From positions 1 through 64,000 of the IMG/VR virus record IMGVR_UViG_3300042870_001850: a DNA stretch of 64,000 nucleotides. One strand, given 5' to 3'. The position numbers and the translations under genes are program-made. Positions within the stretch are counted from its first letter, which is position 1; the number at the start of each line of letters is the position of its first letter. This document shows positions 1-64,000 of the stretch, piece after piece. This DNA comes from a virus. The notes beneath the pieces were generated by a model. That model saw only the letters and a list, made by a program, of their open reading frames with translations, did not search any database and was not told the origin of the DNA.

Positions 1-57
1 ACCCTCGATAATTTCTACGAATTCAGCTGCCATTATTTCTATCTCTGTTTGTTCCAT
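1..57 (-). CDS. 5' part of a leaderless early ORF (MEQTEIEIMAAEFVEIIEG...), runs off the window
   Basis: ATG at 57 lies 6 nt downstream of the TATAAT of the motif at 64-79; open to window edge. Confidence 0.55.
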   Translation of the reverse strand, partial: MEQTEIEIMAAEFVEIIEG

Positions 58-132
58 AAATACATTATAACAACTTTAGATTCTAATGCGCGCTGTTGGC
101 GGCGCCGAAGTGGCGCCGCCGAAGCGGGAGGT

Positions 133-450
133 TTAGTAGTAGGTGATTGTGTTTGTTGGTCGTAGTGCGATGATTGCGTCGAAGATTTCGTTGCCGAAGT
201 ATTCGATGATTTCGTCGTTGTCGTTGAAGTGATCGTTGAAGGCGAGGTATGGGTTTTCGTTTTCGTAAAAATGAAGGAAGAGTTTGATGTTGCCGTTGTC
301 GTCGATGCTGTCGTTTTCGATGTCGTCGTCGTCGTTAGCGAAGTCGGTGATGTCGAAGCTGCAGTTTGCTTGCGCGTAAGCGGGCGTTATGAGTAGCGTA
401 AGTGTCTGTGTGTCGTCGTTTGTGTCTGATGTAATTGTAAATGTTTGCAT
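133..450 (-). CDS. small very acidic hypothetical protein (leaderless)
   Basis: ATG 6 nt after motif TATAAT; about 22 D/E versus 2 K/R in 105 aa. Confidence 0.8.
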   Translation of the reverse strand: MQTFTITSDTNDDTQTLTLLITPAYAQANCSFDITDFANDDDDIENDSIDDNGNIKLFLHFYENENPYLAFNDHFNDNDEIIEYFGNEIFDAIIALRPTNTITYY

Positions 451-506
451 GATTATATTATAACAACTTTAGTTTTTAGGGCGGATGTTTGCGGAGTCGT
501 TGAGAG

Positions 507-782
507 TTAGATTTTGAATGATTTGAAGAAGGCGATTGCGTTGTCGTCGAAGTATTGAGAGTCGTCGATGCTGTCGATGTCGTCGCTGTGATGCTGTCCG
601 TCGATGTCGATATGAAATTGGTATTTGTCTGTTGGGCGGTAGATGATATTTAGGGTGTCGGTGGATGGATTGCCGTCGAAGTCGTTTTGATTGATGAAGT
701 CGGCGGTGAAGTGGTGCTGAATGCCGTAGTCGTCGTCGTGCGTCGTTTGGATGTATTTGAATGGAGTATTGAAAATAATCAT
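507..782 (-). CDS. small acidic hypothetical protein
   Basis: ORF track; motif at 816 upstream; Asp-rich. Confidence 0.75.
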   Translation of the reverse strand: MIIFNTPFKYIQTTHDDDYGIQHHFTADFINQNDFDGNPSTDTLNIIYRPTDKYQFHIDIDGQHHSDDIDSIDDSQYFDDNAIAFFKSFKI

Positions 783-839
783 TTTTATAACTTTCTGAAT
801 TGAATTGATATAGTTATTATAACAACTTTAGTTTTTGAG

Positions 840-1181
840 TTAGGCGATGAGGGCGTCGTTGGGAATTGTGAGATTGTCGATTTGTAAGTTGCGATTGATG
901 AGATCGGTTTTGATTGTGTTGGGAAGTTGCTGTCCGAAGAATTCGTAGAGTCTGTCGATTGATTCGAAGTGGTAGAGGTCGTCGCCGTAGTAAGAAGAAG
1001 TCGAAGTTCCGCAAAATGTTTTGTTTTCGATGTTGTAGATGAAGCGGTGGCCGGATTCGAAGTAGTCGTCGGAATCTGAAATGAATGTTGCGAAGTATTC
1101 GTCGGTAATCCAAATGTCGTAGGCGATATAGGTTTCGGTTTCGGTAATTTCAAAGGTGAATAAGTTTGTGTTTGTTTCCAT
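840..1181 (-). CDS. acidic, aromatic-rich hypothetical protein (leaderless)
   Basis: ATG 6 nt after motif at 1188. Confidence 0.8.
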   Translation of the reverse strand: METNTNLFTFEITETETYIAYDIWITDEYFATFISDSDDYFESGHRFIYNIENKTFCGTSTSSYYGDDLYHFESIDRLYEFFGQQLPNTIKTDLINRNLQIDNLTIPNDALIA

Positions 1182-1216
1182 ATGGTTATTATAACAACTT
1201 TAGTTTTCAGACGGCA

Positions 1217-1357
1217 CTAATCCCACCGCCCCTTACGGCAGGCTTTGCGCGATGCGACCCGCTTTTTGTTCGGGATTGTCTGCGCCTTCAGGAAGTTCCT
1301 GTCCGCGAATGCTTGACGATCTTCGTCGTGCCATTTATTTTTCTGCTTTGTTGCCAT
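1217..1357 (-). CDS. 46-aa basic protein MATKQKNKWHDEDRQAFADRNFLKAQTIPNKKRVASRKACRKGRWD (not in ORF track)
   Basis: Manual translation; ATG 6 nt after motif at 1364; fills the gap between two motifs. Confidence 0.75.
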   Translation of the reverse strand: MATKQKNKWHDEDRQAFADRNFLKAQTIPNKKRVASRKACRKGRWD

Positions 1358-1381
1358 GTAATCATTATAACAACTTTAGAA

Positions 1382-1738
1382 CTACACTCTTGCCGCAATT
1401 TCTTGTTGATACAGTTGCGCAACCGCACAGAGTTTTGCAAATGAATCATCATCAACTTCGTTTACTGGCCAGCCAAACCGCGTGTACGCACCGATGTAAG
1501 CAATCCCCCGCACTTCTCTGTCCTTATCGAGTGGAGTGCCGAGAGTTCTTAGCAATGCTTCCGCAAAGTAGTTGCGCATACCAGTTGAGTTCATGTTGCA
1601 CACAAGCATAAAGTCCGCAATTTGCAACTTTAATGTTTCAAAGTTCTTTTCATCAAGAGTATTTGGATGATGATCAAGAGTTGCCGCGCACCAGAATCCA
1701 GTTGCGTGAACTTGTAAGACTCGAACCGGAGTGTTCAC
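1382..1738 (-). CDS. hypothetical protein
   Basis: ORF track; AAGGAC RBS upstream. Confidence 0.7.
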   Translation of the reverse strand: MNTPVRVLQVHATGFWCAATLDHHPNTLDEKNFETLKLQIADFMLVCNMNSTGMRNYFAEALLRTLGTPLDKDREVRGIAYIGAYTRFGWPVNEVDDDSFAKLCAVAQLYQQEIAARV

Positions 1739-1947
1739 GTGTCCTTCTTTAGTGGATCAACAGGCCACTCAGATACTTCAGTACACCAGCCATGTGTGTA
1801 ATCTTGAATCGCTTCTGCTGTTCCGCAATCGGAGCAGATCTCTGTCTTGTTGTCCGCTCGAGAAAGAGCACCTGGATATTCAGCCGGCATCAAATTATTT
1901 GGAATCCAGTTGTACTGGCATCGCGGACACATGTGTGGAACTTTCAT
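1735..1947 (-). CDS. small Zn-finger-like protein (CPRC...CSDC)
   Basis: Start moved to ATG 1947 (ATGA overlap with upstream stop); two CxxC. Confidence 0.7.
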   Translation of the reverse strand: MKVPHMCPRCQYNWIPNNLMPAEYPGALSRADNKTEICSDCGTAEAIQDYTHGWCTEVSEWPVDPLKKDT

Positions 1948-2201
1948 ACCATCACTCGAGTCGTGTCTTCGGTGTAAGCGACTGCTCGGCAAAGAACTTC
2001 GAGTCGGTACTCACCCTCACGGATTGTTGGAAGATGATCTTTGTTTGTTTTGCCGTACGAGTATCCATTGTTAAACATCGCGTCGATTAGTTCTTGCTGA
2101 TCGATTTGGATTACCACAACGCCATCTTCAATCCGCAAGCAGTAGCCGCCGCGTACTCGGAGTCCGCCATCTCGGCCGGGTTGAACTGGTCGCATCTTCA
2201 T
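1944..2201 (-). CDS. hypothetical protein
   Basis: ORF track (to 2213); TAATG coupling favours start at 2201. Confidence 0.65.
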   Translation of the reverse strand: MKMRPVQPGRDGGLRVRGGYCLRIEDGVVVIQIDQQELIDAMFNNGYSYGKTNKDHLPTIREGEYRLEVLCRAVAYTEDTTRVMV

Positions 2202-2440
2202 TAGCAAGTCCATTCTACAAGAATGAATGTTGACTGCTCATCTTTTGAGAGAGTAAGTGAAGTGCTCACTAGTTCAAAGAACTCTTCAGAGCTGATCTTG
2301 TTACCTTCAATGTGAATGATCTCGTTCCCGAAGTAGCCCGCATCGGCTACGGCAGGTGTGAATGTGTATCCGGAGATTGCACCAGTAATCTCGTTGATTG
2401 TGGCTACCATGTAGCCTGGAATTTGAACTTGTGTGTCCAT
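2201..2440 (-). CDS. hypothetical protein
   Basis: AAAGGAC RBS; motif at 2475. Confidence 0.75.
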   Translation of the reverse strand: MDTQVQIPGYMVATINEITGAISGYTFTPAVADAGYFGNEIIHIEGNKISSEEFFELVSTSLTLSKDEQSTFILVEWTC

Positions 2441-2486
2441 GTCGTTTTGTCCTTTTGTTTAGGTTGATAAGATTATTATATCAACT

Positions 2487-2681
2487 TTAGATTGTAATCC
2501 TAGCTCCGCACTCGCACTCGCCGATCTCACCTGGAGCGTCTGAAGGAACTTTTTTGTGTTCGTGTAGACTGCCCACTCGCTGAAGAGCTTCCTCATGAGT
2601 TAGCTCCGCATCATAGTGCATCAGCCGCGCGTACTCTCTACGCTCGCGTGTGATCACTGACTTTTCTACTTTAGTTTTCAA
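2487..2681 (-). CDS. hypothetical protein
   Basis: ORF track; stop TAA lies inside motif 2475-2490. Confidence 0.65.
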   Translation of the reverse strand: MKTKVEKSVITRERREYARLMHYDAELTHEEALQRVGSLHEHKKVPSDAPGEIGECECGARITI

Positions 2682-2904
2682 TGCGTTCGTAAGAGTATTG
2701 GCCGTTTATGAAGCCGATGGGGTCGTTGCAGTAGAAGTCGCCGAGGAGGTGCTCGTCGGAAGCTGGAATTGTTATTTCACATTCGTAATCGTGATTTGTA
2801 ATGTTAGGTTCAGAAAGAATTTTCAATTGAGCTGTCGGGACGAATTTTTGTAGGTTTTGGATTGATTCGTGATTTAAGTCGGTGAAGTGTGTAATTGTTT
2901 TCAT
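2671..2904 (-). CDS. acidic hypothetical protein (leaderless)
   Basis: ATG 6 nt after motif at 2911. Confidence 0.75.
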   Translation of the reverse strand: MKTITHFTDLNHESIQNLQKFVPTAQLKILSEPNITNHDYECEITIPASDEHLLGDFYCNDPIGFINGQYSYERIEN

Positions 2905-3022
2905 AAATACATTATAACAACTTTAGTTTTTACAGCGAGATGCTGCGCGCCGGATCCCCGTTAGCAATTCGCCTTTTTGTGTGGTGAATTAGGATCCGGC
3001 CCGCAAGCCTCGTTGCGATTAC

Positions 3023-3277
3023 TTAGACGCGGTAGGCGACTGAGTAACCGCGATCTTGCTTCGCGTACACTTTCGTGTAAGCGGCGCTGAGGGCGGCTTG
3101 GCCAGTGCTGAACACTTGCCGGCTGGTCTGGCGGCGTGGCAATTCTGCCATTCCCCACGAGCACACCAGGACGTTATCCTGAACTGTGACCTCGTAGACC
3201 TTCTTCTTGCCGCTTTGTCCGCGACCCATAGGTCCGATATCGCTCCCCTTAAGGAGACACCATTTTGATGTTGCCAT
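3023..3277 (-). CDS. WGR-domain protein
   Basis: KKVYEV...LVCSWG...K..RGY pattern of WGR domains; start at 3277 follows an AAAGGAC RBS. Confidence 0.7.
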   Translation of the reverse strand: MATSKWCLLKGSDIGPMGRGQSGKKKVYEVTVQDNVLVCSWGMAELPRRQTSRQVFSTGQAALSAAYTKVYAKQDRGYSVAYRV

Positions 3278-3393
3278 GACGTTGTTGTCCTTTCGTCGTT
3301 TTACCAAGCAGGTTTGCTTGATAAGTCCATTATATCATCTTTAGATTCGGCAGGCGGCCATGATGACCGCCCACCGGATCAGAAGTTTTATTC

Positions 3394-3597
3394 TTAGATC
3401 AGCTCGAGATCCGATGGCTTTATAAAGACACCCAAAACCCCGCCGAAGATTTTCACCACGGCTGTCTGATGTTCTGCTGGGACGCTCAAGTCGAATCCCT
3501 GTCCTTTAAGTTCGGCTTTTGGAAGTTCAGAAATGATTCCTTCCTCGCCGAAAAAAGCACCCTCTTCGCGGATGATGATTTTATCTCCAATTTTCAT
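3394..3597 (-). CDS. KOW/SH3-like small protein
   Basis: MKIGDKIII.EEGAFFGEEGII resembles a KOW motif; motif at 3640. Confidence 0.6.
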   Translation of the reverse strand: MKIGDKIIIREEGAFFGEEGIISELPKAELKGQGFDLSVPAEHQTAVVKIFGGVLGVFIKPSDLELI

Positions 3598-3660
3598 ATT
3601 TTTCCTTTTCGTCGTTATCAGCTGCTTGCTGATAAATACATTATAACAACTTTGGATTTT

Positions 3661-3906
3661 TTAGCCAAAATACGAATCAGTGAAATCTTGAATTTCCATT
3701 TCGTAATACGCGGCCATCAGCTCGATCTCATCTTCGTCAAACTCAATATCGAATATCGGCCAACCACCTGAGTGCATCGGCTTCGCCTCGAAAATACTAA
3801 ACTTTACTGAGGGAACAGCTTCATTCATTTTTGCCAATACATCTAATAGAGTTTCATTTTCAATTGACCCTGCCCATGCTATTGATTCACGAATCGTAAT
3901 TTTCAT
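3661..3906 (-). CDS. acidic hypothetical protein
   Basis: ORF track; motif at 3939. Confidence 0.75.
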   Translation of the reverse strand: MKITIRESIAWAGSIENETLLDVLAKMNEAVPSVKFSIFEAKPMHSGGWPIFDIEFDEDEIELMAAYYEMEIQDFTDSYFG

Positions 3907-3957
3907 ATTTTGTCTTTCTCGTCGTTGTTGATATGATCATTATAACAACTTTGGATT

Positions 3958-4146
3958 TTACTCTTCAAAGAGAGAAAGCTGATTTTCGTTTTGACCTTGT
4001 GAAAGTTGCTGTGCAATTTTTGTGCGATCATTTTCGGGCGATTGGTCAATAATGTCCCATTCGTCTTCTGTCCAATCAGTTGTGTCGATAATTATCAGAT
4101 TCTCTGCGTTTCCGTAATTGCCATCAGTTGCAAAATAGTGGTTCAT
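3958..4146 (-). CDS. acidic hypothetical protein
   Basis: Start at 4146 (MNHYF) after AAAGGAC RBS; motif at 4178. Confidence 0.7.
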   Translation of the reverse strand: MNHYFATDGNYGNAENLIIIDTTDWTEDEWDIIDQSPENDRTKIAQQLSQGQNENQLSLFEE

Positions 4147-4198
4147 GTGTTGTCCTTTGTTGTCGTTGGTATTAGTCATTGTATCTTCTTTAGAAAAG

Positions 4199-4278
4199 CC
4201 ACCGTCTCATAGTCGGGCTCTATACCAGGCCGGGACTTCAAAAAGCCACCGTCAACGTATTCAGTTGCCTACTAGGCC
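4199..4278. repeat. tandem pair (47-nt period) of bipartite motif CCACCGTC-N16-TACYAGGCC
   Basis: Copies at 4199-4231 and 4246-4278, intergenic, with different spacers. Confidence 0.8.
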
Positions 4279-4295
4279 GGGTTTTTGTTTTTGTG

Positions 4296-4532
4296 CTAGA
4301 TCAGCACCTTTACTGTAGACTCTACAAATATGTGGCCTGAGTCGTTGCCTTCAGGGTCTGACGATGGGATCAAAGCAGTACCGTCATCAAGAATGATGAC
4401 CATAGGTACGCCTGAGAAGCTACCGTCCCAGCCGAAGTCTTCGCACTCACCGTTAGTCAGTGGTCGGACCGTCTTGATCTTGCGACCGACTAGTGCGCCG
4501 TATTCTCGTTTGATATATGCATCACGGTCCAT
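4296..4532 (-). CDS. hypothetical phage protein
   Basis: ORF track; motif at 4566. Confidence 0.75.
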   Translation of the reverse strand: MDRDAYIKREYGALVGRKIKTVRPLTNGECEDFGWDGSFSGVPMVIILDDGTALIPSSDPEGNDSGHIFVESTVKVLI

Positions 4533-4648
4533 TGTGTATCCTTTTGTCGTTGTGTTGATATGTTCATTATAACAACTTTAGAAAGAGAAGGGCCAGCACG
4601 GAGGAGGACGTAAAGGACAAGTAAACTACTCACCCCGTGCTGACGATC

Positions 4649-6457
4649 TTAGGCAGCCTTGCTGGATACCGTGGTCATTGCTTTCGCCGCAGCAGCGCCG
4701 ATCTCAGTGGCCACTGCAGCCGGGTCACGAACTCCCTTTAGAACAACCGCTGATGAACCTTTGCAGATTGCTGACGCGTACATACCGCCGCGACTATCAA
4801 ACGGAAGCCAAAGAACTCCGACACCAGCTTTGTCGCACTCATTCACCCAGCGGCGTGCTGCTTGTAGTTCTTGCTCTGTGTAGCAACCATCACTTACAAC
4901 TACCAGCATGCGAGCTCCTGAGCCATTCAACAAGTTGAGCGAACCATTCAATGCCTTGAACGCTTTGTCAAACTTCTCAGTCCCATCAGACGCGGTGTAC
5001 ACGTTGACTTTGTCAAGGTGCTGACCGGGCTTCAGAGTTGGGAAGACACCTTCGCCGTAGTACACCATCGCTGCGCGTGCTTGTATTCGGCGTGCTGCTT
5101 CGCTCATCACCCAAGCAGTAACTGCCATCGGGTTCATCGCTTCACTCATTGAACCGCTGATGTCAACCATCACGCCAATGTTAAGCGTTGGCTCGTCAGT
5201 GTGCTTGCGCACTGAGCGACGCCATGGCTCAACTTGAGTCATGATGCCCTTGCTCTTGAGTGCCGCACCTTGAACCATTGCACGAGTGCGAAGGCGTCCG
5301 GGAGGAACGATTGATGCAATCTCAACAACATCGCGCTCGCGATACTTTGCCTTCTCGAGAAGTCGTGCGACTGTGACAGCCGCTGCTCGTTCTTCCGCAG
5401 ACGGAGTACGCTCTTCAATGAGTCGGCTGCTGCTCTTGCCATCGGCCATTGGACCGGTGCCCTGGCCAAAGACTTCATTCGCAACACTCTCGTGTTCCTT
5501 CTGAGTCTTCGCTGAACTGCCGCGTTCCTTCGCGATCTCACTCCACTCTTCAGTGGTCTGTTGATCATCAAGATCTCCGCTAGCATTGATTGCTGCAGTG
5601 CCTGCTGCTTCTTCGAGTGCCTCGAGCATCTCGCCCATGATTCCGCCGGAACCTTCAGCGCCATTCTCATCAGGAGTGCCTTCGCCTGGATCAGGCTCGC
5701 CATTCTCTTCTGCTTGCTCGTTAACAATCTCAACCCACTTGCGTGCAAGCGGATACATTGCTGTTGCGTCAAGATGATTGTTGTGGTCCTGCGCCGCAAT
5801 CCAGATCTCGCGAAGCTTTGCAAGTGTCGCTGCGCCGAGCTTAGACTCAATGAGTGGAGTGATTGCTTCAATGTCTTCGTCTTGAAGAACACCCGCAGAG
5901 ACTCGTGCCATTGTGAGAGCAGCAATAGCTGCAGCAACTCGTGTGTCGCTTTCTTTGATTGCTTCTTCTTTAAGATCAGCAACTACAATCTCGAGCGCGC
6001 TTGCGCGAAGAAACGCTCTGTTCTCTGGCATGATAGTCACGCCATTGTATTCGATGCGTCCTTCTTCAAGATAGATAAGAGCTTTGAATTCAGCCGGCGA
6101 CAACGCATTGAACGCGGCTTCGATATCCCAGTTAGAGAAGCGAGCGTGAAGCGCTTCGTGAAAGATTGCGCCTGTAGCTTTTGGCCACTCGAATTGGTTT
6201 GAGCGAACTCGCAAGTCGCCGATTGTCTCGGGAGAGATATTGCCGCCGAAGGCAACTTCAACATTGACTTCAACTTCAGCAGTTGCTGGAGTGTAGCACG
6301 CTGGAGCAACTCCGCCGGCACCAGGTCCTACGTATCCCACGAGGTCGTGGCGATCTGCCCACTTGTTAGCGAGCTCTCCGACTGCAGCTCCGATGCCAAG
6401 CCACTCAACTGGCGTGGACTCTGCGCGAGTCTTTTTGTCGTATTTTAGATGTCCCAT
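4649..6457 (-). CDS. VWA (MIDAS) domain protein with N-terminal HExxH region, CobT-like partner of a MoxR ATPase
   Basis: DISGSMS MIDAS, VVSDG; HEALH...EEGRIE; adjacent to AAA+ gene. Confidence 0.85.
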   Translation of the reverse strand: MGHLKYDKKTRAESTPVEWLGIGAAVGELANKWADRHDLVGYVGPGAGGVAPACYTPATAEVEVNVEVAFGGNISPETIGDLRVRSNQFEWPKATGAIFHEALHARFSNWDIEAAFNALSPAEFKALIYLEEGRIEYNGVTIMPENRAFLRASALEIVVADLKEEAIKESDTRVAAAIAALTMARVSAGVLQDEDIEAITPLIESKLGAATLAKLREIWIAAQDHNNHLDATAMYPLARKWVEIVNEQAEENGEPDPGEGTPDENGAEGSGGIMGEMLEALEEAAGTAAINASGDLDDQQTTEEWSEIAKERGSSAKTQKEHESVANEVFGQGTGPMADGKSSSRLIEERTPSAEERAAAVTVARLLEKAKYRERDVVEIASIVPPGRLRTRAMVQGAALKSKGIMTQVEPWRRSVRKHTDEPTLNIGVMVDISGSMSEAMNPMAVTAWVMSEAARRIQARAAMVYYGEGVFPTLKPGQHLDKVNVYTASDGTEKFDKAFKALNGSLNLLNGSGARMLVVVSDGCYTEQELQAARRWVNECDKAGVGVLWLPFDSRGGMYASAICKGSSAVVLKGVRDPAAVATEIGAAAAKAMTTVSSKAA

Positions 6458-6506
6458 GTTTTGTCCTTTAGGTTTGTCCTTGTATAGATCATTATACCAA
6501 CTTTAG

Positions 6507-6550
6507 AAAATCAGCTGGCCGGCTCCCACCTACAGGAGCCAGCCGCTGAA
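6507..6550 (-). terminator. probable intrinsic terminator after the AAA+ gene
   Basis: GC-rich stem (GGCTCC/GGAGCC, TCAGC/GCTGA) followed by TTTT on the minus strand. Confidence 0.5.
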
Positions 6551-6553
6551 GAC

Positions 6554-7549
6554 CTAGATCTTGGCTGGTCGGCACTCTTCACCGAAGACTCGGGTCAAGA
6601 CATCCGCCACAACTGGGCGATCAATCTCGGGAGCCGCGGCCAATAAGTTCGAGATCGCGAACTTGCTACCGAATGTCTTAGACAGTTCTCTGAATGCCAG
6701 GAGTTCGCGCATCTGCGGAGCCCATGACACTTCGTTTGACTGCTGCTTCTTGCTCAGGTTCTGCGCTGCTGTCACAATTGGAGTTGGGCAACCGAGCTTG
6801 CGAGCAAGACCCCAGTCAGTTGTCATCTCTGCGTGAACAGTGAATCGTGAAAGAAGAGCTTCAGAGAGACGAACTCCAGGTGCATTGGGGTTTGTCGCTG
6901 CGACTACGTAGAAGCCAGGCTTTGCCTTGACAGTTCCGCGTTCTGGGTTTGCTGTGACTGTGTACTCACGGCGTCCATCCATCAAGCCGTAGATGATTGA
7001 AAGAACTTTAGGATCAATCAATCCGACTTCGTCGATCAGCAACACGCCGCCTGACTCTGCTGCTTTGAGCAATGGGCCATCTTCCCAGACGAAGCCACCA
7101 CTTGGTGTCTGAACATATCCGCCAACTAAGTCGGACACTTCAGTGTCACCTGAGCCGAGCACTGTTTGTATTCCGCCAGCTTCAGTGTGGAACGCTGCTT
7201 CAATGAGTGCAGTCTTTCCACAACCAGGTGCTCCGTAGAGGAGTGCGTACTGTGAACCTTCACGCGCCTTACGCAGAACTTGCACGTCATTGTGCTCGCC
7301 CCATGCTCGGGTGTAGTAGTCTTCGCCATTAGGGCGTGAGTACTTTGTTTCTCCTTCGAGTGAATCTGTTGAGACCATCTTGACTTTCTTCTTTACTGCT
7401 GCTGTTCTGCTAGCGGCTCTTCCGGCGTCAAGGATCTTCTTATCTAGTTCATGTGCTGCGTCAGGGGAGAATGCCTGAGCCGCTGCTGTCATGAGAAGCT
7501 CAGTGATCCCTGCTCCCATAACATCATAAGTTGTTGCTGTCGTTGTCAT
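6554..7549 (-). CDS. MoxR-type AAA+ ATPase (CbbQ/NirQ/CobS-like)
   Basis: Walker A GAPGCGKT, Walker B LLIDE, AATNP, ALLSRF. Confidence 0.9.
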   Translation of the reverse strand: MTTTATTYDVMGAGITELLMTAAAQAFSPDAAHELDKKILDAGRAASRTAAVKKKVKMVSTDSLEGETKYSRPNGEDYYTRAWGEHNDVQVLRKAREGSQYALLYGAPGCGKTALIEAAFHTEAGGIQTVLGSGDTEVSDLVGGYVQTPSGGFVWEDGPLLKAAESGGVLLIDEVGLIDPKVLSIIYGLMDGRREYTVTANPERGTVKAKPGFYVVAATNPNAPGVRLSEALLSRFTVHAEMTTDWGLARKLGCPTPIVTAAQNLSKKQQSNEVSWAPQMRELLAFRELSKTFGSKFAISNLLAAAPEIDRPVVADVLTRVFGEECRPAKI

Positions 7550-7599
7550 TATTTGTCCTTTTGTTTGTAGGTGTTGAGATTATTATATAATCTTTAGAT

Positions 7600-8079
7600 T
7601 CAGACCGCCCCAAAGATCTCTTTGGGGAAGCCGAGGAACTTGCGAGCCTTGAGAATTCGTCCGAGAGTTTTGTATGGAGTGCGACCCATACGAGCATCAT
7701 CAAGGTCTGTCGGCAGTACTTCGACTACGATAGCTTCCTTGTAGAGCTTCCAGTCGTTATTCTTCAAGCTGTCGAAGAGAGTGTATGAGAATGACAGACG
7801 CCTTGTTGCTTCAGCGCGCAGATCTACTGGAATTGGCAATGAGCCAGTTGCTGTTGTCGATACGCCTGCTGTAACTGCTCCACTCACTGCGGATGAAACC
7901 ATGCGCCATGTTTTGCGTGGCGCTGCTGGCGATACTCGCCGGCGGTACATTGTCATCGGAACTGTGTGTCCTGATGTGCAGCGTCCTTCCGGCATGAGAA
8001 GAACTTGAGTCGTTGAAGGTCCCTTGCGGAACTCCATATAGACTGCTCGTCCTGCGATTGTTGTTGTAGGTGTTTCCAT
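7600..8079 (-). CDS. hypothetical protein
   Basis: AAAGGAC RBS; motif at 8120. Confidence 0.8.
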   Translation of the reverse strand: METPTTTIAGRAVYMEFRKGPSTTQVLLMPEGRCTSGHTVPMTMYRRRVSPAAPRKTWRMVSSAVSGAVTAGVSTTATGSLPIPVDLRAEATRRLSFSYTLFDSLKNNDWKLYKEAIVVEVLPTDLDDARMGRTPYKTLGRILKARKFLGFPKEIFGAV

Positions 8080-8143
8080 GTTTGTCCTTTTGTCTGGTCA
8101 GCGTTGTGCTGATGTAATCATTATATCAACTTTAGTTTTCCAG

Positions 8144-8509
8144 TCAGACAAGCTGACTGGAGAACTCATCGAATGTCATTGTTTGTGAAACCTTAGTGGA
8201 GTCACTCGCACTTACAATCTCGACTAACTTGTCTTCCCATGTAATGAGAATCACGTCATCGTAGTCGGGCGTGCTGAATGAGTTGTGACCGGCACTGACG
8301 CCGAACCCAGTTTCTTCTGCCCAGTAGTTCTCAACGATTTGTGAGATGCCGATGCGTGTCGCATAAGCGTGGTCATTCCATCGAGGACGTGCTGCCTCGA
8401 TTGCGCGTTGCGCGTCTTTGTATCTGTCGCTTCCGCCCCAGTGGGCGTATAGGAATACTGGCACTGCTGCCACGTCCGCCTTGAATCCGATTACTGCTCT
8501 GTCTCCCAT
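8144..8509 (-). CDS. hypothetical phage protein (MGDRA...LYAHWGG)
   Basis: RBS; motif at 8542. Confidence 0.8.
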   Translation of the reverse strand: MGDRAVIGFKADVAAVPVFLYAHWGGSDRYKDAQRAIEAARPRWNDHAYATRIGISQIVENYWAEETGFGVSAGHNSFSTPDYDDVILITWEDKLVEIVSASDSTKVSQTMTFDEFSSQLV

Positions 8510-8553
8510 GTTAGTTGTCCTTTCGTATTGGGTATAAGATTATTATAACAACT

Positions 8554-8955
8554 TTAGTTCTTCACCAAGGCGAAGCTATTTGCCTTGCGAAGAAGATCCG
8601 CAGCTGGTCCTGTGGCGAGATCGCCAGCGACAATGACGTTACACATCGCCTGAACTTCTGTGCAAAAGACTTCAAACTTATTCTCGTTGAAGCGCGCGGC
8701 TGGCGCAGTTGCGAACTCAACGAAAGGATCAGTAAAGATCGCAGACTGCTCGACTTGAAAGCCATTGCGCTCAGACGCCTTGCACCAAGAGATATACGCT
8801 TCGTAGCGCTTCTTGTCTTTGTTGTGTGACATTGTAACCTTGACACGCTCGTGCCAAACTTCTACACCATCTTCTGGAGTTGACTCGAGAATCGGGCCAT
8901 CGAAAGCCGCTGTTGTTCTGCGATCTCGGTAAGTAATTTTTGCGTGTTGAAACAT
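8554..8955 (-). CDS. hypothetical protein
   Basis: RBS; motif at 9002; stop inside motif 8542. Confidence 0.8.
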   Translation of the reverse strand: MFQHAKITYRDRRTTAAFDGPILESTPEDGVEVWHERVKVTMSHNKDKKRYEAYISWCKASERNGFQVEQSAIFTDPFVEFATAPAARFNENKFEVFCTEVQAMCNVIVAGDLATGPAADLLRKANSFALVKN

Positions 8956-9017
8956 TGTGGTTGTCCTTTTGTCTTACCAGCCGGTGTTGGCTGATATGTT
9001 CATTATATCTTCTTTAG

Positions 9018-16283: not shown

Positions 16284-16826
16284 TTAGACTTGATCACGGC
16301 AACTCGGGCAGAGAAGAGCGTCATAGCCAGTTGCATAGTTTACAGAAATCCCGTTAGGAGTCACAGGTGTAGGTGAAATACTGTCTGCTGAGTTTCCACA
16401 TCTGTCGCAGACAGGATCTACGAGCCAAGTCACTGACTTACCCTTTTTGATAGATGCGACCATTCCGCGAGTAAGAGCATGCATAGATCCTCCACCAGTA
16501 GTTTTGCGCAAGAAAGATCTTAGATCCTCTACTTCAAGAACTGGCTTGACATGCTTACAAGGACATTCCATTCTTGTCGGTTTGCAGTAGACAAGACCGT
16601 TAGTAGAAGTATGACGAGAAACTGGATGACCACAGACGCAGACATGAGGATCTCTCATTCCTGACGCGATCTTCCCAAGGAGCATCTCGTCCATCTCGAT
16701 AGCTTCTTCTACGTCAATGCCCATCATCTCGAGAGCCTCTCGTGCAGAAGTAGTTCGTCTTTCATTTTGTACAGTTTTATCCAATGGATCCTGTACAAGT
16801 TTTATTGCGTGTGCATCATTTGTCAT
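16284..16826 (-). CDS. Cys-rich Zn-binding hypothetical protein
   Basis: CVCGH, CPC, CDRC, CPSC; TATAGT 7 nt before ATG 16826. Confidence 0.7.
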   Translation of the reverse strand: MTNDAHAIKLVQDPLDKTVQNERRTTSAREALEMMGIDVEEAIEMDEMLLGKIASGMRDPHVCVCGHPVSRHTSTNGLVYCKPTRMECPCKHVKPVLEVEDLRSFLRKTTGGGSMHALTRGMVASIKKGKSVTWLVDPVCDRCGNSADSISPTPVTPNGISVNYATGYDALLCPSCRDQV

Positions 16827-16906
16827 GTGTGAAACTATACCATACAAACTAGTAACTATTGTTGACTATCTTTGATTCTTATTGAAACTGTTTAGAAGTC
16901 TCTGTA

Positions 16907-16987
16907 ACTCCGTAACTGAACTATTTTTTAGGTTAGCCACTCACGTACACGTATACGCGTATACCAAAAATAGTTCAGTAACAGAGT
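16907..16987. repeat. 22-bp inverted repeat enclosing a perfect 14-bp palindrome at the strand switch
   Basis: Arms 16907-16928 and 16966-16987 (2 mismatches); GTATACGCGTATAC at 16951-16964. Confidence 0.8.
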
Positions 16988-17293
16988 ATCAATATATAGT
17001 ATTTATAGTAGTACTTAGAAGAATTGTTTTTGCACTCACATCATTTTCAAGTAGTACACTGCACTATAGCCACACACTCACATCCCAAACTCAACACTCT
17101 CTCTCCCATTTTCATAGTCGCCCTCTTCTCATTATCTTCTTAACTGCAGCTCAAAATTCGTATTCACAACCGCCTTCTGCATCGTCATCCGAGTCACATT
17201 AGTACAAGCAACGCCCTTCCGCTCCCGCCGATTAGTACAATGCAAAGCAGGTAATTTCACATTGAGATACAAACAAGATATGATTACAGAGTC

Positions 17294-17548
17294 ATGTATT
17301 TTCTAAATGAAGACCCACACAAAAGAATCTTGAGAAGGCTTTCAGCCTGCACTCACACTCTCTATGCGGTGGCAGAAGAGCTTGATGACTTCGAAGACGA
17401 AGAGCTTGAAGACGTAGAAAAGCGAGGAGATCTACTCATATCAGTAGAGAACCTTATTGATGTAGCAATGCATCTCACAGATGAAATTCGCGCCATAGCC
17501 TGGCAACACACACTGACACCACAACAACTCGAAGATGAAGACTACTAA
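17294..17548 (+). CDS. acidic hypothetical protein
   Basis: ORF track. Confidence 0.7.
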   Translation: MYFLNEDPHKRILRRLSACTHTLYAVAEELDDFEDEELEDVEKRGDLLISVENLIDVAMHLTDEIRAIAWQHTLTPQQLEDEDY

Positions 17549-17565
17549 TTAACAAGTAAGGATAT

Positions 17566-20500
17566 ATGAACCACCGCGGTACACGCGGGGGAGAGCGTTT
17601 CGGGCGAAACAAAATCATAAGAGTTCGTAAAGGCTCTTGGGTAATTATTCCATCTATACTTATAGCACTAGCTTCGGCTTTTACTCCGTTAGGTCTTGTG
17701 GCCAACGCTACAGGTAATACCGTCTCAATACCAAACGCTGGTTTTGAAGATGGCACACTGACTGGTTGGGATAAGGGTTCACAGACTGGAACGCTTGGCG
17801 CTTCCATAACTGGCAGCGGAACTGGTGTAACCGTCTTTACTGGTTCACGCACTTTTACTTATGGTGCAAGTAGCTGGACATTTTCGCCAAACAATGCTAC
17901 ATACGCAGCACTGCTGCAGCCAAAGGGTGAACAGACGTTTACTCAATCTACTGCAGCCCTCGGACTTTCTGGAAATCAAACTTCAGAAATAACACAAACA
18001 CTATCGAGCCAAGCAACTACAACAGGCTTAGGAAATGGCAACCCTACAGATGCTGCATGGATTACCCGTGAAGTAGAGCTGACAGCTGGTGTTACATACA
18101 CGATGTCTTGGAACTATATGGCAACTGACTATGTTCCATTTAATGATGGTTCAATTACGTCTTTGGTTCCAGTCACAGTTGCATCAACTCCAGCAATTAC
18201 TGTCAATAACTTTAATAAGTCATATGCTCTTCTTGGTTTTACTAACCCAGGAACTGGCGATTACTCTACTGGTTCATATGGTTCAACCGGCTGGCAGATA
18301 TCAACTTATGAAGTTTCTGTTAGCGGGACTTACAAGCTTGGATTTGCAGTATTCAACCTTGATGATACTTCTCTATCACCAGTTCTGATGATTGACAGCG
18401 AAATTGGCACAACACAACAGTGCAGTCAAAACGGATCTTGTCAAACATTTGGTGGAGTTGAAGCAAATAATGATACAGCGCCGACACTTCCTCCAACTAC
18501 AACAACGGAGCCAGTACCTACAACAACTACAACAACACTTCCTCCAGCAACATCACTTGAAGTAACAAGTCTCGATGACACTACTTCCGATGGAACATTG
18601 CGTTGGGCAATCACACAAGCAAACGCGCAAAGCGGTGGAATCTATGACAGCATTACTTTTGCAAGTGGACTTGTGGGAACAATTACTCTTACGTCAGATC
18701 TTCCAGCAATTACTGCAAGTGTGTCAATTACTGGTAACGGTATAACGAGCACTATCATTGACGGAAATGGCTTGTACCGTCCTATCTATAATAATGGTCA
18801 AAGAACAATAGCTATTAGCAATATGACACTAAAAAATGGAAAGGTTGCGACTGGAGGTCTTGCTTGGACAAACCAAGGAACATTCACAGTAACAAGTGTC
18901 AAGTTCTCGAACACTCAACAGTACGCGTGGCACCAGCAGAATCAAACAGTCACAACATTCAACTCTTGTATCTTTGCAAATAACTACGCAGGTATTCGTT
19001 CTGACTATGGAAGTACTCCAACGACAAAGAGTCTCACAGACTCTGACTACCAAAACCGAGTCTATGTTAATAACTCACAGTTCTTAAACAATACCTACGG
19101 TCTCGCAACAGAACGCTTTACAAAGATCGAGAACTCCACGTTCACAAACAACACTGTCTCCGCTGCGCAACTACAGGGTCTCAACCGTCATCAAGTCTAC
19201 AATTCCACGTTCACAAACAACGGCACTGGAGTTTCGCTATTCTCATACATTCCAGCAGGATGGACACCTGGCGCAGATAACCAATTAGTAGAAGGAAACA
19301 CGTTCACTGAAAACGGCATTGCGATCAACGTCAATAACTACTTCAATAACGGAGCAAAATCCTACAACGGAGTATACGCAAACTCGTGGTCAACTTCTAC
19401 TAACAACACTTTTGATAACAACACGAACATCTACGCAGGCTCTGACTTCGTTATTGGAAACAACACAGTTGTAACTACTACCACTACTACTACCACTACG
19501 ACAACAACAAGCACTACTACTACTACTACTACTACAGTCCCAGAAGTGCCAACTGGCACGACAACAACTACCGAACCAGCGGTTGTCCCTCCTCCTGTTG
19601 AGACGATTCCAACAGAAAACACCACTGTCTCAATTCCTGAGTTAGACCCAAATCCAGTCGCAACTCCAGAACCAGAGACAACAGTTACAACAATTTCCCC
19701 AACTACTACAACCCTTATTGAAACAATATTTAACCCAGTGGAGGTAACCCCCGTTGAGACACCCACGAGCGAAGGTAACACCGAAGGTGATGGACCCGCC
19801 ACCTCGATACCACAATATGCCCCAGAACAAGAGACAACAACACAAACGGATGAACCGCCGTTAGTTGTGCCAGAAGCTATACAAGATGCTGCCGACACTG
19901 CAGTTGCAGATATTTTTGATGGACCCATGTCTAACGCAGGACTTGCAAACGCTGTTGATGATTTAGTTGCAGATGCGGAAACGCCTGAAGCACTAACCGC
20001 CGTGGTTAACTCATTGCTTGACCAAGAACTAACAGACACGCAGTTCTCTACAGTAATTGATTCAGTGTTTGATGGACCTATGTCTGACGAAAACTTCTCT
20101 GCTGCAGTTGATGCTGTCTTTGCAGATACTTCAACGCTGAGCGACGAACAGTTTGACACTGCAGTGCAAGCAGTTTTTGATGGGCCTTTGTCAACCGAAC
20201 AGTTTGGTGACGCTCTCGAGGCTGTCTTTAGCGAGCCAATCTCTGATGAGAAGTTTGATGCAATCATTGACGCCGTTTTGGATGAGCCACTTTCAGACGA
20301 ACAGTTTGCAGAAGTTGTTGGGGTCCTTGAGTCCGACGCTGTCTCTGAAGAACAAGTAGCCGCAGCTGTTGATAGCATCTTGGAAAACGAAGTCACCGCT
20401 GAACAAGCAACAGATCTTGCTACAAGCGAAAAAGTTTTGGAAAGCATTGATGCAGACCAAGCAGCAGAGATCTTCGATGCTGTTGCAGTTGATGAGCTGA

Positions 20501-20916
20501 CTTCAGCAGAAGAAGCAGCACTTGTTGCAGCAGTAACAGACGCGCCAGATGAAGTAAAGAATGCATTCGAAGAAACAATTGACATCTTTGCTGAAGGCCT
20601 CGATGAGTACGTAGCTATTGGTTCTCAGGTTGACGTAGGAACACGTAGAAGCCTTATCGCAGCCTCTGCCGCAGTATCAACCCTGACAGCAGCCGGCGCG
20701 GCTGGAGCAGCATCTGGAGGCTCTGGAGGACCATCTTCGAACGGTGGTGGCGGTAACGGCGGCGGCAATGGCGGCGGTAATGGAAACACCGAAGGCCGCA
20801 GTAAAAAAGAAGAAGAAGGCGAGCAAGAAGCCTCTGGTGAAATTGCTGGCCCAGAAGAAGACGAAAAGAAGAAACCCTTTACCCGTAATAGTATTTTCAA
20901 GTATCAGGAGAACTAA
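17566..20916 (+). CDS. large secreted or surface protein: signal peptide, beta-rich domain, beta-helix repeats, Thr tract, acidic helical repeats
   Basis: Hydrophobic N-terminus; VTSLDD...GTLRWAI then NSTFTNN repeats; poly-Thr; repeated AVFDGPLSDEQF-like units. Confidence 0.8.
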   Translation: MNHRGTRGGERFGRNKIIRVRKGSWVIIPSILIALASAFTPLGLVANATGNTVSIPNAGFEDGTLTGWDKGSQTGTLGASITGSGTGVTVFTGSRTFTYGASSWTFSPNNATYAALLQPKGEQTFTQSTAALGLSGNQTSEITQTLSSQATTTGLGNGNPTDAAWITREVELTAGVTYTMSWNYMATDYVPFNDGSITSLVPVTVASTPAITVNNFNKSYALLGFTNPGTGDYSTGSYGSTGWQISTYEVSVSGTYKLGFAVFNLDDTSLSPVLMIDSEIGTTQQCSQNGSCQTFGGVEANNDTAPTLPPTTTTEPVPTTTTTTLPPATSLEVTSLDDTTSDGTLRWAITQANAQSGGIYDSITFASGLVGTITLTSDLPAITASVSITGNGITSTIIDGNGLYRPIYNNGQRTIAISNMTLKNGKVATGGLAWTNQGTFTVTSVKFSNTQQYAWHQQNQTVTTFNSCIFANNYAGIRSDYGSTPTTKSLTDSDYQNRVYVNNSQFLNNTYGLATERFTKIENSTFTNNTVSAAQLQGLNRHQVYNSTFTNNGTGVSLFSYIPAGWTPGADNQLVEGNTFTENGIAINVNNYFNNGAKSYNGVYANSWSTSTNNTFDNNTNIYAGSDFVIGNNTVVTTTTTTTTTTTTSTTTTTTTTVPEVPTGTTTTTEPAVVPPPVETIPTENTTVSIPELDPNPVATPEPETTVTTISPTTTTLIETIFNPVEVTPVETPTSEGNTEGDGPATSIPQYAPEQETTTQTDEPPLVVPEAIQDAADTAVADIFDGPMSNAGLANAVDDLVADAETPEALTAVVNSLLDQELTDTQFSTVIDSVFDGPMSDENFSAAVDAVFADTSTLSDEQFDTAVQAVFDGPLSTEQFGDALEAVFSEPISDEKFDAIIDAVLDEPLSDEQFAEVVGVLESDAVSEEQVAAAVDSILENEVTAEQATDLATSEKVLESIDADQAAEIFDAVAVDELTSAEEAALVAAVTDAPDEVKNAFEETIDIFAEGLDEYVAIGSQVDVGTRRSLIAASAAVSTLTAAGAAGAASGGSGGPSSNGGGGNGGGNGGGNGNTEGRSKKEEEGEQEASGEIAGPEEDEKKKPFTRNSIFKYQEN

Positions 20917-20918
20917 CC

Positions 20919-21116
20919 ATGAAAAGAAAATTCAGCCCCATTGGATTCATCAAGAAGTTTGCAGACGAGACAGCCGCTTTGGCTTTCACGCTTGCAGGAA
21001 GCACCGTTGTGTTTGTCACCCTCTCGGGTCAAACACGCAAGATTGCTATCATTGCAACAGGAGTAGCTCTTCTTGTTCATTACATCCGTGTAATGGCCAA
21101 GAACGATATGGACTAA
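20919..21116 (+). CDS. small two-TM membrane protein
   Basis: AGGAG RBS; hydrophobic segments. Confidence 0.7.
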   Translation: MKRKFSPIGFIKKFADETAALAFTLAGSTVVFVTLSGQTRKIAIIATGVALLVHYIRVMAKNDMD

Positions 21117-21125
21117 AATACAGCC

Positions 21126-21536
21126 ATGTATGAATACCATGTAAAGAAAGTCACCAAGATCGTTGACGGTGACACCATCGATGTTGAAATAGATCTTGGA
21201 TTTGACATTTCATTCTCGTCTCGAGTTCGCCTTGCTGGTATTGACACCCCTGAGTCACGCACAAAAGACTTAGCAGAAAAAACTCTTGGCCTTGAAGTAA
21301 AAGACAAGCTAAAGCATCTTATTGAAGGTGCTAAATCAATTGTAATTAAGACAGAAAAGATGGACAGCTCAGAGAAGTACGGCCGTATCCTCGGCTGGCT
21401 CTATCTTGACGGTGCAGAGACTTCTGTCAACGAAGCTCTTATCGCTGGAGGGTACGCATGGGGCTACATGGGCGATACCAAAGTAAAAGACTTTGAAGCT
21501 CTTCGCGCTCAGCGAATCAAAAGCGGCACAGCGTAA
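21126..21536 (+). CDS. thermonuclease (SNase-like)
   Basis: VDGDTID, VRLAGIDTPE, KYGRIL. Confidence 0.9.
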   Translation: MYEYHVKKVTKIVDGDTIDVEIDLGFDISFSSRVRLAGIDTPESRTKDLAEKTLGLEVKDKLKHLIEGAKSIVIKTEKMDSSEKYGRILGWLYLDGAETSVNEALIAGGYAWGYMGDTKVKDFEALRAQRIKSGTA

Positions 21537-21611
21537 ATCGTTGTATTGACGCAGTTGAAGAATGCCCAAGAGAATGCATTTTTATAGAGCCCTGAGGCGT
21601 ATAATAAATGT

Positions 21612-22286
21612 ATGGCAAAACCACGCGTAATCATTCTAGCCGCTGGCGATGGCGAACGCTGGAAAAACTTTCGTGGCACGCCAAAGCACCTAACAAAGGT
21701 TGAAAACAAAGTTCTGCTAGAGCGCACATGTGAGCAGTTCTTAAAGTACACCGACGATGTCTGTGTTATCGGATTAGATAACAGGTACCAAGTTGAAGGT
21801 ACAAGTCTTTATGTCATCAAGGCGCAGAACACTCACTGGAAAGACGCATCAAAGTTCTTGTCATCTAAGAATCTGTGGCTGAGAGATGGCAGAACAATTC
21901 TTGTCTTTGGCGATGTCTACTTTACTAGCGAAGCTGTCAAGACAATCATGAAGAACAATGACCCATTCAAGTTCTTCTTACGCACTGGTCCAAATGAACA
22001 AACAGGCGCTCGCTGGAAAGAAATCTTTGCGCTGTCGTTTGATCAAACAATGGCGCCAAAGATCGGGCAGAACCTTTTGTATCTGACATCGAGGGGTCAG
22101 GTAGACATTCAAGCAGGCTGGGCACTGTACCGCTATATGATTGGCACAACAGCAAACGGTCTATTTAACAATCCTTATTTCATCGAGATCAACGACTGGA
22201 CAGAAGACTTTGACTTCCCAGAAGATCTTGAAATCTGGGAAGCGCATCGCGCTCGTCGGGCTGAAAACGCAGCTAAACTCGCGTAG
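21612..22286 (+). CDS. nucleotidyltransferase (NTP transferase, LicC-like)
   Basis: IILAAGDGERW...PKHL, FGDV, DFDFPED; TATAAT 6 nt before ATG. Confidence 0.8.
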   Translation: MAKPRVIILAAGDGERWKNFRGTPKHLTKVENKVLLERTCEQFLKYTDDVCVIGLDNRYQVEGTSLYVIKAQNTHWKDASKFLSSKNLWLRDGRTILVFGDVYFTSEAVKTIMKNNDPFKFFLRTGPNEQTGARWKEIFALSFDQTMAPKIGQNLLYLTSRGQVDIQAGWALYRYMIGTTANGLFNNPYFIEINDWTEDFDFPEDLEIWEAHRARRAENAAKLA

Positions 22287-22309
22287 CCAACCAGTCTACG
22301 CTGGCCACG

Positions 22310-23014
22310 TTGCTAGCAGATATAGTTGCGTACATGAACTTAAACCTCAATACGTGGCAAAGCGACGGTGTAGTGATTGTTCGCGGTCTCGCAGAAGAAC
22401 ACCTTATGACTGCGTACGAGGATTTATTCTTGGCAGAGCACACAGATACCAGCGGAAACATTAACTATTTAGGGTGGCTTGAGCAAGATCCGCATCTTGG
22501 CCGAAAAGAAATACTTGATCTTTTTTGCACAGGCAGCATCGCAGAAAGTGCAAATCAAATAAGTAACACTGTAACTCTTCAGTCAGTTCTTACAACATGG
22601 ATTTCTCCTGAACTGCGATGGCACCAAGACATTAGAGTGTCTTTCCCTGACAAAAACCCACGGTACTTTGGCGCATGGGTTGCATTAGACAGAATAACAG
22701 TAGAATCAGGACCTTTTTCAGCAGTACCAGGATCTCATCTGTGGGATTTTGACATAGAAGAATTACACAAAAGCACAGCAAATTACTATGAAGAACGGTT
22801 CTTTGAAGAGCAGATTGTTGCAAGAGCAGCAGAACCGCTAGTCTGTCTTCTTGATCGAGGCGATGTTGTGTTCTGGGGCGGATACACTGTCCATTCCGCT
22901 ATGTGGGCAGCTCCTGGTGCAACGCGCAAGTGCGTGATTGGCCACTACGCTGAGCCAGAAGACAAGCCCGTTGTAAAACACGGAATCGGGTCATACTTAA
23001 GTTTCAACAGATAG
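22310..23014 (+). CDS. PhyH-family 2OG-Fe(II) dioxygenase
   Basis: WHQD, AWVALD, SGPF..VPGSH, GDVVFW...VH, R. Confidence 0.85.
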   Translation: MLADIVAYMNLNLNTWQSDGVVIVRGLAEEHLMTAYEDLFLAEHTDTSGNINYLGWLEQDPHLGRKEILDLFCTGSIAESANQISNTVTLQSVLTTWISPELRWHQDIRVSFPDKNPRYFGAWVALDRITVESGPFSAVPGSHLWDFDIEELHKSTANYYEERFFEEQIVARAAEPLVCLLDRGDVVFWGGYTVHSAMWAAPGATRKCVIGHYAEPEDKPVVKHGIGSYLSFNR

Positions 23015-23100
23015 TTTTTTGCTGATCACACTTTTTAATTTATCGTTGTTATAATCGCAACTGTACATGTGTAACCACACATTAGATCTACAGGAGCAAA

Positions 23101-23580
23101 ATGACAAAGTCGGAATTAGTAACGCAGTACGCAGAGAAGATTAAACCGCTACTGCCACTTGCAAAGAAAGCCTATGGCTCAAGGACACAGGTAACGCCCG
23201 CGCACATAGCAAGCCAAGAGTACACGCAGTTACTTGTTGCGTTTGCAGAGCAAGGCGGAAGTCTATTACAGCTAGCAAAAGAACTTGATGTTGCGTACTC
23301 CGGTATGCGTCGTCGCATCTTCACGTCTGGCACAACACTTCCGTCAAACGCGCAGACAAAGCGCAGACTGACACCAGATCAAATCAATGAAGCAGTACTT
23401 CGCGTAGCTACTGCTAAGAGTAAAGGCACCCAAGAGTATCATGCGCAATTGTCGTATGAATACTACGAAACAGGTGTATCACTCGGTGCACTTGCTAAAG
23501 GTCTTGGCATCACAAATGCAGCACCGCTATATTACGGAATCAACCGACACTCAATGCGACAGGCGAATCAGCTGTCATGA
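23101..23580 (+). CDS. putative tandem-HTH DNA-binding protein
   Basis: Two SL..LAK.L.. HTH-like repeats; upstream GTTGTTATAAT at 23045-23055 and AGGAG RBS. Confidence 0.6.
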   Translation: MTKSELVTQYAEKIKPLLPLAKKAYGSRTQVTPAHIASQEYTQLLVAFAEQGGSLLQLAKELDVAYSGMRRRIFTSGTTLPSNAQTKRRLTPDQINEAVLRVATAKSKGTQEYHAQLSYEYYETGVSLGALAKGLGITNAAPLYYGINRHSMRQANQLS

Positions 23581-23744
23581 TGCCGCAGACAGCTCATGGA
23601 AATAAAGAAAGAGCAATAGTACGCGCACTAACAAGTCGTGGAGTTGTTCTATGGGACGGAATTCCCGAGCGTATTATTGAAGAACTACACAACAGCGGCT
23701 ATAAAATCAAAAAGCGTAAAAGAGTAAAAAGAAAACAAACATGA
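23577..23744 (+). CDS. 55-aa basic protein (not in ORF track)
   Basis: ATGA-coupled at both ends. Confidence 0.55.
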   Translation: MMPQTAHGNKERAIVRALTSRGVVLWDGIPERIIEELHNSGYKIKKRKRVKRKQT

Positions 23745-23824
23745 GTACGCTCCTATACAACATCGCAGGCTGCGTCGTCCTTGTCGGAATCGTTTGGATG
23801 TTCTGGTGGACAAGACCAAAATGA
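23741..23824 (+). CDS. 27-aa single-TM peptide (not in ORF track)
   Basis: MSTLLYNIAGCVVLVGIVWMFWWTRPK; ATGA-coupled at both ends. Confidence 0.5.
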   Translation: MSTLLYNIAGCVVLVGIVWMFWWTRPK

Positions 23825-23964
23825 AAGACCAAGACCTCGTGCAGCGGCTGCTCTCCGCGTATGATGACATGCGCACAGGCTCTCGTAGCGATCTAAAAGA
23901 TGCCGCTGATGAAATAACTACACTTCGCAAGAAACTAAAAGAATGCGAGAATCGCAATGAATGA
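23821..23964 (+). CDS. 47-aa coiled-coil protein (not in ORF track)
   Basis: DLVQRL...DAADEITTLR; coupled overlaps. Confidence 0.55.
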   Translation: MKDQDLVQRLLSAYDDMRTGSRSDLKDAADEITTLRKKLKECENRNE

Positions 23965-24337
23965 ATACCAATCTCTAGCGCCATACATGCTCGAAAAGGA
24001 TCCTGGTTACAGGATTGACTGCGGCCCCGGCTGGAAAGCGATTGTGCTTGACTGCCATGAGAAACTTTTAGCAATAGACCCAGACTATAAGATTTTGCAA
24101 ATCAAGCAAAAGTTTAATGGACTGCGGTACTACTTTGCGTCAGACAGCGATAGGAAACAAGAGATGCTTGCAATCACTCAGAAGTATGAAACGCTGTCAT
24201 TTAGTATTGACGAACAGACAGGCGCACAGGTTGCACCAAAAGATCCTGACTCAGAAATAGAACGCTTAAACGTAGTAATCATAAATAAGACTGCCGACAA
24301 TCAGTACTACCAAGCACTGCAGCGGGAGACTTACTAA
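23957..24337 (+). CDS. hypothetical phage protein (CGPGW...QIKQKFNGLRYY)
   Basis: Resembles the common phage GW..QIKEKFG.LR.Y pattern. Confidence 0.75.
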   Translation: MNEYQSLAPYMLEKDPGYRIDCGPGWKAIVLDCHEKLLAIDPDYKILQIKQKFNGLRYYFASDSDRKQEMLAITQKYETLSFSIDEQTGAQVAPKDPDSEIERLNVVIINKTADNQYYQALQRETY

Positions 24338-24540
24338 TGATGTACCCAATCGTTTACATTTTTGGACTTTTCTCCGGATACCTTTTCTACTATTGGTGGA
24401 TTAAGCCAGACATTAACGAACTAAAAGCAAAAGTAAGAAAGCACGAAGCACTTCGGGAAGCACGTCTACAGCGCGGAATAGATTTACTAAGAAAGACTAG
24501 AGCTCTGCAAGGAATAGATATAGATGGTGACGATGCCTGA
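24337..24540 (+). CDS. small membrane-anchored protein
   Basis: N-terminal TM; TAATG coupling. Confidence 0.65.
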   Translation: MMYPIVYIFGLFSGYLFYYWWIKPDINELKAKVRKHEALREARLQRGIDLLRKTRALQGIDIDGDDA

Positions 24541-24832
24541 TTTTTACGAAATGCGTAAAGCAGTGCTAAACGCAGACAAACGCTTTATCTTTGAAAATAA
24601 TGTCTCTGAACGTCTAAACAAAGAATACAAAGTTGAAATGAACTACACAAATATATACAGAACAGTCTATGAATCGCTAAAGCGTGATAGGTATAAGCAC
24701 GAAGAGTTACACTCGGCTTCAATAAGAATCACAGACGCTATATGGGAACTGCTCATTATGTGCAAAGAAGACAACGGCCTGCCTGAGACTGCAGGAACAA
24801 TTGTTGACTCAGTTCTGAAGATTCTTAACTGA
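24524..24832 (+). CDS. hypothetical protein
   Basis: ORF track. Confidence 0.65.
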   Translation: MVTMPDFYEMRKAVLNADKRFIFENNVSERLNKEYKVEMNYTNIYRTVYESLKRDRYKHEELHSASIRITDAIWELLIMCKEDNGLPETAGTIVDSVLKILN

Positions 24833-25111
24833 CCTCTGCCGCCTAGCGCGGTCTCTACGATGCAGCACCGGATCTTTCAGATATCCAATAGCGTATCTTT
24901 GATCCTCGGACTCGCCACCCCAAAAACCGTGCTCACCGTTCCTACGCGCGTACTCTCTACATTCATATGCAACAGTGCACTTCGCGCATATAGCCGCGGC
25001 TTTCTTTTCTTTCAAACGTTTGTCTACTGGCTTGTCAGTTGTGTCCGCAAAGAACAACTTAGACTGTCCCTTGCAGTTAGCTTCTTCAAACCACTCAATG
25101 TCATTGTCCAT
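24809..25111 (-). CDS. whiB: WhiB-family Fe-S transcription regulator
   Basis: W...ANC...FF...AICAKCTVAYEC...GFWGGESEDQR; four Cys; start set at MDND. Confidence 0.9.
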   Translation of the reverse strand: MDNDIEWFEEANCKGQSKLFFADTTDKPVDKRLKEKKAAAICAKCTVAYECREYARRNGEHGFWGGESEDQRYAIGYLKDPVLHRRDRARRQRSVKNLQN

Positions 25112-25177
25112 CGTTCGTATGTTTTGCATGATACAAAATTGTATCATGGTGACTTACTAAAATGAAGTTGAATGATC

Positions 25178-25333
25178 TTAATTATTAGTTAGTTTTTGTC
25201 TAACATCAAGAAGTAAGTCTGATATTTCAGATGCAGATACAAGAGTAGCATTTAACATATGAGAAAGCGCTTCGTCAATAATTAGTATAGCAGAGTTAAT
25301 GCACTCTTCAGCTTCAGCGCTAATTGTCATCAT
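25178..25333 (-). CDS. 51-aa hypothetical protein (not in ORF track)
   Basis: TAGAAT 6 nt before ATG. Confidence 0.5.
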   Translation of the reverse strand: MMTISAEAEECINSAILIIDEALSHMLNATLVSASEISDLLLDVRQKLTNN

Positions 25334-25349
25334 AGTAGCATTCTACTAC

Positions 25350-25589
25350 TTACGCTTGCTTTTTCTCTACCTTTGCAAAGACAGCATTGATTTCTGCAAC
25401 TGACAATTTGCCGTCATCCAAGAATGCGCGACTGAGTCCTTCGACAACAACTGCGACTCCTGCAATGCCTGCCATAAAGCACGCTTTATACAAAGGCACT
25501 CCTGCAATTGCACCAGCGCCAATGACGCCTAAACCACTTGCAGCGAATGTAGCAACAATTCGCAACACGATATTCTTAACTTGTTCCAT
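25350..25589 (-). CDS. holin-like membrane protein
   Basis: Two TM segments, DDGKLS..EIN; GGAGAGG RBS. Confidence 0.6.
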   Translation of the reverse strand: MEQVKNIVLRIVATFAASGLGVIGAGAIAGVPLYKACFMAGIAGVAVVVEGLSRAFLDDGKLSVAEINAVFAKVEKKQA

Positions 25590-25640
25590 GACCTCTCCTA
25601 GAGAATTCGCCCTCTCCAGGATATGGTCATTCTATCGCAT

Positions 25641-27686
25641 CTATTGGTTGTTCTTTATGAGCTTAATCTCACAAGCATCAGTTGTGCAGTACGCTTCTCC
25701 AATAGCATCGGCAGCCAGTCCACCATAGACTCCAGAGAAATCAATTGGGAAGAGTTTCATTGTCGCATCTGTGTATTCTTCTTCAGTGATCTGCGTGTAT
25801 GGCATTTGCGGATAAGTGAAGTTGCCCGAAGGTAAAAACGAAACAGTCTTAAGCTGGCCGTCATACATATGCAATACAGTCCCCACATGTTCTGACTCCG
25901 TCTCTGGATCAAATGAAATAGTTACCGATACAGAGTTGTCTGACCAGTACCGCTGAGCAACAGCAGCAAGTGACATCTTCTCAAAGATTGTTACATCGCG
26001 CTCTGCACGCTCTGCATCAGACTTAATTGGAAAGAACACAACGCTTGTTGTATCTGGCGACTCTGACGCCGGTTCAACTCGGTAGTTAGCCATCTTAAAT
26101 AGTGGCAACATTGGATCCTCGTTTGAAAAACGAATTGCACGGTTGAAGTACTTACCACCTGGAGTCCAGTGAACTCCTGGTGACTCACCAGCAAGAATTG
26201 AAACAGTACCTGATGGCTTGACTGTTGTCATCTTGATTGACTCACGAATACCTAACCACTCAGAATAGATGTTGTCATAATTCTTAATCGTGTTGTATCC
26301 AGTATCCATCCACTCGCGAAGAACTGGCAGACCGACACGGTCAGCAAAGTTAGCAACACCTGACATTGAAGTCCCAATGCGACGGTTTCGTTGCATGATT
26401 GCGTTTGTCTCTTCCCAGTGCGTCGGCAACAGCGTAACCGTCTTAGCATACAGATACGCAAACTTAAGTGTGCGCTTGTAGTCTTCAAGACTCTCATGAC
26501 GGTTTAGATACGTTTCAACAAGTGTGCAACACTCGTATGACTCAAGTGACTGCTCTGCACAAGGATTGTATCCAGCAACGCGCCAGTCCTTGTTGTTAGC
26601 AGGATCAGCAAGTCGTCCATACTCGCGTGACATGTCTAACCAAACAACACCAGGCTCACCATTGAGCGCGATGCCTTCAACAATTCCCGACAAATCTCTA
26701 CCAACACTTGTTTTGACAGAGTTGTTTGACATCCAACCCCACCCTTGCGAATCAGCATCATATGAGTTGCGCTCTGGAAACTTCTCTATGTTCTTAAGAT
26801 TCAAGAAGTCTTGATCGTCAAGGCGGCCAAGTAGCAACTCAGCAGAACGACGCACGTTACCAGATACTACGCACACTCCGATGAGGTTTCCAATATCAGC
26901 AATATCAACGCGGGTAAGTTTTTGTCCAGCACGTCCATTGAATGTACGGCGAATATGATTATGCAGTTTTTCAAGTGGCTCGTGTCCAGCAGCGGTTCCA
27001 CCAAATGTTGTAATAGGCGCTCCGAGCGGGCGAACCAGGCTGTAGTCAAACTTAATTGTATTCTGTTCAGGCTTTAAGTAAGAGTTAATTAGATGAGTCA
27101 TTGACTCAACCCAACCTTCACGAGTGTCAGGCACTTCGTAAACATAAACTGCAAGAGAGTTTGGCTCGTGAATCGTGAAGTCTTTATCTGCGCCAAGATC
27201 ATCAAAGCCAACACCAACACCAAGCATTGACGCTTCCATTAAAAAACCAAACGGCTTAGCAGGATTGTTCTTTGTCATCTCTGCAGTAGAAACAAATGCG
27301 CAGTTTTGCAATGCAGCAGAGTTTCTGTGTTTGTTAACGAGCTCTGTTCCCATAATCCAAAGTCCACGACCGGGCGGCGTCCACTTCAAATTAAACAAGC
27401 GATCAAAAGCTTCCTTTGCACTTGCTTGTGCCTTAGAGTCATTCCATGGAAGACGACTAGTTTTGCAATGATCTTTCTGCAAAGAATACATTCCATTGAT
27501 AACTCGCTCACAAACATCTGCCCAAGTTTCTTTTGTACCATCTTCTTTTAGACGAGAATACGTTCTTAAGAAAGTAATTTCTCCTACGGAGTTTCCTCCC
27601 GCGTCTCTGTATCCAAATGGCGCAAACTTATCTTTGTACCCGGAAACGAAGTCGTCAGTAAGACGGAAAGAGAATAAAGAAGACAC
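25641..27686 (-). CDS. nrdJ: class II (B12-dependent) ribonucleotide reductase
   Basis: PPGRGLW, NCAF, GNVRRSAE, NPCAEQ, TTVKPSGT, C-terminal CTTDAC. Confidence 0.95.
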   Translation of the reverse strand: MSSLFSFRLTDDFVSGYKDKFAPFGYRDAGGNSVGEITFLRTYSRLKEDGTKETWADVCERVINGMYSLQKDHCKTSRLPWNDSKAQASAKEAFDRLFNLKWTPPGRGLWIMGTELVNKHRNSAALQNCAFVSTAEMTKNNPAKPFGFLMEASMLGVGVGFDDLGADKDFTIHEPNSLAVYVYEVPDTREGWVESMTHLINSYLKPEQNTIKFDYSLVRPLGAPITTFGGTAAGHEPLEKLHNHIRRTFNGRAGQKLTRVDIADIGNLIGVCVVSGNVRRSAELLLGRLDDQDFLNLKNIEKFPERNSYDADSQGWGWMSNNSVKTSVGRDLSGIVEGIALNGEPGVVWLDMSREYGRLADPANNKDWRVAGYNPCAEQSLESYECCTLVETYLNRHESLEDYKRTLKFAYLYAKTVTLLPTHWEETNAIMQRNRRIGTSMSGVANFADRVGLPVLREWMDTGYNTIKNYDNIYSEWLGIRESIKMTTVKPSGTVSILAGESPGVHWTPGGKYFNRAIRFSNEDPMLPLFKMANYRVEPASESPDTTSVVFFPIKSDAERAERDVTIFEKMSLAAVAQRYWSDNSVSVTISFDPETESEHVGTVLHMYDGQLKTVSFLPSGNFTYPQMPYTQITEEEYTDATMKLFPIDFSGVYGGLAADAIGEAYCTTDACEIKLIKNNQ

Positions 27687-27724
27687 GGGCCCACCTAGCG
27701 TTTTATACGATTGTTGAAACCAAA

Positions 27725-27970
27725 TTATACTTGGTCATGGCCTGCTTCAGACAATCGAGAGTGTATCTCTCTGCATGAAGGACAGACTTGAAAATCATCT
27801 GGTGCACGACTTGGCACCCATATTTTTCCGCATAAAGCTATAACAGGTACACCTTCAACAAATGCTCTTGTTATTTCTTCTTTTTCAACATAGTGAGCAA
27901 ATCTGTCATGATCACCATTTATAGTAGAATGACCAGGTTTAAGAAAAGTGTCAGACATCTTTTTCTTCAA
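27725..27970 (-). CDS. DUF3039-family protein
   Basis: GDHDRFAHYV...ALCGKIWVP...VCPSC. Confidence 0.85.
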   Translation of the reverse strand: MKKKMSDTFLKPGHSTINGDHDRFAHYVEKEEITRAFVEGVPVIALCGKIWVPSRAPDDFQVCPSCREIHSRLSEAGHDQV

Positions 27971-28139
27971 GTTCTCTTTGTTTATTTTTTCTGTGGTGTC
28001 TTTCCATACTCATATAGTGCGTAGCCAAAACAAGCACAACTCCACCAGCAAATTGCAAGTGCCAGCGAAACGATGCCCAACCTTCCGGCGTATTAGGAAG
28101 ATATGTGTTGTCTGTTCTATATTCAAATCCACGCGACAT
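27951..28139 (-). CDS. small membrane protein
   Basis: ORF track; one TM. Confidence 0.55.
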   Translation of the reverse strand: MSRGFEYRTDNTYLPNTPEGWASFRWHLQFAGGVVLVLATHYMSMERHHRKNKQRELEEKDV

Positions 28140-28153
28140 CTAAAGATTCCTAG

Positions 28154-28948
28154 CTACGCCTGGCAAGTTGGGCACCAATAGAGCTGCCGACCTGACAAAT
28201 CTTGTGTCTGTACGGACGTAGAACAGATACGGCACGGCGCTGCAGTGCGCTTATAGACATAGCTATTCTGCGAGTGGCCACGAGTCTCGAGCTCGTTACA
28301 CGTCATATGTTCTGGCTTCACAGTCTTAATTTTACCATCAACTGCGCCATCACTCAGAAGACGAACTGAATTGGCCCATATTTCATCAAACTTGCCTCTA
28401 GTAACTTGCATTCCAAGTGTGAATGGTGATAGATTAGAGAGAAATAGCAATTCCGCTCGGTACACATTTCCGATGCCAGCAATGACTGCTTGATCCATTA
28501 GTAACGCGCCAATAGTTTTAGAGCTCTTATGAATCTTTGCCCAAGCTTTTTCGGGATCAGCATCATCGCGCAGCGGGTCTGGTCCAAGTTTTGCTACTGT
28601 CTTTGCAAGATCGTCAAATGTGACCAGAGCGCACCTTGTGGGCCCTCGAAGACACGACAAGTACTCATCATTAGCAATTCGCAAACGAACTGAATCTTTA
28701 GGCACTTGCCCTTTGTTTTTGTAAAGGTCAAACCAACCATACAAACCAAGATGAATATGAATAGCTAATTCATCAAAGTGCAAAAACAAATGCTTGCCAT
28801 ATGCAGATGTATCAGTCATTAGTCTGCCGTCTAATAGTGTAGCCTCTTCAGAGAAACGACCCTGCGGGCTTGAAGCTTCTACAATAGTTCCAGCAAAAGC
28901 ATGATGATGTAAACTGGCAAAGTGTCGTATGGAGTGTCCTTCTGGCAT
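28154..28948 (-). CDS. nei: Fpg/Nei DNA glycosylase (endonuclease VIII-like)
   Basis: MPEG, GKHLF, HLGLYG, H2TH LMDQ..IAGIGNVYRAE, C-terminal Zn finger. Confidence 0.92.
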   Translation of the reverse strand: MPEGHSIRHFASLHHHAFAGTIVEASSPQGRFSEEATLLDGRLMTDTSAYGKHLFLHFDELAIHIHLGLYGWFDLYKNKGQVPKDSVRLRIANDEYLSCLRGPTRCALVTFDDLAKTVAKLGPDPLRDDADPEKAWAKIHKSSKTIGALLMDQAVIAGIGNVYRAELLFLSNLSPFTLGMQVTRGKFDEIWANSVRLLSDGAVDGKIKTVKPEHMTCNELETRGHSQNSYVYKRTAAPCRICSTSVQTQDLSGRQLYWCPTCQA

Positions 28949-28962
28949 AGCTATATAATAAC

Positions 28963-29910
28963 TTAGTCGTCAATTGTTTTCATGATCTTCAAGATCTTTT
29001 CAAAGTCAATAATTGCGAGATGCGAAGATATATCGTCTTTGCCAAAGCTAATTACAAGTTTGTCATTTTTCATAATCATCCCATTGGCAAACTCAATGCC
29101 TGGTGAGACAAACACAAAAGGCTCACTAATTTCTGTTGCCCAGCCTTCGTTGCTAAATCGCATTACATAGTGCTCATAATACTTTTCAACATACTCAACA
29201 ATGCCAAACGTTGATCCTGAAAACTTCTGTGTCTTTCGTACTCGCAATGAATGCATCATTCCTAAATATGTGCCGTCTGGCATTTCTATTAGATGCGCGT
29301 TGCCGCGAAGCTTTGCTAGCTCTTTAGCATCTCTCATACGGTGAATAATGCGATCACCAATAACAATTCCATTGCTGTCATAGACGTAGTCAAACTTCTT
29401 AGGCTTTTTAGACGCGGTCATCCAGTTCTTTTCTGGGCGTTTTGCATCGTAGCCTTGAAGTATCTCTATATGAGTAACTTCAGTAGCAGCAGCGTTTAAG
29501 TAGCAGACACAGTTCCGTGCAATAGGAGTATTCCTTTCAAGAAACACTGCAGTAAACACCCACTTCCCATCTCTCCATAAGAGCTTAGGGTCTTCGACTC
29601 CTCTTGGTACATCAATACCGGCGCCTGAAAAATCGATCTTTCGTAAGTTCTCAAGTCCCCACTCGCTATTTAGTTCAGCAAACCAAACTTGATTACGAAT
29701 AGGCCCGCCTGTTGTTACGCTTAACTCACCGTGTTCAAGAATCACATAATTGCTAGAGCGAAATGCAACAGCGCAGTTTCCTTTGTCATCTATTCCAATT
29801 GACGGATTAAACGCAGACCAAGTCTTTACATTTCTATCTACAAGTCTTCTGAGATACTTAATCTCTCCGCCAAGGTCCTCAAACGTAGATACCAACGGGG
29901 TGCCTTTCAA
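28963..29910 (-). CDS. beta-propeller glycoside hydrolase/phosphorylase-like protein
   Basis: FNPSI, GVEDPKL, EKNWM, IEFANG, ISFGKDD. Confidence 0.7.
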   Translation of the reverse strand: MKGTPLVSTFEDLGGEIKYLRRLVDRNVKTWSAFNPSIGIDDKGNCAVAFRSSNYVILEHGELSVTTGGPIRNQVWFAELNSEWGLENLRKIDFSGAGIDVPRGVEDPKLLWRDGKWVFTAVFLERNTPIARNCVCYLNAAATEVTHIEILQGYDAKRPEKNWMTASKKPKKFDYVYDSNGIVIGDRIIHRMRDAKELAKLRGNAHLIEMPDGTYLGMMHSLRVRKTQKFSGSTFGIVEYVEKYYEHYVMRFSNEGWATEISEPFVFVSPGIEFANGMIMKNDKLVISFGKDDISSHLAIIDFEKILKIMKTIDD

Positions 29911-30700
29911 CTACTCCAGAAACCTTTGTGCCAATTGCCAAAAGATTATCTCCAACATTTTCAATGGTAAACCCGGCTTTTTGCAGACGATTAACTTCGT
30001 ATGTTAGACCGTCTTCAAATAAGTCTTCAGTCCAAACGTTTGCGTCAAATCCAGCGCTACGCAGAACGTGCAGCAAACTTCTGCACGAGTACTCATAGTT
30101 ATGACGATGGTACTCACGATTCTTATGATACTGCATGTAAAAATATGGCTCGGTGCCTTGGAGCATTTTAGTTATCCCACGAGAACTTACAACATTAGGA
30201 GTAGTAAGAATAACTTTTCCATTAGTTTTTAAGACTCTGTTGACTTCGCTAAGCATATACATTGGGTCAATCTCCATATGTTCAAGCACCTCACAGCAAA
30301 GAACAATGTCGTACGTCTCGTCTTCAGCCGGAATCACGTCATACTCAAGATCAATACCGAATGCAGTCACTGTCACAGACTGACCAGATAGCTCGTACGC
30401 AACCTGACTAACGTGATCTTTCACAAAGCTTTCTACAAGTGTCCACGCGTTGTCATAGTTAGTTACATCAATAGTGACGCCTGGAAAAAGCGACTTTAGC
30501 GCAATAGGAAAAAGTCCAGTCGTGCCAAGCTCAAGAATTCTGCATGTCCCGCCGTATTCCTGAATAGTGTCTTTTACCATTTGAAAGGTTCTAGCAAAAC
30601 GTGCAGCATGAGTACGATGATACTCATCACTATTGTCAATAAGTGGCTTAACGATACTCACTATTTCTTTGTCTATATCAAGATACGGGTGAGACTTCAT
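29879..30700 (-). CDS. class I SAM-dependent methyltransferase
   Basis: ILELG, YDIVLCCEVLEHM, RVLKTNG.VILTTPN. Confidence 0.85.
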   Translation of the reverse strand: MKSHPYLDIDKEIVSIVKPLIDNSDEYHRTHAARFARTFQMVKDTIQEYGGTCRILELGTTGLFPIALKSLFPGVTIDVTNYDNAWTLVESFVKDHVSQVAYELSGQSVTVTAFGIDLEYDVIPAEDETYDIVLCCEVLEHMEIDPMYMLSEVNRVLKTNGKVILTTPNVVSSRGITKMLQGTEPYFYMQYHKNREYHRHNYEYSCRSLLHVLRSAGFDANVWTEDLFEDGLTYEVNRLQKAGFTIENVGDNLLAIGTKVSGVVERHPVGIYV

Positions 30701-30787
30701 TGTACTATTCTACACTGTAGACAAAAATGAAGGTCAAAGAAACAAGCTATAATTCCCTTTAGTCCCTAGCACACGGAGCGATCTATT

Positions 30788-31318
30788 ATGCCACGCAAGT
30801 ACCCTTACTACCCTTCATTTGACGGTAAAGGAGCCCAACCGGGAACTGAAAAGCTCGTTGAACTATGCGCAAAACGCTGGAAGACCAAGAACATGGGAAT
30901 CTATGTTGCTCGTCTTATGCGCAACTCTCATACTGAAGGCAAGAAAATGAGCGATCCTGGCATGGAAAAGTGGATGAGCGTTCATGCCACTGGCGCAGCC
31001 TGTGACATTGGCTACCCTGATCGTAAAACTGGCGTTGCTATGTGGGATTGGTTCCTTGCAAACACAGAAGCTCTTGGAATTGTTGAAATCCACGACTACG
31101 CGTATGACGCAACAGCAACAGACAAAAAGCCCGGCTATGGTCGGGGCTTCCGCTGCTCACGCGGTGAAGGCGCTAAAGGCGTCAAGATCTTTACTGCTGA
31201 CGACAACGCTGGCTCATTCGGCGGACAGTGGCTGCACATCGAGCTTGATCAAACAATGGCAAAAGATGCCGCAAAGTTTGAAGCTGCATGGCGGGCAATT
31301 CCTAAGCCTGGCGCATAA
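30788..31318 (+). CDS. M15-like Zn peptidase (endolysin candidate)
   Basis: R...SVHATGAACD...HIE. Confidence 0.65.
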   Translation: MPRKYPYYPSFDGKGAQPGTEKLVELCAKRWKTKNMGIYVARLMRNSHTEGKKMSDPGMEKWMSVHATGAACDIGYPDRKTGVAMWDWFLANTEALGIVEIHDYAYDATATDKKPGYGRGFRCSRGEGAKGVKIFTADDNAGSFGGQWLHIELDQTMAKDAAKFEAAWRAIPKPGA

Positions 31319-31569
31319 TGAACGAGGTAGTCGTCGCGCTAATCGGCGGACTTAGTCTTGTCATTGTTGCAATGATTCAAACAGGTAGAAAAACTGGAAA
31401 AGCCCGCTGGGAAGAAAACAAAGCAGACCATAACTTTGTAGTTGAAAAGATTGATCAACTAGGTAAGTCTCTCGGGCGTTCAGTTGATCGCATAGAAAAG
31501 ACTGCTGAACGAACAGAAGTAAAGCTTGACACGCACATAAATGACCATCTGACTGGAAAGCTAGATTAG
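31318..31569 (+). CDS. membrane-anchored coiled-coil protein (lysis cassette)
   Basis: N-terminal TM; KLDTHINDH; TAATG-coupled to the peptidase. Confidence 0.65.
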   Translation: MNEVVVALIGGLSLVIVAMIQTGRKTGKARWEENKADHNFVVEKIDQLGKSLGRSVDRIEKTAERTEVKLDTHINDHLTGKLD

Positions 31570-31574
31570 TTCTT

Positions 31575-31799
31575 ATGGGCAAAAAGAAGAAGTCAAGCGG
31601 AGGTGGCGGCTCTACAGGTAGAGTTCGCATTAACCCAATCACTGGTCAAACTGAGACAGTTCCAGGAACTCGCTCGGGAAGAAAACGCAATCGCCTTCAG
31701 TTTGGCGATCCACTTCGCACACACGATCTTAAAGCGCCAGGCTCACGCAAAAAGCGTCACGAAGACCTGATGAAAAGAAACGACAAAGAAAAGCAGTAA
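31575..31799 (+). CDS. small basic protein
   Basis: ORF track. Confidence 0.6.
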   Translation: MGKKKKSSGGGGSTGRVRINPITGQTETVPGTRSGRKRNRLQFGDPLRTHDLKAPGSRKKRHEDLMKRNDKEKQ

Positions 31800-31961
31800 C
31801 AGCAAACTCTAAATGACACACGAGCATCACAGTGCCGTCGATTAGAGAAAGGATTAACAATAGGGACGGCTGAAAAGTTACAACCCTAGCGTTTACAAAA
31901 CCTAAGCGCTACCTTAGGACGGGGCGGACCACCGGTGCGGAGGTGACGGTGGTCTCCCTTC

Positions 31962-32546
31962 CTAATCAGTTTCCCAAGGCTTGATCGGTTGATCGCCTGG
32001 TTCCCAGTCGTCAGGTACTGGCCAATCTTCTCCACGGTAGACGTGTGATCCAAATGGAATGTCATCGTGACATAAACTTTTCATTGGGCGCGTTGGTGGC
32101 TTGAATTCGCCAGTTGGTCTTATCCAACCAGTAGCATATGTTCTTATCCAAACGAGTGCTTGCTCTTTTGAAGTAGCGTCTTGCGGACGCTTAGCAAACT
32201 CTGCACCGCCCCACTGAAGCCATGTTGACTGTTTAGCAGAATAGTCTTTGTATACTTTGTTTGACTTGTGCATAAATCCAAAGCCACCGGCGTATTCACC
32301 ACGGTCACTCCAGCCTTGACGTGTCTCGCACCATGCAACGTATAGCAAGTGCTTAAAGCTTGGTATCTTTTTACCAAGAACCTCATCGAGGATATCCGGC
32401 TGTTTGTCCATGACCAGTAGTTTTTTACTGTAGTCAATAGCGACGGCCGGAACTTTTGATTCTGTTGTTACTTTATTGTCTAAAACTCTGGTTGACCCAG
32501 AGATAAGTAGAACGACGCTCGCCCAAATGACGAGCAAAGCCTTCAA
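31962..32546 (-). CDS. secreted Rpf-like lytic transglycosylase
   Basis: Signal peptide; AWCET..W...YAGGFGF...TW.QWGG.EFA..P..AT..EQ. Confidence 0.7.
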   Translation of the reverse strand: MKALLVIWASVVLLISGSTRVLDNKVTTESKVPAVAIDYSKKLLVMDKQPDILDEVLGKKIPSFKHLLYVAWCETRQGWSDRGEYAGGFGFMHKSNKVYKDYSAKQSTWLQWGGAEFAKRPQDATSKEQALVWIRTYATGWIRPTGEFKPPTRPMKSLCHDDIPFGSHVYRGEDWPVPDDWEPGDQPIKPWETD

Positions 32547-32598
32547 GATACTTCACCTTGATAGACGGATATTACTGTACAAGTGTTCATGATACTTC

Positions 32599-33285
32599 CT
32601 AACGTGACTTGTATACTCGCCAATTACCTAGACCACCCTTAGAGTTGTCCATAATGTACTTAGCGACTTTAAGATTGCAATCGAGATCAAGCAGAACCTT
32701 GAGGTTGCCGCGCTCTGAATTGCATACTTGGGAAACAACTGTCTTCCAAGACGAGTTGATTTGTAAAAGGCCAGAGTCATACGATCCGTCTTTGTTTAGT
32801 GTCCAGACAATCTTGCCGTTTTTCCAAATAGCGTTAATTGCGCCGACTCTGCAGCGGCTTTCGCGATACGCAATGTACGAAAATACTTCAACAGGCTCAA
32901 GCCCTGCTGCACGAATTCTGTCTTCAAACTTTGGACATCTACGCTCTTTACTTTGCGGTATGCCATACTGCTTTGCCACTGACACAAACGGAAGCGCTGG
33001 AAGAACACTGAGTGACACTCCAGCGGCCTCCACGGCCTTCTTATGAGCCTTATAGGTCTGCTTGCCGTAGATACCGTCTTGGTACACTCCGTTGCCTAGC
33101 GCTTTTTGAAGTTTCAGAACGCGATTGCTTTTTTCGCCAAACTTATATTTTATAGTAAGAATGTCAGCAGCAGGAATAGTAACAACTGAAGCCTCAGTTG
33201 AGATTGTCGTTGCGTCTCTAGCCTGTACTTGATGAATACCAAGTACAGAACATAGAAAGAATAATAGTAAACCAGTAGTCTTCAT
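32599..33285 (-). CDS. secreted SLT transglycosylase with peptidoglycan-binding domain
   Basis: LQKALG...DGIYGKQT; IAYRESRC, DSGLLQIN. Confidence 0.8.
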   Translation of the reverse strand: MKTTGLLLFFLCSVLGIHQVQARDATTISTEASVVTIPAADILTIKYKFGEKSNRVLKLQKALGNGVYQDGIYGKQTYKAHKKAVEAAGVSLSVLPALPFVSVAKQYGIPQSKERRCPKFEDRIRAAGLEPVEVFSYIAYRESRCRVGAINAIWKNGKIVWTLNKDGSYDSGLLQINSSWKTVVSQVCNSERGNLKVLLDLDCNLKVAKYIMDNSKGGLGNWRVYKSR

Positions 33286-33461
33286 GATGGGTGCAGTCCT
33301 CCTAGGAGAAAGGTGTCGGGCTGTTGCAGTAATTATACCCCGATAGATCTATTACACGGGTATTGTCAGCCACAATCGTGCTCTGGCCTATGGCCAGTAT
33401 GGAAAAAAACTTTGCGAAAAAGTGCTAAAAAACAGCAAGTTTACAGGAAATTACATCCAGA

Positions 33462-33785
33462 TTACGAAGATATTCTAGTTGTTGTCTCTATAAAAGAAAG
33501 ACCAGAAGCGGCCGTCGCTTCAAGTAAGTACGTTCGGCCTTTATACTTTTCGGCATCAATTATTCTGCCGGGCTTTATTTCTATACTGGTGTTAGAAAAA
33601 CGCACAACGCCACTAGAGAAACGCATAACGCCGTAACCACTTGTAATAGCAACAGCTGAAGAAAATCCTCCAGGAGCTTGGACAGTGTACGTCTTGCCTC
33701 GGTCAAGGTAAACGCGTTTCACAGAGACTCCAAAGTCAGTGTAAAGGTCTTCTAGGTGTCCCCAGTCATGATTCTCGTGTTCCAT
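33462..33785 (-). CDS. hypothetical protein, possibly cupin-like
   Basis: ORF track; TAGAAT 6 nt before ATG. Confidence 0.6.
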   Translation of the reverse strand: MEHENHDWGHLEDLYTDFGVSVKRVYLDRGKTYTVQAPGGFSSAVAITSGYGVMRFSSGVVRFSNTSIEIKPGRIIDAEKYKGRTYLLEATAASGLSFIETTTRISS

Positions 33786-34028
33786 GATTCTATTCTACAA
33801 GATTATGCAACTAGAAGTGTAACATTGTATGAATTTGATCAAAACTCGTAGTATAGTCTGATTATGAGAAAAAACACGGCAAAAACGTCATCTAACAAGA
33901 TGAAGCGGGCCATCAAAAACAAGAAAAGGATCGCCCAGAAGAAAAATAAGTATCAGCCAGTTTAGGCTGATCAAACCCTTACTGGACAAGGGTTCTATTC
34001 ATACAGCATTAACATTAAAGTTGTATGT

Positions 34029-34778
34029 TTGCTTTTGTACAGAAAGCCCGGAAACCCTTTGATACCAATGTATTCATCACGAGCCCCCAAGGAGCCAAAA
34101 ATGATCGTAATCGACAGCTTTTTAGATCAAAGCACATACGAAGAGGTTCTTCAAGATCCAATATTCTTTCCAGAATCAATGGGAGACGGAGAAAAGATTG
34201 CCGCAGAGCTAAACTCTTATCACTACGAGCAATCAAGCTGCTACGCTCCTTATATGTTCTGGGACGGCTGGTGGAGAAGTCCGGCGAATACTCTTAAGAA
34301 GAGAGTTGTTCAGTCAATCTGGGAAAATCATCTTAAAGCTCCTCAAGAAGACATTCTTGGCTTTGAGTACTGGACAAGAACATTTGCGGCTGGCCAGTAC
34401 TTAGATCTACATGTAGATGAAGATACTTTTATGTACGAGGAAACAAAAACATTTCAAGGACCATTTGACGGCTGCATCTTCTACGGGGCTGACAACCGTG
34501 AAGGCGGATTTGTAGAGATCCACTCTTCTAGTCCTCAACTGGTCAATGGGGCAGAGCTCGGGCTGGAACGAGAAACTCTTGACAAGGTCCAGTCACCTCT
34601 CGAGGATAGAGAAAGAATTGCCTACCGAGGCAATCGCCTAGTGATCTTTGACACCGGACATGTTCTTCACGCCACAACACCGGCCAAGTCTGGGATACGA
34701 CAAGTCATGGTTATAAATGTTTGGCACAGAGACAATCCGCCCACAGCTCTAAGCAAAGGGACTTTTTACTATGAATAG
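34029..34778 (+). CDS. 2OG-Fe(II) oxygenase-like protein (start probably 34101)
   Basis: MIVIDSFL, HVDED, NRLVIFD...LH, RQVMVIN. Confidence 0.75.
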   Translation: MLLYRKPGNPLIPMYSSRAPKEPKMIVIDSFLDQSTYEEVLQDPIFFPESMGDGEKIAAELNSYHYEQSSCYAPYMFWDGWWRSPANTLKKRVVQSIWENHLKAPQEDILGFEYWTRTFAAGQYLDLHVDEDTFMYEETKTFQGPFDGCIFYGADNREGGFVEIHSSSPQLVNGAELGLERETLDKVQSPLEDRERIAYRGNRLVIFDTGHVLHATTPAKSGIRQVMVINVWHRDNPPTALSKGTFYYE

Positions 34779-35412
34779 AGAAATCAAGAACGTTTCGTTG
34801 GTCTCGCAATTAGTGCATGTCACAAAACTAGAAGACATCGATCACGACCAGGTTGCATCAGACATCGAGCTGTATGCTGTTGGGATCAAGCAAGAGTCAC
34901 CAGAATACGGTTGGATAAGCAGAGGATTTGTCCAGCACGAGGACCTCGTCATGCCAGTGACACCAGAGATAACAAAGCTCGAATCTGCAATTCTTGAAAC
35001 TGTCAAGCAAATGACAACTCGCGACTACAAAATTGACGACATGTGGGCGGTCAAGCTTGTGAAAAATCAAAGTGTAATCGCGCATAGCCATCATTCAAAT
35101 TCTCACGTCCATCCTGAAGAGTACTATTCAGTCGCGTACTACCCACAAGCACCACAAGGATCTGCTGAGCTTATTTTTTCTGCGAACTGGTGCGGAGTCA
35201 TGCAGACAAATGTGCCAGTGATACCCGAAAAAGGAAAGCTTGTCGTGTTTAATTCGTACATAACACACATGACGGCCCGGCATAGCATTGATGAACCGCG
35301 ACTAGTCGTAAGCATGAATTTAGCGCCTGTTGTTCCAAACATCGATCCCAACGCTGACTGGTCAGTTTACTGGAACAGACCCATCATTGACAATCCGAAA
35401 CTAGTTAAGTAA
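34771..35412 (+). CDS. putative 2OG-Fe(II) oxygenase (TIGR02466-like)
   Basis: MWAV, HSH, SVAYY, GKLVVFNSYITH, RLVVSMN. Confidence 0.75.
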   Translation: MNREIKNVSLVSQLVHVTKLEDIDHDQVASDIELYAVGIKQESPEYGWISRGFVQHEDLVMPVTPEITKLESAILETVKQMTTRDYKIDDMWAVKLVKNQSVIAHSHHSNSHVHPEEYYSVAYYPQAPQGSAELIFSANWCGVMQTNVPVIPEKGKLVVFNSYITHMTARHSIDEPRLVVSMNLAPVVPNIDPNADWSVYWNRPIIDNPKLVK

Positions 35413-36095
35413 TGAGCGCGAAAAGTGCACGTAAAGAAATCGCTCTTCTCTATGCAAGAGTGTCTACGCAGATGCAAGTCAATGATGGAATGTCACTCGA
35501 TGCGCAAGAAAGAGATCTTAAAAGAGCAGCAGAGCACGCAGGTTTTACTGAGTTTGAAATACTGCGCGAAGAAGGTCGATCAGGCAAATCAATCAAAGGA
35601 CGCCCCGTTTTAAGTGCGGCTTTAGCTAAACTCGACAAAGGTGAAGCAGCAGCTATCTTTGTTACTCGTATTGACAGACTCGCAAGATCGACTCAAGACT
35701 TTCTTAGCATTGTCGACAGAGCAAACAGCAACAACTGGCGTATTGTAATGCTCGATCTCAATTTAGATACAGCGTCGTACCAGGGAAGATTTGTTGTAAC
35801 AATCATGAGTGCACTTGCAGAAATGGAACGCGCTATCATTGCTGAACGTCAAAAAGACGTGCACAGAGACCGCAGAGAAAAAGGAAAGGTTTGGGGTGTT
35901 GACCTTGGCTTAAAGACAAAAGTATCTGCTGAAGTCAGACTGCAAATCTCAGAGTACAGAAGTCTTGGCATGTCGTATGGCAAGATAGCAGAAAAGCTCA
36001 ATGAAGAGAATATCCCACCGACGCGTGGAGCTAAGTGGTACGCATCGACTATTCACAGCTTGGTGAACAATCTAAAAGACAAAGGATCTATTTAG
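35412..36095 (+). CDS. serine recombinase (resolvase family with short C-terminal recombinase domain)
   Basis: YARVST..Q, SGK, RP, RIDRLARS, ALAEMER. Confidence 0.92.
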   Translation: MSAKSARKEIALLYARVSTQMQVNDGMSLDAQERDLKRAAEHAGFTEFEILREEGRSGKSIKGRPVLSAALAKLDKGEAAAIFVTRIDRLARSTQDFLSIVDRANSNNWRIVMLDLNLDTASYQGRFVVTIMSALAEMERAIIAERQKDVHRDRREKGKVWGVDLGLKTKVSAEVRLQISEYRSLGMSYGKIAEKLNEENIPPTRGAKWYASTIHSLVNNLKDKGSI

Positions 36096-36846
36096 ATTCC
36101 ATTTTCTTGCGAATCTCTGTTGCAGAAATAGCTTCAATGTCGGCACCAAGCTCTACTTGCTCAATCTTGTAACCAACGTCGCGTCCATAAACAATGTTTG
36201 TAATGTTTGGCATCATTGTCACAAAAGCATCTGGAAGATCTTCTAAGATTAGCTCTTTCACTCTGGTATACTCAAATGGATCTTTATCGGACACTCCGCC
36301 AGTATCTCGTACGCCGATAACAACTTGATTGCCACGCTTCTTTGCTTCTTCGTAGAGTGCTCTGTGACCAGCGTGCCACGGCTGGTATCGGCCAAGCATA
36401 AGCGTTGTTGGCGCTTTCCAGCAATGTATCTTCATTAGATTAAAACAAAGATCGCCTTCTTGCTTTACAGTAAGGCCGTTGTTAATCTTTAAGTCGTACT
36501 CGTCTATAGAAAGATCTTGCCACATGCGGTTCGTGTCTTCATAGCGACCTTCGTCAATTCTGTTTACCCAGAACGTGAAGTCGGCTTTGCCAAACACCTT
36601 ACGAGTTTCTTTTGTCGGACATACAAAGTCTACAATACATAGCTTATCTTGAGAGCTAATCAAACGCGCAATTGCGCCAAGTCTGCGAGCCTGCTCTAAA
36701 CGGTCTGTTGTTGTAAAGCCTAGGTCGCTACTGAGATCAGCACGTACAACATCCGCGTTGAGATGAATTGCTCCGCTTCGAGCTACAAGTTCTTCCGCTA
36801 GTGCAGTTTTACCTGCGCCCGGCAGACCTACAATTAAAATGATCAC
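36088..36846 (-). CDS. cysC: adenylyl-sulfate kinase fused to an HxGH nucleotidyltransferase domain
   Basis: GLPGAGKT, LNADVVR..LSSDLGF...DR.EQARR; C-terminal GRYQPWHAGH, ISATEIR. Confidence 0.75.
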   Translation of the reverse strand: MIILIVGLPGAGKTALAEELVARSGAIHLNADVVRADLSSDLGFTTTDRLEQARRLGAIARLISSQDKLCIVDFVCPTKETRKVFGKADFTFWVNRIDEGRYEDTNRMWQDLSIDEYDLKINNGLTVKQEGDLCFNLMKIHCWKAPTTLMLGRYQPWHAGHRALYEEAKKRGNQVVIGVRDTGGVSDKDPFEYTRVKELILEDLPDAFVTMMPNITNIVYGRDVGYKIEQVELGADIEAISATEIRKKMESK

Positions 36847-37047
36847 TGCTGCTCCAAAGGGACAAGGTTGAGTTGGGCGGGCGAATCATTTGCCGTGCCT
36901 CGGCCCACCCAACTCTAAACGTCTCTCTCCCAAGACGTTACACCTATGATTAGAATAGTATCTTGACTTGGCGGCAGAAAGTGTAATTGCCAACAAGATT
37001 TATAAATAGACGACGGCGGCAGCAACATAGCGTGTCTTTGGTCCTGA

Positions 37048-37800
37048 CTACTTAAAGTAGTACCCACCGGACTCCCATTTGGCATAGCGTTTAGCGTCTT
37101 CATCCATGCTGGAGAAAATAGTAGACGCATCGGGTTGAAGATCTTCTTGATCCTTGTGAGCGTAGTTGTTACAGTAGTGCCCGATGATCGACATGCGAGT
37201 TGCGTCTTTCTTTTGAGGAATAGTTCCACGGTGGACAAGGCGACCGTGCCACACAAGAACATCGCCACGCTTTGCTAAGAAAGTAAAAGTCTCTCCTTTG
37301 CGCTTTTCAATTTCTTCAAGTAAGTACTCATAAGATCCATAGGTGCCTTCATAGACGTTATCGCCAATGGCATAGAGCTTTGCAAAATCAAGATCCCATA
37401 AATGAGATCCAATGATTAACTCGAACGGACCAGACTCTGGAGTCACGTCTTCAAGAGCAACCCAAACGCCAATATAGTTTTCTGCAGCGATCTCGTTATC
37501 CAGCGCTGAGTCGTGGTGCCACCCCATCGTCGTTGATGTCCCGTAAGTGCGACTCGAGTGAAGGGCCACTCCTCGGTTGATCTCAGCAAAGACTTCGTGA
37601 ATGCTTGAGTGACAAAGAATATCCATAATCTCCGTATGCTCAAGGTACGAGTCCCACTTATTCCACCCGACAAGAAGACCTTGTTCGTCACGAACATCGC
37701 CAACCTCGGCATGCCACTTGTCTTCGTACTTCTTTAGAAGCTCTTCAGGTATGGAGTTCTGTAAAACAAAAAATCCATTGTCTTCGTAAAACTTATTCAT
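37048..37800 (-). CDS. PhyH-family 2OG-Fe(II) dioxygenase
   Basis: WHHD, VWVALED, SGPF..IIGSH, GDVLVWHGRLVHRG; paralog of 22310. Confidence 0.85.
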   Translation of the reverse strand: MNKFYEDNGFFVLQNSIPEELLKKYEDKWHAEVGDVRDEQGLLVGWNKWDSYLEHTEIMDILCHSSIHEVFAEINRGVALHSSRTYGTSTTMGWHHDSALDNEIAAENYIGVWVALEDVTPESGPFELIIGSHLWDLDFAKLYAIGDNVYEGTYGSYEYLLEEIEKRKGETFTFLAKRGDVLVWHGRLVHRGTIPQKKDATRMSIIGHYCNNYAHKDQEDLQPDASTIFSSMDEDAKRYAKWESGGYYFK

Positions 37801-37979
37801 TAGTTCTCGTTATCTCTGTAATAACTTTAATTATAAACTGTTCTACAGTAGTACCAGTGACTGCCGCGGCAGTTTCCATTAAACGGATCTCTTCAGATGT
37901 GAGACGAACTACAGCAAACTTTTTGCCAGTTTTAGCAGAGCGAAACACAAGGCGGTGTCGTCTAATCTTCATTTAGAAC

Positions 37980-40622
37980 TCACGACCCTCTCGCAAATCT
38001 ATTTGCAATGCCCCAGTCGACTTCACCAGTTGGCACAGCTCTAGGCAGCAGCAGTCTGCCTTGAATCTGTGCTCGTGAACCAACACCGTCCACTTCAATA
38101 CCACGCTCTGAAATCTTGCGTTGAAACGCAATTTGAGTCATTGGTCGTTCACCACGCTCATCGCTCCACGCGCGATACACTGCGTATAGCGACTTAACAG
38201 GAGTGGCAGCGCCTTCTACTTCTTTAGTTTCTTCGCCCAAGAAGATACCAATGCGGTCTTCGTTTTTTCGATAGATGTCAGATGCTTCGCTAACTGCTTT
38301 GCACCAACCTAAACCATCGCGCGCGCTTGAACCAAGTAGCTTTATTGCACCTTCAACTGCCCATGAAAGTACTGCAGGCAGTCCACCTTCCGGATCAAAG
38401 ATGTAATGCTTGAGATCTGGATCTGGACTCTCAGGCACGCACGTAAGAGGAACTGGGCGGATACGACGCCACATAGCATCGTCAGTAATGATTGGTCTGT
38501 GGTTAGTTGTAATCCAAAGCTTAGCACGCGATTGAAATGTAAAAGGCTTTTCGCCTGGTGATCTTGCTGAGATTTCGCTCGAGCCTGTTAGCTTCTTAAT
38601 AGAGTTTTCTTTGATTCGTTCGCCGTCTGGTAATTCGTCAACCCAGACAAATCTACGACCGCGCAGCTCAGCCCAGTGATAAAGATCTGAGCCATGCGAT
38701 TGCCCATCATTTTGAGCAAGAATACTAGAATCAAGAGGCCATGCGTATTGCGATGTTCCCATTGCTTTTACGAGAGCTTCGACCAGTGTGTTCTTACCAG
38801 ATCCAGGAGGACCATAGACTAAAAACATCACGTCATAAGTACGTAAACCAGTTAGTGAGTATCCGGCAGCGCGTTGCAACCACTCTTGCAATTCTTTATC
38901 GCCGCCAGTTGCAAAGTCAATAAACTGTTCCCAACGCACATTACGAATTCCAGGATTGTATGCAACAGGCGCACGGCGAGTGATATAAAGATCAGGACGA
39001 CCTTTAAGTAGCTCACCTGTTCGCAAGTCAATTACACCATTTGATACGCCCATAAGCGTTTCGTCGCTGTCCCAAGTGTCAACACCTACAAGTACGCGTG
39101 GGTCAGATGTAGCACTTTCTATTGTGCCGTTTATCCGTGAGTTAGATTTTGCTTGCTGAGCCCACTTAATAACTTCTGATTGCTTATCGGCATCGTCAAG
39201 ATAGTGAACAACTTCACTTGCAATAACTGGAGCAACCTTTTTAGAAAGTTCACGCATCTCGAGATTTTCAACATCAGGTTTCCAGTATCCACCGTCCCAG
39301 TGAAACCAACCAAGCCCTGGTGTATATCTAATTGCTGGACCAAAAGAGTCAACCATTCGGCGACCATTGCCAGTGTCAGTAAGTGACCGCTTGCCCGGAT
39401 CTCCACCTTCATCTTCGCTAAGCGCGTCAGGGTCAAGAGGAACATCGATATTATTGAGCTTACTAGCCGCAGCAATAGAATCGCCGTCTTCAACCGACGA
39501 TTGAATTGTTCCACCGATTGTTCCAGGGAATGAAGTACTATGCGAAGGCGACTGTTGTTCTAGTTTTGGTTTAGAAGACAGAGATGATTTTGGTTTGCCT
39601 AGTGTAGCGCTTGAAGACCGAGACTCTTCTTGCGACTTGTTGGCCCACTCTTGAAGACCAGGCCAGAGACGTTCTGTTTTTGGATTATCAAGAACAAACT
39701 GAATTGCACGACGCACGTGCATCAGCAGACTGTTGGGTCCTTCTAGTTCCATTGGCGGACGAACTTTTTCAGCATTGAAACGAATCATCATTGTCTCAAC
39801 AGCAAGTCGTCCTGCTTCAGTGTTTACTGGAAACTTATTCGCAAGTGCACAAGCCATTGCGTAAATGTCGATTGCACGTGAACCTTCTTCAATGCCTTCT
39901 GAAAGAAGACGGTCGATATCGACGCGCTCGCCTCCCCACTCCATGCTATCGAGGAATCCCCAATCGCCTTCCGAGTGAGAAGTACCGAGGCGGGCATTTT
40001 TCTTGCGAAGAGAAACTAGTAGTTCTTCCGGCGCTTGAGCAATTTCAATTTCCCAAGGAGCTTTCCCAGGGACCCATTCGTAACAAAGACCAGAAAAGTG
40101 TCGTGATGGCGCAATAAGAACATATCCATTGTGCTTAATGTCAATACCGCCAAGACCAGCTTTCTTTAAGTTGCCAACCAGTTGCTCTGACTCATCGCAC
40201 TTATAGAATAGGTGACGGCCGCGCTGAATCTTTCCACCCATGTTGTATTCGCCGGTAATAGCTTCAACTGTCGGTGGCAGTGCGCCTTCAACTAGAGCTT
40301 CAAACTTTTCAAATGAATCAGGGCCACCAGCACGAGGATCAATGTCGATTACAAAGAATCCGCTAGGGCGGCAGAAAACGCTGACATTGCTTTCTGGCGC
40401 TACTTCCCACCAACGAGCTACAGCAGCAGGATCCGAAGTTGCTTGAGTGTTCCATTCGGCGATACTCGGGTGCTTGCCTACGTCTTTTGGTTCGGCATGG
40501 GTTCCACCGCACGTGCACCGTCCATTGATAATTCCGTAACATGGGAGAATCTGCCAACCCGTGGACGCATACCAGTCTGCTGCGGGGCCAAGTCTGCCTT
40601 GCGCTGAATCCCAAGCGGACAT
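37980..40622 (-). CDS. bifunctional Prim-Pol primase plus D5/P4-type SF3 helicase
   Basis: GKHP, IDID, GRHLFY, GYVLIAPS; TDTGNGRR, GPPGSGKNT, IKKLTG, WRRI. Confidence 0.92.
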   Translation of the reverse strand: MSAWDSAQGRLGPAADWYASTGWQILPCYGIINGRCTCGGTHAEPKDVGKHPSIAEWNTQATSDPAAVARWWEVAPESNVSVFCRPSGFFVIDIDPRAGGPDSFEKFEALVEGALPPTVEAITGEYNMGGKIQRGRHLFYKCDESEQLVGNLKKAGLGGIDIKHNGYVLIAPSRHFSGLCYEWVPGKAPWEIEIAQAPEELLVSLRKKNARLGTSHSEGDWGFLDSMEWGGERVDIDRLLSEGIEEGSRAIDIYAMACALANKFPVNTEAGRLAVETMMIRFNAEKVRPPMELEGPNSLLMHVRRAIQFVLDNPKTERLWPGLQEWANKSQEESRSSSATLGKPKSSLSSKPKLEQQSPSHSTSFPGTIGGTIQSSVEDGDSIAAASKLNNIDVPLDPDALSEDEGGDPGKRSLTDTGNGRRMVDSFGPAIRYTPGLGWFHWDGGYWKPDVENLEMRELSKKVAPVIASEVVHYLDDADKQSEVIKWAQQAKSNSRINGTIESATSDPRVLVGVDTWDSDETLMGVSNGVIDLRTGELLKGRPDLYITRRAPVAYNPGIRNVRWEQFIDFATGGDKELQEWLQRAAGYSLTGLRTYDVMFLVYGPPGSGKNTLVEALVKAMGTSQYAWPLDSSILAQNDGQSHGSDLYHWAELRGRRFVWVDELPDGERIKENSIKKLTGSSEISARSPGEKPFTFQSRAKLWITTNHRPIITDDAMWRRIRPVPLTCVPESPDPDLKHYIFDPEGGLPAVLSWAVEGAIKLLGSSARDGLGWCKAVSEASDIYRKNEDRIGIFLGEETKEVEGAATPVKSLYAVYRAWSDERGERPMTQIAFQRKISERGIEVDGVGSRAQIQGRLLLPRAVPTGEVDWGIANRFARGS

Positions 40623-40878
40623 CTAAAGATAGCCTTTTTCAGTGATGTCTTCTACTATGCTTATGTCGTTCATGGCGTTACTTTCAGATGGAGAGAGATT
40701 GCAAAAAAGCGTAACGCTGTCAATATAACTTACGACCCTATTGAATGACGTGATGCAGTGCAACTTTTTGTTTTTTCTTACAAGATTTAGGTAGCAATAA
40801 TACCACAAGAGTCATGTACAAGGCATGCTGTATGGTGTACTATTTATATTTCAGTACACTGTATAGTTACAGGTACAA

Positions 40879-41157
40879 GTGACAAACATACTCACACCTA
40901 CACAGCAGGAGAATTCTATGGGATCGTTGTTTGACGAAATAAAAGAACAAAAGTCAAAGCAAGGCAACAGATCAAGAATCGCAGAGATTCTAGATTCAAT
41001 GCCAGACCCAGATAGAAAAGATCTACTAAAAGCGCTCAATGATCATAGCATTCCTGCATCAAACATTTCCAAAGCTTTATTAAAGCATGGACATAAGCTA
41101 GCAATCAATGTTATTAGTCGCTATCGTCGTGGAGAATTGACGACGGAAATCAAATGA
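40879..41157 (+). CDS. small HTH-like protein
   Basis: ORF track; ISRYRRG; coupled to the phosphoesterase. Confidence 0.65.
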   Translation: MTNILTPTQQENSMGSLFDEIKEQKSKQGNRSRIAEILDSMPDPDRKDLLKALNDHSIPASNISKALLKHGHKLAINVISRYRRGELTTEIK

Positions 41158-42152
41158 GCCTTTCTGACGATATAAATAAGGAAGAAGAAATATCAGAGCT
41201 TAGAAGAGCTCTAAAAGCTTCTCAACAAGCGGAATACAAAGCCAAACGAAAAACAGAGGCTCTTGTAGATGCAGTATACACGGCCGCAAAAGAGTCCGTT
41301 CTTGCTTGCGGAAATGGAAAAGCGCAAAAAATAGCTATTCCACCTAAAGATCCTCGCAAAGCAAAGGCTGAAGTTGCACTAGTTCATGCGACGGACTGGC
41401 AGAATGGAAAGCTCACAACTACTTATAACATTCAAAAGTGCTCTGATCGCATGGAGCAACTTGCTGCCAAAGTTATAGAGCTTACAACTGTTCAAAGAAG
41501 CCACCACCCAGTTCGTGAATGCACCGTCATGTTTGGCGGTGACATGGTCGAAGGTATTTCAATTTTCCCTGGACAAGCTTGGGAAGTAGAAGCTCACATA
41601 TTTGAACAGCTTTTTGAGACTGTCCGCATTGAGGAATCAATGATTAGAACTTTTGCTGCATTCTTTGACAAAGTAAACGTTGTATGCGAGTTTGGTAACC
41701 ACGGACGACTAGGCCGTAAAGGTGAAATGCCAGCAAATGACAATATTGATGCAATCAGCTATCGCATCGCGCAGGATCGCACAAAAGATCTAAAAAATGT
41801 TACTTGGCAAATGTCCCCTGACTGGTATCAAATGGTGACAATTGGAAATTATAAAGCTATGCTCGTGCACGGTGACGAATGCCGAGGCATGTCAGGAATT
41901 CTTCGTAAGGCAAATGCATGGGCAACTGGCGTCGTTGAACCGTTTCAAGACGTGTACATGGGTCACTTCCACACGCCGACAACAATGACAATGGCTAATG
42001 CTGGACGAGTGTTCATCACTGGCTCTCCAGAATCTCACAATGAGTACGCTCGTGAAGTCATTGCAGCTGTCGGTAAGCCATCTCAGCGGTTGCATTTTAT
42101 TGACCCAATAAAAGGCAGAGTAACTGCAGAGTACACAATCTGGTTGGAATAG
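41154..42152 (+). CDS. calcineurin-like metallophosphoesterase
   Basis: TDWQ, GGDMVEG, GNHG, HGD, GHFH. Confidence 0.85.
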   Translation: MSLSDDINKEEEISELRRALKASQQAEYKAKRKTEALVDAVYTAAKESVLACGNGKAQKIAIPPKDPRKAKAEVALVHATDWQNGKLTTTYNIQKCSDRMEQLAAKVIELTTVQRSHHPVRECTVMFGGDMVEGISIFPGQAWEVEAHIFEQLFETVRIEESMIRTFAAFFDKVNVVCEFGNHGRLGRKGEMPANDNIDAISYRIAQDRTKDLKNVTWQMSPDWYQMVTIGNYKAMLVHGDECRGMSGILRKANAWATGVVEPFQDVYMGHFHTPTTMTMANAGRVFITGSPESHNEYAREVIAAVGKPSQRLHFIDPIKGRVTAEYTIWLE

Positions 42153-42190
42153 TAAACGCAGTAGATCCTAAATAGGTGTATGATAACTAA

Positions 42191-42556
42191 GTGGGAATCT
42201 TAAAGCCGCGTAATACGACTAAAAAGAAGACAGTGCTGAAGAACGCAGAAGCACTATTATCAGAAAAAATAGAGCAAGGTTACGACACAGATCTAGCAAG
42301 AATTGGTGTCTCATGGTCTGGTATTTTGGATCTAGAAGGACCAATTGCCGCATCTGAGGTAGCAGCAATGCTCGCAAGCGCTTCTCTAATTAGAGCAACA
42401 ACTCTTGTTGACTCAGAGGAGCATTGGACAAGCGCGGCGGCATTTTCTGCGCTTGGGCACACCGTTGAGCTTGACGTTCGACCGCCTCTAGATACTGAAA
42501 ATCCCGACGACGAAAAAATGTCTAATCCAATTGGCTTTGTACCGCAAAGTGAATAA
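42191..42556 (+). CDS. divergent DUF6378-like protein
   Basis: ARIG..WS..L...I...EVAAML...R......EHW...AAF.ALG. Confidence 0.5.
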   Translation: MGILKPRNTTKKKTVLKNAEALLSEKIEQGYDTDLARIGVSWSGILDLEGPIAASEVAAMLASASLIRATTLVDSEEHWTSAAAFSALGHTVELDVRPPLDTENPDDEKMSNPIGFVPQSE

Positions 42557-42617
42557 GCACTACAATCACTTTTGCTTTTATTTGATAAAATCCAACCAGA
42601 TCTAGATTGGAGACTAC

Positions 42618-43355
42618 GTGCCTTGGCCTAATGACGTTGTCACAAGAACTGTAACGGGCACGTATTTGACGCCGCAAGGAAATGCTGCTGTCGGACGAGT
42701 CACTTTTACTCCAACAGCCAGAATTGTAGATATCAATGATGACGTTATTATTGAAGACACTATTACGGCAACTTTATCTGCATCAGGGGTATTTACAGTA
42801 AGTCTTCCGACAACTGATAATACTCTACTGAGCCCGCAAGGTTGGGCGTACCAAGTTAACGTCCGACTTCGCGGTGTCAAACCACAGAAGTTTTACGCGT
42901 TTCTTCCACTAGGTGACGGTTCTAGTGTAGATCTAAACCAAGAGCTAAGCGGATCTGCTACAGTCACAGACGCAACAGCGCCAACGTCTGTTAGAGGCCC
43001 TATCGGCCCTAGAGGACCGGGAACTGTCACCGGAATTGGCCTTCCAACATACGTGATTGGTCAAGATGGGGACATCTACATTGACACAGATACTGGCTAC
43101 TACTACGGACCAAAAACTGCCGGCGAGTGGCCTGGGGTTCCATTTTTTACCGCAGGTGCAACTCAAAGACACATTCATACGCAGGCTTCAGTTTCTGCAA
43201 CATGGACAATCACACATGTTCTTGGCGGAAAACCTTCTGTGTCAGTAGTAGACTCTTCTGGAACTGTAGTGGTTGGAGAAGTAAGATATGATAGCAATAC
43301 AGTAGTGACAGTTTTGTTCACTACTCCATTTTCAGGATACGCGTACCTTACGTAG
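42618..43355 (+). CDS. virion structural / minor tail protein
   Basis: Short Gly-X-Y stretch, GQDGDIYID...YGPK, WTITHVLG..PSV. Confidence 0.7.
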   Translation: MPWPNDVVTRTVTGTYLTPQGNAAVGRVTFTPTARIVDINDDVIIEDTITATLSASGVFTVSLPTTDNTLLSPQGWAYQVNVRLRGVKPQKFYAFLPLGDGSSVDLNQELSGSATVTDATAPTSVRGPIGPRGPGTVTGIGLPTYVIGQDGDIYIDTDTGYYYGPKTAGEWPGVPFFTAGATQRHIHTQASVSATWTITHVLGGKPSVSVVDSSGTVVVGEVRYDSNTVVTVLFTTPFSGYAYLT

Positions 43356-43384
43356 CTTGAATAGACAATAAGGAGTCGCTCCCC

Positions 43385-44869
43385 GTGGCACAAAAATTTG
43401 TTACAAACTTAGATCTTAATCAAAATCAACTTCTTAATGCCACATTTGAAGTGCTGTCGTCAAACCCTGAGTCAGGCAACTTTGAAGGTCGAATGATTTA
43501 CAACAGCACCACGGATTCTATCCTGGTGTACGGCAATGGCGCATGGCGCAAAGTCGTAAATAGCATTTCGTCTGGTGGCGGTGCGGGTATTGCTGAAGCC
43601 CTTACTGTTTCGGAATCAAATGGCGCTGTAACCCTTACGCTCCATGTCGCGGATACAGATAGCGCTGGTCTTCTTCCAGCCGCGATGTGGAACATGCTTA
43701 CTGATGCAACTGCTGATGCGACTTCTTCTAAATTGGTTAAAAGAGACGGAAGCGGTAACGCAAAAGTTGCCACACCAACAGACGCCGCACATATTGCAAC
43801 TAAAGGCTACGTAGACGCTGCCCGTCAAGGTCTTGATGTCAAGGCTTCAGTAAGAGCAGCCACCACTGCCGCGATTAACATTTCAACCGATCTTAATAAC
43901 GGCGACGTCATTGACGGTGTAACGCTTGTTACTGGTGACCGTGTTCTTGTTAAGAACCAAGGAACAGCTTCTGAAAATGGCATCTATGTGGTCACCGCTA
44001 CTGGTGCGGGTGCTCGTTCATCTGACGCAAACGGAACCGCCGATACTGGCGAACTTACAAGTGGAACCTTCACCTTCGTAGAAGAAGGAACCGTTAACTT
44101 TGACTCTGGTTTTGTCGTTTCAACCAATGGGACAATCACCGTCGGCACAACAGGCATTACTTGGACACAGTTTTCTGGCGCTGGCTCATTTGAAGCAGGG
44201 GATGGACTCTCAAAGAGTGGCACGACAGTAAATGTCAATGTAACCTCTAACAGAACAGCGATTACCGCAGACGCGATCGACATTTCAGCTAACTACGTTG
44301 GTCAGTCTTCAATCACGACCCTCGGAACAATCACCACTGGTACGTGGGACGCCACAACTGTAGCGGTTACTGCTGGTGGTACTGGTGTTGAGTCGTTTAC
44401 TGACAACGGCGTTGTTTATGGTAACGGAACAAGCGCACTTGATGTAACTGGTGCTGGAACGGAACATCAGGTTCTCCGTGCAGGCTCTGGTGGGGTTCCC
44501 GCCTTTGGTGCTGTTGACCTTTCGCAGACCGCCGCGACAACCAATTCACTCTTAATCTCACGAGGCGGAACCAATGCTTCCACAGAAGCAACCGCACGAA
44601 CAAACCTTGCCGCTGGTGGAACTCAGGGCGCTGGAGTAAGCACACCGGCACTTGCGCGCAAAGTTACAAAGGCTGTCGGCAACGGAGTAGATACTTCATT
44701 TACACTTGTTCACGCATTTAACACACGTGAAGTAATGGTTCAAGTGTACGATTCAGCTACCTACGACACAGTCATTACAGACGTTGTTCGTACCGATGCT
44801 AATACAGTTACAGTTGCATTCTCAGTTGCACCGACATCTAGCGCGTACACTGTCGTTGTGATAGGTTAA
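43385..44869 (+). CDS. tail fibre-like protein
   Basis: ATKGYVD, IDGVTL..GDRVLVKNQ...ENGIY, GGTG repeats. Confidence 0.8.
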   Translation: MAQKFVTNLDLNQNQLLNATFEVLSSNPESGNFEGRMIYNSTTDSILVYGNGAWRKVVNSISSGGGAGIAEALTVSESNGAVTLTLHVADTDSAGLLPAAMWNMLTDATADATSSKLVKRDGSGNAKVATPTDAAHIATKGYVDAARQGLDVKASVRAATTAAINISTDLNNGDVIDGVTLVTGDRVLVKNQGTASENGIYVVTATGAGARSSDANGTADTGELTSGTFTFVEEGTVNFDSGFVVSTNGTITVGTTGITWTQFSGAGSFEAGDGLSKSGTTVNVNVTSNRTAITADAIDISANYVGQSSITTLGTITTGTWDATTVAVTAGGTGVESFTDNGVVYGNGTSALDVTGAGTEHQVLRAGSGGVPAFGAVDLSQTAATTNSLLISRGGTNASTEATARTNLAAGGTQGAGVSTPALARKVTKAVGNGVDTSFTLVHAFNTREVMVQVYDSATYDTVITDVVRTDANTVTVAFSVAPTSSAYTVVVIG

Positions 44870-44926
44870 TTCATAGCACCTCGCGGGGTGCGAACTATAA
44901 AGAAAGAAACAGTTGAGGCTGTATCA

Positions 44927-45379
44927 ATGACAAGATTTGTTGGAACTCCGCTACGCGGAACTGAATTTGCTAACGCCGGTGATGAAGCTATCTCCGCCCG
45001 TGTTGGCACAGATTCGTATCCACGAGTACGCATTGATGCAGGCGGCAGGATTACATGGTCATCCGGAGCAGCAACTGGAGACACCACTTTATATAGAAGT
45101 GGCAGTGACACGTTAGTAACTGACGATGTCTTTAAGGCATTACAAGGCATAGTCACATTAGTAACAGACGGCGCGCCTACTCAAGCGCTGCCAAACGGTG
45201 CAATTGCAATTGACACTACCAACAGCATATTCTATTTTCGTTCAGAAAACACTTGGCAGCTAGTAAGCGGTGGTGGCTCTGTTACTGGAGACATAGACGG
45301 TGGAAATCATTTGAATGATATCCAAGAAGCAGAAGTAACTAACTACGTATTCGCGTCATTTGACGGAGAGGAGCTGTAA
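44927..45379 (+). CDS. virion structural protein
   Basis: ORF track (from 44888); GAGG RBS favours start at 44927. Confidence 0.65.
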   Translation: MTRFVGTPLRGTEFANAGDEAISARVGTDSYPRVRIDAGGRITWSSGAATGDTTLYRSGSDTLVTDDVFKALQGIVTLVTDGAPTQALPNGAIAIDTTNSIFYFRSENTWQLVSGGGSVTGDIDGGNHLNDIQEAEVTNYVFASFDGEEL

Positions 45380-48300
45380 TGGCTGGAGCAAGAATTCAAC
45401 TAAAGAGGGCTACAGCATCTCAATGGACATCTGCAAACACTGTCCTATTTGCCGGTGAAATTGGATATGAAACAGACGCCAATAAGTTCAAAATTGGCGA
45501 CGGTACTACAGCGTGGACATCGCTTTCTTACTTCAATGGAAACTTGTCAGGATCAAACCTAAATGATCTTTTAGATGTAACTATCACGTCTGCAGCGAAC
45601 GGCGACTTCCTTCGTTGGAGCGGCACAGCATGGATCAATGACGCAGTTAATCTTGGAACTGATACAGCAGGCTCATTTGTTGAAAGTCTTATTGCTGGTA
45701 CAGGTGTAACACTCACAAACAATAGCGGTGAAAGCTCCACACCAACAATTGCAATTGGTCAATCTGTAGCAACAAACACAACTCCAACATTTGCTGGATT
45801 GACTCTCAATGGCAACATTACTTTTGAAGGTACAACTGCTGACGATTTCGAGACAGTACTCGCGATTACCGACCCAACAGCGGATAGAACAATCACAATC
45901 CCTGACGCGACTGGAACAGTTGCCTTAAATGGCTCAATTGCTCTAGGTACAGACACAACTGGTAACTATGTCAATGACGTAACTGCCGGCACGGGCGTAA
46001 CGGTAACTCATACACCTGGCGAAGGCTCATCTCCTACAGTGGCGATTGGGCAGAGCGTTGCAACGTCTGCTTCACCAACATTTGCTAACGTCACTATTAG
46101 CTCTGTCCCAACAAGTGACACACATGCTGCAACAAAAGCGTATGTCGACTACCACGCGGCAGGAATTGTATGGCATGACGCCGTTAAATTGGCAACAAAC
46201 GCCGTGCTTCCAGGAACACCTACGTATAGCAATGGAACATCGGGTGTAGGCGCAACATTAACCGCAACCGCGAATGCGCGTCTTAGCATTGATGGAGCTA
46301 ACGCAACAACAAATGACAGAGTTCTTGTCAAAGATCAAGCCGACGCAACACAAAACGGTGTGTACAAAGTAACAGCTCAAGGCAGCGTAAGCGTGCCGTA
46401 CGTCTTAACAAGAGCGACAGACTTTGATACAAGCACGCCGTACGAAATCATCGGCGTAACCGGAGACGCAGTTTATATTTCTAGCGGCTCGTATAACGCT
46501 AATCAAGGATACATCACGACTTCAACCGGCACAGGCACTGACGGCGCGCACGTTCTCGGGACTGACAATTTGACGTTTAGCCAATTTACTGGTACAGCAA
46601 CATTTAGTGCTGGAACAGGTATCGCAATTAGCGGTAACACAATTAACGTACAAACAGCAAATGCTGGTCGCATAGTTGTCAATGCTGATGACATTGATCT
46701 TGCAACTGTCACCCGCACAGACACAAGCGGTTCTGCCGGTAAGTCATTTGTTCAATCATTTACAACTGACTCATATGGCCGAGTAACCGGTGCTGTAACA
46801 GCAGACACTGCAATTACTCTTGGCACTGATACGTCTGGTAGCTATGTAGAAAGTCTTACCGCAGGCACCGGCATTACACTAAGTAATAACAGCGGCGAAG
46901 GCGCTAGCCCGACAGTAGCGGTAACCGCAAACACGTATGACGCGTACGGCGCGTCGTCGACTCATGCAGGTTTAACAGAAGCACATGGTGCGACAGGCGC
47001 AGTAGTGGGAACGACAAATACTCAGACCCTTACCAACAAAACTCTGACATCTCCAAAAGTAAATGAAGATGTTGTACTGACTTCTACAGCAACTGAACTT
47101 AACATTCTTGACGGTGCGACTCTTTCAACAACCGAACTTAACTATGTTGACGGTGTCACAAGTGCTATTCAGACTCAACTTGATGCAAAAGCACCTTTAG
47201 CGTCGCCAACATTTACCGGCTCGGTCACACTTCCTGACAACACGGTTGCTCTTGGAACCAAGACAACTGGTGACTATGTAGCAACAATAACGGGTGGAAC
47301 TGGTGTTAGTTCAACAGCCGCAACAACTGGTGAGGGAACAACCCACACACTGTCCATTGGTCAAGCGATCGCAACAACAGATTCACCAACCTTTGCAGGA
47401 CTTACCGTCAACGGAGCAAGCGTTGTCTTTGAAGGTGCAACTGCAAACGACTTTGAGACTACTCTTTCCGTAACAGATCCAACAGCGGATAGAACAATCA
47501 CAATCCCTGACGCGACTGGGACAGTTGCCCTTACCTCGGATGTTACGACTCACGCAAACCTGACAGAAGCACATGGTGCAACTGGTGCAGTAGTTGGGAC
47601 AACGAACACTCAAACACTTACTAATAAAACACTGACATCACCAAAAATCAACGAAGATGTTGTACTGACTTCTACGGCAACAGAATTAAACTATGTTGAT
47701 GGCGTTACAAGTGCCATTCAGACCCAACTTGATGCAAAGGCACCGCTCGCGTCGCCAACATTTACTGGTACACCAACACTGCCAACAGGCACTATTGCTA
47801 CAACACAGACTGCTGCAAATAGCACAACCGCAGTTGCTACTACTGCGTTTGTTACAACTGCAGACAACCTCAAAGCAAACATCGACTCACCGACATTTAC
47901 TGGAACAGTTGCTGGAATAACAAAGACAATGGTCGGTCTCGGCAATGTTGACAACACTGCAGACACTGCAAAGCCAGTGTCAACGGCACAGCAGACAGCT
48001 CTTGATCTTAAAGCAAATATTGCTTCACCAACTTTTACTGGTACGGTTACACTTGCTGCTGATCCAGGTTCTGCGCTTCAAGCAGCAACAAAGCAGTATG
48101 TTGACAACGTTGTCTCTGGAGTAAACTTCCATGAGTCAGTAGTTGCAGCGACAACTGGCAATCTCGCTGGAACATACAACAATGGAACCAGCGGTGTAGG
48201 CGCAACAATTACAAAAGCAACAAATGGTTCAATTGGAACTATTGACGGTGCAACAGTAATTGTTGGAAGCAGAATTCTTCTCAAGTCGCAGACTGATCCA

Positions 48301-49365
48301 AAAGAAAATGGTATTTATACCGTTACCGCAGTTGGAAGCGTCAGCGCTCCTTGGGTGGTAACCAGAGCAACTGATGCAGACAACAACCCATCAGGTGAAA
48401 TGGAAAATGGAGACTTCTGCTTCGTAACTGGTGGTTCAACTAACTCTGGCTACGGATACATCAATAACTCTACTGCAAGCCCAATTGTCATTGGAACTGA
48501 CGACATTACTTACGCAGTATTCAATGCGGCTCAAGTCGTCACTGGAGGCACTGGTCTAGCGTTTGATGGGAATATTCTCAATGTTGGAACTGCATCAACC
48601 AGCAGAATTGTTGTCAACGCAGACAACATTGATCTCGCCTCTGGAGTTGCCACAATCGGCACCTACAAGTCAGTAACAGTTGATACCTACGGCCGAGTAA
48701 CTGCTGGAACAAACCCAACAACGCTTTCTGGATACGGCATCACTGACGCAGCGCCAATCAATGACGCATCATTTACGGGAACATTCTCTGCTCCTTCTGG
48801 AACTATCACTAGCACGATGATTGCCGATGGAACTATCGTCAACGGCGACATCAATGCTTCTGCAGGCATCGCGCTTAGCAAACTTGCTACAAGCACCGCC
48901 GGTAACATTATTGTCTACAACTCGTCTGGTGTTCCGACAGCAGTAGCAGAAACAGGAGACGTCACAATCTCCGACACTGGCGTTACAGCAATTGGCACAG
49001 GAGTAATCGTCAACGCGGATGTTTCCACAACTGCAGCAATTGACCTTGGTAAACTGGCTGATATTTCAACTAACGCGCAAACAGCAAGCTACACACTCGT
49101 CTTGGCAGACAAGAATAAGCTAGTTGAAATGAGTGTCGCTTCTGGAAACACTTTAACAGTTCCGCCAAACGTAGATGTTGCATTCCCAGTAGGTTCTCAA
49201 ATTAGAGTTCTTCAAACAAACACTGGTCAATGCACACTTACTGCAGGCGCTGGTGTTACGATAAATGGTACGCCAGGTCTTAAGCTTAGAACTCAGTGGG
49301 CATCTGCTACACTGATTAAACGAGCAACAAATACTTGGGTAGCAGTAGGAGACCTTTCAGCATGA
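45379..49365 (+). CDS. long tail fibre with Mtd-like N-terminal domain and internal duplications
   Basis: RIQLKR....W...N..L..GEIGYETD..KFKIGDG; repeated SPTFTG, TLTNKTLTSP, DPTADRTITIPDATGT. Confidence 0.85.
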   Translation: MAGARIQLKRATASQWTSANTVLFAGEIGYETDANKFKIGDGTTAWTSLSYFNGNLSGSNLNDLLDVTITSAANGDFLRWSGTAWINDAVNLGTDTAGSFVESLIAGTGVTLTNNSGESSTPTIAIGQSVATNTTPTFAGLTLNGNITFEGTTADDFETVLAITDPTADRTITIPDATGTVALNGSIALGTDTTGNYVNDVTAGTGVTVTHTPGEGSSPTVAIGQSVATSASPTFANVTISSVPTSDTHAATKAYVDYHAAGIVWHDAVKLATNAVLPGTPTYSNGTSGVGATLTATANARLSIDGANATTNDRVLVKDQADATQNGVYKVTAQGSVSVPYVLTRATDFDTSTPYEIIGVTGDAVYISSGSYNANQGYITTSTGTGTDGAHVLGTDNLTFSQFTGTATFSAGTGIAISGNTINVQTANAGRIVVNADDIDLATVTRTDTSGSAGKSFVQSFTTDSYGRVTGAVTADTAITLGTDTSGSYVESLTAGTGITLSNNSGEGASPTVAVTANTYDAYGASSTHAGLTEAHGATGAVVGTTNTQTLTNKTLTSPKVNEDVVLTSTATELNILDGATLSTTELNYVDGVTSAIQTQLDAKAPLASPTFTGSVTLPDNTVALGTKTTGDYVATITGGTGVSSTAATTGEGTTHTLSIGQAIATTDSPTFAGLTVNGASVVFEGATANDFETTLSVTDPTADRTITIPDATGTVALTSDVTTHANLTEAHGATGAVVGTTNTQTLTNKTLTSPKINEDVVLTSTATELNYVDGVTSAIQTQLDAKAPLASPTFTGTPTLPTGTIATTQTAANSTTAVATTAFVTTADNLKANIDSPTFTGTVAGITKTMVGLGNVDNTADTAKPVSTAQQTALDLKANIASPTFTGTVTLAADPGSALQAATKQYVDNVVSGVNFHESVVAATTGNLAGTYNNGTSGVGATITKATNGSIGTIDGATVIVGSRILLKSQTDPKENGIYTVTAVGSVSAPWVVTRATDADNNPSGEMENGDFCFVTGGSTNSGYGYINNSTASPIVIGTDDITYAVFNAAQVVTGGTGLAFDGNILNVGTASTSRIVVNADNIDLASGVATIGTYKSVTVDTYGRVTAGTNPTTLSGYGITDAAPINDASFTGTFSAPSGTITSTMIADGTIVNGDINASAGIALSKLATSTAGNIIVYNSSGVPTAVAETGDVTISDTGVTAIGTGVIVNADVSTTAAIDLGKLADISTNAQTASYTLVLADKNKLVEMSVASGNTLTVPPNVDVAFPVGSQIRVLQTNTGQCTLTAGAGVTINGTPGLKLRTQWASATLIKRATNTWVAVGDLSA

Positions 49366-50681
49366 GCATGACATCTGGTGACGTAGAGAGTGGTGGCAAA
49401 CAGCCGACTGCGCCCGTAATTGGCACACCAACTTGGGTATCGAGCACTGTCGCTTCAGTAGCTTTTACTCCGTCAACATATACTGGTAAAGGCACAATCT
49501 CTTACACAGTAACTGCAAGCTCTGGTCAAACTGGAACTGGATCTTCAAGTCCTATTCAAGTCACTGGGTTAACCGCTGGCTCAACAGTTACTTTCACTGT
49601 CACAGCTGTTTCAGTTACTGGCGTTCAGTCTAGTGCATCTGGCACAAGCGCATCGCTTGTCATGGGTATTGCTCCGTCTGCTCCAACAATCGGAACAGCA
49701 TCCATAGTCCAGAACGTCGATAGAAACATTGACGTCCCGTACACTGCAGGATCTACAGGAACCTCTGGCTCTGTAACATACACAGCCACTTCTTCTCCCG
49801 GCGGAATTACAGCAACTGGCGCGTCACCAATTCGCGTCTCTGGTCTTACAGCAGGCACTGCATACACATTTACAGTTACCGCGTCTACAATATACGGCAG
49901 CGCCGCATCTTCTGCATCTAACTCTGTGACTGCAGGAAACAGGCCATCAGGCCTAGCGGCTCCTACTGCTACAAACAACGGCCAGACCAGCGGCTACACT
50001 GTCAGTGTAGGTAGTTGGAGTGGAACAGGGTCAACTACAGGCTTCACTTTTACCGCTTCCACTGGTCAAACTATCAGTACAAGCGGCGGCAGCCCAAGCT
50101 ATTACGAATGGGCTATATCTCCTCTGGGCACCGCGCGAACATTTACGGCTACAGCGACAAACGCTTACGGTACATCGGCAGCATCTGCTGCGTCTGCTGC
50201 AGTGGCAAACGGGTTCAGGCCCGGAGGAAGCGGTGGCCAGTGGAGCAGTTTCTCCATCGCAGCAGGAAACGCCCTAGTAACAGTCACTTTTGCGATGAGT
50301 GCCGGTGGAACCGGAGCAGAAACGTATACTATTCGCGTACATAGAGTGAGTGACGGCGCTGTTATTTCCACTGTCAGTGGTGTCACTGCCTCACCGGTTA
50401 CTTTCACTGGTTTGACGAACGGCACTGCGTACTATGCCCGAGGAACTGCCGTAAACGCCTATGGCACTAGCCTAGACTTTCAGACAGGCAATGTCACCCC
50501 TGTTGCACCTCCGTATTTCCCTCCTTACTTTCCTCCGTATTTCCCTCCTTACTTTCCTCCGTACTTTCCTCCGTACTTTCCTCCGTATTTCCCTCCTTAC
50601 TTCCCACCTTACTTTCCTCCGTATTTCCCACCTTTCTTCCCACCGCACTTCCCACCTTTCTTCCCACCAGGATTTAAGTAA
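49362..50681 (+). CDS. multi-FN3 virion-associated protein with C-terminal (PPxF)14 tail
   Basis: FN3-like repeats (SPI.V.GLTAG..YTFTV.A); ATGA overlap gives start 49362. Confidence 0.85.
   Translation: MSMTSGDVESGGKQPTAPVIGTPTWVSSTVASVAFTPSTYTGKGTISYTVTASSGQTGTGSSSPIQVTGLTAGSTVTFTVTAVSVTGVQSSASGTSASLVMGIAPSAPTIGTASIVQNVDRNIDVPYTAGSTGTSGSVTYTATSSPGGITATGASPIRVSGLTAGTAYTFTVTASTIYGSAASSASNSVTAGNRPSGLAAPTATNNGQTSGYTVSVGSWSGTGSTTGFTFTASTGQTISTSGGSPSYYEWAISPLGTARTFTATATNAYGTSAASAASAAVANGFRPGGSGGQWSSFSIAAGNALVTVTFAMSAGGTGAETYTIRVHRVSDGAVISTVSGVTASPVTFTGLTNGTAYYARGTAVNAYGTSLDFQTGNVTPVAPPYFPPYFPPYFPPYFPPYFPPYFPPYFPPYFPPYFPPYFPPFFPPHFPPFFPPGFK
50508..50675 (+). repeat. 14 x 12-bp coding tandem repeat: (PPYF)10 PPFF PPHF PPFF PPGF
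   Basis: Units differ at synonymous third positions (CCT/CCG/CCA, TAT/TAC, TTC/TTT). Confidence 0.97.
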
Positions 50682-50708
50682 ATAGCAAATCACTTTCGCG
50701 AGTAGCAC

Positions 50709-51320
50709 ATGCACGACGACTACAAATTAGAAGCAGCAGATCCAGCTAACATTGTGATCATCGAAAACTTTATTTCTGCTGAACATCTTGATGCTATTTA
50801 TGACTATTGCTACAGCATCACTGAATGGGAATCTCAGTCTATTGCGCAAACTGATAAAATCAGCACGGGCGCAACGATGAAGAAGAATTCGCCAGAAGTC
50901 TATGACATAATGTCGTCATACCTAAATAAAGTGCAAAAGGCTGTTGAATATAAGTTCGGCAGAAAGCTAGAGCCAAGTGTGCCAGGTATTCGTCGCTGGG
51001 ATGCTGGAGAACGCCAAGGGCCGCATGCTGATGGAGAAACAGTGCACGGCGTCGCCACAGACACATATATTGTCGACTACGGTTCAATAATGTATATAAA
51101 TGACAACTACGACGGTGGAGAGCTTTACTTTCCAGCATATGGAATTGACTTTCAACCTAAAGCTGGAACACTTGCATTTTTTCCGTCAAGTACGTACTAC
51201 GTCCACGGCGTAAAAGAAGTGATTGCTGGCGTACGATACACTTCACCGCACTTTTGGGTCCCAACAAAACATAAACGACTAATTGAAATGACAAAAAATG
51301 AACAACAATCAGTCCATTAG
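50709..51320 (+). CDS. prolyl-hydroxylase-like 2OG-Fe(II) oxygenase
   Basis: HAD, YINDNYDGGELYF, HGV, RY. Confidence 0.9.
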   Translation: MHDDYKLEAADPANIVIIENFISAEHLDAIYDYCYSITEWESQSIAQTDKISTGATMKKNSPEVYDIMSSYLNKVQKAVEYKFGRKLEPSVPGIRRWDAGERQGPHADGETVHGVATDTYIVDYGSIMYINDNYDGGELYFPAYGIDFQPKAGTLAFFPSSTYYVHGVKEVIAGVRYTSPHFWVPTKHKRLIEMTKNEQQSVH

Positions 51321-52773
51321 ACCTATATACAATCTTCACATTCCTAGAACATCTGGCACTAATACGCTGTTTGCTCTGCAGCGAGAAATCGCGCGCATGC
51401 CAGAAGCTAATAAGAACAAACTAAATAAGCATAAAGAACCAGAGTACGCGGATCTTAATATGTATACTCCAGACGTCTTAGAGTTCATCTATGACCACGA
51501 CAAGATGAAGAATTATAACTACATCTCAGGACATTTTGCCACAAATCCAATACACGAAATCGACAACTTACTTACGTTTTCTATAGTGAGAAATCCAGTA
51601 GATCAGTTTGTAAGCACTATTGCGTACAGATGCATGACCGCGCGAGTGCCGTTTACTTCACACGAACTGGACCTGTACATAGATGGCATGTACAAAATAT
51701 GGGGAGAATTTGAAGGATTCTCTGGCATTGACAATCCGCAATCGCACTTTCTTTCACAAAAACTTGCCGCGTTCGAGCTAGAAAAAAGCAATAGGGGAAA
51801 CGGAAGCTTAAAAGGAATGGCATTTGTAGGCTCACCGCAAAGTCTTGCCGACGTTCGTCAATTTACAGATGACATGATCATTAGCACACTTGAGAATCGG
51901 CACATTACAATCGATAAAATAAATGTGGTACTGCAAAAACAATTCGGTATCACTATAGAAAACGATACAAGAAAAGTCAATAGCATTATGAAGCTTCGTT
52001 TTGAGATCTCTAAAGATCAAATGAAAAAGATGAAAGCCAAACTAGAACTTGACGAAGAAGTGTACCAGCACGTGAAACAGCAAGAGAAAAACGTGCCAAG
52101 TAGAATAAATAAAGCTAAAAAAGAGCCTCAACAAAAAGTCCAGTTGGCGCCACAAAAAGAGTCAATAGCGCAGATGTTTGGCACAGATTCTTCTATGATA
52201 CGCGTCATTGACAATTTTATTCCTAGCAACGATATCGAGAAGATCGTGGAAATGGCTTCTAAAATAACTGAATGGCGCCACGAAGAGCCTGGAACAGAGT
52301 GGCATGTACGGTTGTCGGATGCTGATAGCCTAGTTAAATTAAATTCAGATACTTACGGTATTCTTGAAACGTACGCAAGGGCAGCCAAGAATTGCGCAGA
52401 AGAACTGTTTAACTGCACTCTTAAGTTTAGAAAACCAGCGCTCGTAAGATGTATAGCAGGAATGCACCAACCGGAGCTGCACACTAACAAACAAAATCTA
52501 GACGGCTATCTTAAAGAAGGAATTGGCGACGGCGATCTGTCAGCTGTCATGTATCTCAATGACGACTTTGAAGGCGGCGAGCTCGTGTTCCCGCAGCACG
52601 ATGTGCGCGTAACACCCACAGCGGGGCGTATTGTAATCTATCCTGGGGACAACGCGTACCTCCACTACGTCGATCAGGTCACTGCCGGTGTTCGCTGGGC
52701 GTGTCCGCTATTCTTTTCAGTAGACGAAGAAGCATGTCAACACACAAAAGAACAAGAGAAAAAAGATGTCTAG
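51298..52773 (+). CDS. sulfotransferase-like domain fused to a 2OG-Fe(II) oxygenase domain
   Basis: LHIPRTSGT, SGHF, VRNPVDQFVS; C-terminal HTN, YLNDDFEGGEL, HYV, RW. Confidence 0.8.
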   Translation: MNNNQSIRPIYNLHIPRTSGTNTLFALQREIARMPEANKNKLNKHKEPEYADLNMYTPDVLEFIYDHDKMKNYNYISGHFATNPIHEIDNLLTFSIVRNPVDQFVSTIAYRCMTARVPFTSHELDLYIDGMYKIWGEFEGFSGIDNPQSHFLSQKLAAFELEKSNRGNGSLKGMAFVGSPQSLADVRQFTDDMIISTLENRHITIDKINVVLQKQFGITIENDTRKVNSIMKLRFEISKDQMKKMKAKLELDEEVYQHVKQQEKNVPSRINKAKKEPQQKVQLAPQKESIAQMFGTDSSMIRVIDNFIPSNDIEKIVEMASKITEWRHEEPGTEWHVRLSDADSLVKLNSDTYGILETYARAAKNCAEELFNCTLKFRKPALVRCIAGMHQPELHTNKQNLDGYLKEGIGDGDLSAVMYLNDDFEGGELVFPQHDVRVTPTAGRIVIYPGDNAYLHYVDQVTAGVRWACPLFFSVDEEACQHTKEQEKKDV

Positions 52774-53389
52774 TCCATGGAAAATTGCACCAGGGCATTT
52801 TGGAGACTCTCCAGAAAACATTGTCACAATAGAGAACTTCGTTGAACTAGAAGATCTTAAAATTATTCAAGAGTTCTGCCCAACTATCAACGAGTGGAAT
52901 AACGAAAAAGAATCCGTGTATGCAGAAGATGGTACATGTCTTTACAATGCAGACTACTGGAATGATCGCCAGTGCAGCAATGATATTCTTGAAAGAATCA
53001 ATCCTCAGGTATGGAACATCATTGACAAATACATAACTAAAATGCAATTGGTCATTGAAGATAAGTTTAATTGCAAAGTAAGTTCTAGACCCCCAGTAAT
53101 CATGAAATGGCGGCCTGGAACTGAACAGCGCCCGCACGCAGACAAGCAATTAAACGATGGCCAACCGAACGCGTTCCCAGACTACGACCTCAACTCATTG
53201 ATTTACTACAATGACGACTTTGAAGGCGGTGATCTTTTCTATCCGCAACACGACATCGTAGTTCGCCCAAAACCTGGCCTCGCGGTGTTTCACCCAGGAG
53301 ATGTAAACTATCTTCACGGAGTGTCAATGGTAACGAGTGGATACCGATACACGACACCGTCTTTCTACACGATTGAAGAATTCATATGA
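52766..53389 (+). CDS. prolyl-hydroxylase-like 2OG-Fe(II) oxygenase
   Basis: HAD, YYNDDFEGGDL, HGV, RY. Confidence 0.9.
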   Translation: MSSPWKIAPGHFGDSPENIVTIENFVELEDLKIIQEFCPTINEWNNEKESVYAEDGTCLYNADYWNDRQCSNDILERINPQVWNIIDKYITKMQLVIEDKFNCKVSSRPPVIMKWRPGTEQRPHADKQLNDGQPNAFPDYDLNSLIYYNDDFEGGDLFYPQHDIVVRPKPGLAVFHPGDVNYLHGVSMVTSGYRYTTPSFYTIEEFI

Positions 53390-53928
53390 TATTCGCAGTT
53401 ATATCAAATTTTATAGATAGAGAAACATGCAACAATCTTACTGATCTTTTATCTACTTGCGAGTGGGAATCAGTTGTAAGAAATGACGTTGACATTTTTA
53501 GCATAATGACAACTGATATTGACGAGATACACGCTATTGGATCAAAGCTGTGGAATGCGCTCGAGTCTCAGGTGTCTAAAGTAGCTAAACGTCAAATCGT
53601 AAAAGAAACGTCGGAGGCGGCACTAGCGTACACACGATATAGCACTGGCCAAGGACTAATGTGGCATTCTGATGGCGGTGACGGCGCGCAGACAAATACA
53701 TCAGGAAGAAAGATCGACGTCTCGGCTATTGTATACTTAAACGATGAGTATAGCGGTGGAGAGTTGTCTATGGCAAAAGCAAATAGCCGAGTAAACAACG
53801 TCTTTATGGTTAAGCCATCTACAGGGGACCTTGTCATAATTGATGGCGCAACGTGGCACGAGGCACTGCCAGTAGCTAGCGGAACAAAATACGTGATGTC
53901 TGCAAGATGGCAGCTAGATCAAGGATAG
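53386..53928 (+). CDS. prolyl-hydroxylase-like 2OG-Fe(II) oxygenase
   Basis: HSD, YLNDEYSGGEL, HEALPV..GTKY. Confidence 0.9.
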   Translation: MIFAVISNFIDRETCNNLTDLLSTCEWESVVRNDVDIFSIMTTDIDEIHAIGSKLWNALESQVSKVAKRQIVKETSEAALAYTRYSTGQGLMWHSDGGDGAQTNTSGRKIDVSAIVYLNDEYSGGELSMAKANSRVNNVFMVKPSTGDLVIIDGATWHEALPVASGTKYVMSARWQLDQG

Positions 53929-53937
53929 AACAGTTTT

Positions 53938-54702
53938 ATGAGTACCCCAGCAAACCCTAACCACATAAAAATAATAGATAATTTCGTAGAACCAGAAGAT
54001 CTTGCAGTGCTCGACAACTTGTGTAGAAGCAATGCAGGCAACGTTTGGTGGAGTGAAAAAAGTATGCCAACGCAGGACTACGTGCATTTTGCACTCGGGG
54101 ATTACAAAGAGCATTGCGCTAAAGCCCGCAGCGAGGGGGCAAATGCAAATGTGCATCCGCTCTTGGGCAAGTACATGAACAAATTAAGAACAATTATTAG
54201 TTACGAAGCCGGGCATCAGCTTGTTCCGATATTTGATTTTTGTCGAATGGAGACACCTGTCGGTGGGTCTTGCCCTGGGCACACAGACTCAGAAGGCCAC
54301 GGTATAACTGGGACAGCGTTTCTTCCAGAGTACTCGCCGCTGCATGTCTATGAGCCAAACTTAATAGATATGTCGGCAAACATTTATGTTAATAACGATT
54401 TTGAAGGCGGTCAGCTCTACTTCGAGCAGTACGACCTCACTGTTAATCATACTCCCGGCCAACTCGTGTGGTTTCCCGGTTCGCATGAATACATGCATGG
54501 TGTTCATGAAATAAAGAGTGGCAGCCCTCGGTGGAATATTATTACTCATTTTGCACGGCCAAAATTGATAGAACTTCACAGTATGATCCACAACATGTAC
54601 GTAAAGCTCAATGAAGATCAAAAAGCCGAATTCCCAGTCTCCTGGGACATAAACACTCACATGCCACGTGGAATTCGTGGAGACAACAACTATGATTACT
54701 AG
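53938..54702 (+). CDS. 2OG-Fe(II) oxygenase
   Basis: HTD, YVNNDFEGGQL, HGV, RW. Confidence 0.9.
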   Translation: MSTPANPNHIKIIDNFVEPEDLAVLDNLCRSNAGNVWWSEKSMPTQDYVHFALGDYKEHCAKARSEGANANVHPLLGKYMNKLRTIISYEAGHQLVPIFDFCRMETPVGGSCPGHTDSEGHGITGTAFLPEYSPLHVYEPNLIDMSANIYVNNDFEGGQLYFEQYDLTVNHTPGQLVWFPGSHEYMHGVHEIKSGSPRWNIITHFARPKLIELHSMIHNMYVKLNEDQKAEFPVSWDINTHMPRGIRGDNNYDY

Positions 54703-54758
54703 TGCCATATTAAGCACAATCGTCAAGATGGCAGCTAGAACAAGGATAGAATAGTTTT

Positions 54759-55541
54759 ATGGAAACAGCAAGCCCAGAGCATATAAAAGTAATTAACAAT
54801 TTTGTTGAGCCTGAAGACCTTAAAATTCTAGATGAACTATGCAGATCATCTGTAAATTATGACGACTTCAAAGATAATGACAAGTGGTGGTTCCATAAAA
54901 AGCCAGGTCCTGAGTACATTAAGCACGCGTCTGGCGCGTACAAGCAGCTGTGCCTTGACTCGATGGAACAGCCGTATGGAAAAAACGTGCACCCATTGCT
55001 TCTTAAATATATGAAGAAACTTGAAAAAGTAGCAAGCTATGAGACCGGCCATAAGCTTGTGCCAATGTTTGGCTTCAACAGGCATCAAACTTTAGAAGGT
55101 GGATTCTGCCCCGGACATCAGGACGCAGAAGCAGAGAAAAACGGTGAAGGCGAATATCTCCCAGAGTATGCGCCACATCACACATTTGAGCCGTGCTTAA
55201 TAGACACATCAGCAAATATCTACATCAATGCAGAGTATGAAGGTGGCCAGCTCGAGTTTGAGCATTACGGAATTAGAATTGAGCACACTCCAGGGCAGCT
55301 TGTTATTTTTCCCGGCGCTCTTGAATACATGCACGGAGTCACACCGATTACTAAAGGCACACGATGGAATCTAATTACACATCTTGCACGACCAAAAGTT
55401 GTTGAAATGCATAGTTTGATCTATAACCTTTACAATGAACTTGGCGAAGACAAGCAAAGTCTATTCCCAGAAGACTGGCGCAATCGCCAAGACCCGAGAG
55501 GAACATTAGGCGAACACGTTCACTGGGAACCAGAGCAGTAA
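54759..55541 (+). CDS. 2OG-Fe(II) oxygenase, tandem paralog of 53938
   Basis: HQD, EGGQL, HGV, RWN.ITH.ARPK. Confidence 0.9.
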   Translation: METASPEHIKVINNFVEPEDLKILDELCRSSVNYDDFKDNDKWWFHKKPGPEYIKHASGAYKQLCLDSMEQPYGKNVHPLLLKYMKKLEKVASYETGHKLVPMFGFNRHQTLEGGFCPGHQDAEAEKNGEGEYLPEYAPHHTFEPCLIDTSANIYINAEYEGGQLEFEHYGIRIEHTPGQLVIFPGALEYMHGVTPITKGTRWNLITHLARPKVVEMHSLIYNLYNELGEDKQSLFPEDWRNRQDPRGTLGEHVHWEPEQ

Positions 55542-56926
55542 TGAAAGCCACTCCTCTAAATATCGTAAGAATACCTAATTTTTTATCAGATAAAGAAATT
55601 GAATATTTCGTAAATCACTCGCGTTCCTTAGATATCTTAAATGATCCGAATGTTACGTCAAGAGCGATGCTGCGCATCGACGGCGATAAAGACGCTACTG
55701 ACGAAATGCGCGACTACATAGCAAAGGTACAGGAAGCAGTGACATTTCATTGCGGCATGCAAATCACTGATTTGTGCGGAATTGCGCTTAGGAAATGGCT
55801 ACCAGGAGAACTACAAGATCCGCACGCAGACTGTGAAGCAGTGTTTGTCGAAGACTACACTAATTGGCAAATGACCCCGCTTAATAATTTTTCTTCGTTA
55901 TTTATAGAGTACGCTGCGTTGGTGTACCTAAATGACGACTATGAAGGCGGAGAAATCTACTTTCCAGAGTACGACGTAGAAATTAAGCCAAACAAAGGTG
56001 ACTTAATATTCTTTCCCGGCACGCACTACTATATGCACGGCGTTCGCGAAGTACTAAGTGGCCATCGCCTCGCGCTGATGTCGTTTTTTACGACGCCTAA
56101 GCTTCAGTATATTTGGAAGTACTTCGTGCTAGACGATACGCCAATACGTTTTGTCGATCGCACGCAGGACGATGCAATGGCAGGTGTTGGACTATTTAGC
56201 AGAAGCCACATTCCACTTAGTTTAGCTACTTTTGGAGACAAACTGCCAAGTACACTAGACGTTAAAGTGGCGCACAGAGAATTAACTAGCTATAGTTATA
56301 CTAGAAGTCTTTTTGGAACTCATAGGTCTAATATCAACATAGTCCACAATTTTATAGACAAAGACAGCGTTGACGCGTTAATGTGTCTCGCGCATACGAT
56401 AACCGAGTGGAATGACTGCGGAAAAAATGTGTATGACGACGCGGGAGTGCTAATCCACAACGCAGAAGACTGGCGTGATAAGACCTGCGGCGCTGATATT
56501 CTTACGCGCACTGCGCCTGCGGAGTACGCGGTAATGGAAATCTATGCGCTTAAGGCAAAACTTGCTGCTGAAAAATTCTTTAAGTGCAGCCTTAGCTACA
56601 GAAAGCCAGCGCTTGTTAGGTGGAGAGCCGGCGGGCACACACCAGAGCCGCACGCTGACAAACAAAATATAGATGGAACACCTAAGCTCGGAATGGAAGA
56701 CCTAGATGTCTCAGCTGTAATGTATCTAAATGATGACTATGAAGGTGGAGAGCTTGTGTTTCCGCAGCACAACATGAGGTTTAAGCCTGGCCGTGGGTCA
56801 TTGATCTTTTTTCCAGGAGACGACGCGTACATACACTATGTTGATCATGTTAAGACAGGCACAAGATGGGCTATCCCGATGTTTTTTACGGTAGAAGCAA
56901 ATAAAAGTGAGCTGCGCAATGGTTAA
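55541..56926 (+). CDS. double-domain 2OG-Fe(II) oxygenase
   Basis: Two complete HAD...YLNDDYEGGE...H...R sets. Confidence 0.9.
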   Translation: MKATPLNIVRIPNFLSDKEIEYFVNHSRSLDILNDPNVTSRAMLRIDGDKDATDEMRDYIAKVQEAVTFHCGMQITDLCGIALRKWLPGELQDPHADCEAVFVEDYTNWQMTPLNNFSSLFIEYAALVYLNDDYEGGEIYFPEYDVEIKPNKGDLIFFPGTHYYMHGVREVLSGHRLALMSFFTTPKLQYIWKYFVLDDTPIRFVDRTQDDAMAGVGLFSRSHIPLSLATFGDKLPSTLDVKVAHRELTSYSYTRSLFGTHRSNINIVHNFIDKDSVDALMCLAHTITEWNDCGKNVYDDAGVLIHNAEDWRDKTCGADILTRTAPAEYAVMEIYALKAKLAAEKFFKCSLSYRKPALVRWRAGGHTPEPHADKQNIDGTPKLGMEDLDVSAVMYLNDDYEGGELVFPQHNMRFKPGRGSLIFFPGDDAYIHYVDHVKTGTRWAIPMFFTVEANKSELRNG

Positions 56927-57563
56927 TGATGCAAGAACTACAAACGTTGGTTCACAAAAAAACATACTAGTAGTAGAAGACTATCTTTCTAAGTCAATAT
57001 GCAAAGATCTTAGCGAAGCAATGGTGCGTACAGCATGGCGAAGGTGCCGGTCTGACTCAGAAGCCGAAAACTATAACAGCATGCAAAATATATCTTTTTT
57101 AGCAAATGACATGGAAGACGACATTGTAAAAATTGCCAGTTACGAATTCGGCGTAAATTTGTCAGTATTTGCGGGGAAAGGCAATTTCCATAAATGGGAC
57201 GTCGGAGACAGTCTTTCTCTCCACACAGACGCAGAAAAAGAAGACTGTACTGCGCCATTGGCAAGTTACATAGATATGTATCAACCGCCAACTGTTGTTT
57301 CATACACAGCTTTAGTATACATCAACGATGATTACCAAGGTGGCGAGCTTGTGTTTCCGCAGCACGGTCTAAAGATAAAACCTAAATCTGGGACATTAAT
57401 AATGTTCCCATCGACTTGCATGTACCCGCACGAAGTAGCAGAAGTCACCTCTGGAGTTAGGTACACATACTCTATGTTTATGGCTAGCGCTTCTGTAGTT
57501 CAAGCTTTTATGGAAATGTACGCTCTGGTGACGCTAAACGAAGACAGAAAAAACGGCAAATAA
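56919..57563 (+). CDS. 2OG-Fe(II) oxygenase
   Basis: HTD, YINDDYQGGEL, HEV, RY. Confidence 0.9.
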   Translation: MVNDARTTNVGSQKNILVVEDYLSKSICKDLSEAMVRTAWRRCRSDSEAENYNSMQNISFLANDMEDDIVKIASYEFGVNLSVFAGKGNFHKWDVGDSLSLHTDAEKEDCTAPLASYIDMYQPPTVVSYTALVYINDDYQGGELVFPQHGLKIKPKSGTLIMFPSTCMYPHEVAEVTSGVRYTYSMFMASASVVQAFMEMYALVTLNEDRKNGK

Positions 57564-57644
57564 AGTACGCTGTCAATTAGGAATTTGTACCGCTACTTAG
57601 GTATAGTAGTAAAGACAGCAGCTATACAGCAAAACGGAGTAAAA

Positions 57645-58364
57645 ATGGATTTTCAATACATAGGAGATCAAAAGTTTGGAATTATTCTTTATAAGAATGC
57701 TTTACCAAAAGAACTGCGACTTCCCGAAAGACTAGAAGAAACAATAGGTAATAGCACAACCGCACCGTTTATGTGGATGGAAGCTCTTGTCGGCGATGCG
57801 CAAAAAATGCCCGAGTACCGTGATTGCGTAGACTGCAAGATGGGTCCTACGCATATTCAACATCTTCCTCCGCAGTTTTCTGAAATGAAAAACATTTACA
57901 ATGACACAGTACTTCGCCTAACTGAGTGCTTGCGCGATTACGAGTCTCGGTACAACATAAAAATGGATTTTATGGAAGCGATTAACTACGTCCGCTACCA
58001 TACTGGGCAACATTTCGCTGTGCATACAGATCATGGATTTTCATATAACTGTACTGTTTCTTCAATAATGTATCTAAATGACGGCTATGAGGGTGGCGAA
58101 CTGTACTTCCCATTCTTAGACATCACGGTTGTGCCAGAGTACGGAGACATTGTGTTTTTCCCGTCAACTTACATTTACGCACATGCTGCAAAAGCAGTCA
58201 CTAGCGGTACAAAGTACGCCGCGGTGACTATGTTTGACTATAACGATAGAACGCATAAGCAGGGCTATGGAGAAAATATTGACGGCACTAAAGCCACGGA
58301 AGGCGCTGGACTGCCAACATATGGTAGCCAGCAAAACGCTGATGGAAGATTTTTAGCGCAATGA
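57645..58364 (+). CDS. 2OG-Fe(II) oxygenase
   Basis: HTD, YLNDGYEGGEL, HAA, TKY; GGAG RBS favours start at 57645. Confidence 0.9.
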   Translation: MDFQYIGDQKFGIILYKNALPKELRLPERLEETIGNSTTAPFMWMEALVGDAQKMPEYRDCVDCKMGPTHIQHLPPQFSEMKNIYNDTVLRLTECLRDYESRYNIKMDFMEAINYVRYHTGQHFAVHTDHGFSYNCTVSSIMYLNDGYEGGELYFPFLDITVVPEYGDIVFFPSTYIYAHAAKAVTSGTKYAAVTMFDYNDRTHKQGYGENIDGTKATEGAGLPTYGSQQNADGRFLAQ

Positions 58365-59062
58365 AAGTGCGCCTCACAAGAAACCACCAGTCTGCGCCAC
58401 GCATTGCGCAGTCTCGCGTTAAGCGCGATTGGATGGATGAAACGTACAACAAGCACGCGTACCAGTGCATGCCTATGACTGCCGCTAATACAAACGGCTG
58501 GGAGTTGATTCTTGAAGAAGATCTTGTTGTCCAATGGGACGGCGGCAACAACCCTGTCACAGTAGTTAGTGGAGGCGAACAAAACGGGCGTCAAGTAGCA
58601 TTTCCTTCTATTATTGGGATCATCTCAATTGGGATGGGTTGGACAGTCAATACTGAAGAAGGCTATGCAACGTGGCTTACCGGGTCTCCTAATTACTTCG
58701 TCGACGGCGCTGTTCCGCTTGCCGCGGCTATTCCCAGTTCATGGTGGCCAGATGAAGTGCAAATGAACTGGAAGATTACTAAAATAGGCGAACCAGTGAC
58801 CTTTCCAGCGGGGTCGCCATTTTGTTTTTTTACCATCTACAAAGAAGATCTACTGCCATCTGTTGAGTTTGAAGTGTCTAACCTATGGGATAAGCCAGAG
58901 CTTATTGAAGCCAGGGTCAAGTACAGCAACGTAAAAATGAAAAATAACGCTGACAACCCGTGGACATGGACTAAGGGAATTAAAACTGGCGTAGATGCTG
59001 ATGGCAATAAGATAGGTCCAGGATTTACTGGAATAAATAAGCTCAACTCTCCGCATATGTGA
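58361..59062 (+). CDS. DUF6065-like protein
   Basis: RDWMD....HAYQC.P...AN..GW, MNWKIT, PFCF. Confidence 0.75.
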   Translation: MKVRLTRNHQSAPRIAQSRVKRDWMDETYNKHAYQCMPMTAANTNGWELILEEDLVVQWDGGNNPVTVVSGGEQNGRQVAFPSIIGIISIGMGWTVNTEEGYATWLTGSPNYFVDGAVPLAAAIPSSWWPDEVQMNWKITKIGEPVTFPAGSPFCFFTIYKEDLLPSVEFEVSNLWDKPELIEARVKYSNVKMKNNADNPWTWTKGIKTGVDADGNKIGPGFTGINKLNSPHM

Positions 59063-59105
59063 TAAGATAGCAAAGTACTAGCTCACCTCAACAAGAATTG
59101 GACAT

Positions 59106-59339
59106 ATGAATATGAAGTTTACTGTAACTCTAACTAATGAAGAAAAAAAGGCAATTTACAGTCGTGCCGTACTAGACTGTGAAAGACATCTCATTACTGC
59201 GCTTATCGCCGAAGGACATGATCCCGATACTTTCGATGAGGCAACATTTGTTCCGGCGGAGACTCTTGGTGATGAATTTATTGCAAGGAATCTAACGCAA
59301 CTTGCTCGCCTTAAAGCCAATGTCGCAGATCTAGGATAA
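59106..59339 (+). CDS. small hypothetical protein
   Basis: ORF track. Confidence 0.7.
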   Translation: MNMKFTVTLTNEEKKAIYSRAVLDCERHLITALIAEGHDPDTFDEATFVPAETLGDEFIARNLTQLARLKANVADLG

Positions 59340-59350
59340 TAAGAACTGCC

Positions 59351-59569
59351 ATGGCACTTTCAACAGCCCAAATAGAAAAAGCTAAAGTAAAAGCGTTAGA
59401 CTACCTCGAGTTTTCAATATTCTCAATGGCTTTACTATTAAACGTCGATCTTGAGACTTTAGACGAGACATTTGTAAATCCAGCAGATAAAGACACACAA
59501 CTGGACCTATGGAGTGCATACGAGTCGCTCATTGTTCAAGTAAAGTCGCACGCAAAGTTAGTAGACTAA
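59351..59569 (+). CDS. small hypothetical protein
   Basis: ORF track. Confidence 0.7.
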   Translation: MALSTAQIEKAKVKALDYLEFSIFSMALLLNVDLETLDETFVNPADKDTQLDLWSAYESLIVQVKSHAKLVD

Positions 59570-59571
59570 TT

Positions 59572-59856
59572 ATGAAAATTACTCCTAAGGTGCCTAAAAA
59601 AATTCCACTTCTCGAGGCCGCATTTAAGACTGGTAAGTATCAAATTTGTCCGGACGTCAGTTTTGCCCACCCGCGTATTGTTGAGCCAACGCACAACCCA
59701 GACCGTGACAATCAAGTTGCTCGTTGGGTGCCAGAGCAGTTTTCTTACCAAATGCCAGACGGTGGTACATTTTTTTGCGATCTCTTGCAAAATGGCGACC
59801 CAAAAACACCATGGGACACGACTCAAGCAGATGAGTTAACAGAAGAAGACTTTTAA
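59572..59856 (+). CDS. small hypothetical protein
   Basis: ORF track (from 59509); non-overlapping ATG at 59572 preferred. Confidence 0.65.
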   Translation: MKITPKVPKKIPLLEAAFKTGKYQICPDVSFAHPRIVEPTHNPDRDNQVARWVPEQFSYQMPDGGTFFCDLLQNGDPKTPWDTTQADELTEEDF

Positions 59857-60164
59857 TGAAAAGAACAAGAATAACTGCGGGCGAAAACTTGTATGACGCG
59901 ACAAAAGATCTTGAGAGAACAGAAGGAAAACTTTTAGAGCTTATGTACATCGCAGGACTTGATAACACGGACGTCGACACTGTTACAATTGACGAACTTA
60001 TTGAAGCCCTTAGAAAAGGGTTTGTCTATACTTCTGCTGTTGGAAATTCTTATAACGTTGGAGCTACTGCCTTTCTTAGACAAGAAAACTTTCATTTAGT
60101 TATCCAAGCTCGTAAATATTGGTGGTACCGCCAACTTGCAAAAGGAGCACTAAGCCGTGGATAA
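59856..60164 (+). CDS. small hypothetical protein
   Basis: TAATG coupling. Confidence 0.7.
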   Translation: MKRTRITAGENLYDATKDLERTEGKLLELMYIAGLDNTDVDTVTIDELIEALRKGFVYTSAVGNSYNVGATAFLRQENFHLVIQARKYWWYRQLAKGALSRG

Positions 60165-60891
60165 CATAGTACTTAGAACAGCGACTGTTACGCGGCTGAT
60201 TAGCAACACGCTTGCCACAAGTACCTTTGAAGAAGGAAAAACGTACCGCGAAGATTCATCTGCACGCGCGTTGGCAGAATACGCTACTTTTAATATTGAC
60301 AGACGGACAGTTGCAATCGGTGGCAGTGAAGAAATCTGGCTATTTGATTTGATGAAAGAAATGGACCCTTCGTGGTACGAAATGATCAACTCAGTGCAGA
60401 CAATAACTGAAATGGCCTTTTTAATGAAAAATCCTCGTAAAATTCTTTCATTTTGTGCATGCATTCCGTCTACTATGTGTTTATGGCTATCAAATATGGC
60501 CGATCCAGAAACTGAATTGACATTTGTCAATAACCCGATGCTTGACGCGTACGAGCAGCACATGATACCTGTCAGTGACACTCACACATATTCAAAGTAT
60601 TCAGTAATTGATTATGATGACTTGGAAAATGGTATTGAAGACAAGTATGATTTTATTGCAGCTATGGCGTGGGACATTGTAAGCGATCCAGATTTGCAAC
60701 GCCAAGCTGTCGATGCACTTGCGCCGGGTGGTATTTTATGTGTTGCTCTTACAAATAATGGAGGCAAGCTGTACACAGACTCGTATCATGCGCATCCATA
60801 CACTGAATTTCATGAGAATCTTGGGAAGATGGACGGGCATACATACCATATTCCGGCCTTGTACGCGCACACACTATTCATAAAGAACTAA
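60157..60891 (+). CDS. divergent SAM-dependent methyltransferase-like protein
   Basis: KNPRKIL, KYDFI, DALAPGGIL; glycine-rich motif I is degenerate. Confidence 0.55.
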   Translation: MDNIVLRTATVTRLISNTLATSTFEEGKTYREDSSARALAEYATFNIDRRTVAIGGSEEIWLFDLMKEMDPSWYEMINSVQTITEMAFLMKNPRKILSFCACIPSTMCLWLSNMADPETELTFVNNPMLDAYEQHMIPVSDTHTYSKYSVIDYDDLENGIEDKYDFIAAMAWDIVSDPDLQRQAVDALAPGGILCVALTNNGGKLYTDSYHAHPYTEFHENLGKMDGHTYHIPALYAHTLFIKN

Positions 60892-61014
60892 TACTTATCG
60901 GCAGCAATGCCGTTGACTGGTTAACGAGTGCCGCAAAAAAACTATCTTCAACGTCTGACATTAGTGCGCCAGTTGCGTTCTTTGATGCTGTTTTAATGTA
61001 TAATTTGCATTGGC

Positions 61015-61680
61015 ATGGACACTAAGACGCTTCTTTCTAATTTACAAGTAGTAGATGAATACATACCGAAGAATGATGTCAAAGTTCTTCTTGATTTCTG
61101 TGAATCATTTCACGAGTGGGACAACGGGTATGATAGATGTCCTGATCTTTCAAGCGTTGACATTGATGGCAAATACCGATACGATATTGAAGAAATGCAT
61201 ATAGCGCAAAACCATAGCTATTTGCACCCTCTTGTTCTTAAGTACCAAAAAAAGATAGAAGAGTACGCGAGTGCTGTATACGGAAGATCTCTTACTACGT
61301 ACCACAATATGCATCTTCGCAAGTATTTTGAAGGCGACAAGTTCGACGAGCACTTTGACTCTGAAGGAAAAGACGAAGGCAAGATTCAACGACTGCCAGG
61401 ATACAGCTCTTCTGACAAAGTTCCGGCAGCGCTAATAGAAATTGCAGTTAACATGTATCTAAACGATGATTATTCTGGTGGAGAAATCTACTTTCCAGAT
61501 CACGATGTGTCAATAAAACCAAAACCAGGGCAACTTATAATGTTTCCAGGTGGGCACGAGTTTAAGCACGGAGTCCGCACAGTAACTAGCGGCAGCAGGT
61601 ACACTATGGCTTCGTTTTTGACAACACCTAAGCTACTAATGCTGCACGCGGCAGCGTACAACGGAGCAGCCAGTGAGTAG
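61015..61680 (+). CDS. 2OG-Fe(II) oxygenase
   Basis: HFD, YLNDDYSGGEI, HGV, RY. Confidence 0.9.
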   Translation: MDTKTLLSNLQVVDEYIPKNDVKVLLDFCESFHEWDNGYDRCPDLSSVDIDGKYRYDIEEMHIAQNHSYLHPLVLKYQKKIEEYASAVYGRSLTTYHNMHLRKYFEGDKFDEHFDSEGKDEGKIQRLPGYSSSDKVPAALIEIAVNMYLNDDYSGGEIYFPDHDVSIKPKPGQLIMFPGGHEFKHGVRTVTSGSRYTMASFLTTPKLLMLHAAAYNGAASE

Positions 61681-62527
61681 CGCACATCATCTAGGCGGAG
61701 GGACTGTAGTATTCCGCAACGCAATCACAGTTCCGCAAAATACAATTATCCCGTATCTTGAAGAACTAAAAGAACAGTCACGCAGCGAAATGTTTACTAT
61801 CGTCAAAGATGAAGACGGCAATCCACTGCATGCTCTTAATCAAGGTGGGTTTATCTACGATCTTGAAAAGATCAATCGCGCTCCGGTTCGAATGATGAAC
61901 CTTACGCATCCGTTTTTCCAAGAGTGTGAGAATGCTTTGTATGACGCGCTTTTGCAGTACATTGAAATGTTTCCTGCAGTTCTTCAGTCTCTGTGGTGGA
62001 GAAGTGAGGGCCACATTCTTGCGTATGACAAAGGCGCTGCTCTAGGATTTCATTCAGACAACGACGTCAACTACCGCTACGGTGCAGTTCCGCCTACAGA
62101 GCACGCAACACGGAATGTGCTAAGCGCGTTGATCTATTTCAATGACTGCATTGATGAAGGCGAAGAAGAGACTCAGTATTCTTTTTCTGGCGGCCACATG
62201 AGTGTTCCGTACTTTAATGCGGACATCAAACCGCGCACGGGGGACATTTGCATGATGCCAGCAAACTACATCGGTGCTCACGAGATTGCAGAAGTCACGC
62301 GAGGCACTAGATACTCATATCTTGGGTGGTTTGCGCAGGGATCAGAAGACGCCAATAAAGGAGTAAATCCTCAGCATGAGAAAATGTCTGAATCGATTGG
62401 CGGACAATACTGGATGAAAACAATTATTGAAGACTATGAAAAGTATATCTATGACAAATATCCGGACAATGCTACTAGGCCTTCGCATCTTCTTGCAGTG
62501 TCTAATAGACAGAAGGACCACGTGTGA
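61673..62527 (+). CDS. 2OG-Fe(II) oxygenase
   Basis: HSD, YFND, AHEI, RYSYLGW. Confidence 0.88.
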   Translation: MSSAHHLGGGTVVFRNAITVPQNTIIPYLEELKEQSRSEMFTIVKDEDGNPLHALNQGGFIYDLEKINRAPVRMMNLTHPFFQECENALYDALLQYIEMFPAVLQSLWWRSEGHILAYDKGAALGFHSDNDVNYRYGAVPPTEHATRNVLSALIYFNDCIDEGEEETQYSFSGGHMSVPYFNADIKPRTGDICMMPANYIGAHEIAEVTRGTRYSYLGWFAQGSEDANKGVNPQHEKMSESIGGQYWMKTIIEDYEKYIYDKYPDNATRPSHLLAVSNRQKDHV

Positions 62528-63408
62528 TGCAAAATAACAACGTAGAAGCTCAACATCTTGGCGGCGGAGTTGTCTTATTTAAGAACGCTCTTAAGTGGGA
62601 CTGGGACAAAGTAATAGATCTCGCTGAAGAAATATGTGCAAGAGAGCACAGCAGTATGTATACTGAGTCTGTCGATCCCGAAACTGGAGAATTTGCTTAT
62701 CTTAATCGAAGTGGTTTTTACTTTAGACCGGAGTCTGTTGATGAAATGCCGCGCCGTGGGTCTCGTATTCATCAAGACGATAGACCAGAGGTTGTTGAAT
62801 TTTTGACTTTTCTAGAAGAAGCTAGAGATTCTTATTTGATGAAGTACATGGAAATGTTTCCTATTGCGTTCAAAACGATTTGGTGGAAAATTAAAGGTCA
62901 TATAGTTTCATACAAACCTGGCGGGTATCTAGGCCCACATTCAGACACCAGCTCTGACTGGGCTTACGGAGTTCACGAGCCTAAGGATCAGCTCGCAACT
63001 CGGACAACTGTAGCTTCGCTTATTTACTTTAATAGCTCAGTTGACACTGAAAAAGAATTAGACGGATCAAACTTCACAGCTGGGCATCATTACTTTAACT
63101 ACCTTGATATTTTAGTCAAACCAGAACGTGGCGATCTTTTAATGTTCCCGTCAAACTATATGGGAGCGCACGAAGTGCAGCCTGTCGGCGCAGGAATTAG
63201 GTACTCATATCTTGGTTGGTACTCGCACGGCACGCCAAATCCAGCAGTAAGTGAAAGTGTTACAGACCCTCTTACTGAGCCAGAGCTTGCGAAAATCGCA
63301 ACTAACGTGTACATGCCGTATCTTAAGCGTGACTTCGTGGCACACTTAAAGAGCAAAGGTATGACTAGCGTAGACATCCCTGGCTTTACTTTTGGAGATG
63401 AGCAATGA
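62524..63408 (+). CDS. 2OG-Fe(II) oxygenase, paralog of 61673
   Basis: HLGGGVV, HSD, AHEV, RYSYLGW. Confidence 0.88.
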   Translation: MMQNNNVEAQHLGGGVVLFKNALKWDWDKVIDLAEEICAREHSSMYTESVDPETGEFAYLNRSGFYFRPESVDEMPRRGSRIHQDDRPEVVEFLTFLEEARDSYLMKYMEMFPIAFKTIWWKIKGHIVSYKPGGYLGPHSDTSSDWAYGVHEPKDQLATRTTVASLIYFNSSVDTEKELDGSNFTAGHHYFNYLDILVKPERGDLLMFPSNYMGAHEVQPVGAGIRYSYLGWYSHGTPNPAVSESVTDPLTEPELAKIATNVYMPYLKRDFVAHLKSKGMTSVDIPGFTFGDEQ

Positions 63409-64000
63409 ACATCAACCACTTAGGCAACGGCATTGTTCTTTTTGAGAATGCGTTAGACGTTGACGACGATTTAGTGTCTTCATATATGTCGTACTTGCAA
63501 TCAACAAACAAAGAAGTGCACTTTTTTAACACAGACGATTCTTCTGAAGTTGTAAATACTTCAGGCTACAAGTTTGACAAGAATGAAGTAAATCTAGCAC
63601 CTGACAGATTTATAAGAACTGTGACGAACAGTACTCCAAAAGAATTCGTTGATCTTGTACAGCGCTACGAGGATGTTCTATACTTATGCTTAGTTGAGTA
63701 CTGCAAGATTTTTCCTGTCGCTGTTGAGGCGATAACATGGAGATCGCGTGGAAGTATAGCAACGTACAAGAATGGCCAGCATATTGGGTGCCACTCAGAC
63801 TCGTCCGTTCCGTGCGTGATTGGCGAAATGCCGTCTAATCAAATTGCGTTACACACGACACTCACTGCAAGCCTTGTCATGAACAGCGATTTTGTAGGTG
63901 GAGAAATTGGATTTAGAGCTTGGGGAACGGTGGTTGACGTAGGAGCTGGAAGCATTCTGTATTACCCGTCTACGTACGTTGGCGCTCACGAGGTTCTTCC
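63405..64000 (+). CDS. 2OG-Fe(II) oxygenase, 3' end truncated by the window (not in ORF track)
   Basis: Manual translation MNINHLGNGIVLFENAL...HSDS...DFVGGEI...YPSTYVGAHEV; ATGA-coupled. Confidence 0.85.
   Translation, partial: MNINHLGNGIVLFENALDVDDDLVSSYMSYLQSTNKEVHFFNTDDSSEVVNTSGYKFDKNEVNLAPDRFIRTVTNSTPKEFVDLVQRYEDVLYLCLVEYCKIFPVAVEAITWRSRGSIATYKNGQHIGCHSDSSVPCVIGEMPSNQIALHTTLTASLVMNSDFVGGEIGFRAWGTVVDVGAGSILYYPSTYVGAHEVL

Follow-up and report, generated by a model that had tools for sequence, protein, structure and literature searches.

A Pro-Pro-aromatic-Phe repeat protein followed by an array of 2OG-Fe(II) oxygenases in an uncultured lake phage and related phages: a candidate protein-tailoring cassette

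Since about 2007-2010, expanded sets of 2OG-Fe(II) oxygenases have been noted in phages with no substrate known for them, and the proposed roles include DNA repair, the drawdown of 2OG and the making of secondary metabolites (PMC3037559, PMC2938197). One such set, the gp41-gp54 region of Synechococcus phage Syn9, has many distinct 2OG dioxygenases in tandem (PMC2938197) and a protein of dUTPase fold bearing a conserved Cys, directly behind the tail-fibre genes, as does the locus described here. The Syn9 array has tryptophan halogenases and a JmjC/MINA member, whereas no Pfam match to either was found in any of the 20 genes of our island. Furthermore, no PF19541 match at E 0.01 was found in Syn9, and its array region contains no Pro-aromatic repeat, so that a PPxF tail does not accompany every oxygenase array. 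The authors who described the Syn9-type arrays proposed the synthesis of secondary metabolites, not virion modification (Iyer, Abhiman, de Souza, Aravind 2010, PMC2938197). In bacteria, operons combining beta-hydroxylase, PhyH and sulfotransferase genes with collagen-like or tail-collar proteins were predicted to carry out hydroxylation and then sulfation (PMC2938197). These operons are comparable to the island studied here in that hydroxylases, together with a sulfotransferase or, here, a sulfotransferase-like domain, lie beside a repetitive or fibre-type protein, but they are cellular and involve Gly-rich tripeptide repeats, whereas the present island is carried by a phage and combines a PPxF repeat with PF13640-type oxygenases. 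The chlorovirus PBCV-1 also encodes a P4H-fold 2OG oxygenase together with a Pro-rich repeat protein. PBCV-1 has (PAPK)n-type repeats instead of Pro-Pro-aromatic-Phe ones. In addition, PBCV-1 has one such enzyme and a eukaryotic host, whereas here there are 13 enzyme genes in which the proline-contacting Tyr is not conserved.

The DNA analysed, hereafter the window, comprises the first 64,000 nucleotides of the 83-kb virus record IMGVR_UViG_3300042870_001850. It carries a fibre cassette whose first gene encodes a 494-aa tail-fibre-like protein (43385-44869, + strand; matches to PHROG tail fibre and virion structural families), and which includes a large tail fibre of 1328 aa (45379-49365, +; PHROG tail fibre matches) of family F1, present in 84 loci. 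The C-terminal domain of this fibre (...TWVAVGDLSA) is kept in the fibre genes preceding repeat genes in other phages. Its stop codon is overlapped by 4 nt (ATGA) by the start of a gene encoding a 439-aa FN3-repeat protein (49362-50681, +; ORF call and Pfam, with homologues at loci L008, L076, L077 and L107), which is the candidate substrate. This protein gave an fn3 match (Pfam, E 5.4e-10), and four FN3-like modules of about 95 aa each were judged by eye. Its C-terminus consists of 57 residues, (PPYF)10-PPFF-PPHF-PPFF-PPGF-K, encoded by 14 units of 12 nt plus a final Lys codon (50508-50678, +), with a 12-nt period detected by Tandem Repeats Finder at 50508-50668. Five DNA versions occur among the ten PPYF units and differ at third codon positions only, indicating that the peptide, not the DNA, is conserved. 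Both the FN3 repeats with their tail and the synonymous variation had been described in an earlier reading made from the sequence only, and the present analysis agrees. No other Pro-aromatic tract occurs in the 83-kb record. A literature search for papers containing the strings PPYFPPYF or FPPYFPP found none, and no C-terminal sorting-domain family (PEP-CTERM-type models, NCBIfam) matched three repeat proteins at E 0.01.

The next ATG (50709) follows the end of the repeat gene after a gap of 27 nt and begins a run of 13 co-oriented genes, joined mostly by overlaps of 1-23 nt, which give 14 matches to the 2OG-Fe(II) family PF13640. Twelve of the 14 lie above the curated cut-off of 27 bits, and the remaining two score 25.5-26.2 bits. 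Gene number, domain number and gap are those of the sequence-only reading, which had also taken the array to comprise at least 13 genes and to run on; it has exactly 13 and ends at record position 64184, 184 nt beyond the window. It is followed by a glutathione-peroxidase-like gene (record 64213-64833) and an opposite-strand replication module. Contigs from four other lake-water runs span the junction from the end of the repeat to the first 2OG genes, which rules against an assembly artefact. No excess of terminator-like or promoter-like sites over shuffled sequences was observed between the fibre genes and the array, a result compatible with a single transcription unit, though no proof of it.

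Two oxygenases of the array can be considered its core: the most conserved gene of the island, found in 156 of 168 loci (52766-53389, +), and a second one found in 138 loci, which overlaps the start of the DUF6065 gene (57585-58364, +; PF13640). Accessory 2OG-Fe(II) oxygenases, all assigned by PF13640, are encoded on the + strand at 50709-51320 (a type present in 42 loci), 53386-53928 (E 1.9e-12), 53938-54702 (under the Pfam cut-off), 54759-55541, 56907-57563 and 61015-61680, together with a two-domain protein matching PF13640 in two stretches (55541-56926, +; E 1.2e-21). Three long-type oxygenases (61673-62527, 62524-63408 and 63405 to record position 64184, all + and PF13640) close the array. 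The remaining gene (51298-52773, +) fuses a sulfotransferase-like N-terminal half to a 2OG domain. This half had been called sulfotransferase-like before; it has no Pfam match of its own. Stand-alone homologues, to which it could be aligned with E 3e-4, match Sulfotransfer_2 (E 1.8e-5), and it retains both PAPS-loop-like motifs, HIPRTSGTN and VRNPVDQFVS. The H-x-D...H...R/K residues that had been attributed to the enzymes in general are intact in 13 of the 14 domains, the exception being the C-terminal domain of 51298, where H-x-N (H-T-N) is found.

The structural model of the 52766 enzyme (pLDDT 94.1) is predicted to have the fold of prolyl/lysyl hydroxylases, a double-stranded beta-helix, with the viral collagen prolyl hydroxylase vCPH of PBCV-1 as its nearest structure (5c5t, E 5.8e-10), in line with the initial suggestion that these enzymes resemble prolyl 4-hydroxylases. 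The top structures (5c5t, 3itq, 8k0f and 2jig) gave E values of 6e-10 to 2e-8, and the neighbours after 5c5t are B. anthracis P4H, P3H1, Chlamydomonas P4H, LH3 and PHD2. By sequence profile, P3H1 (2.4e-8) and B. anthracis P4H (6.7e-6) were matched, with PBCV-1 vCPH marginal (E 0.57). B. anthracis P4H (3itq, 5hv0) and P3H1/LH3, the nearest solved sequences, have the DSBH fold and the iron triad in common with the core enzyme, from which they differ in showing about 15% identity and a conserved Tyr where it has Gln; they act on collagen-like GXY repeats or EF-Tu. A main role in nucleic-acid modification (Tet/JBP) was considered and rejected: all PF12851 matches were below cut-off and beneath the PF13640 matches, and the structural neighbours of the core enzyme are protein hydroxylases.

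Residues H124, D126, H184 and R194 of the core enzyme are invariant in 47 orthologues. In Cr-P4H, C-P4H-II and PHD2, the target proline is contacted by a Tyr located three positions ahead of the first iron-binding His (Tyr140, Tyr427 and Tyr310, respectively; PMC9676403). This Tyr is absent at its position in all 14 domains, and the core enzyme has an invariant Gln121 aligned to the Tyr of B. anthracis P4H; proline is therefore not assured as the target. The repeat might instead be a docking or assembly element, a polyproline-II ligand recruiting the enzymes or anchoring the protein to the fibre, with the enzymes acting on other virion or host-envelope targets. Tyr-lined grooves in the peptide-substrate-binding domain of C-P4H do bind proline-rich peptides (PMC9676403), and the fibre C-terminal domain just upstream of the repeat gene is conserved. 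However, the island's enzymes, of about 200 aa, have no separate peptide-binding domain and nothing favours docking directly, so we consider this explanation very improbable.

The DUF6065 gene noticed earlier within the run (58361-59062, +; E 8.8e-43) is a conserved marker of the island. Its modelled structure is that of a dUTPase fold, matching dUTPases with E 1.6e-4 and probability 1.00, and Cys36 is invariant. Downstream lie four small conserved ORFs of 77, 72, about 95 and 102 aa (59106-60164, +) and a conserved island protein of family F6, present in 23 loci (60157-60891, +). The latter had been described as methyltransferase-like; no Pfam, PHROG or NCBIfam family matched it, and a possible class I methyltransferase is suggested by language-model look-alikes below the reliability mark. 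The islands of relatives also contain TauD, PhyH and 2OG-FeII_Oxy_5 members, families usually made up of small-molecule enzymes.

The sequence-only reading had asked whether 2OG arrays follow repeat tails. A search seeded on a DNA pattern for (PPYF)3 recovered at least 119 viral contigs, nearly all of which encode C-terminal (PP[YFW]F)n-K tails, carried on two unrelated kinds of N-terminal domain. A 2OG gene was found within the locus for 98 of 121 repeat genes, and the nearest one was always downstream (98 vs 0), on the same strand as the repeat gene in 47 cases and on the opposite strand in 51. In nearly all repeat loci without a 2OG gene, the downstream flank is shorter than 2.3 kb. In the reverse test, seeded on DUF6065 and limited to loci whose upstream flank measures at least 4 kb, a repeat gene lay upstream in 49 of 50 loci, with the PPGFF variant counted. 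Two candidate repeat-less exceptions (L174 and L180) were discarded, as both carry a PPGFF-type tail; L170 lies on a contig of only 7 kb, too short to decide. In a divergent clade with DUF6065 only 26% identical to that of the window, the repeat was upstream in 48 of 48 testable loci, with its motif drifted to PFF and xPPxFF. Taken together, 97 of the 98 testable loci of the two DUF6065-seeded samples have a Pro-aromatic repeat gene on their upstream side. The sampled loci are related, so that these co-occurrence counts do not represent independent events. A search of 596 Gb of prokaryote genomes yielded only seven true tails, all on MAG contigs and each with a 2OG gene or DUF6065 nearby where the flank suffices; 20 of the 28 pattern matches were set aside as short internal PPFF runs in doubtful ORFs.

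In four complete genomes of 160-202 kb, all 36 PF13640 genes lie in one block of 12-20 kb starting from the 3' end of the repeat gene, and the family-A polymerase and primase of the window are absent from these four genomes (positive control included). The closest isolate, actinophage DSL-LC01, has a PolA 82.6% identical to that of the window, and neither PF13640 genes nor the repeat were found in it; in the syntenic slot, it carries collagen-like fibres along with a tryptophan halogenase and a glycosyltransferase. Megablast and tblastn queries with the repeat protein, DUF6065 and the region against isolate phage records gave no match, or distant cyanophage 2OG genes only. An identity as a T4-like cyanophage was rejected, as the replication genes match DSL-LC01 and a WhiB-like gene is present; the virus, an uncultured lake phage, probably infects actinobacteria. 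The proposal that the tail is the substrate of the array had rested on adjacency, and it now draws on co-occurrence in both directions, co-absence from the nearest isolate and a second replication backbone.

Part of the adjacency is accounted for by the order of genes and modules. Fibre cassettes terminate with the repeat gene and the array comes after the entire fibre module; where a phage has two repeat genes, only the copy closing the fibre module lies next to the array, the other being 7-9 kb away and adjoining no oxygenase. The island could be a cluster for auxiliary metabolism or secondary metabolites, with small molecules or host proteins as its targets, housed in a permissive post-fibre slot, with repeat and island inherited or swapped as a block. 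The repeat-less Syn9 array after fibre genes, the secondary-metabolite role proposed for such arrays (PMC2938197), the TauD and PhyH members in relatives, the other tailoring-type enzymes in the same slot of DSL-LC01 and the lack of the canonical proline-contacting Tyr all fit this explanation. On the other hand, the repeat is kept in practically every testable island although DUF6065 has diverged to 26% identity, and the pairing survives changes of strand, intervening genes, N-terminal domain, motif and replication backbone, of which there are two. In addition, no repeat without an island was found where the flank allowed the test, and the nearest solved relatives of the core enzyme are nearly all protein prolyl/lysyl hydroxylases. 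We consider module order without a substrate link rather unlikely.

Many repeat carriers are small (111-160 aa). In some distant relatives, the tract is followed by Hint-like ...GGYLVHNK or acidic extensions. These features, together with a short repeated core and the many adjoining tailoring enzymes, would suit a RiPP-like route, in which the repeat would serve as a precursor with multiple cores and, after oxidation, would be cut or released as small modified peptides. The carrier or leader would then be the FN3 or small N-terminal domain. However, searches of the island with Pfam, PHROGs and NCBIfam revealed no protease, leader-recognition element, cyclase, exporter or peroxidase-type cross-linker, and the cross-linking, extensin and RiPP ideas raised initially found no support. 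Furthermore, the units have no cleavage-site spacers between them, and the gene sits in a fibre operon and encodes FN3 modules typical of virion surface proteins. Such a route appears improbable.

On balance, we lean slightly towards a phage-borne protein-tailoring cassette in which the repeat is the substrate of the downstream oxygenases. Starting from the observed gene order, domain identities, folds and co-occurrence, we infer a substrate relation, a series of chemical steps and a location on the virion as follows. The last gene of the fibre operon would produce a surface protein with four FN3-like modules and a Pro-Pro-aromatic-Phe polymer ending in Lys, and the oxygenases, probably made from the same long transcription unit, would hydroxylate this polymer during its synthesis at proline and perhaps at the terminal lysine or aromatic side chains. 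Two enzymes, those of the 52766 and 57585 types, are conserved throughout, and lineage-specific paralogs would add more positions. The fused sulfotransferase-like domain and the possible methyltransferase may decorate the new hydroxyls, DUF6065 may act as a conserved helper, and the peroxidase-like gene may keep oxidative by-products in check. The fibre would thereby gain a sticky tip or a polyproline-II rod of greater stiffness and solubility. Thirteen enzymes look far too many for a four-residue repeat, which counts against the repeat as substrate.

A specific genome-encoded polymer travels with the oxygenase array in essentially every testable case, and this pairing makes the question of the array's substrate simple to test experimentally. 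If the repeat is indeed the substrate, post-translational hydroxylation of virion proteins would be added to phage biology, along with a new repeat-polymer material and a family of small oxygenases acting on very hydrophobic Pro/Phe/Tyr sequences. A bolder picture, which we regard as possible though doubtful, is that abundant lake phages carry at the tips of their fibres a Pro-aromatic polymer that is heavily oxidised and possibly also sulfated and methylated. Built by a dozen dedicated oxygenases, it would be the equivalent in bacterial viruses of extensins or mussel-glue proteins, and the diversity of the paralogs would tune adhesion or host range. If true, this would provide the long-sought function of one or more classes of 2OG-oxygenase arrays in phages.

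Analysis of the IMG/VR record (83,311 bp, completeness estimate 62%), whose first 64 kb form the window, revealed a fibre cassette on the plus strand from 43385, encoding proteins of 494 aa and 163 aa and a 1328-aa fibre (PHROG tail-fibre matches). The stop of the 1328-aa fibre gene overlaps (ATGA) the start of the repeat gene (49362-50681, plus strand), whose 439-aa product has four FN3-like modules (Pfam fn3, E 5.4e-10) followed by (PPYF)10-PPFF-PPHF-PPFF-PPGF-K. The ten PPYF units are encoded in five ways, all differences lying at third codon positions, which indicates that selection acts on the peptide and bears out the sequence-only reading that the peptide, not the DNA, is conserved in the repeat. 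No NCBIfam model covered the tail, and a literature search did not find the repeat strings PPYFPPYF or FPPYFPP. The fibre gene preceding repeat genes ends in a conserved ...LIKRAxxTWVAxGDxxA (window 49200-49365; also in loci L170, L174 and L180), which may be an attachment site of the repeat protein.

The array starts 27 nt after the repeat gene and is made up of mostly overlapping genes: 13 oxygenase genes with 14 PF13640 domains, DUF6065 (E 8.8e-43), four small ORFs and a 244-aa protein without known family. The final oxygenase stops at record position 64184, and is followed by a GSHPx-like gene and then by an opposite-strand replication module. The array had been described as holding at least 13 oxygenase genes and continuing further; the 13 genes were confirmed, but the array ends at 64184, so that their number is exactly 13.

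Two other open reading frames were of note for their composition. A 182-aa protein encoded beside a RecA-like gene (record 71322-71891, minus strand; 8020-8568 in L001, the locus retrieved from the window's own record) has a long (AP)n/(PA)n end; it is the record's only other Pro-rich protein, in principle a further potential target of hydroxylation. In the window, a 1116-aa ORF (17566-20916, plus strand) gave no match in the PHROG search, and the Pro-rich antisense ORF at its 3′ end (20628-20903) implies that the plus strand encodes a Gly-rich repeat at the C-terminus.

The polymerase of the window phage showed 82.6% identity to that of Actinomycetia phage DSL-LC01 (complete 129-kb genome, Dishui Lake), and the replication genes of both are syntenic. 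Just past the island, a minus-strand gene (record about 64949-65482; L001 1650-2183) encodes a WhiB-like protein (Cys-X..-C-X2-C...GVWGG); the DSL-LC01 WhiB gene is its syntenic counterpart, and it hints at an actinobacterial host. A T4-like cyanophage identity was ruled out by the DSL-LC01-like polymerase, the syntenic replication genes and the WhiB-like gene. The window stretch was found again in many lake-water metagenome runs, and the carrier is a lake phage, probably of actinobacteria.

Examination of the array enzymes showed the H-x-D...H...R/K residues in 13 of the 14 aligned window domains. In the fusion protein (51298-52773), the 2OG domain at about residues 290-491 has H-T-N instead of H-x-D, as does a near-identical copy in L107, a locus with a repeat-protein homologue; judging from these residues, iron-dependent chemistry may be altered or lost in the domain fused to the sulfotransferase-like half. 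Two orthogroups were near-universal across 168 loci, the 52766 type (core enzyme, 52766-53389; 156 loci, median identity 67%) and the 57585 type (57585-58364; 138 loci). Three long-type oxygenases at the island end were common, and the remaining ones were lineage-specific. The core enzyme model, obtained from a 47-sequence alignment (pLDDT 94.1), had as its top structural match the PBCV-1 viral collagen prolyl hydroxylase, vCPH (5c5t, E 5.8e-10), with B. anthracis P4H, P3H1, Chlamydomonas P4H, LH3 and PHD2 among further top matches, and its sequence profile matched P3H1 (2.4e-8) and B. anthracis P4H (6.7e-6). These matches place the core enzyme in the protein prolyl/lysyl hydroxylase branch. 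In Cr-P4H, C-P4H-II and PHD2, a Tyr three residues before the first His touches the target proline (PMC9676403). This Tyr was absent from all 14 window domains, with an invariant Gln at that site in the core enzyme, and the array enzymes are therefore not classed as canonical P4Hs. The resemblance to prolyl 4-hydroxylases initially noted extends to the fold and profile of the core enzyme and, in 13 of 14 domains, to the triad, but not to the proline-contacting residue.

Regarding the other island members, the DUF6065 model has a dUTPase fold and its alignment an invariant cysteine, matching the protein of dUTPase fold and conserved cysteine described by Iyer et al. in the array of the Synechococcus phage Syn9 (PMC2938197); a search of Syn9 for PF19541 at E 0.01 gave no match. 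The islands of relatives also carry TauD, PhyH, 2OG-FeII_Oxy_5, a GSHPx-like gene and a stand-alone Sulfotransfer_2 protein, of which the window's sulfotransferase-like half appears to be a relative, a weak but plausible assignment on sequence grounds.

A search with an IUPAC pattern for (PPYF)3 retrieved at least 119 viral contigs, and nearly all of those listed encoded a long C-terminal tail of the form (PP[YFW]F)n that closes with x-F-K. Among the matches listed, the tails were borne by two unrelated carriers: a small protein whose N-domain measures 55-98 aa (73 cases) and an FN3 protein 190-724 aa long (41 cases, window included). On contigs from four other lake-water runs the 3′ part of the repeat was joined to the first oxygenases. 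At window 50521-50532, contigs of the same lake runs join the repeat from other junctions, such as ...DVAYTKY (small carrier type) and ...SESLAVTPVA (type of the 539-aa L107 protein); several repeat-protein types thus coexist in one lake, with near-identical repeat DNA.

Using an HMM built from the window's own 14 domains, an oxygenase gene was detected inside the short locus for 98 of the 121 repeat genes among the matches listed; nearly all repeat loci without a match had less than 2.3 kb of downstream sequence. The sequence-only reading had asked whether 2OG arrays follow C-terminal repeat genes more often than other tail genes; among the matches listed, the nearest oxygenase was downstream in all 98 loci having one and upstream in 0, at a distance of up to 1 kb in 74, with 47 same-strand and 51 opposite-strand cases. 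A reverse test was seeded on DUF6065, which is neither repeat nor oxygenase and whose relatives are encoded by at least 581 contigs. Among the best 80 of these, which were examined, there were 50 loci whose upstream flank reached at least 4 kb, and 47 of them had a same-strand upstream repeat gene. Of the other three loci, two had a 108-aa protein ending in (xPPGFF)n-PPAFK, sited between fibre and oxygenases, and the third was a contig of 7 kb only. A second DUF6065 seed, 26% identical to the window's and sampling another clade, gave an upstream Pro-aromatic tract in 48/48 loci that had 4 kb or more of upstream flank; the motif there has changed to mixtures of PPFF and PFF and to xPPxFF pentamers. 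In loci of this distant clade (L226, L227, L288, L301, L304 and others) the tract is internal, not terminal, and is sometimes followed by a Hint-like ...FIAGGYLVHNK end, a long acidic tail or a Cys-rich ...FFCPECTKGCPC.

In four complete genomes (160-202 kb), all 36 PF13640 genes lay in one 12-20 kb block per genome, which begins at the repeat gene's 3′ end; neither a family-A polymerase nor a relative of the window's primase was found in these genomes, with the window's own record as positive control. Neither PF13640 genes nor a PP[YF]F repeat were found in the DSL-LC01 genome. Its slot equivalent to fibre, repeat and oxygenases, between exonuclease and WhiB (locus L196, DSL-LC01 record 101148-126390), holds collagen-like fibre genes, a tryptophan halogenase, a glycosyltransferase and a 2853-aa protein, which suggests that tailoring enzymes are exchanged together with the fibre genes in a single cassette. 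In cellular genomes (596 Gb) the repeat pattern occurred at 28 places; seven were true C-terminal tails, all on MAG contigs and each with adjoining oxygenases or DUF6065 where the flank permits, and the remaining matches were short internal PPFF runs without oxygenases.

The main competing explanation is that the oxygenase island is aimed at metabolites or the host, and that it and the fibre module are simply inherited together. Gene maps showed that each fibre cassette is closed by a repeat gene, directly after the large fibre gene ending in ...TWVAxGD.., and that the island follows the entire fibre module. In two-cassette phages, which have two repeat genes, only the last one adjoins the island, so that module order explains part of the 98-to-0 asymmetry. 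The sampled loci are also related by descent, their counts not being independent events. In Syn9 (locus L194, record 21068-43144), the dioxygenase/halogenase array starts one gene past the tail-fibre and fibre-assembly genes; no Pro-aromatic repeat was found in this region, where gp36 and gp38 have Gly-rich stretches. The Syn9 array, module order and kinship of the loci weaken the substrate link. This link, at first resting on adjacency only, has gained co-occurrence from both seeds, but module order accounts for part of the adjacency; we regard the competing explanation as rather doubtful. Fibre cassettes of two-cassette phages also hold a 460-aa protein (L071:5563-6951, family F28; also L038, L089 and L092) with a weak match to a wax-ester-synthase/acyltransferase catalytic domain (E 2.8e-6).

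The closest experimentally known pair is PBCV-1 vCPH with that virus's own Pro-rich repeat proteins, and the closest described gene cluster is the tandem dioxygenase array of Syn9 (gp41-gp54), an unrelated myovirus that shares the fibre-then-array order. The closest published prediction concerns bacterial operons, in which co-encoded collagen-like/tail-collar proteins would be hydroxylated and then sulfated (PMC2938197). What is new is the Pro-Pro-aromatic-Phe polymer, together with its almost obligate association with the array. RiPP-like release of a peptide from the repeat seems improbable, and a docking role of the repeat more improbable still. We lean towards the view that at least the core oxygenases act on the polymer and that its hydroxyl groups are decorated later; this would yield a modified polyproline-II rod or an adhesive at the fibre.
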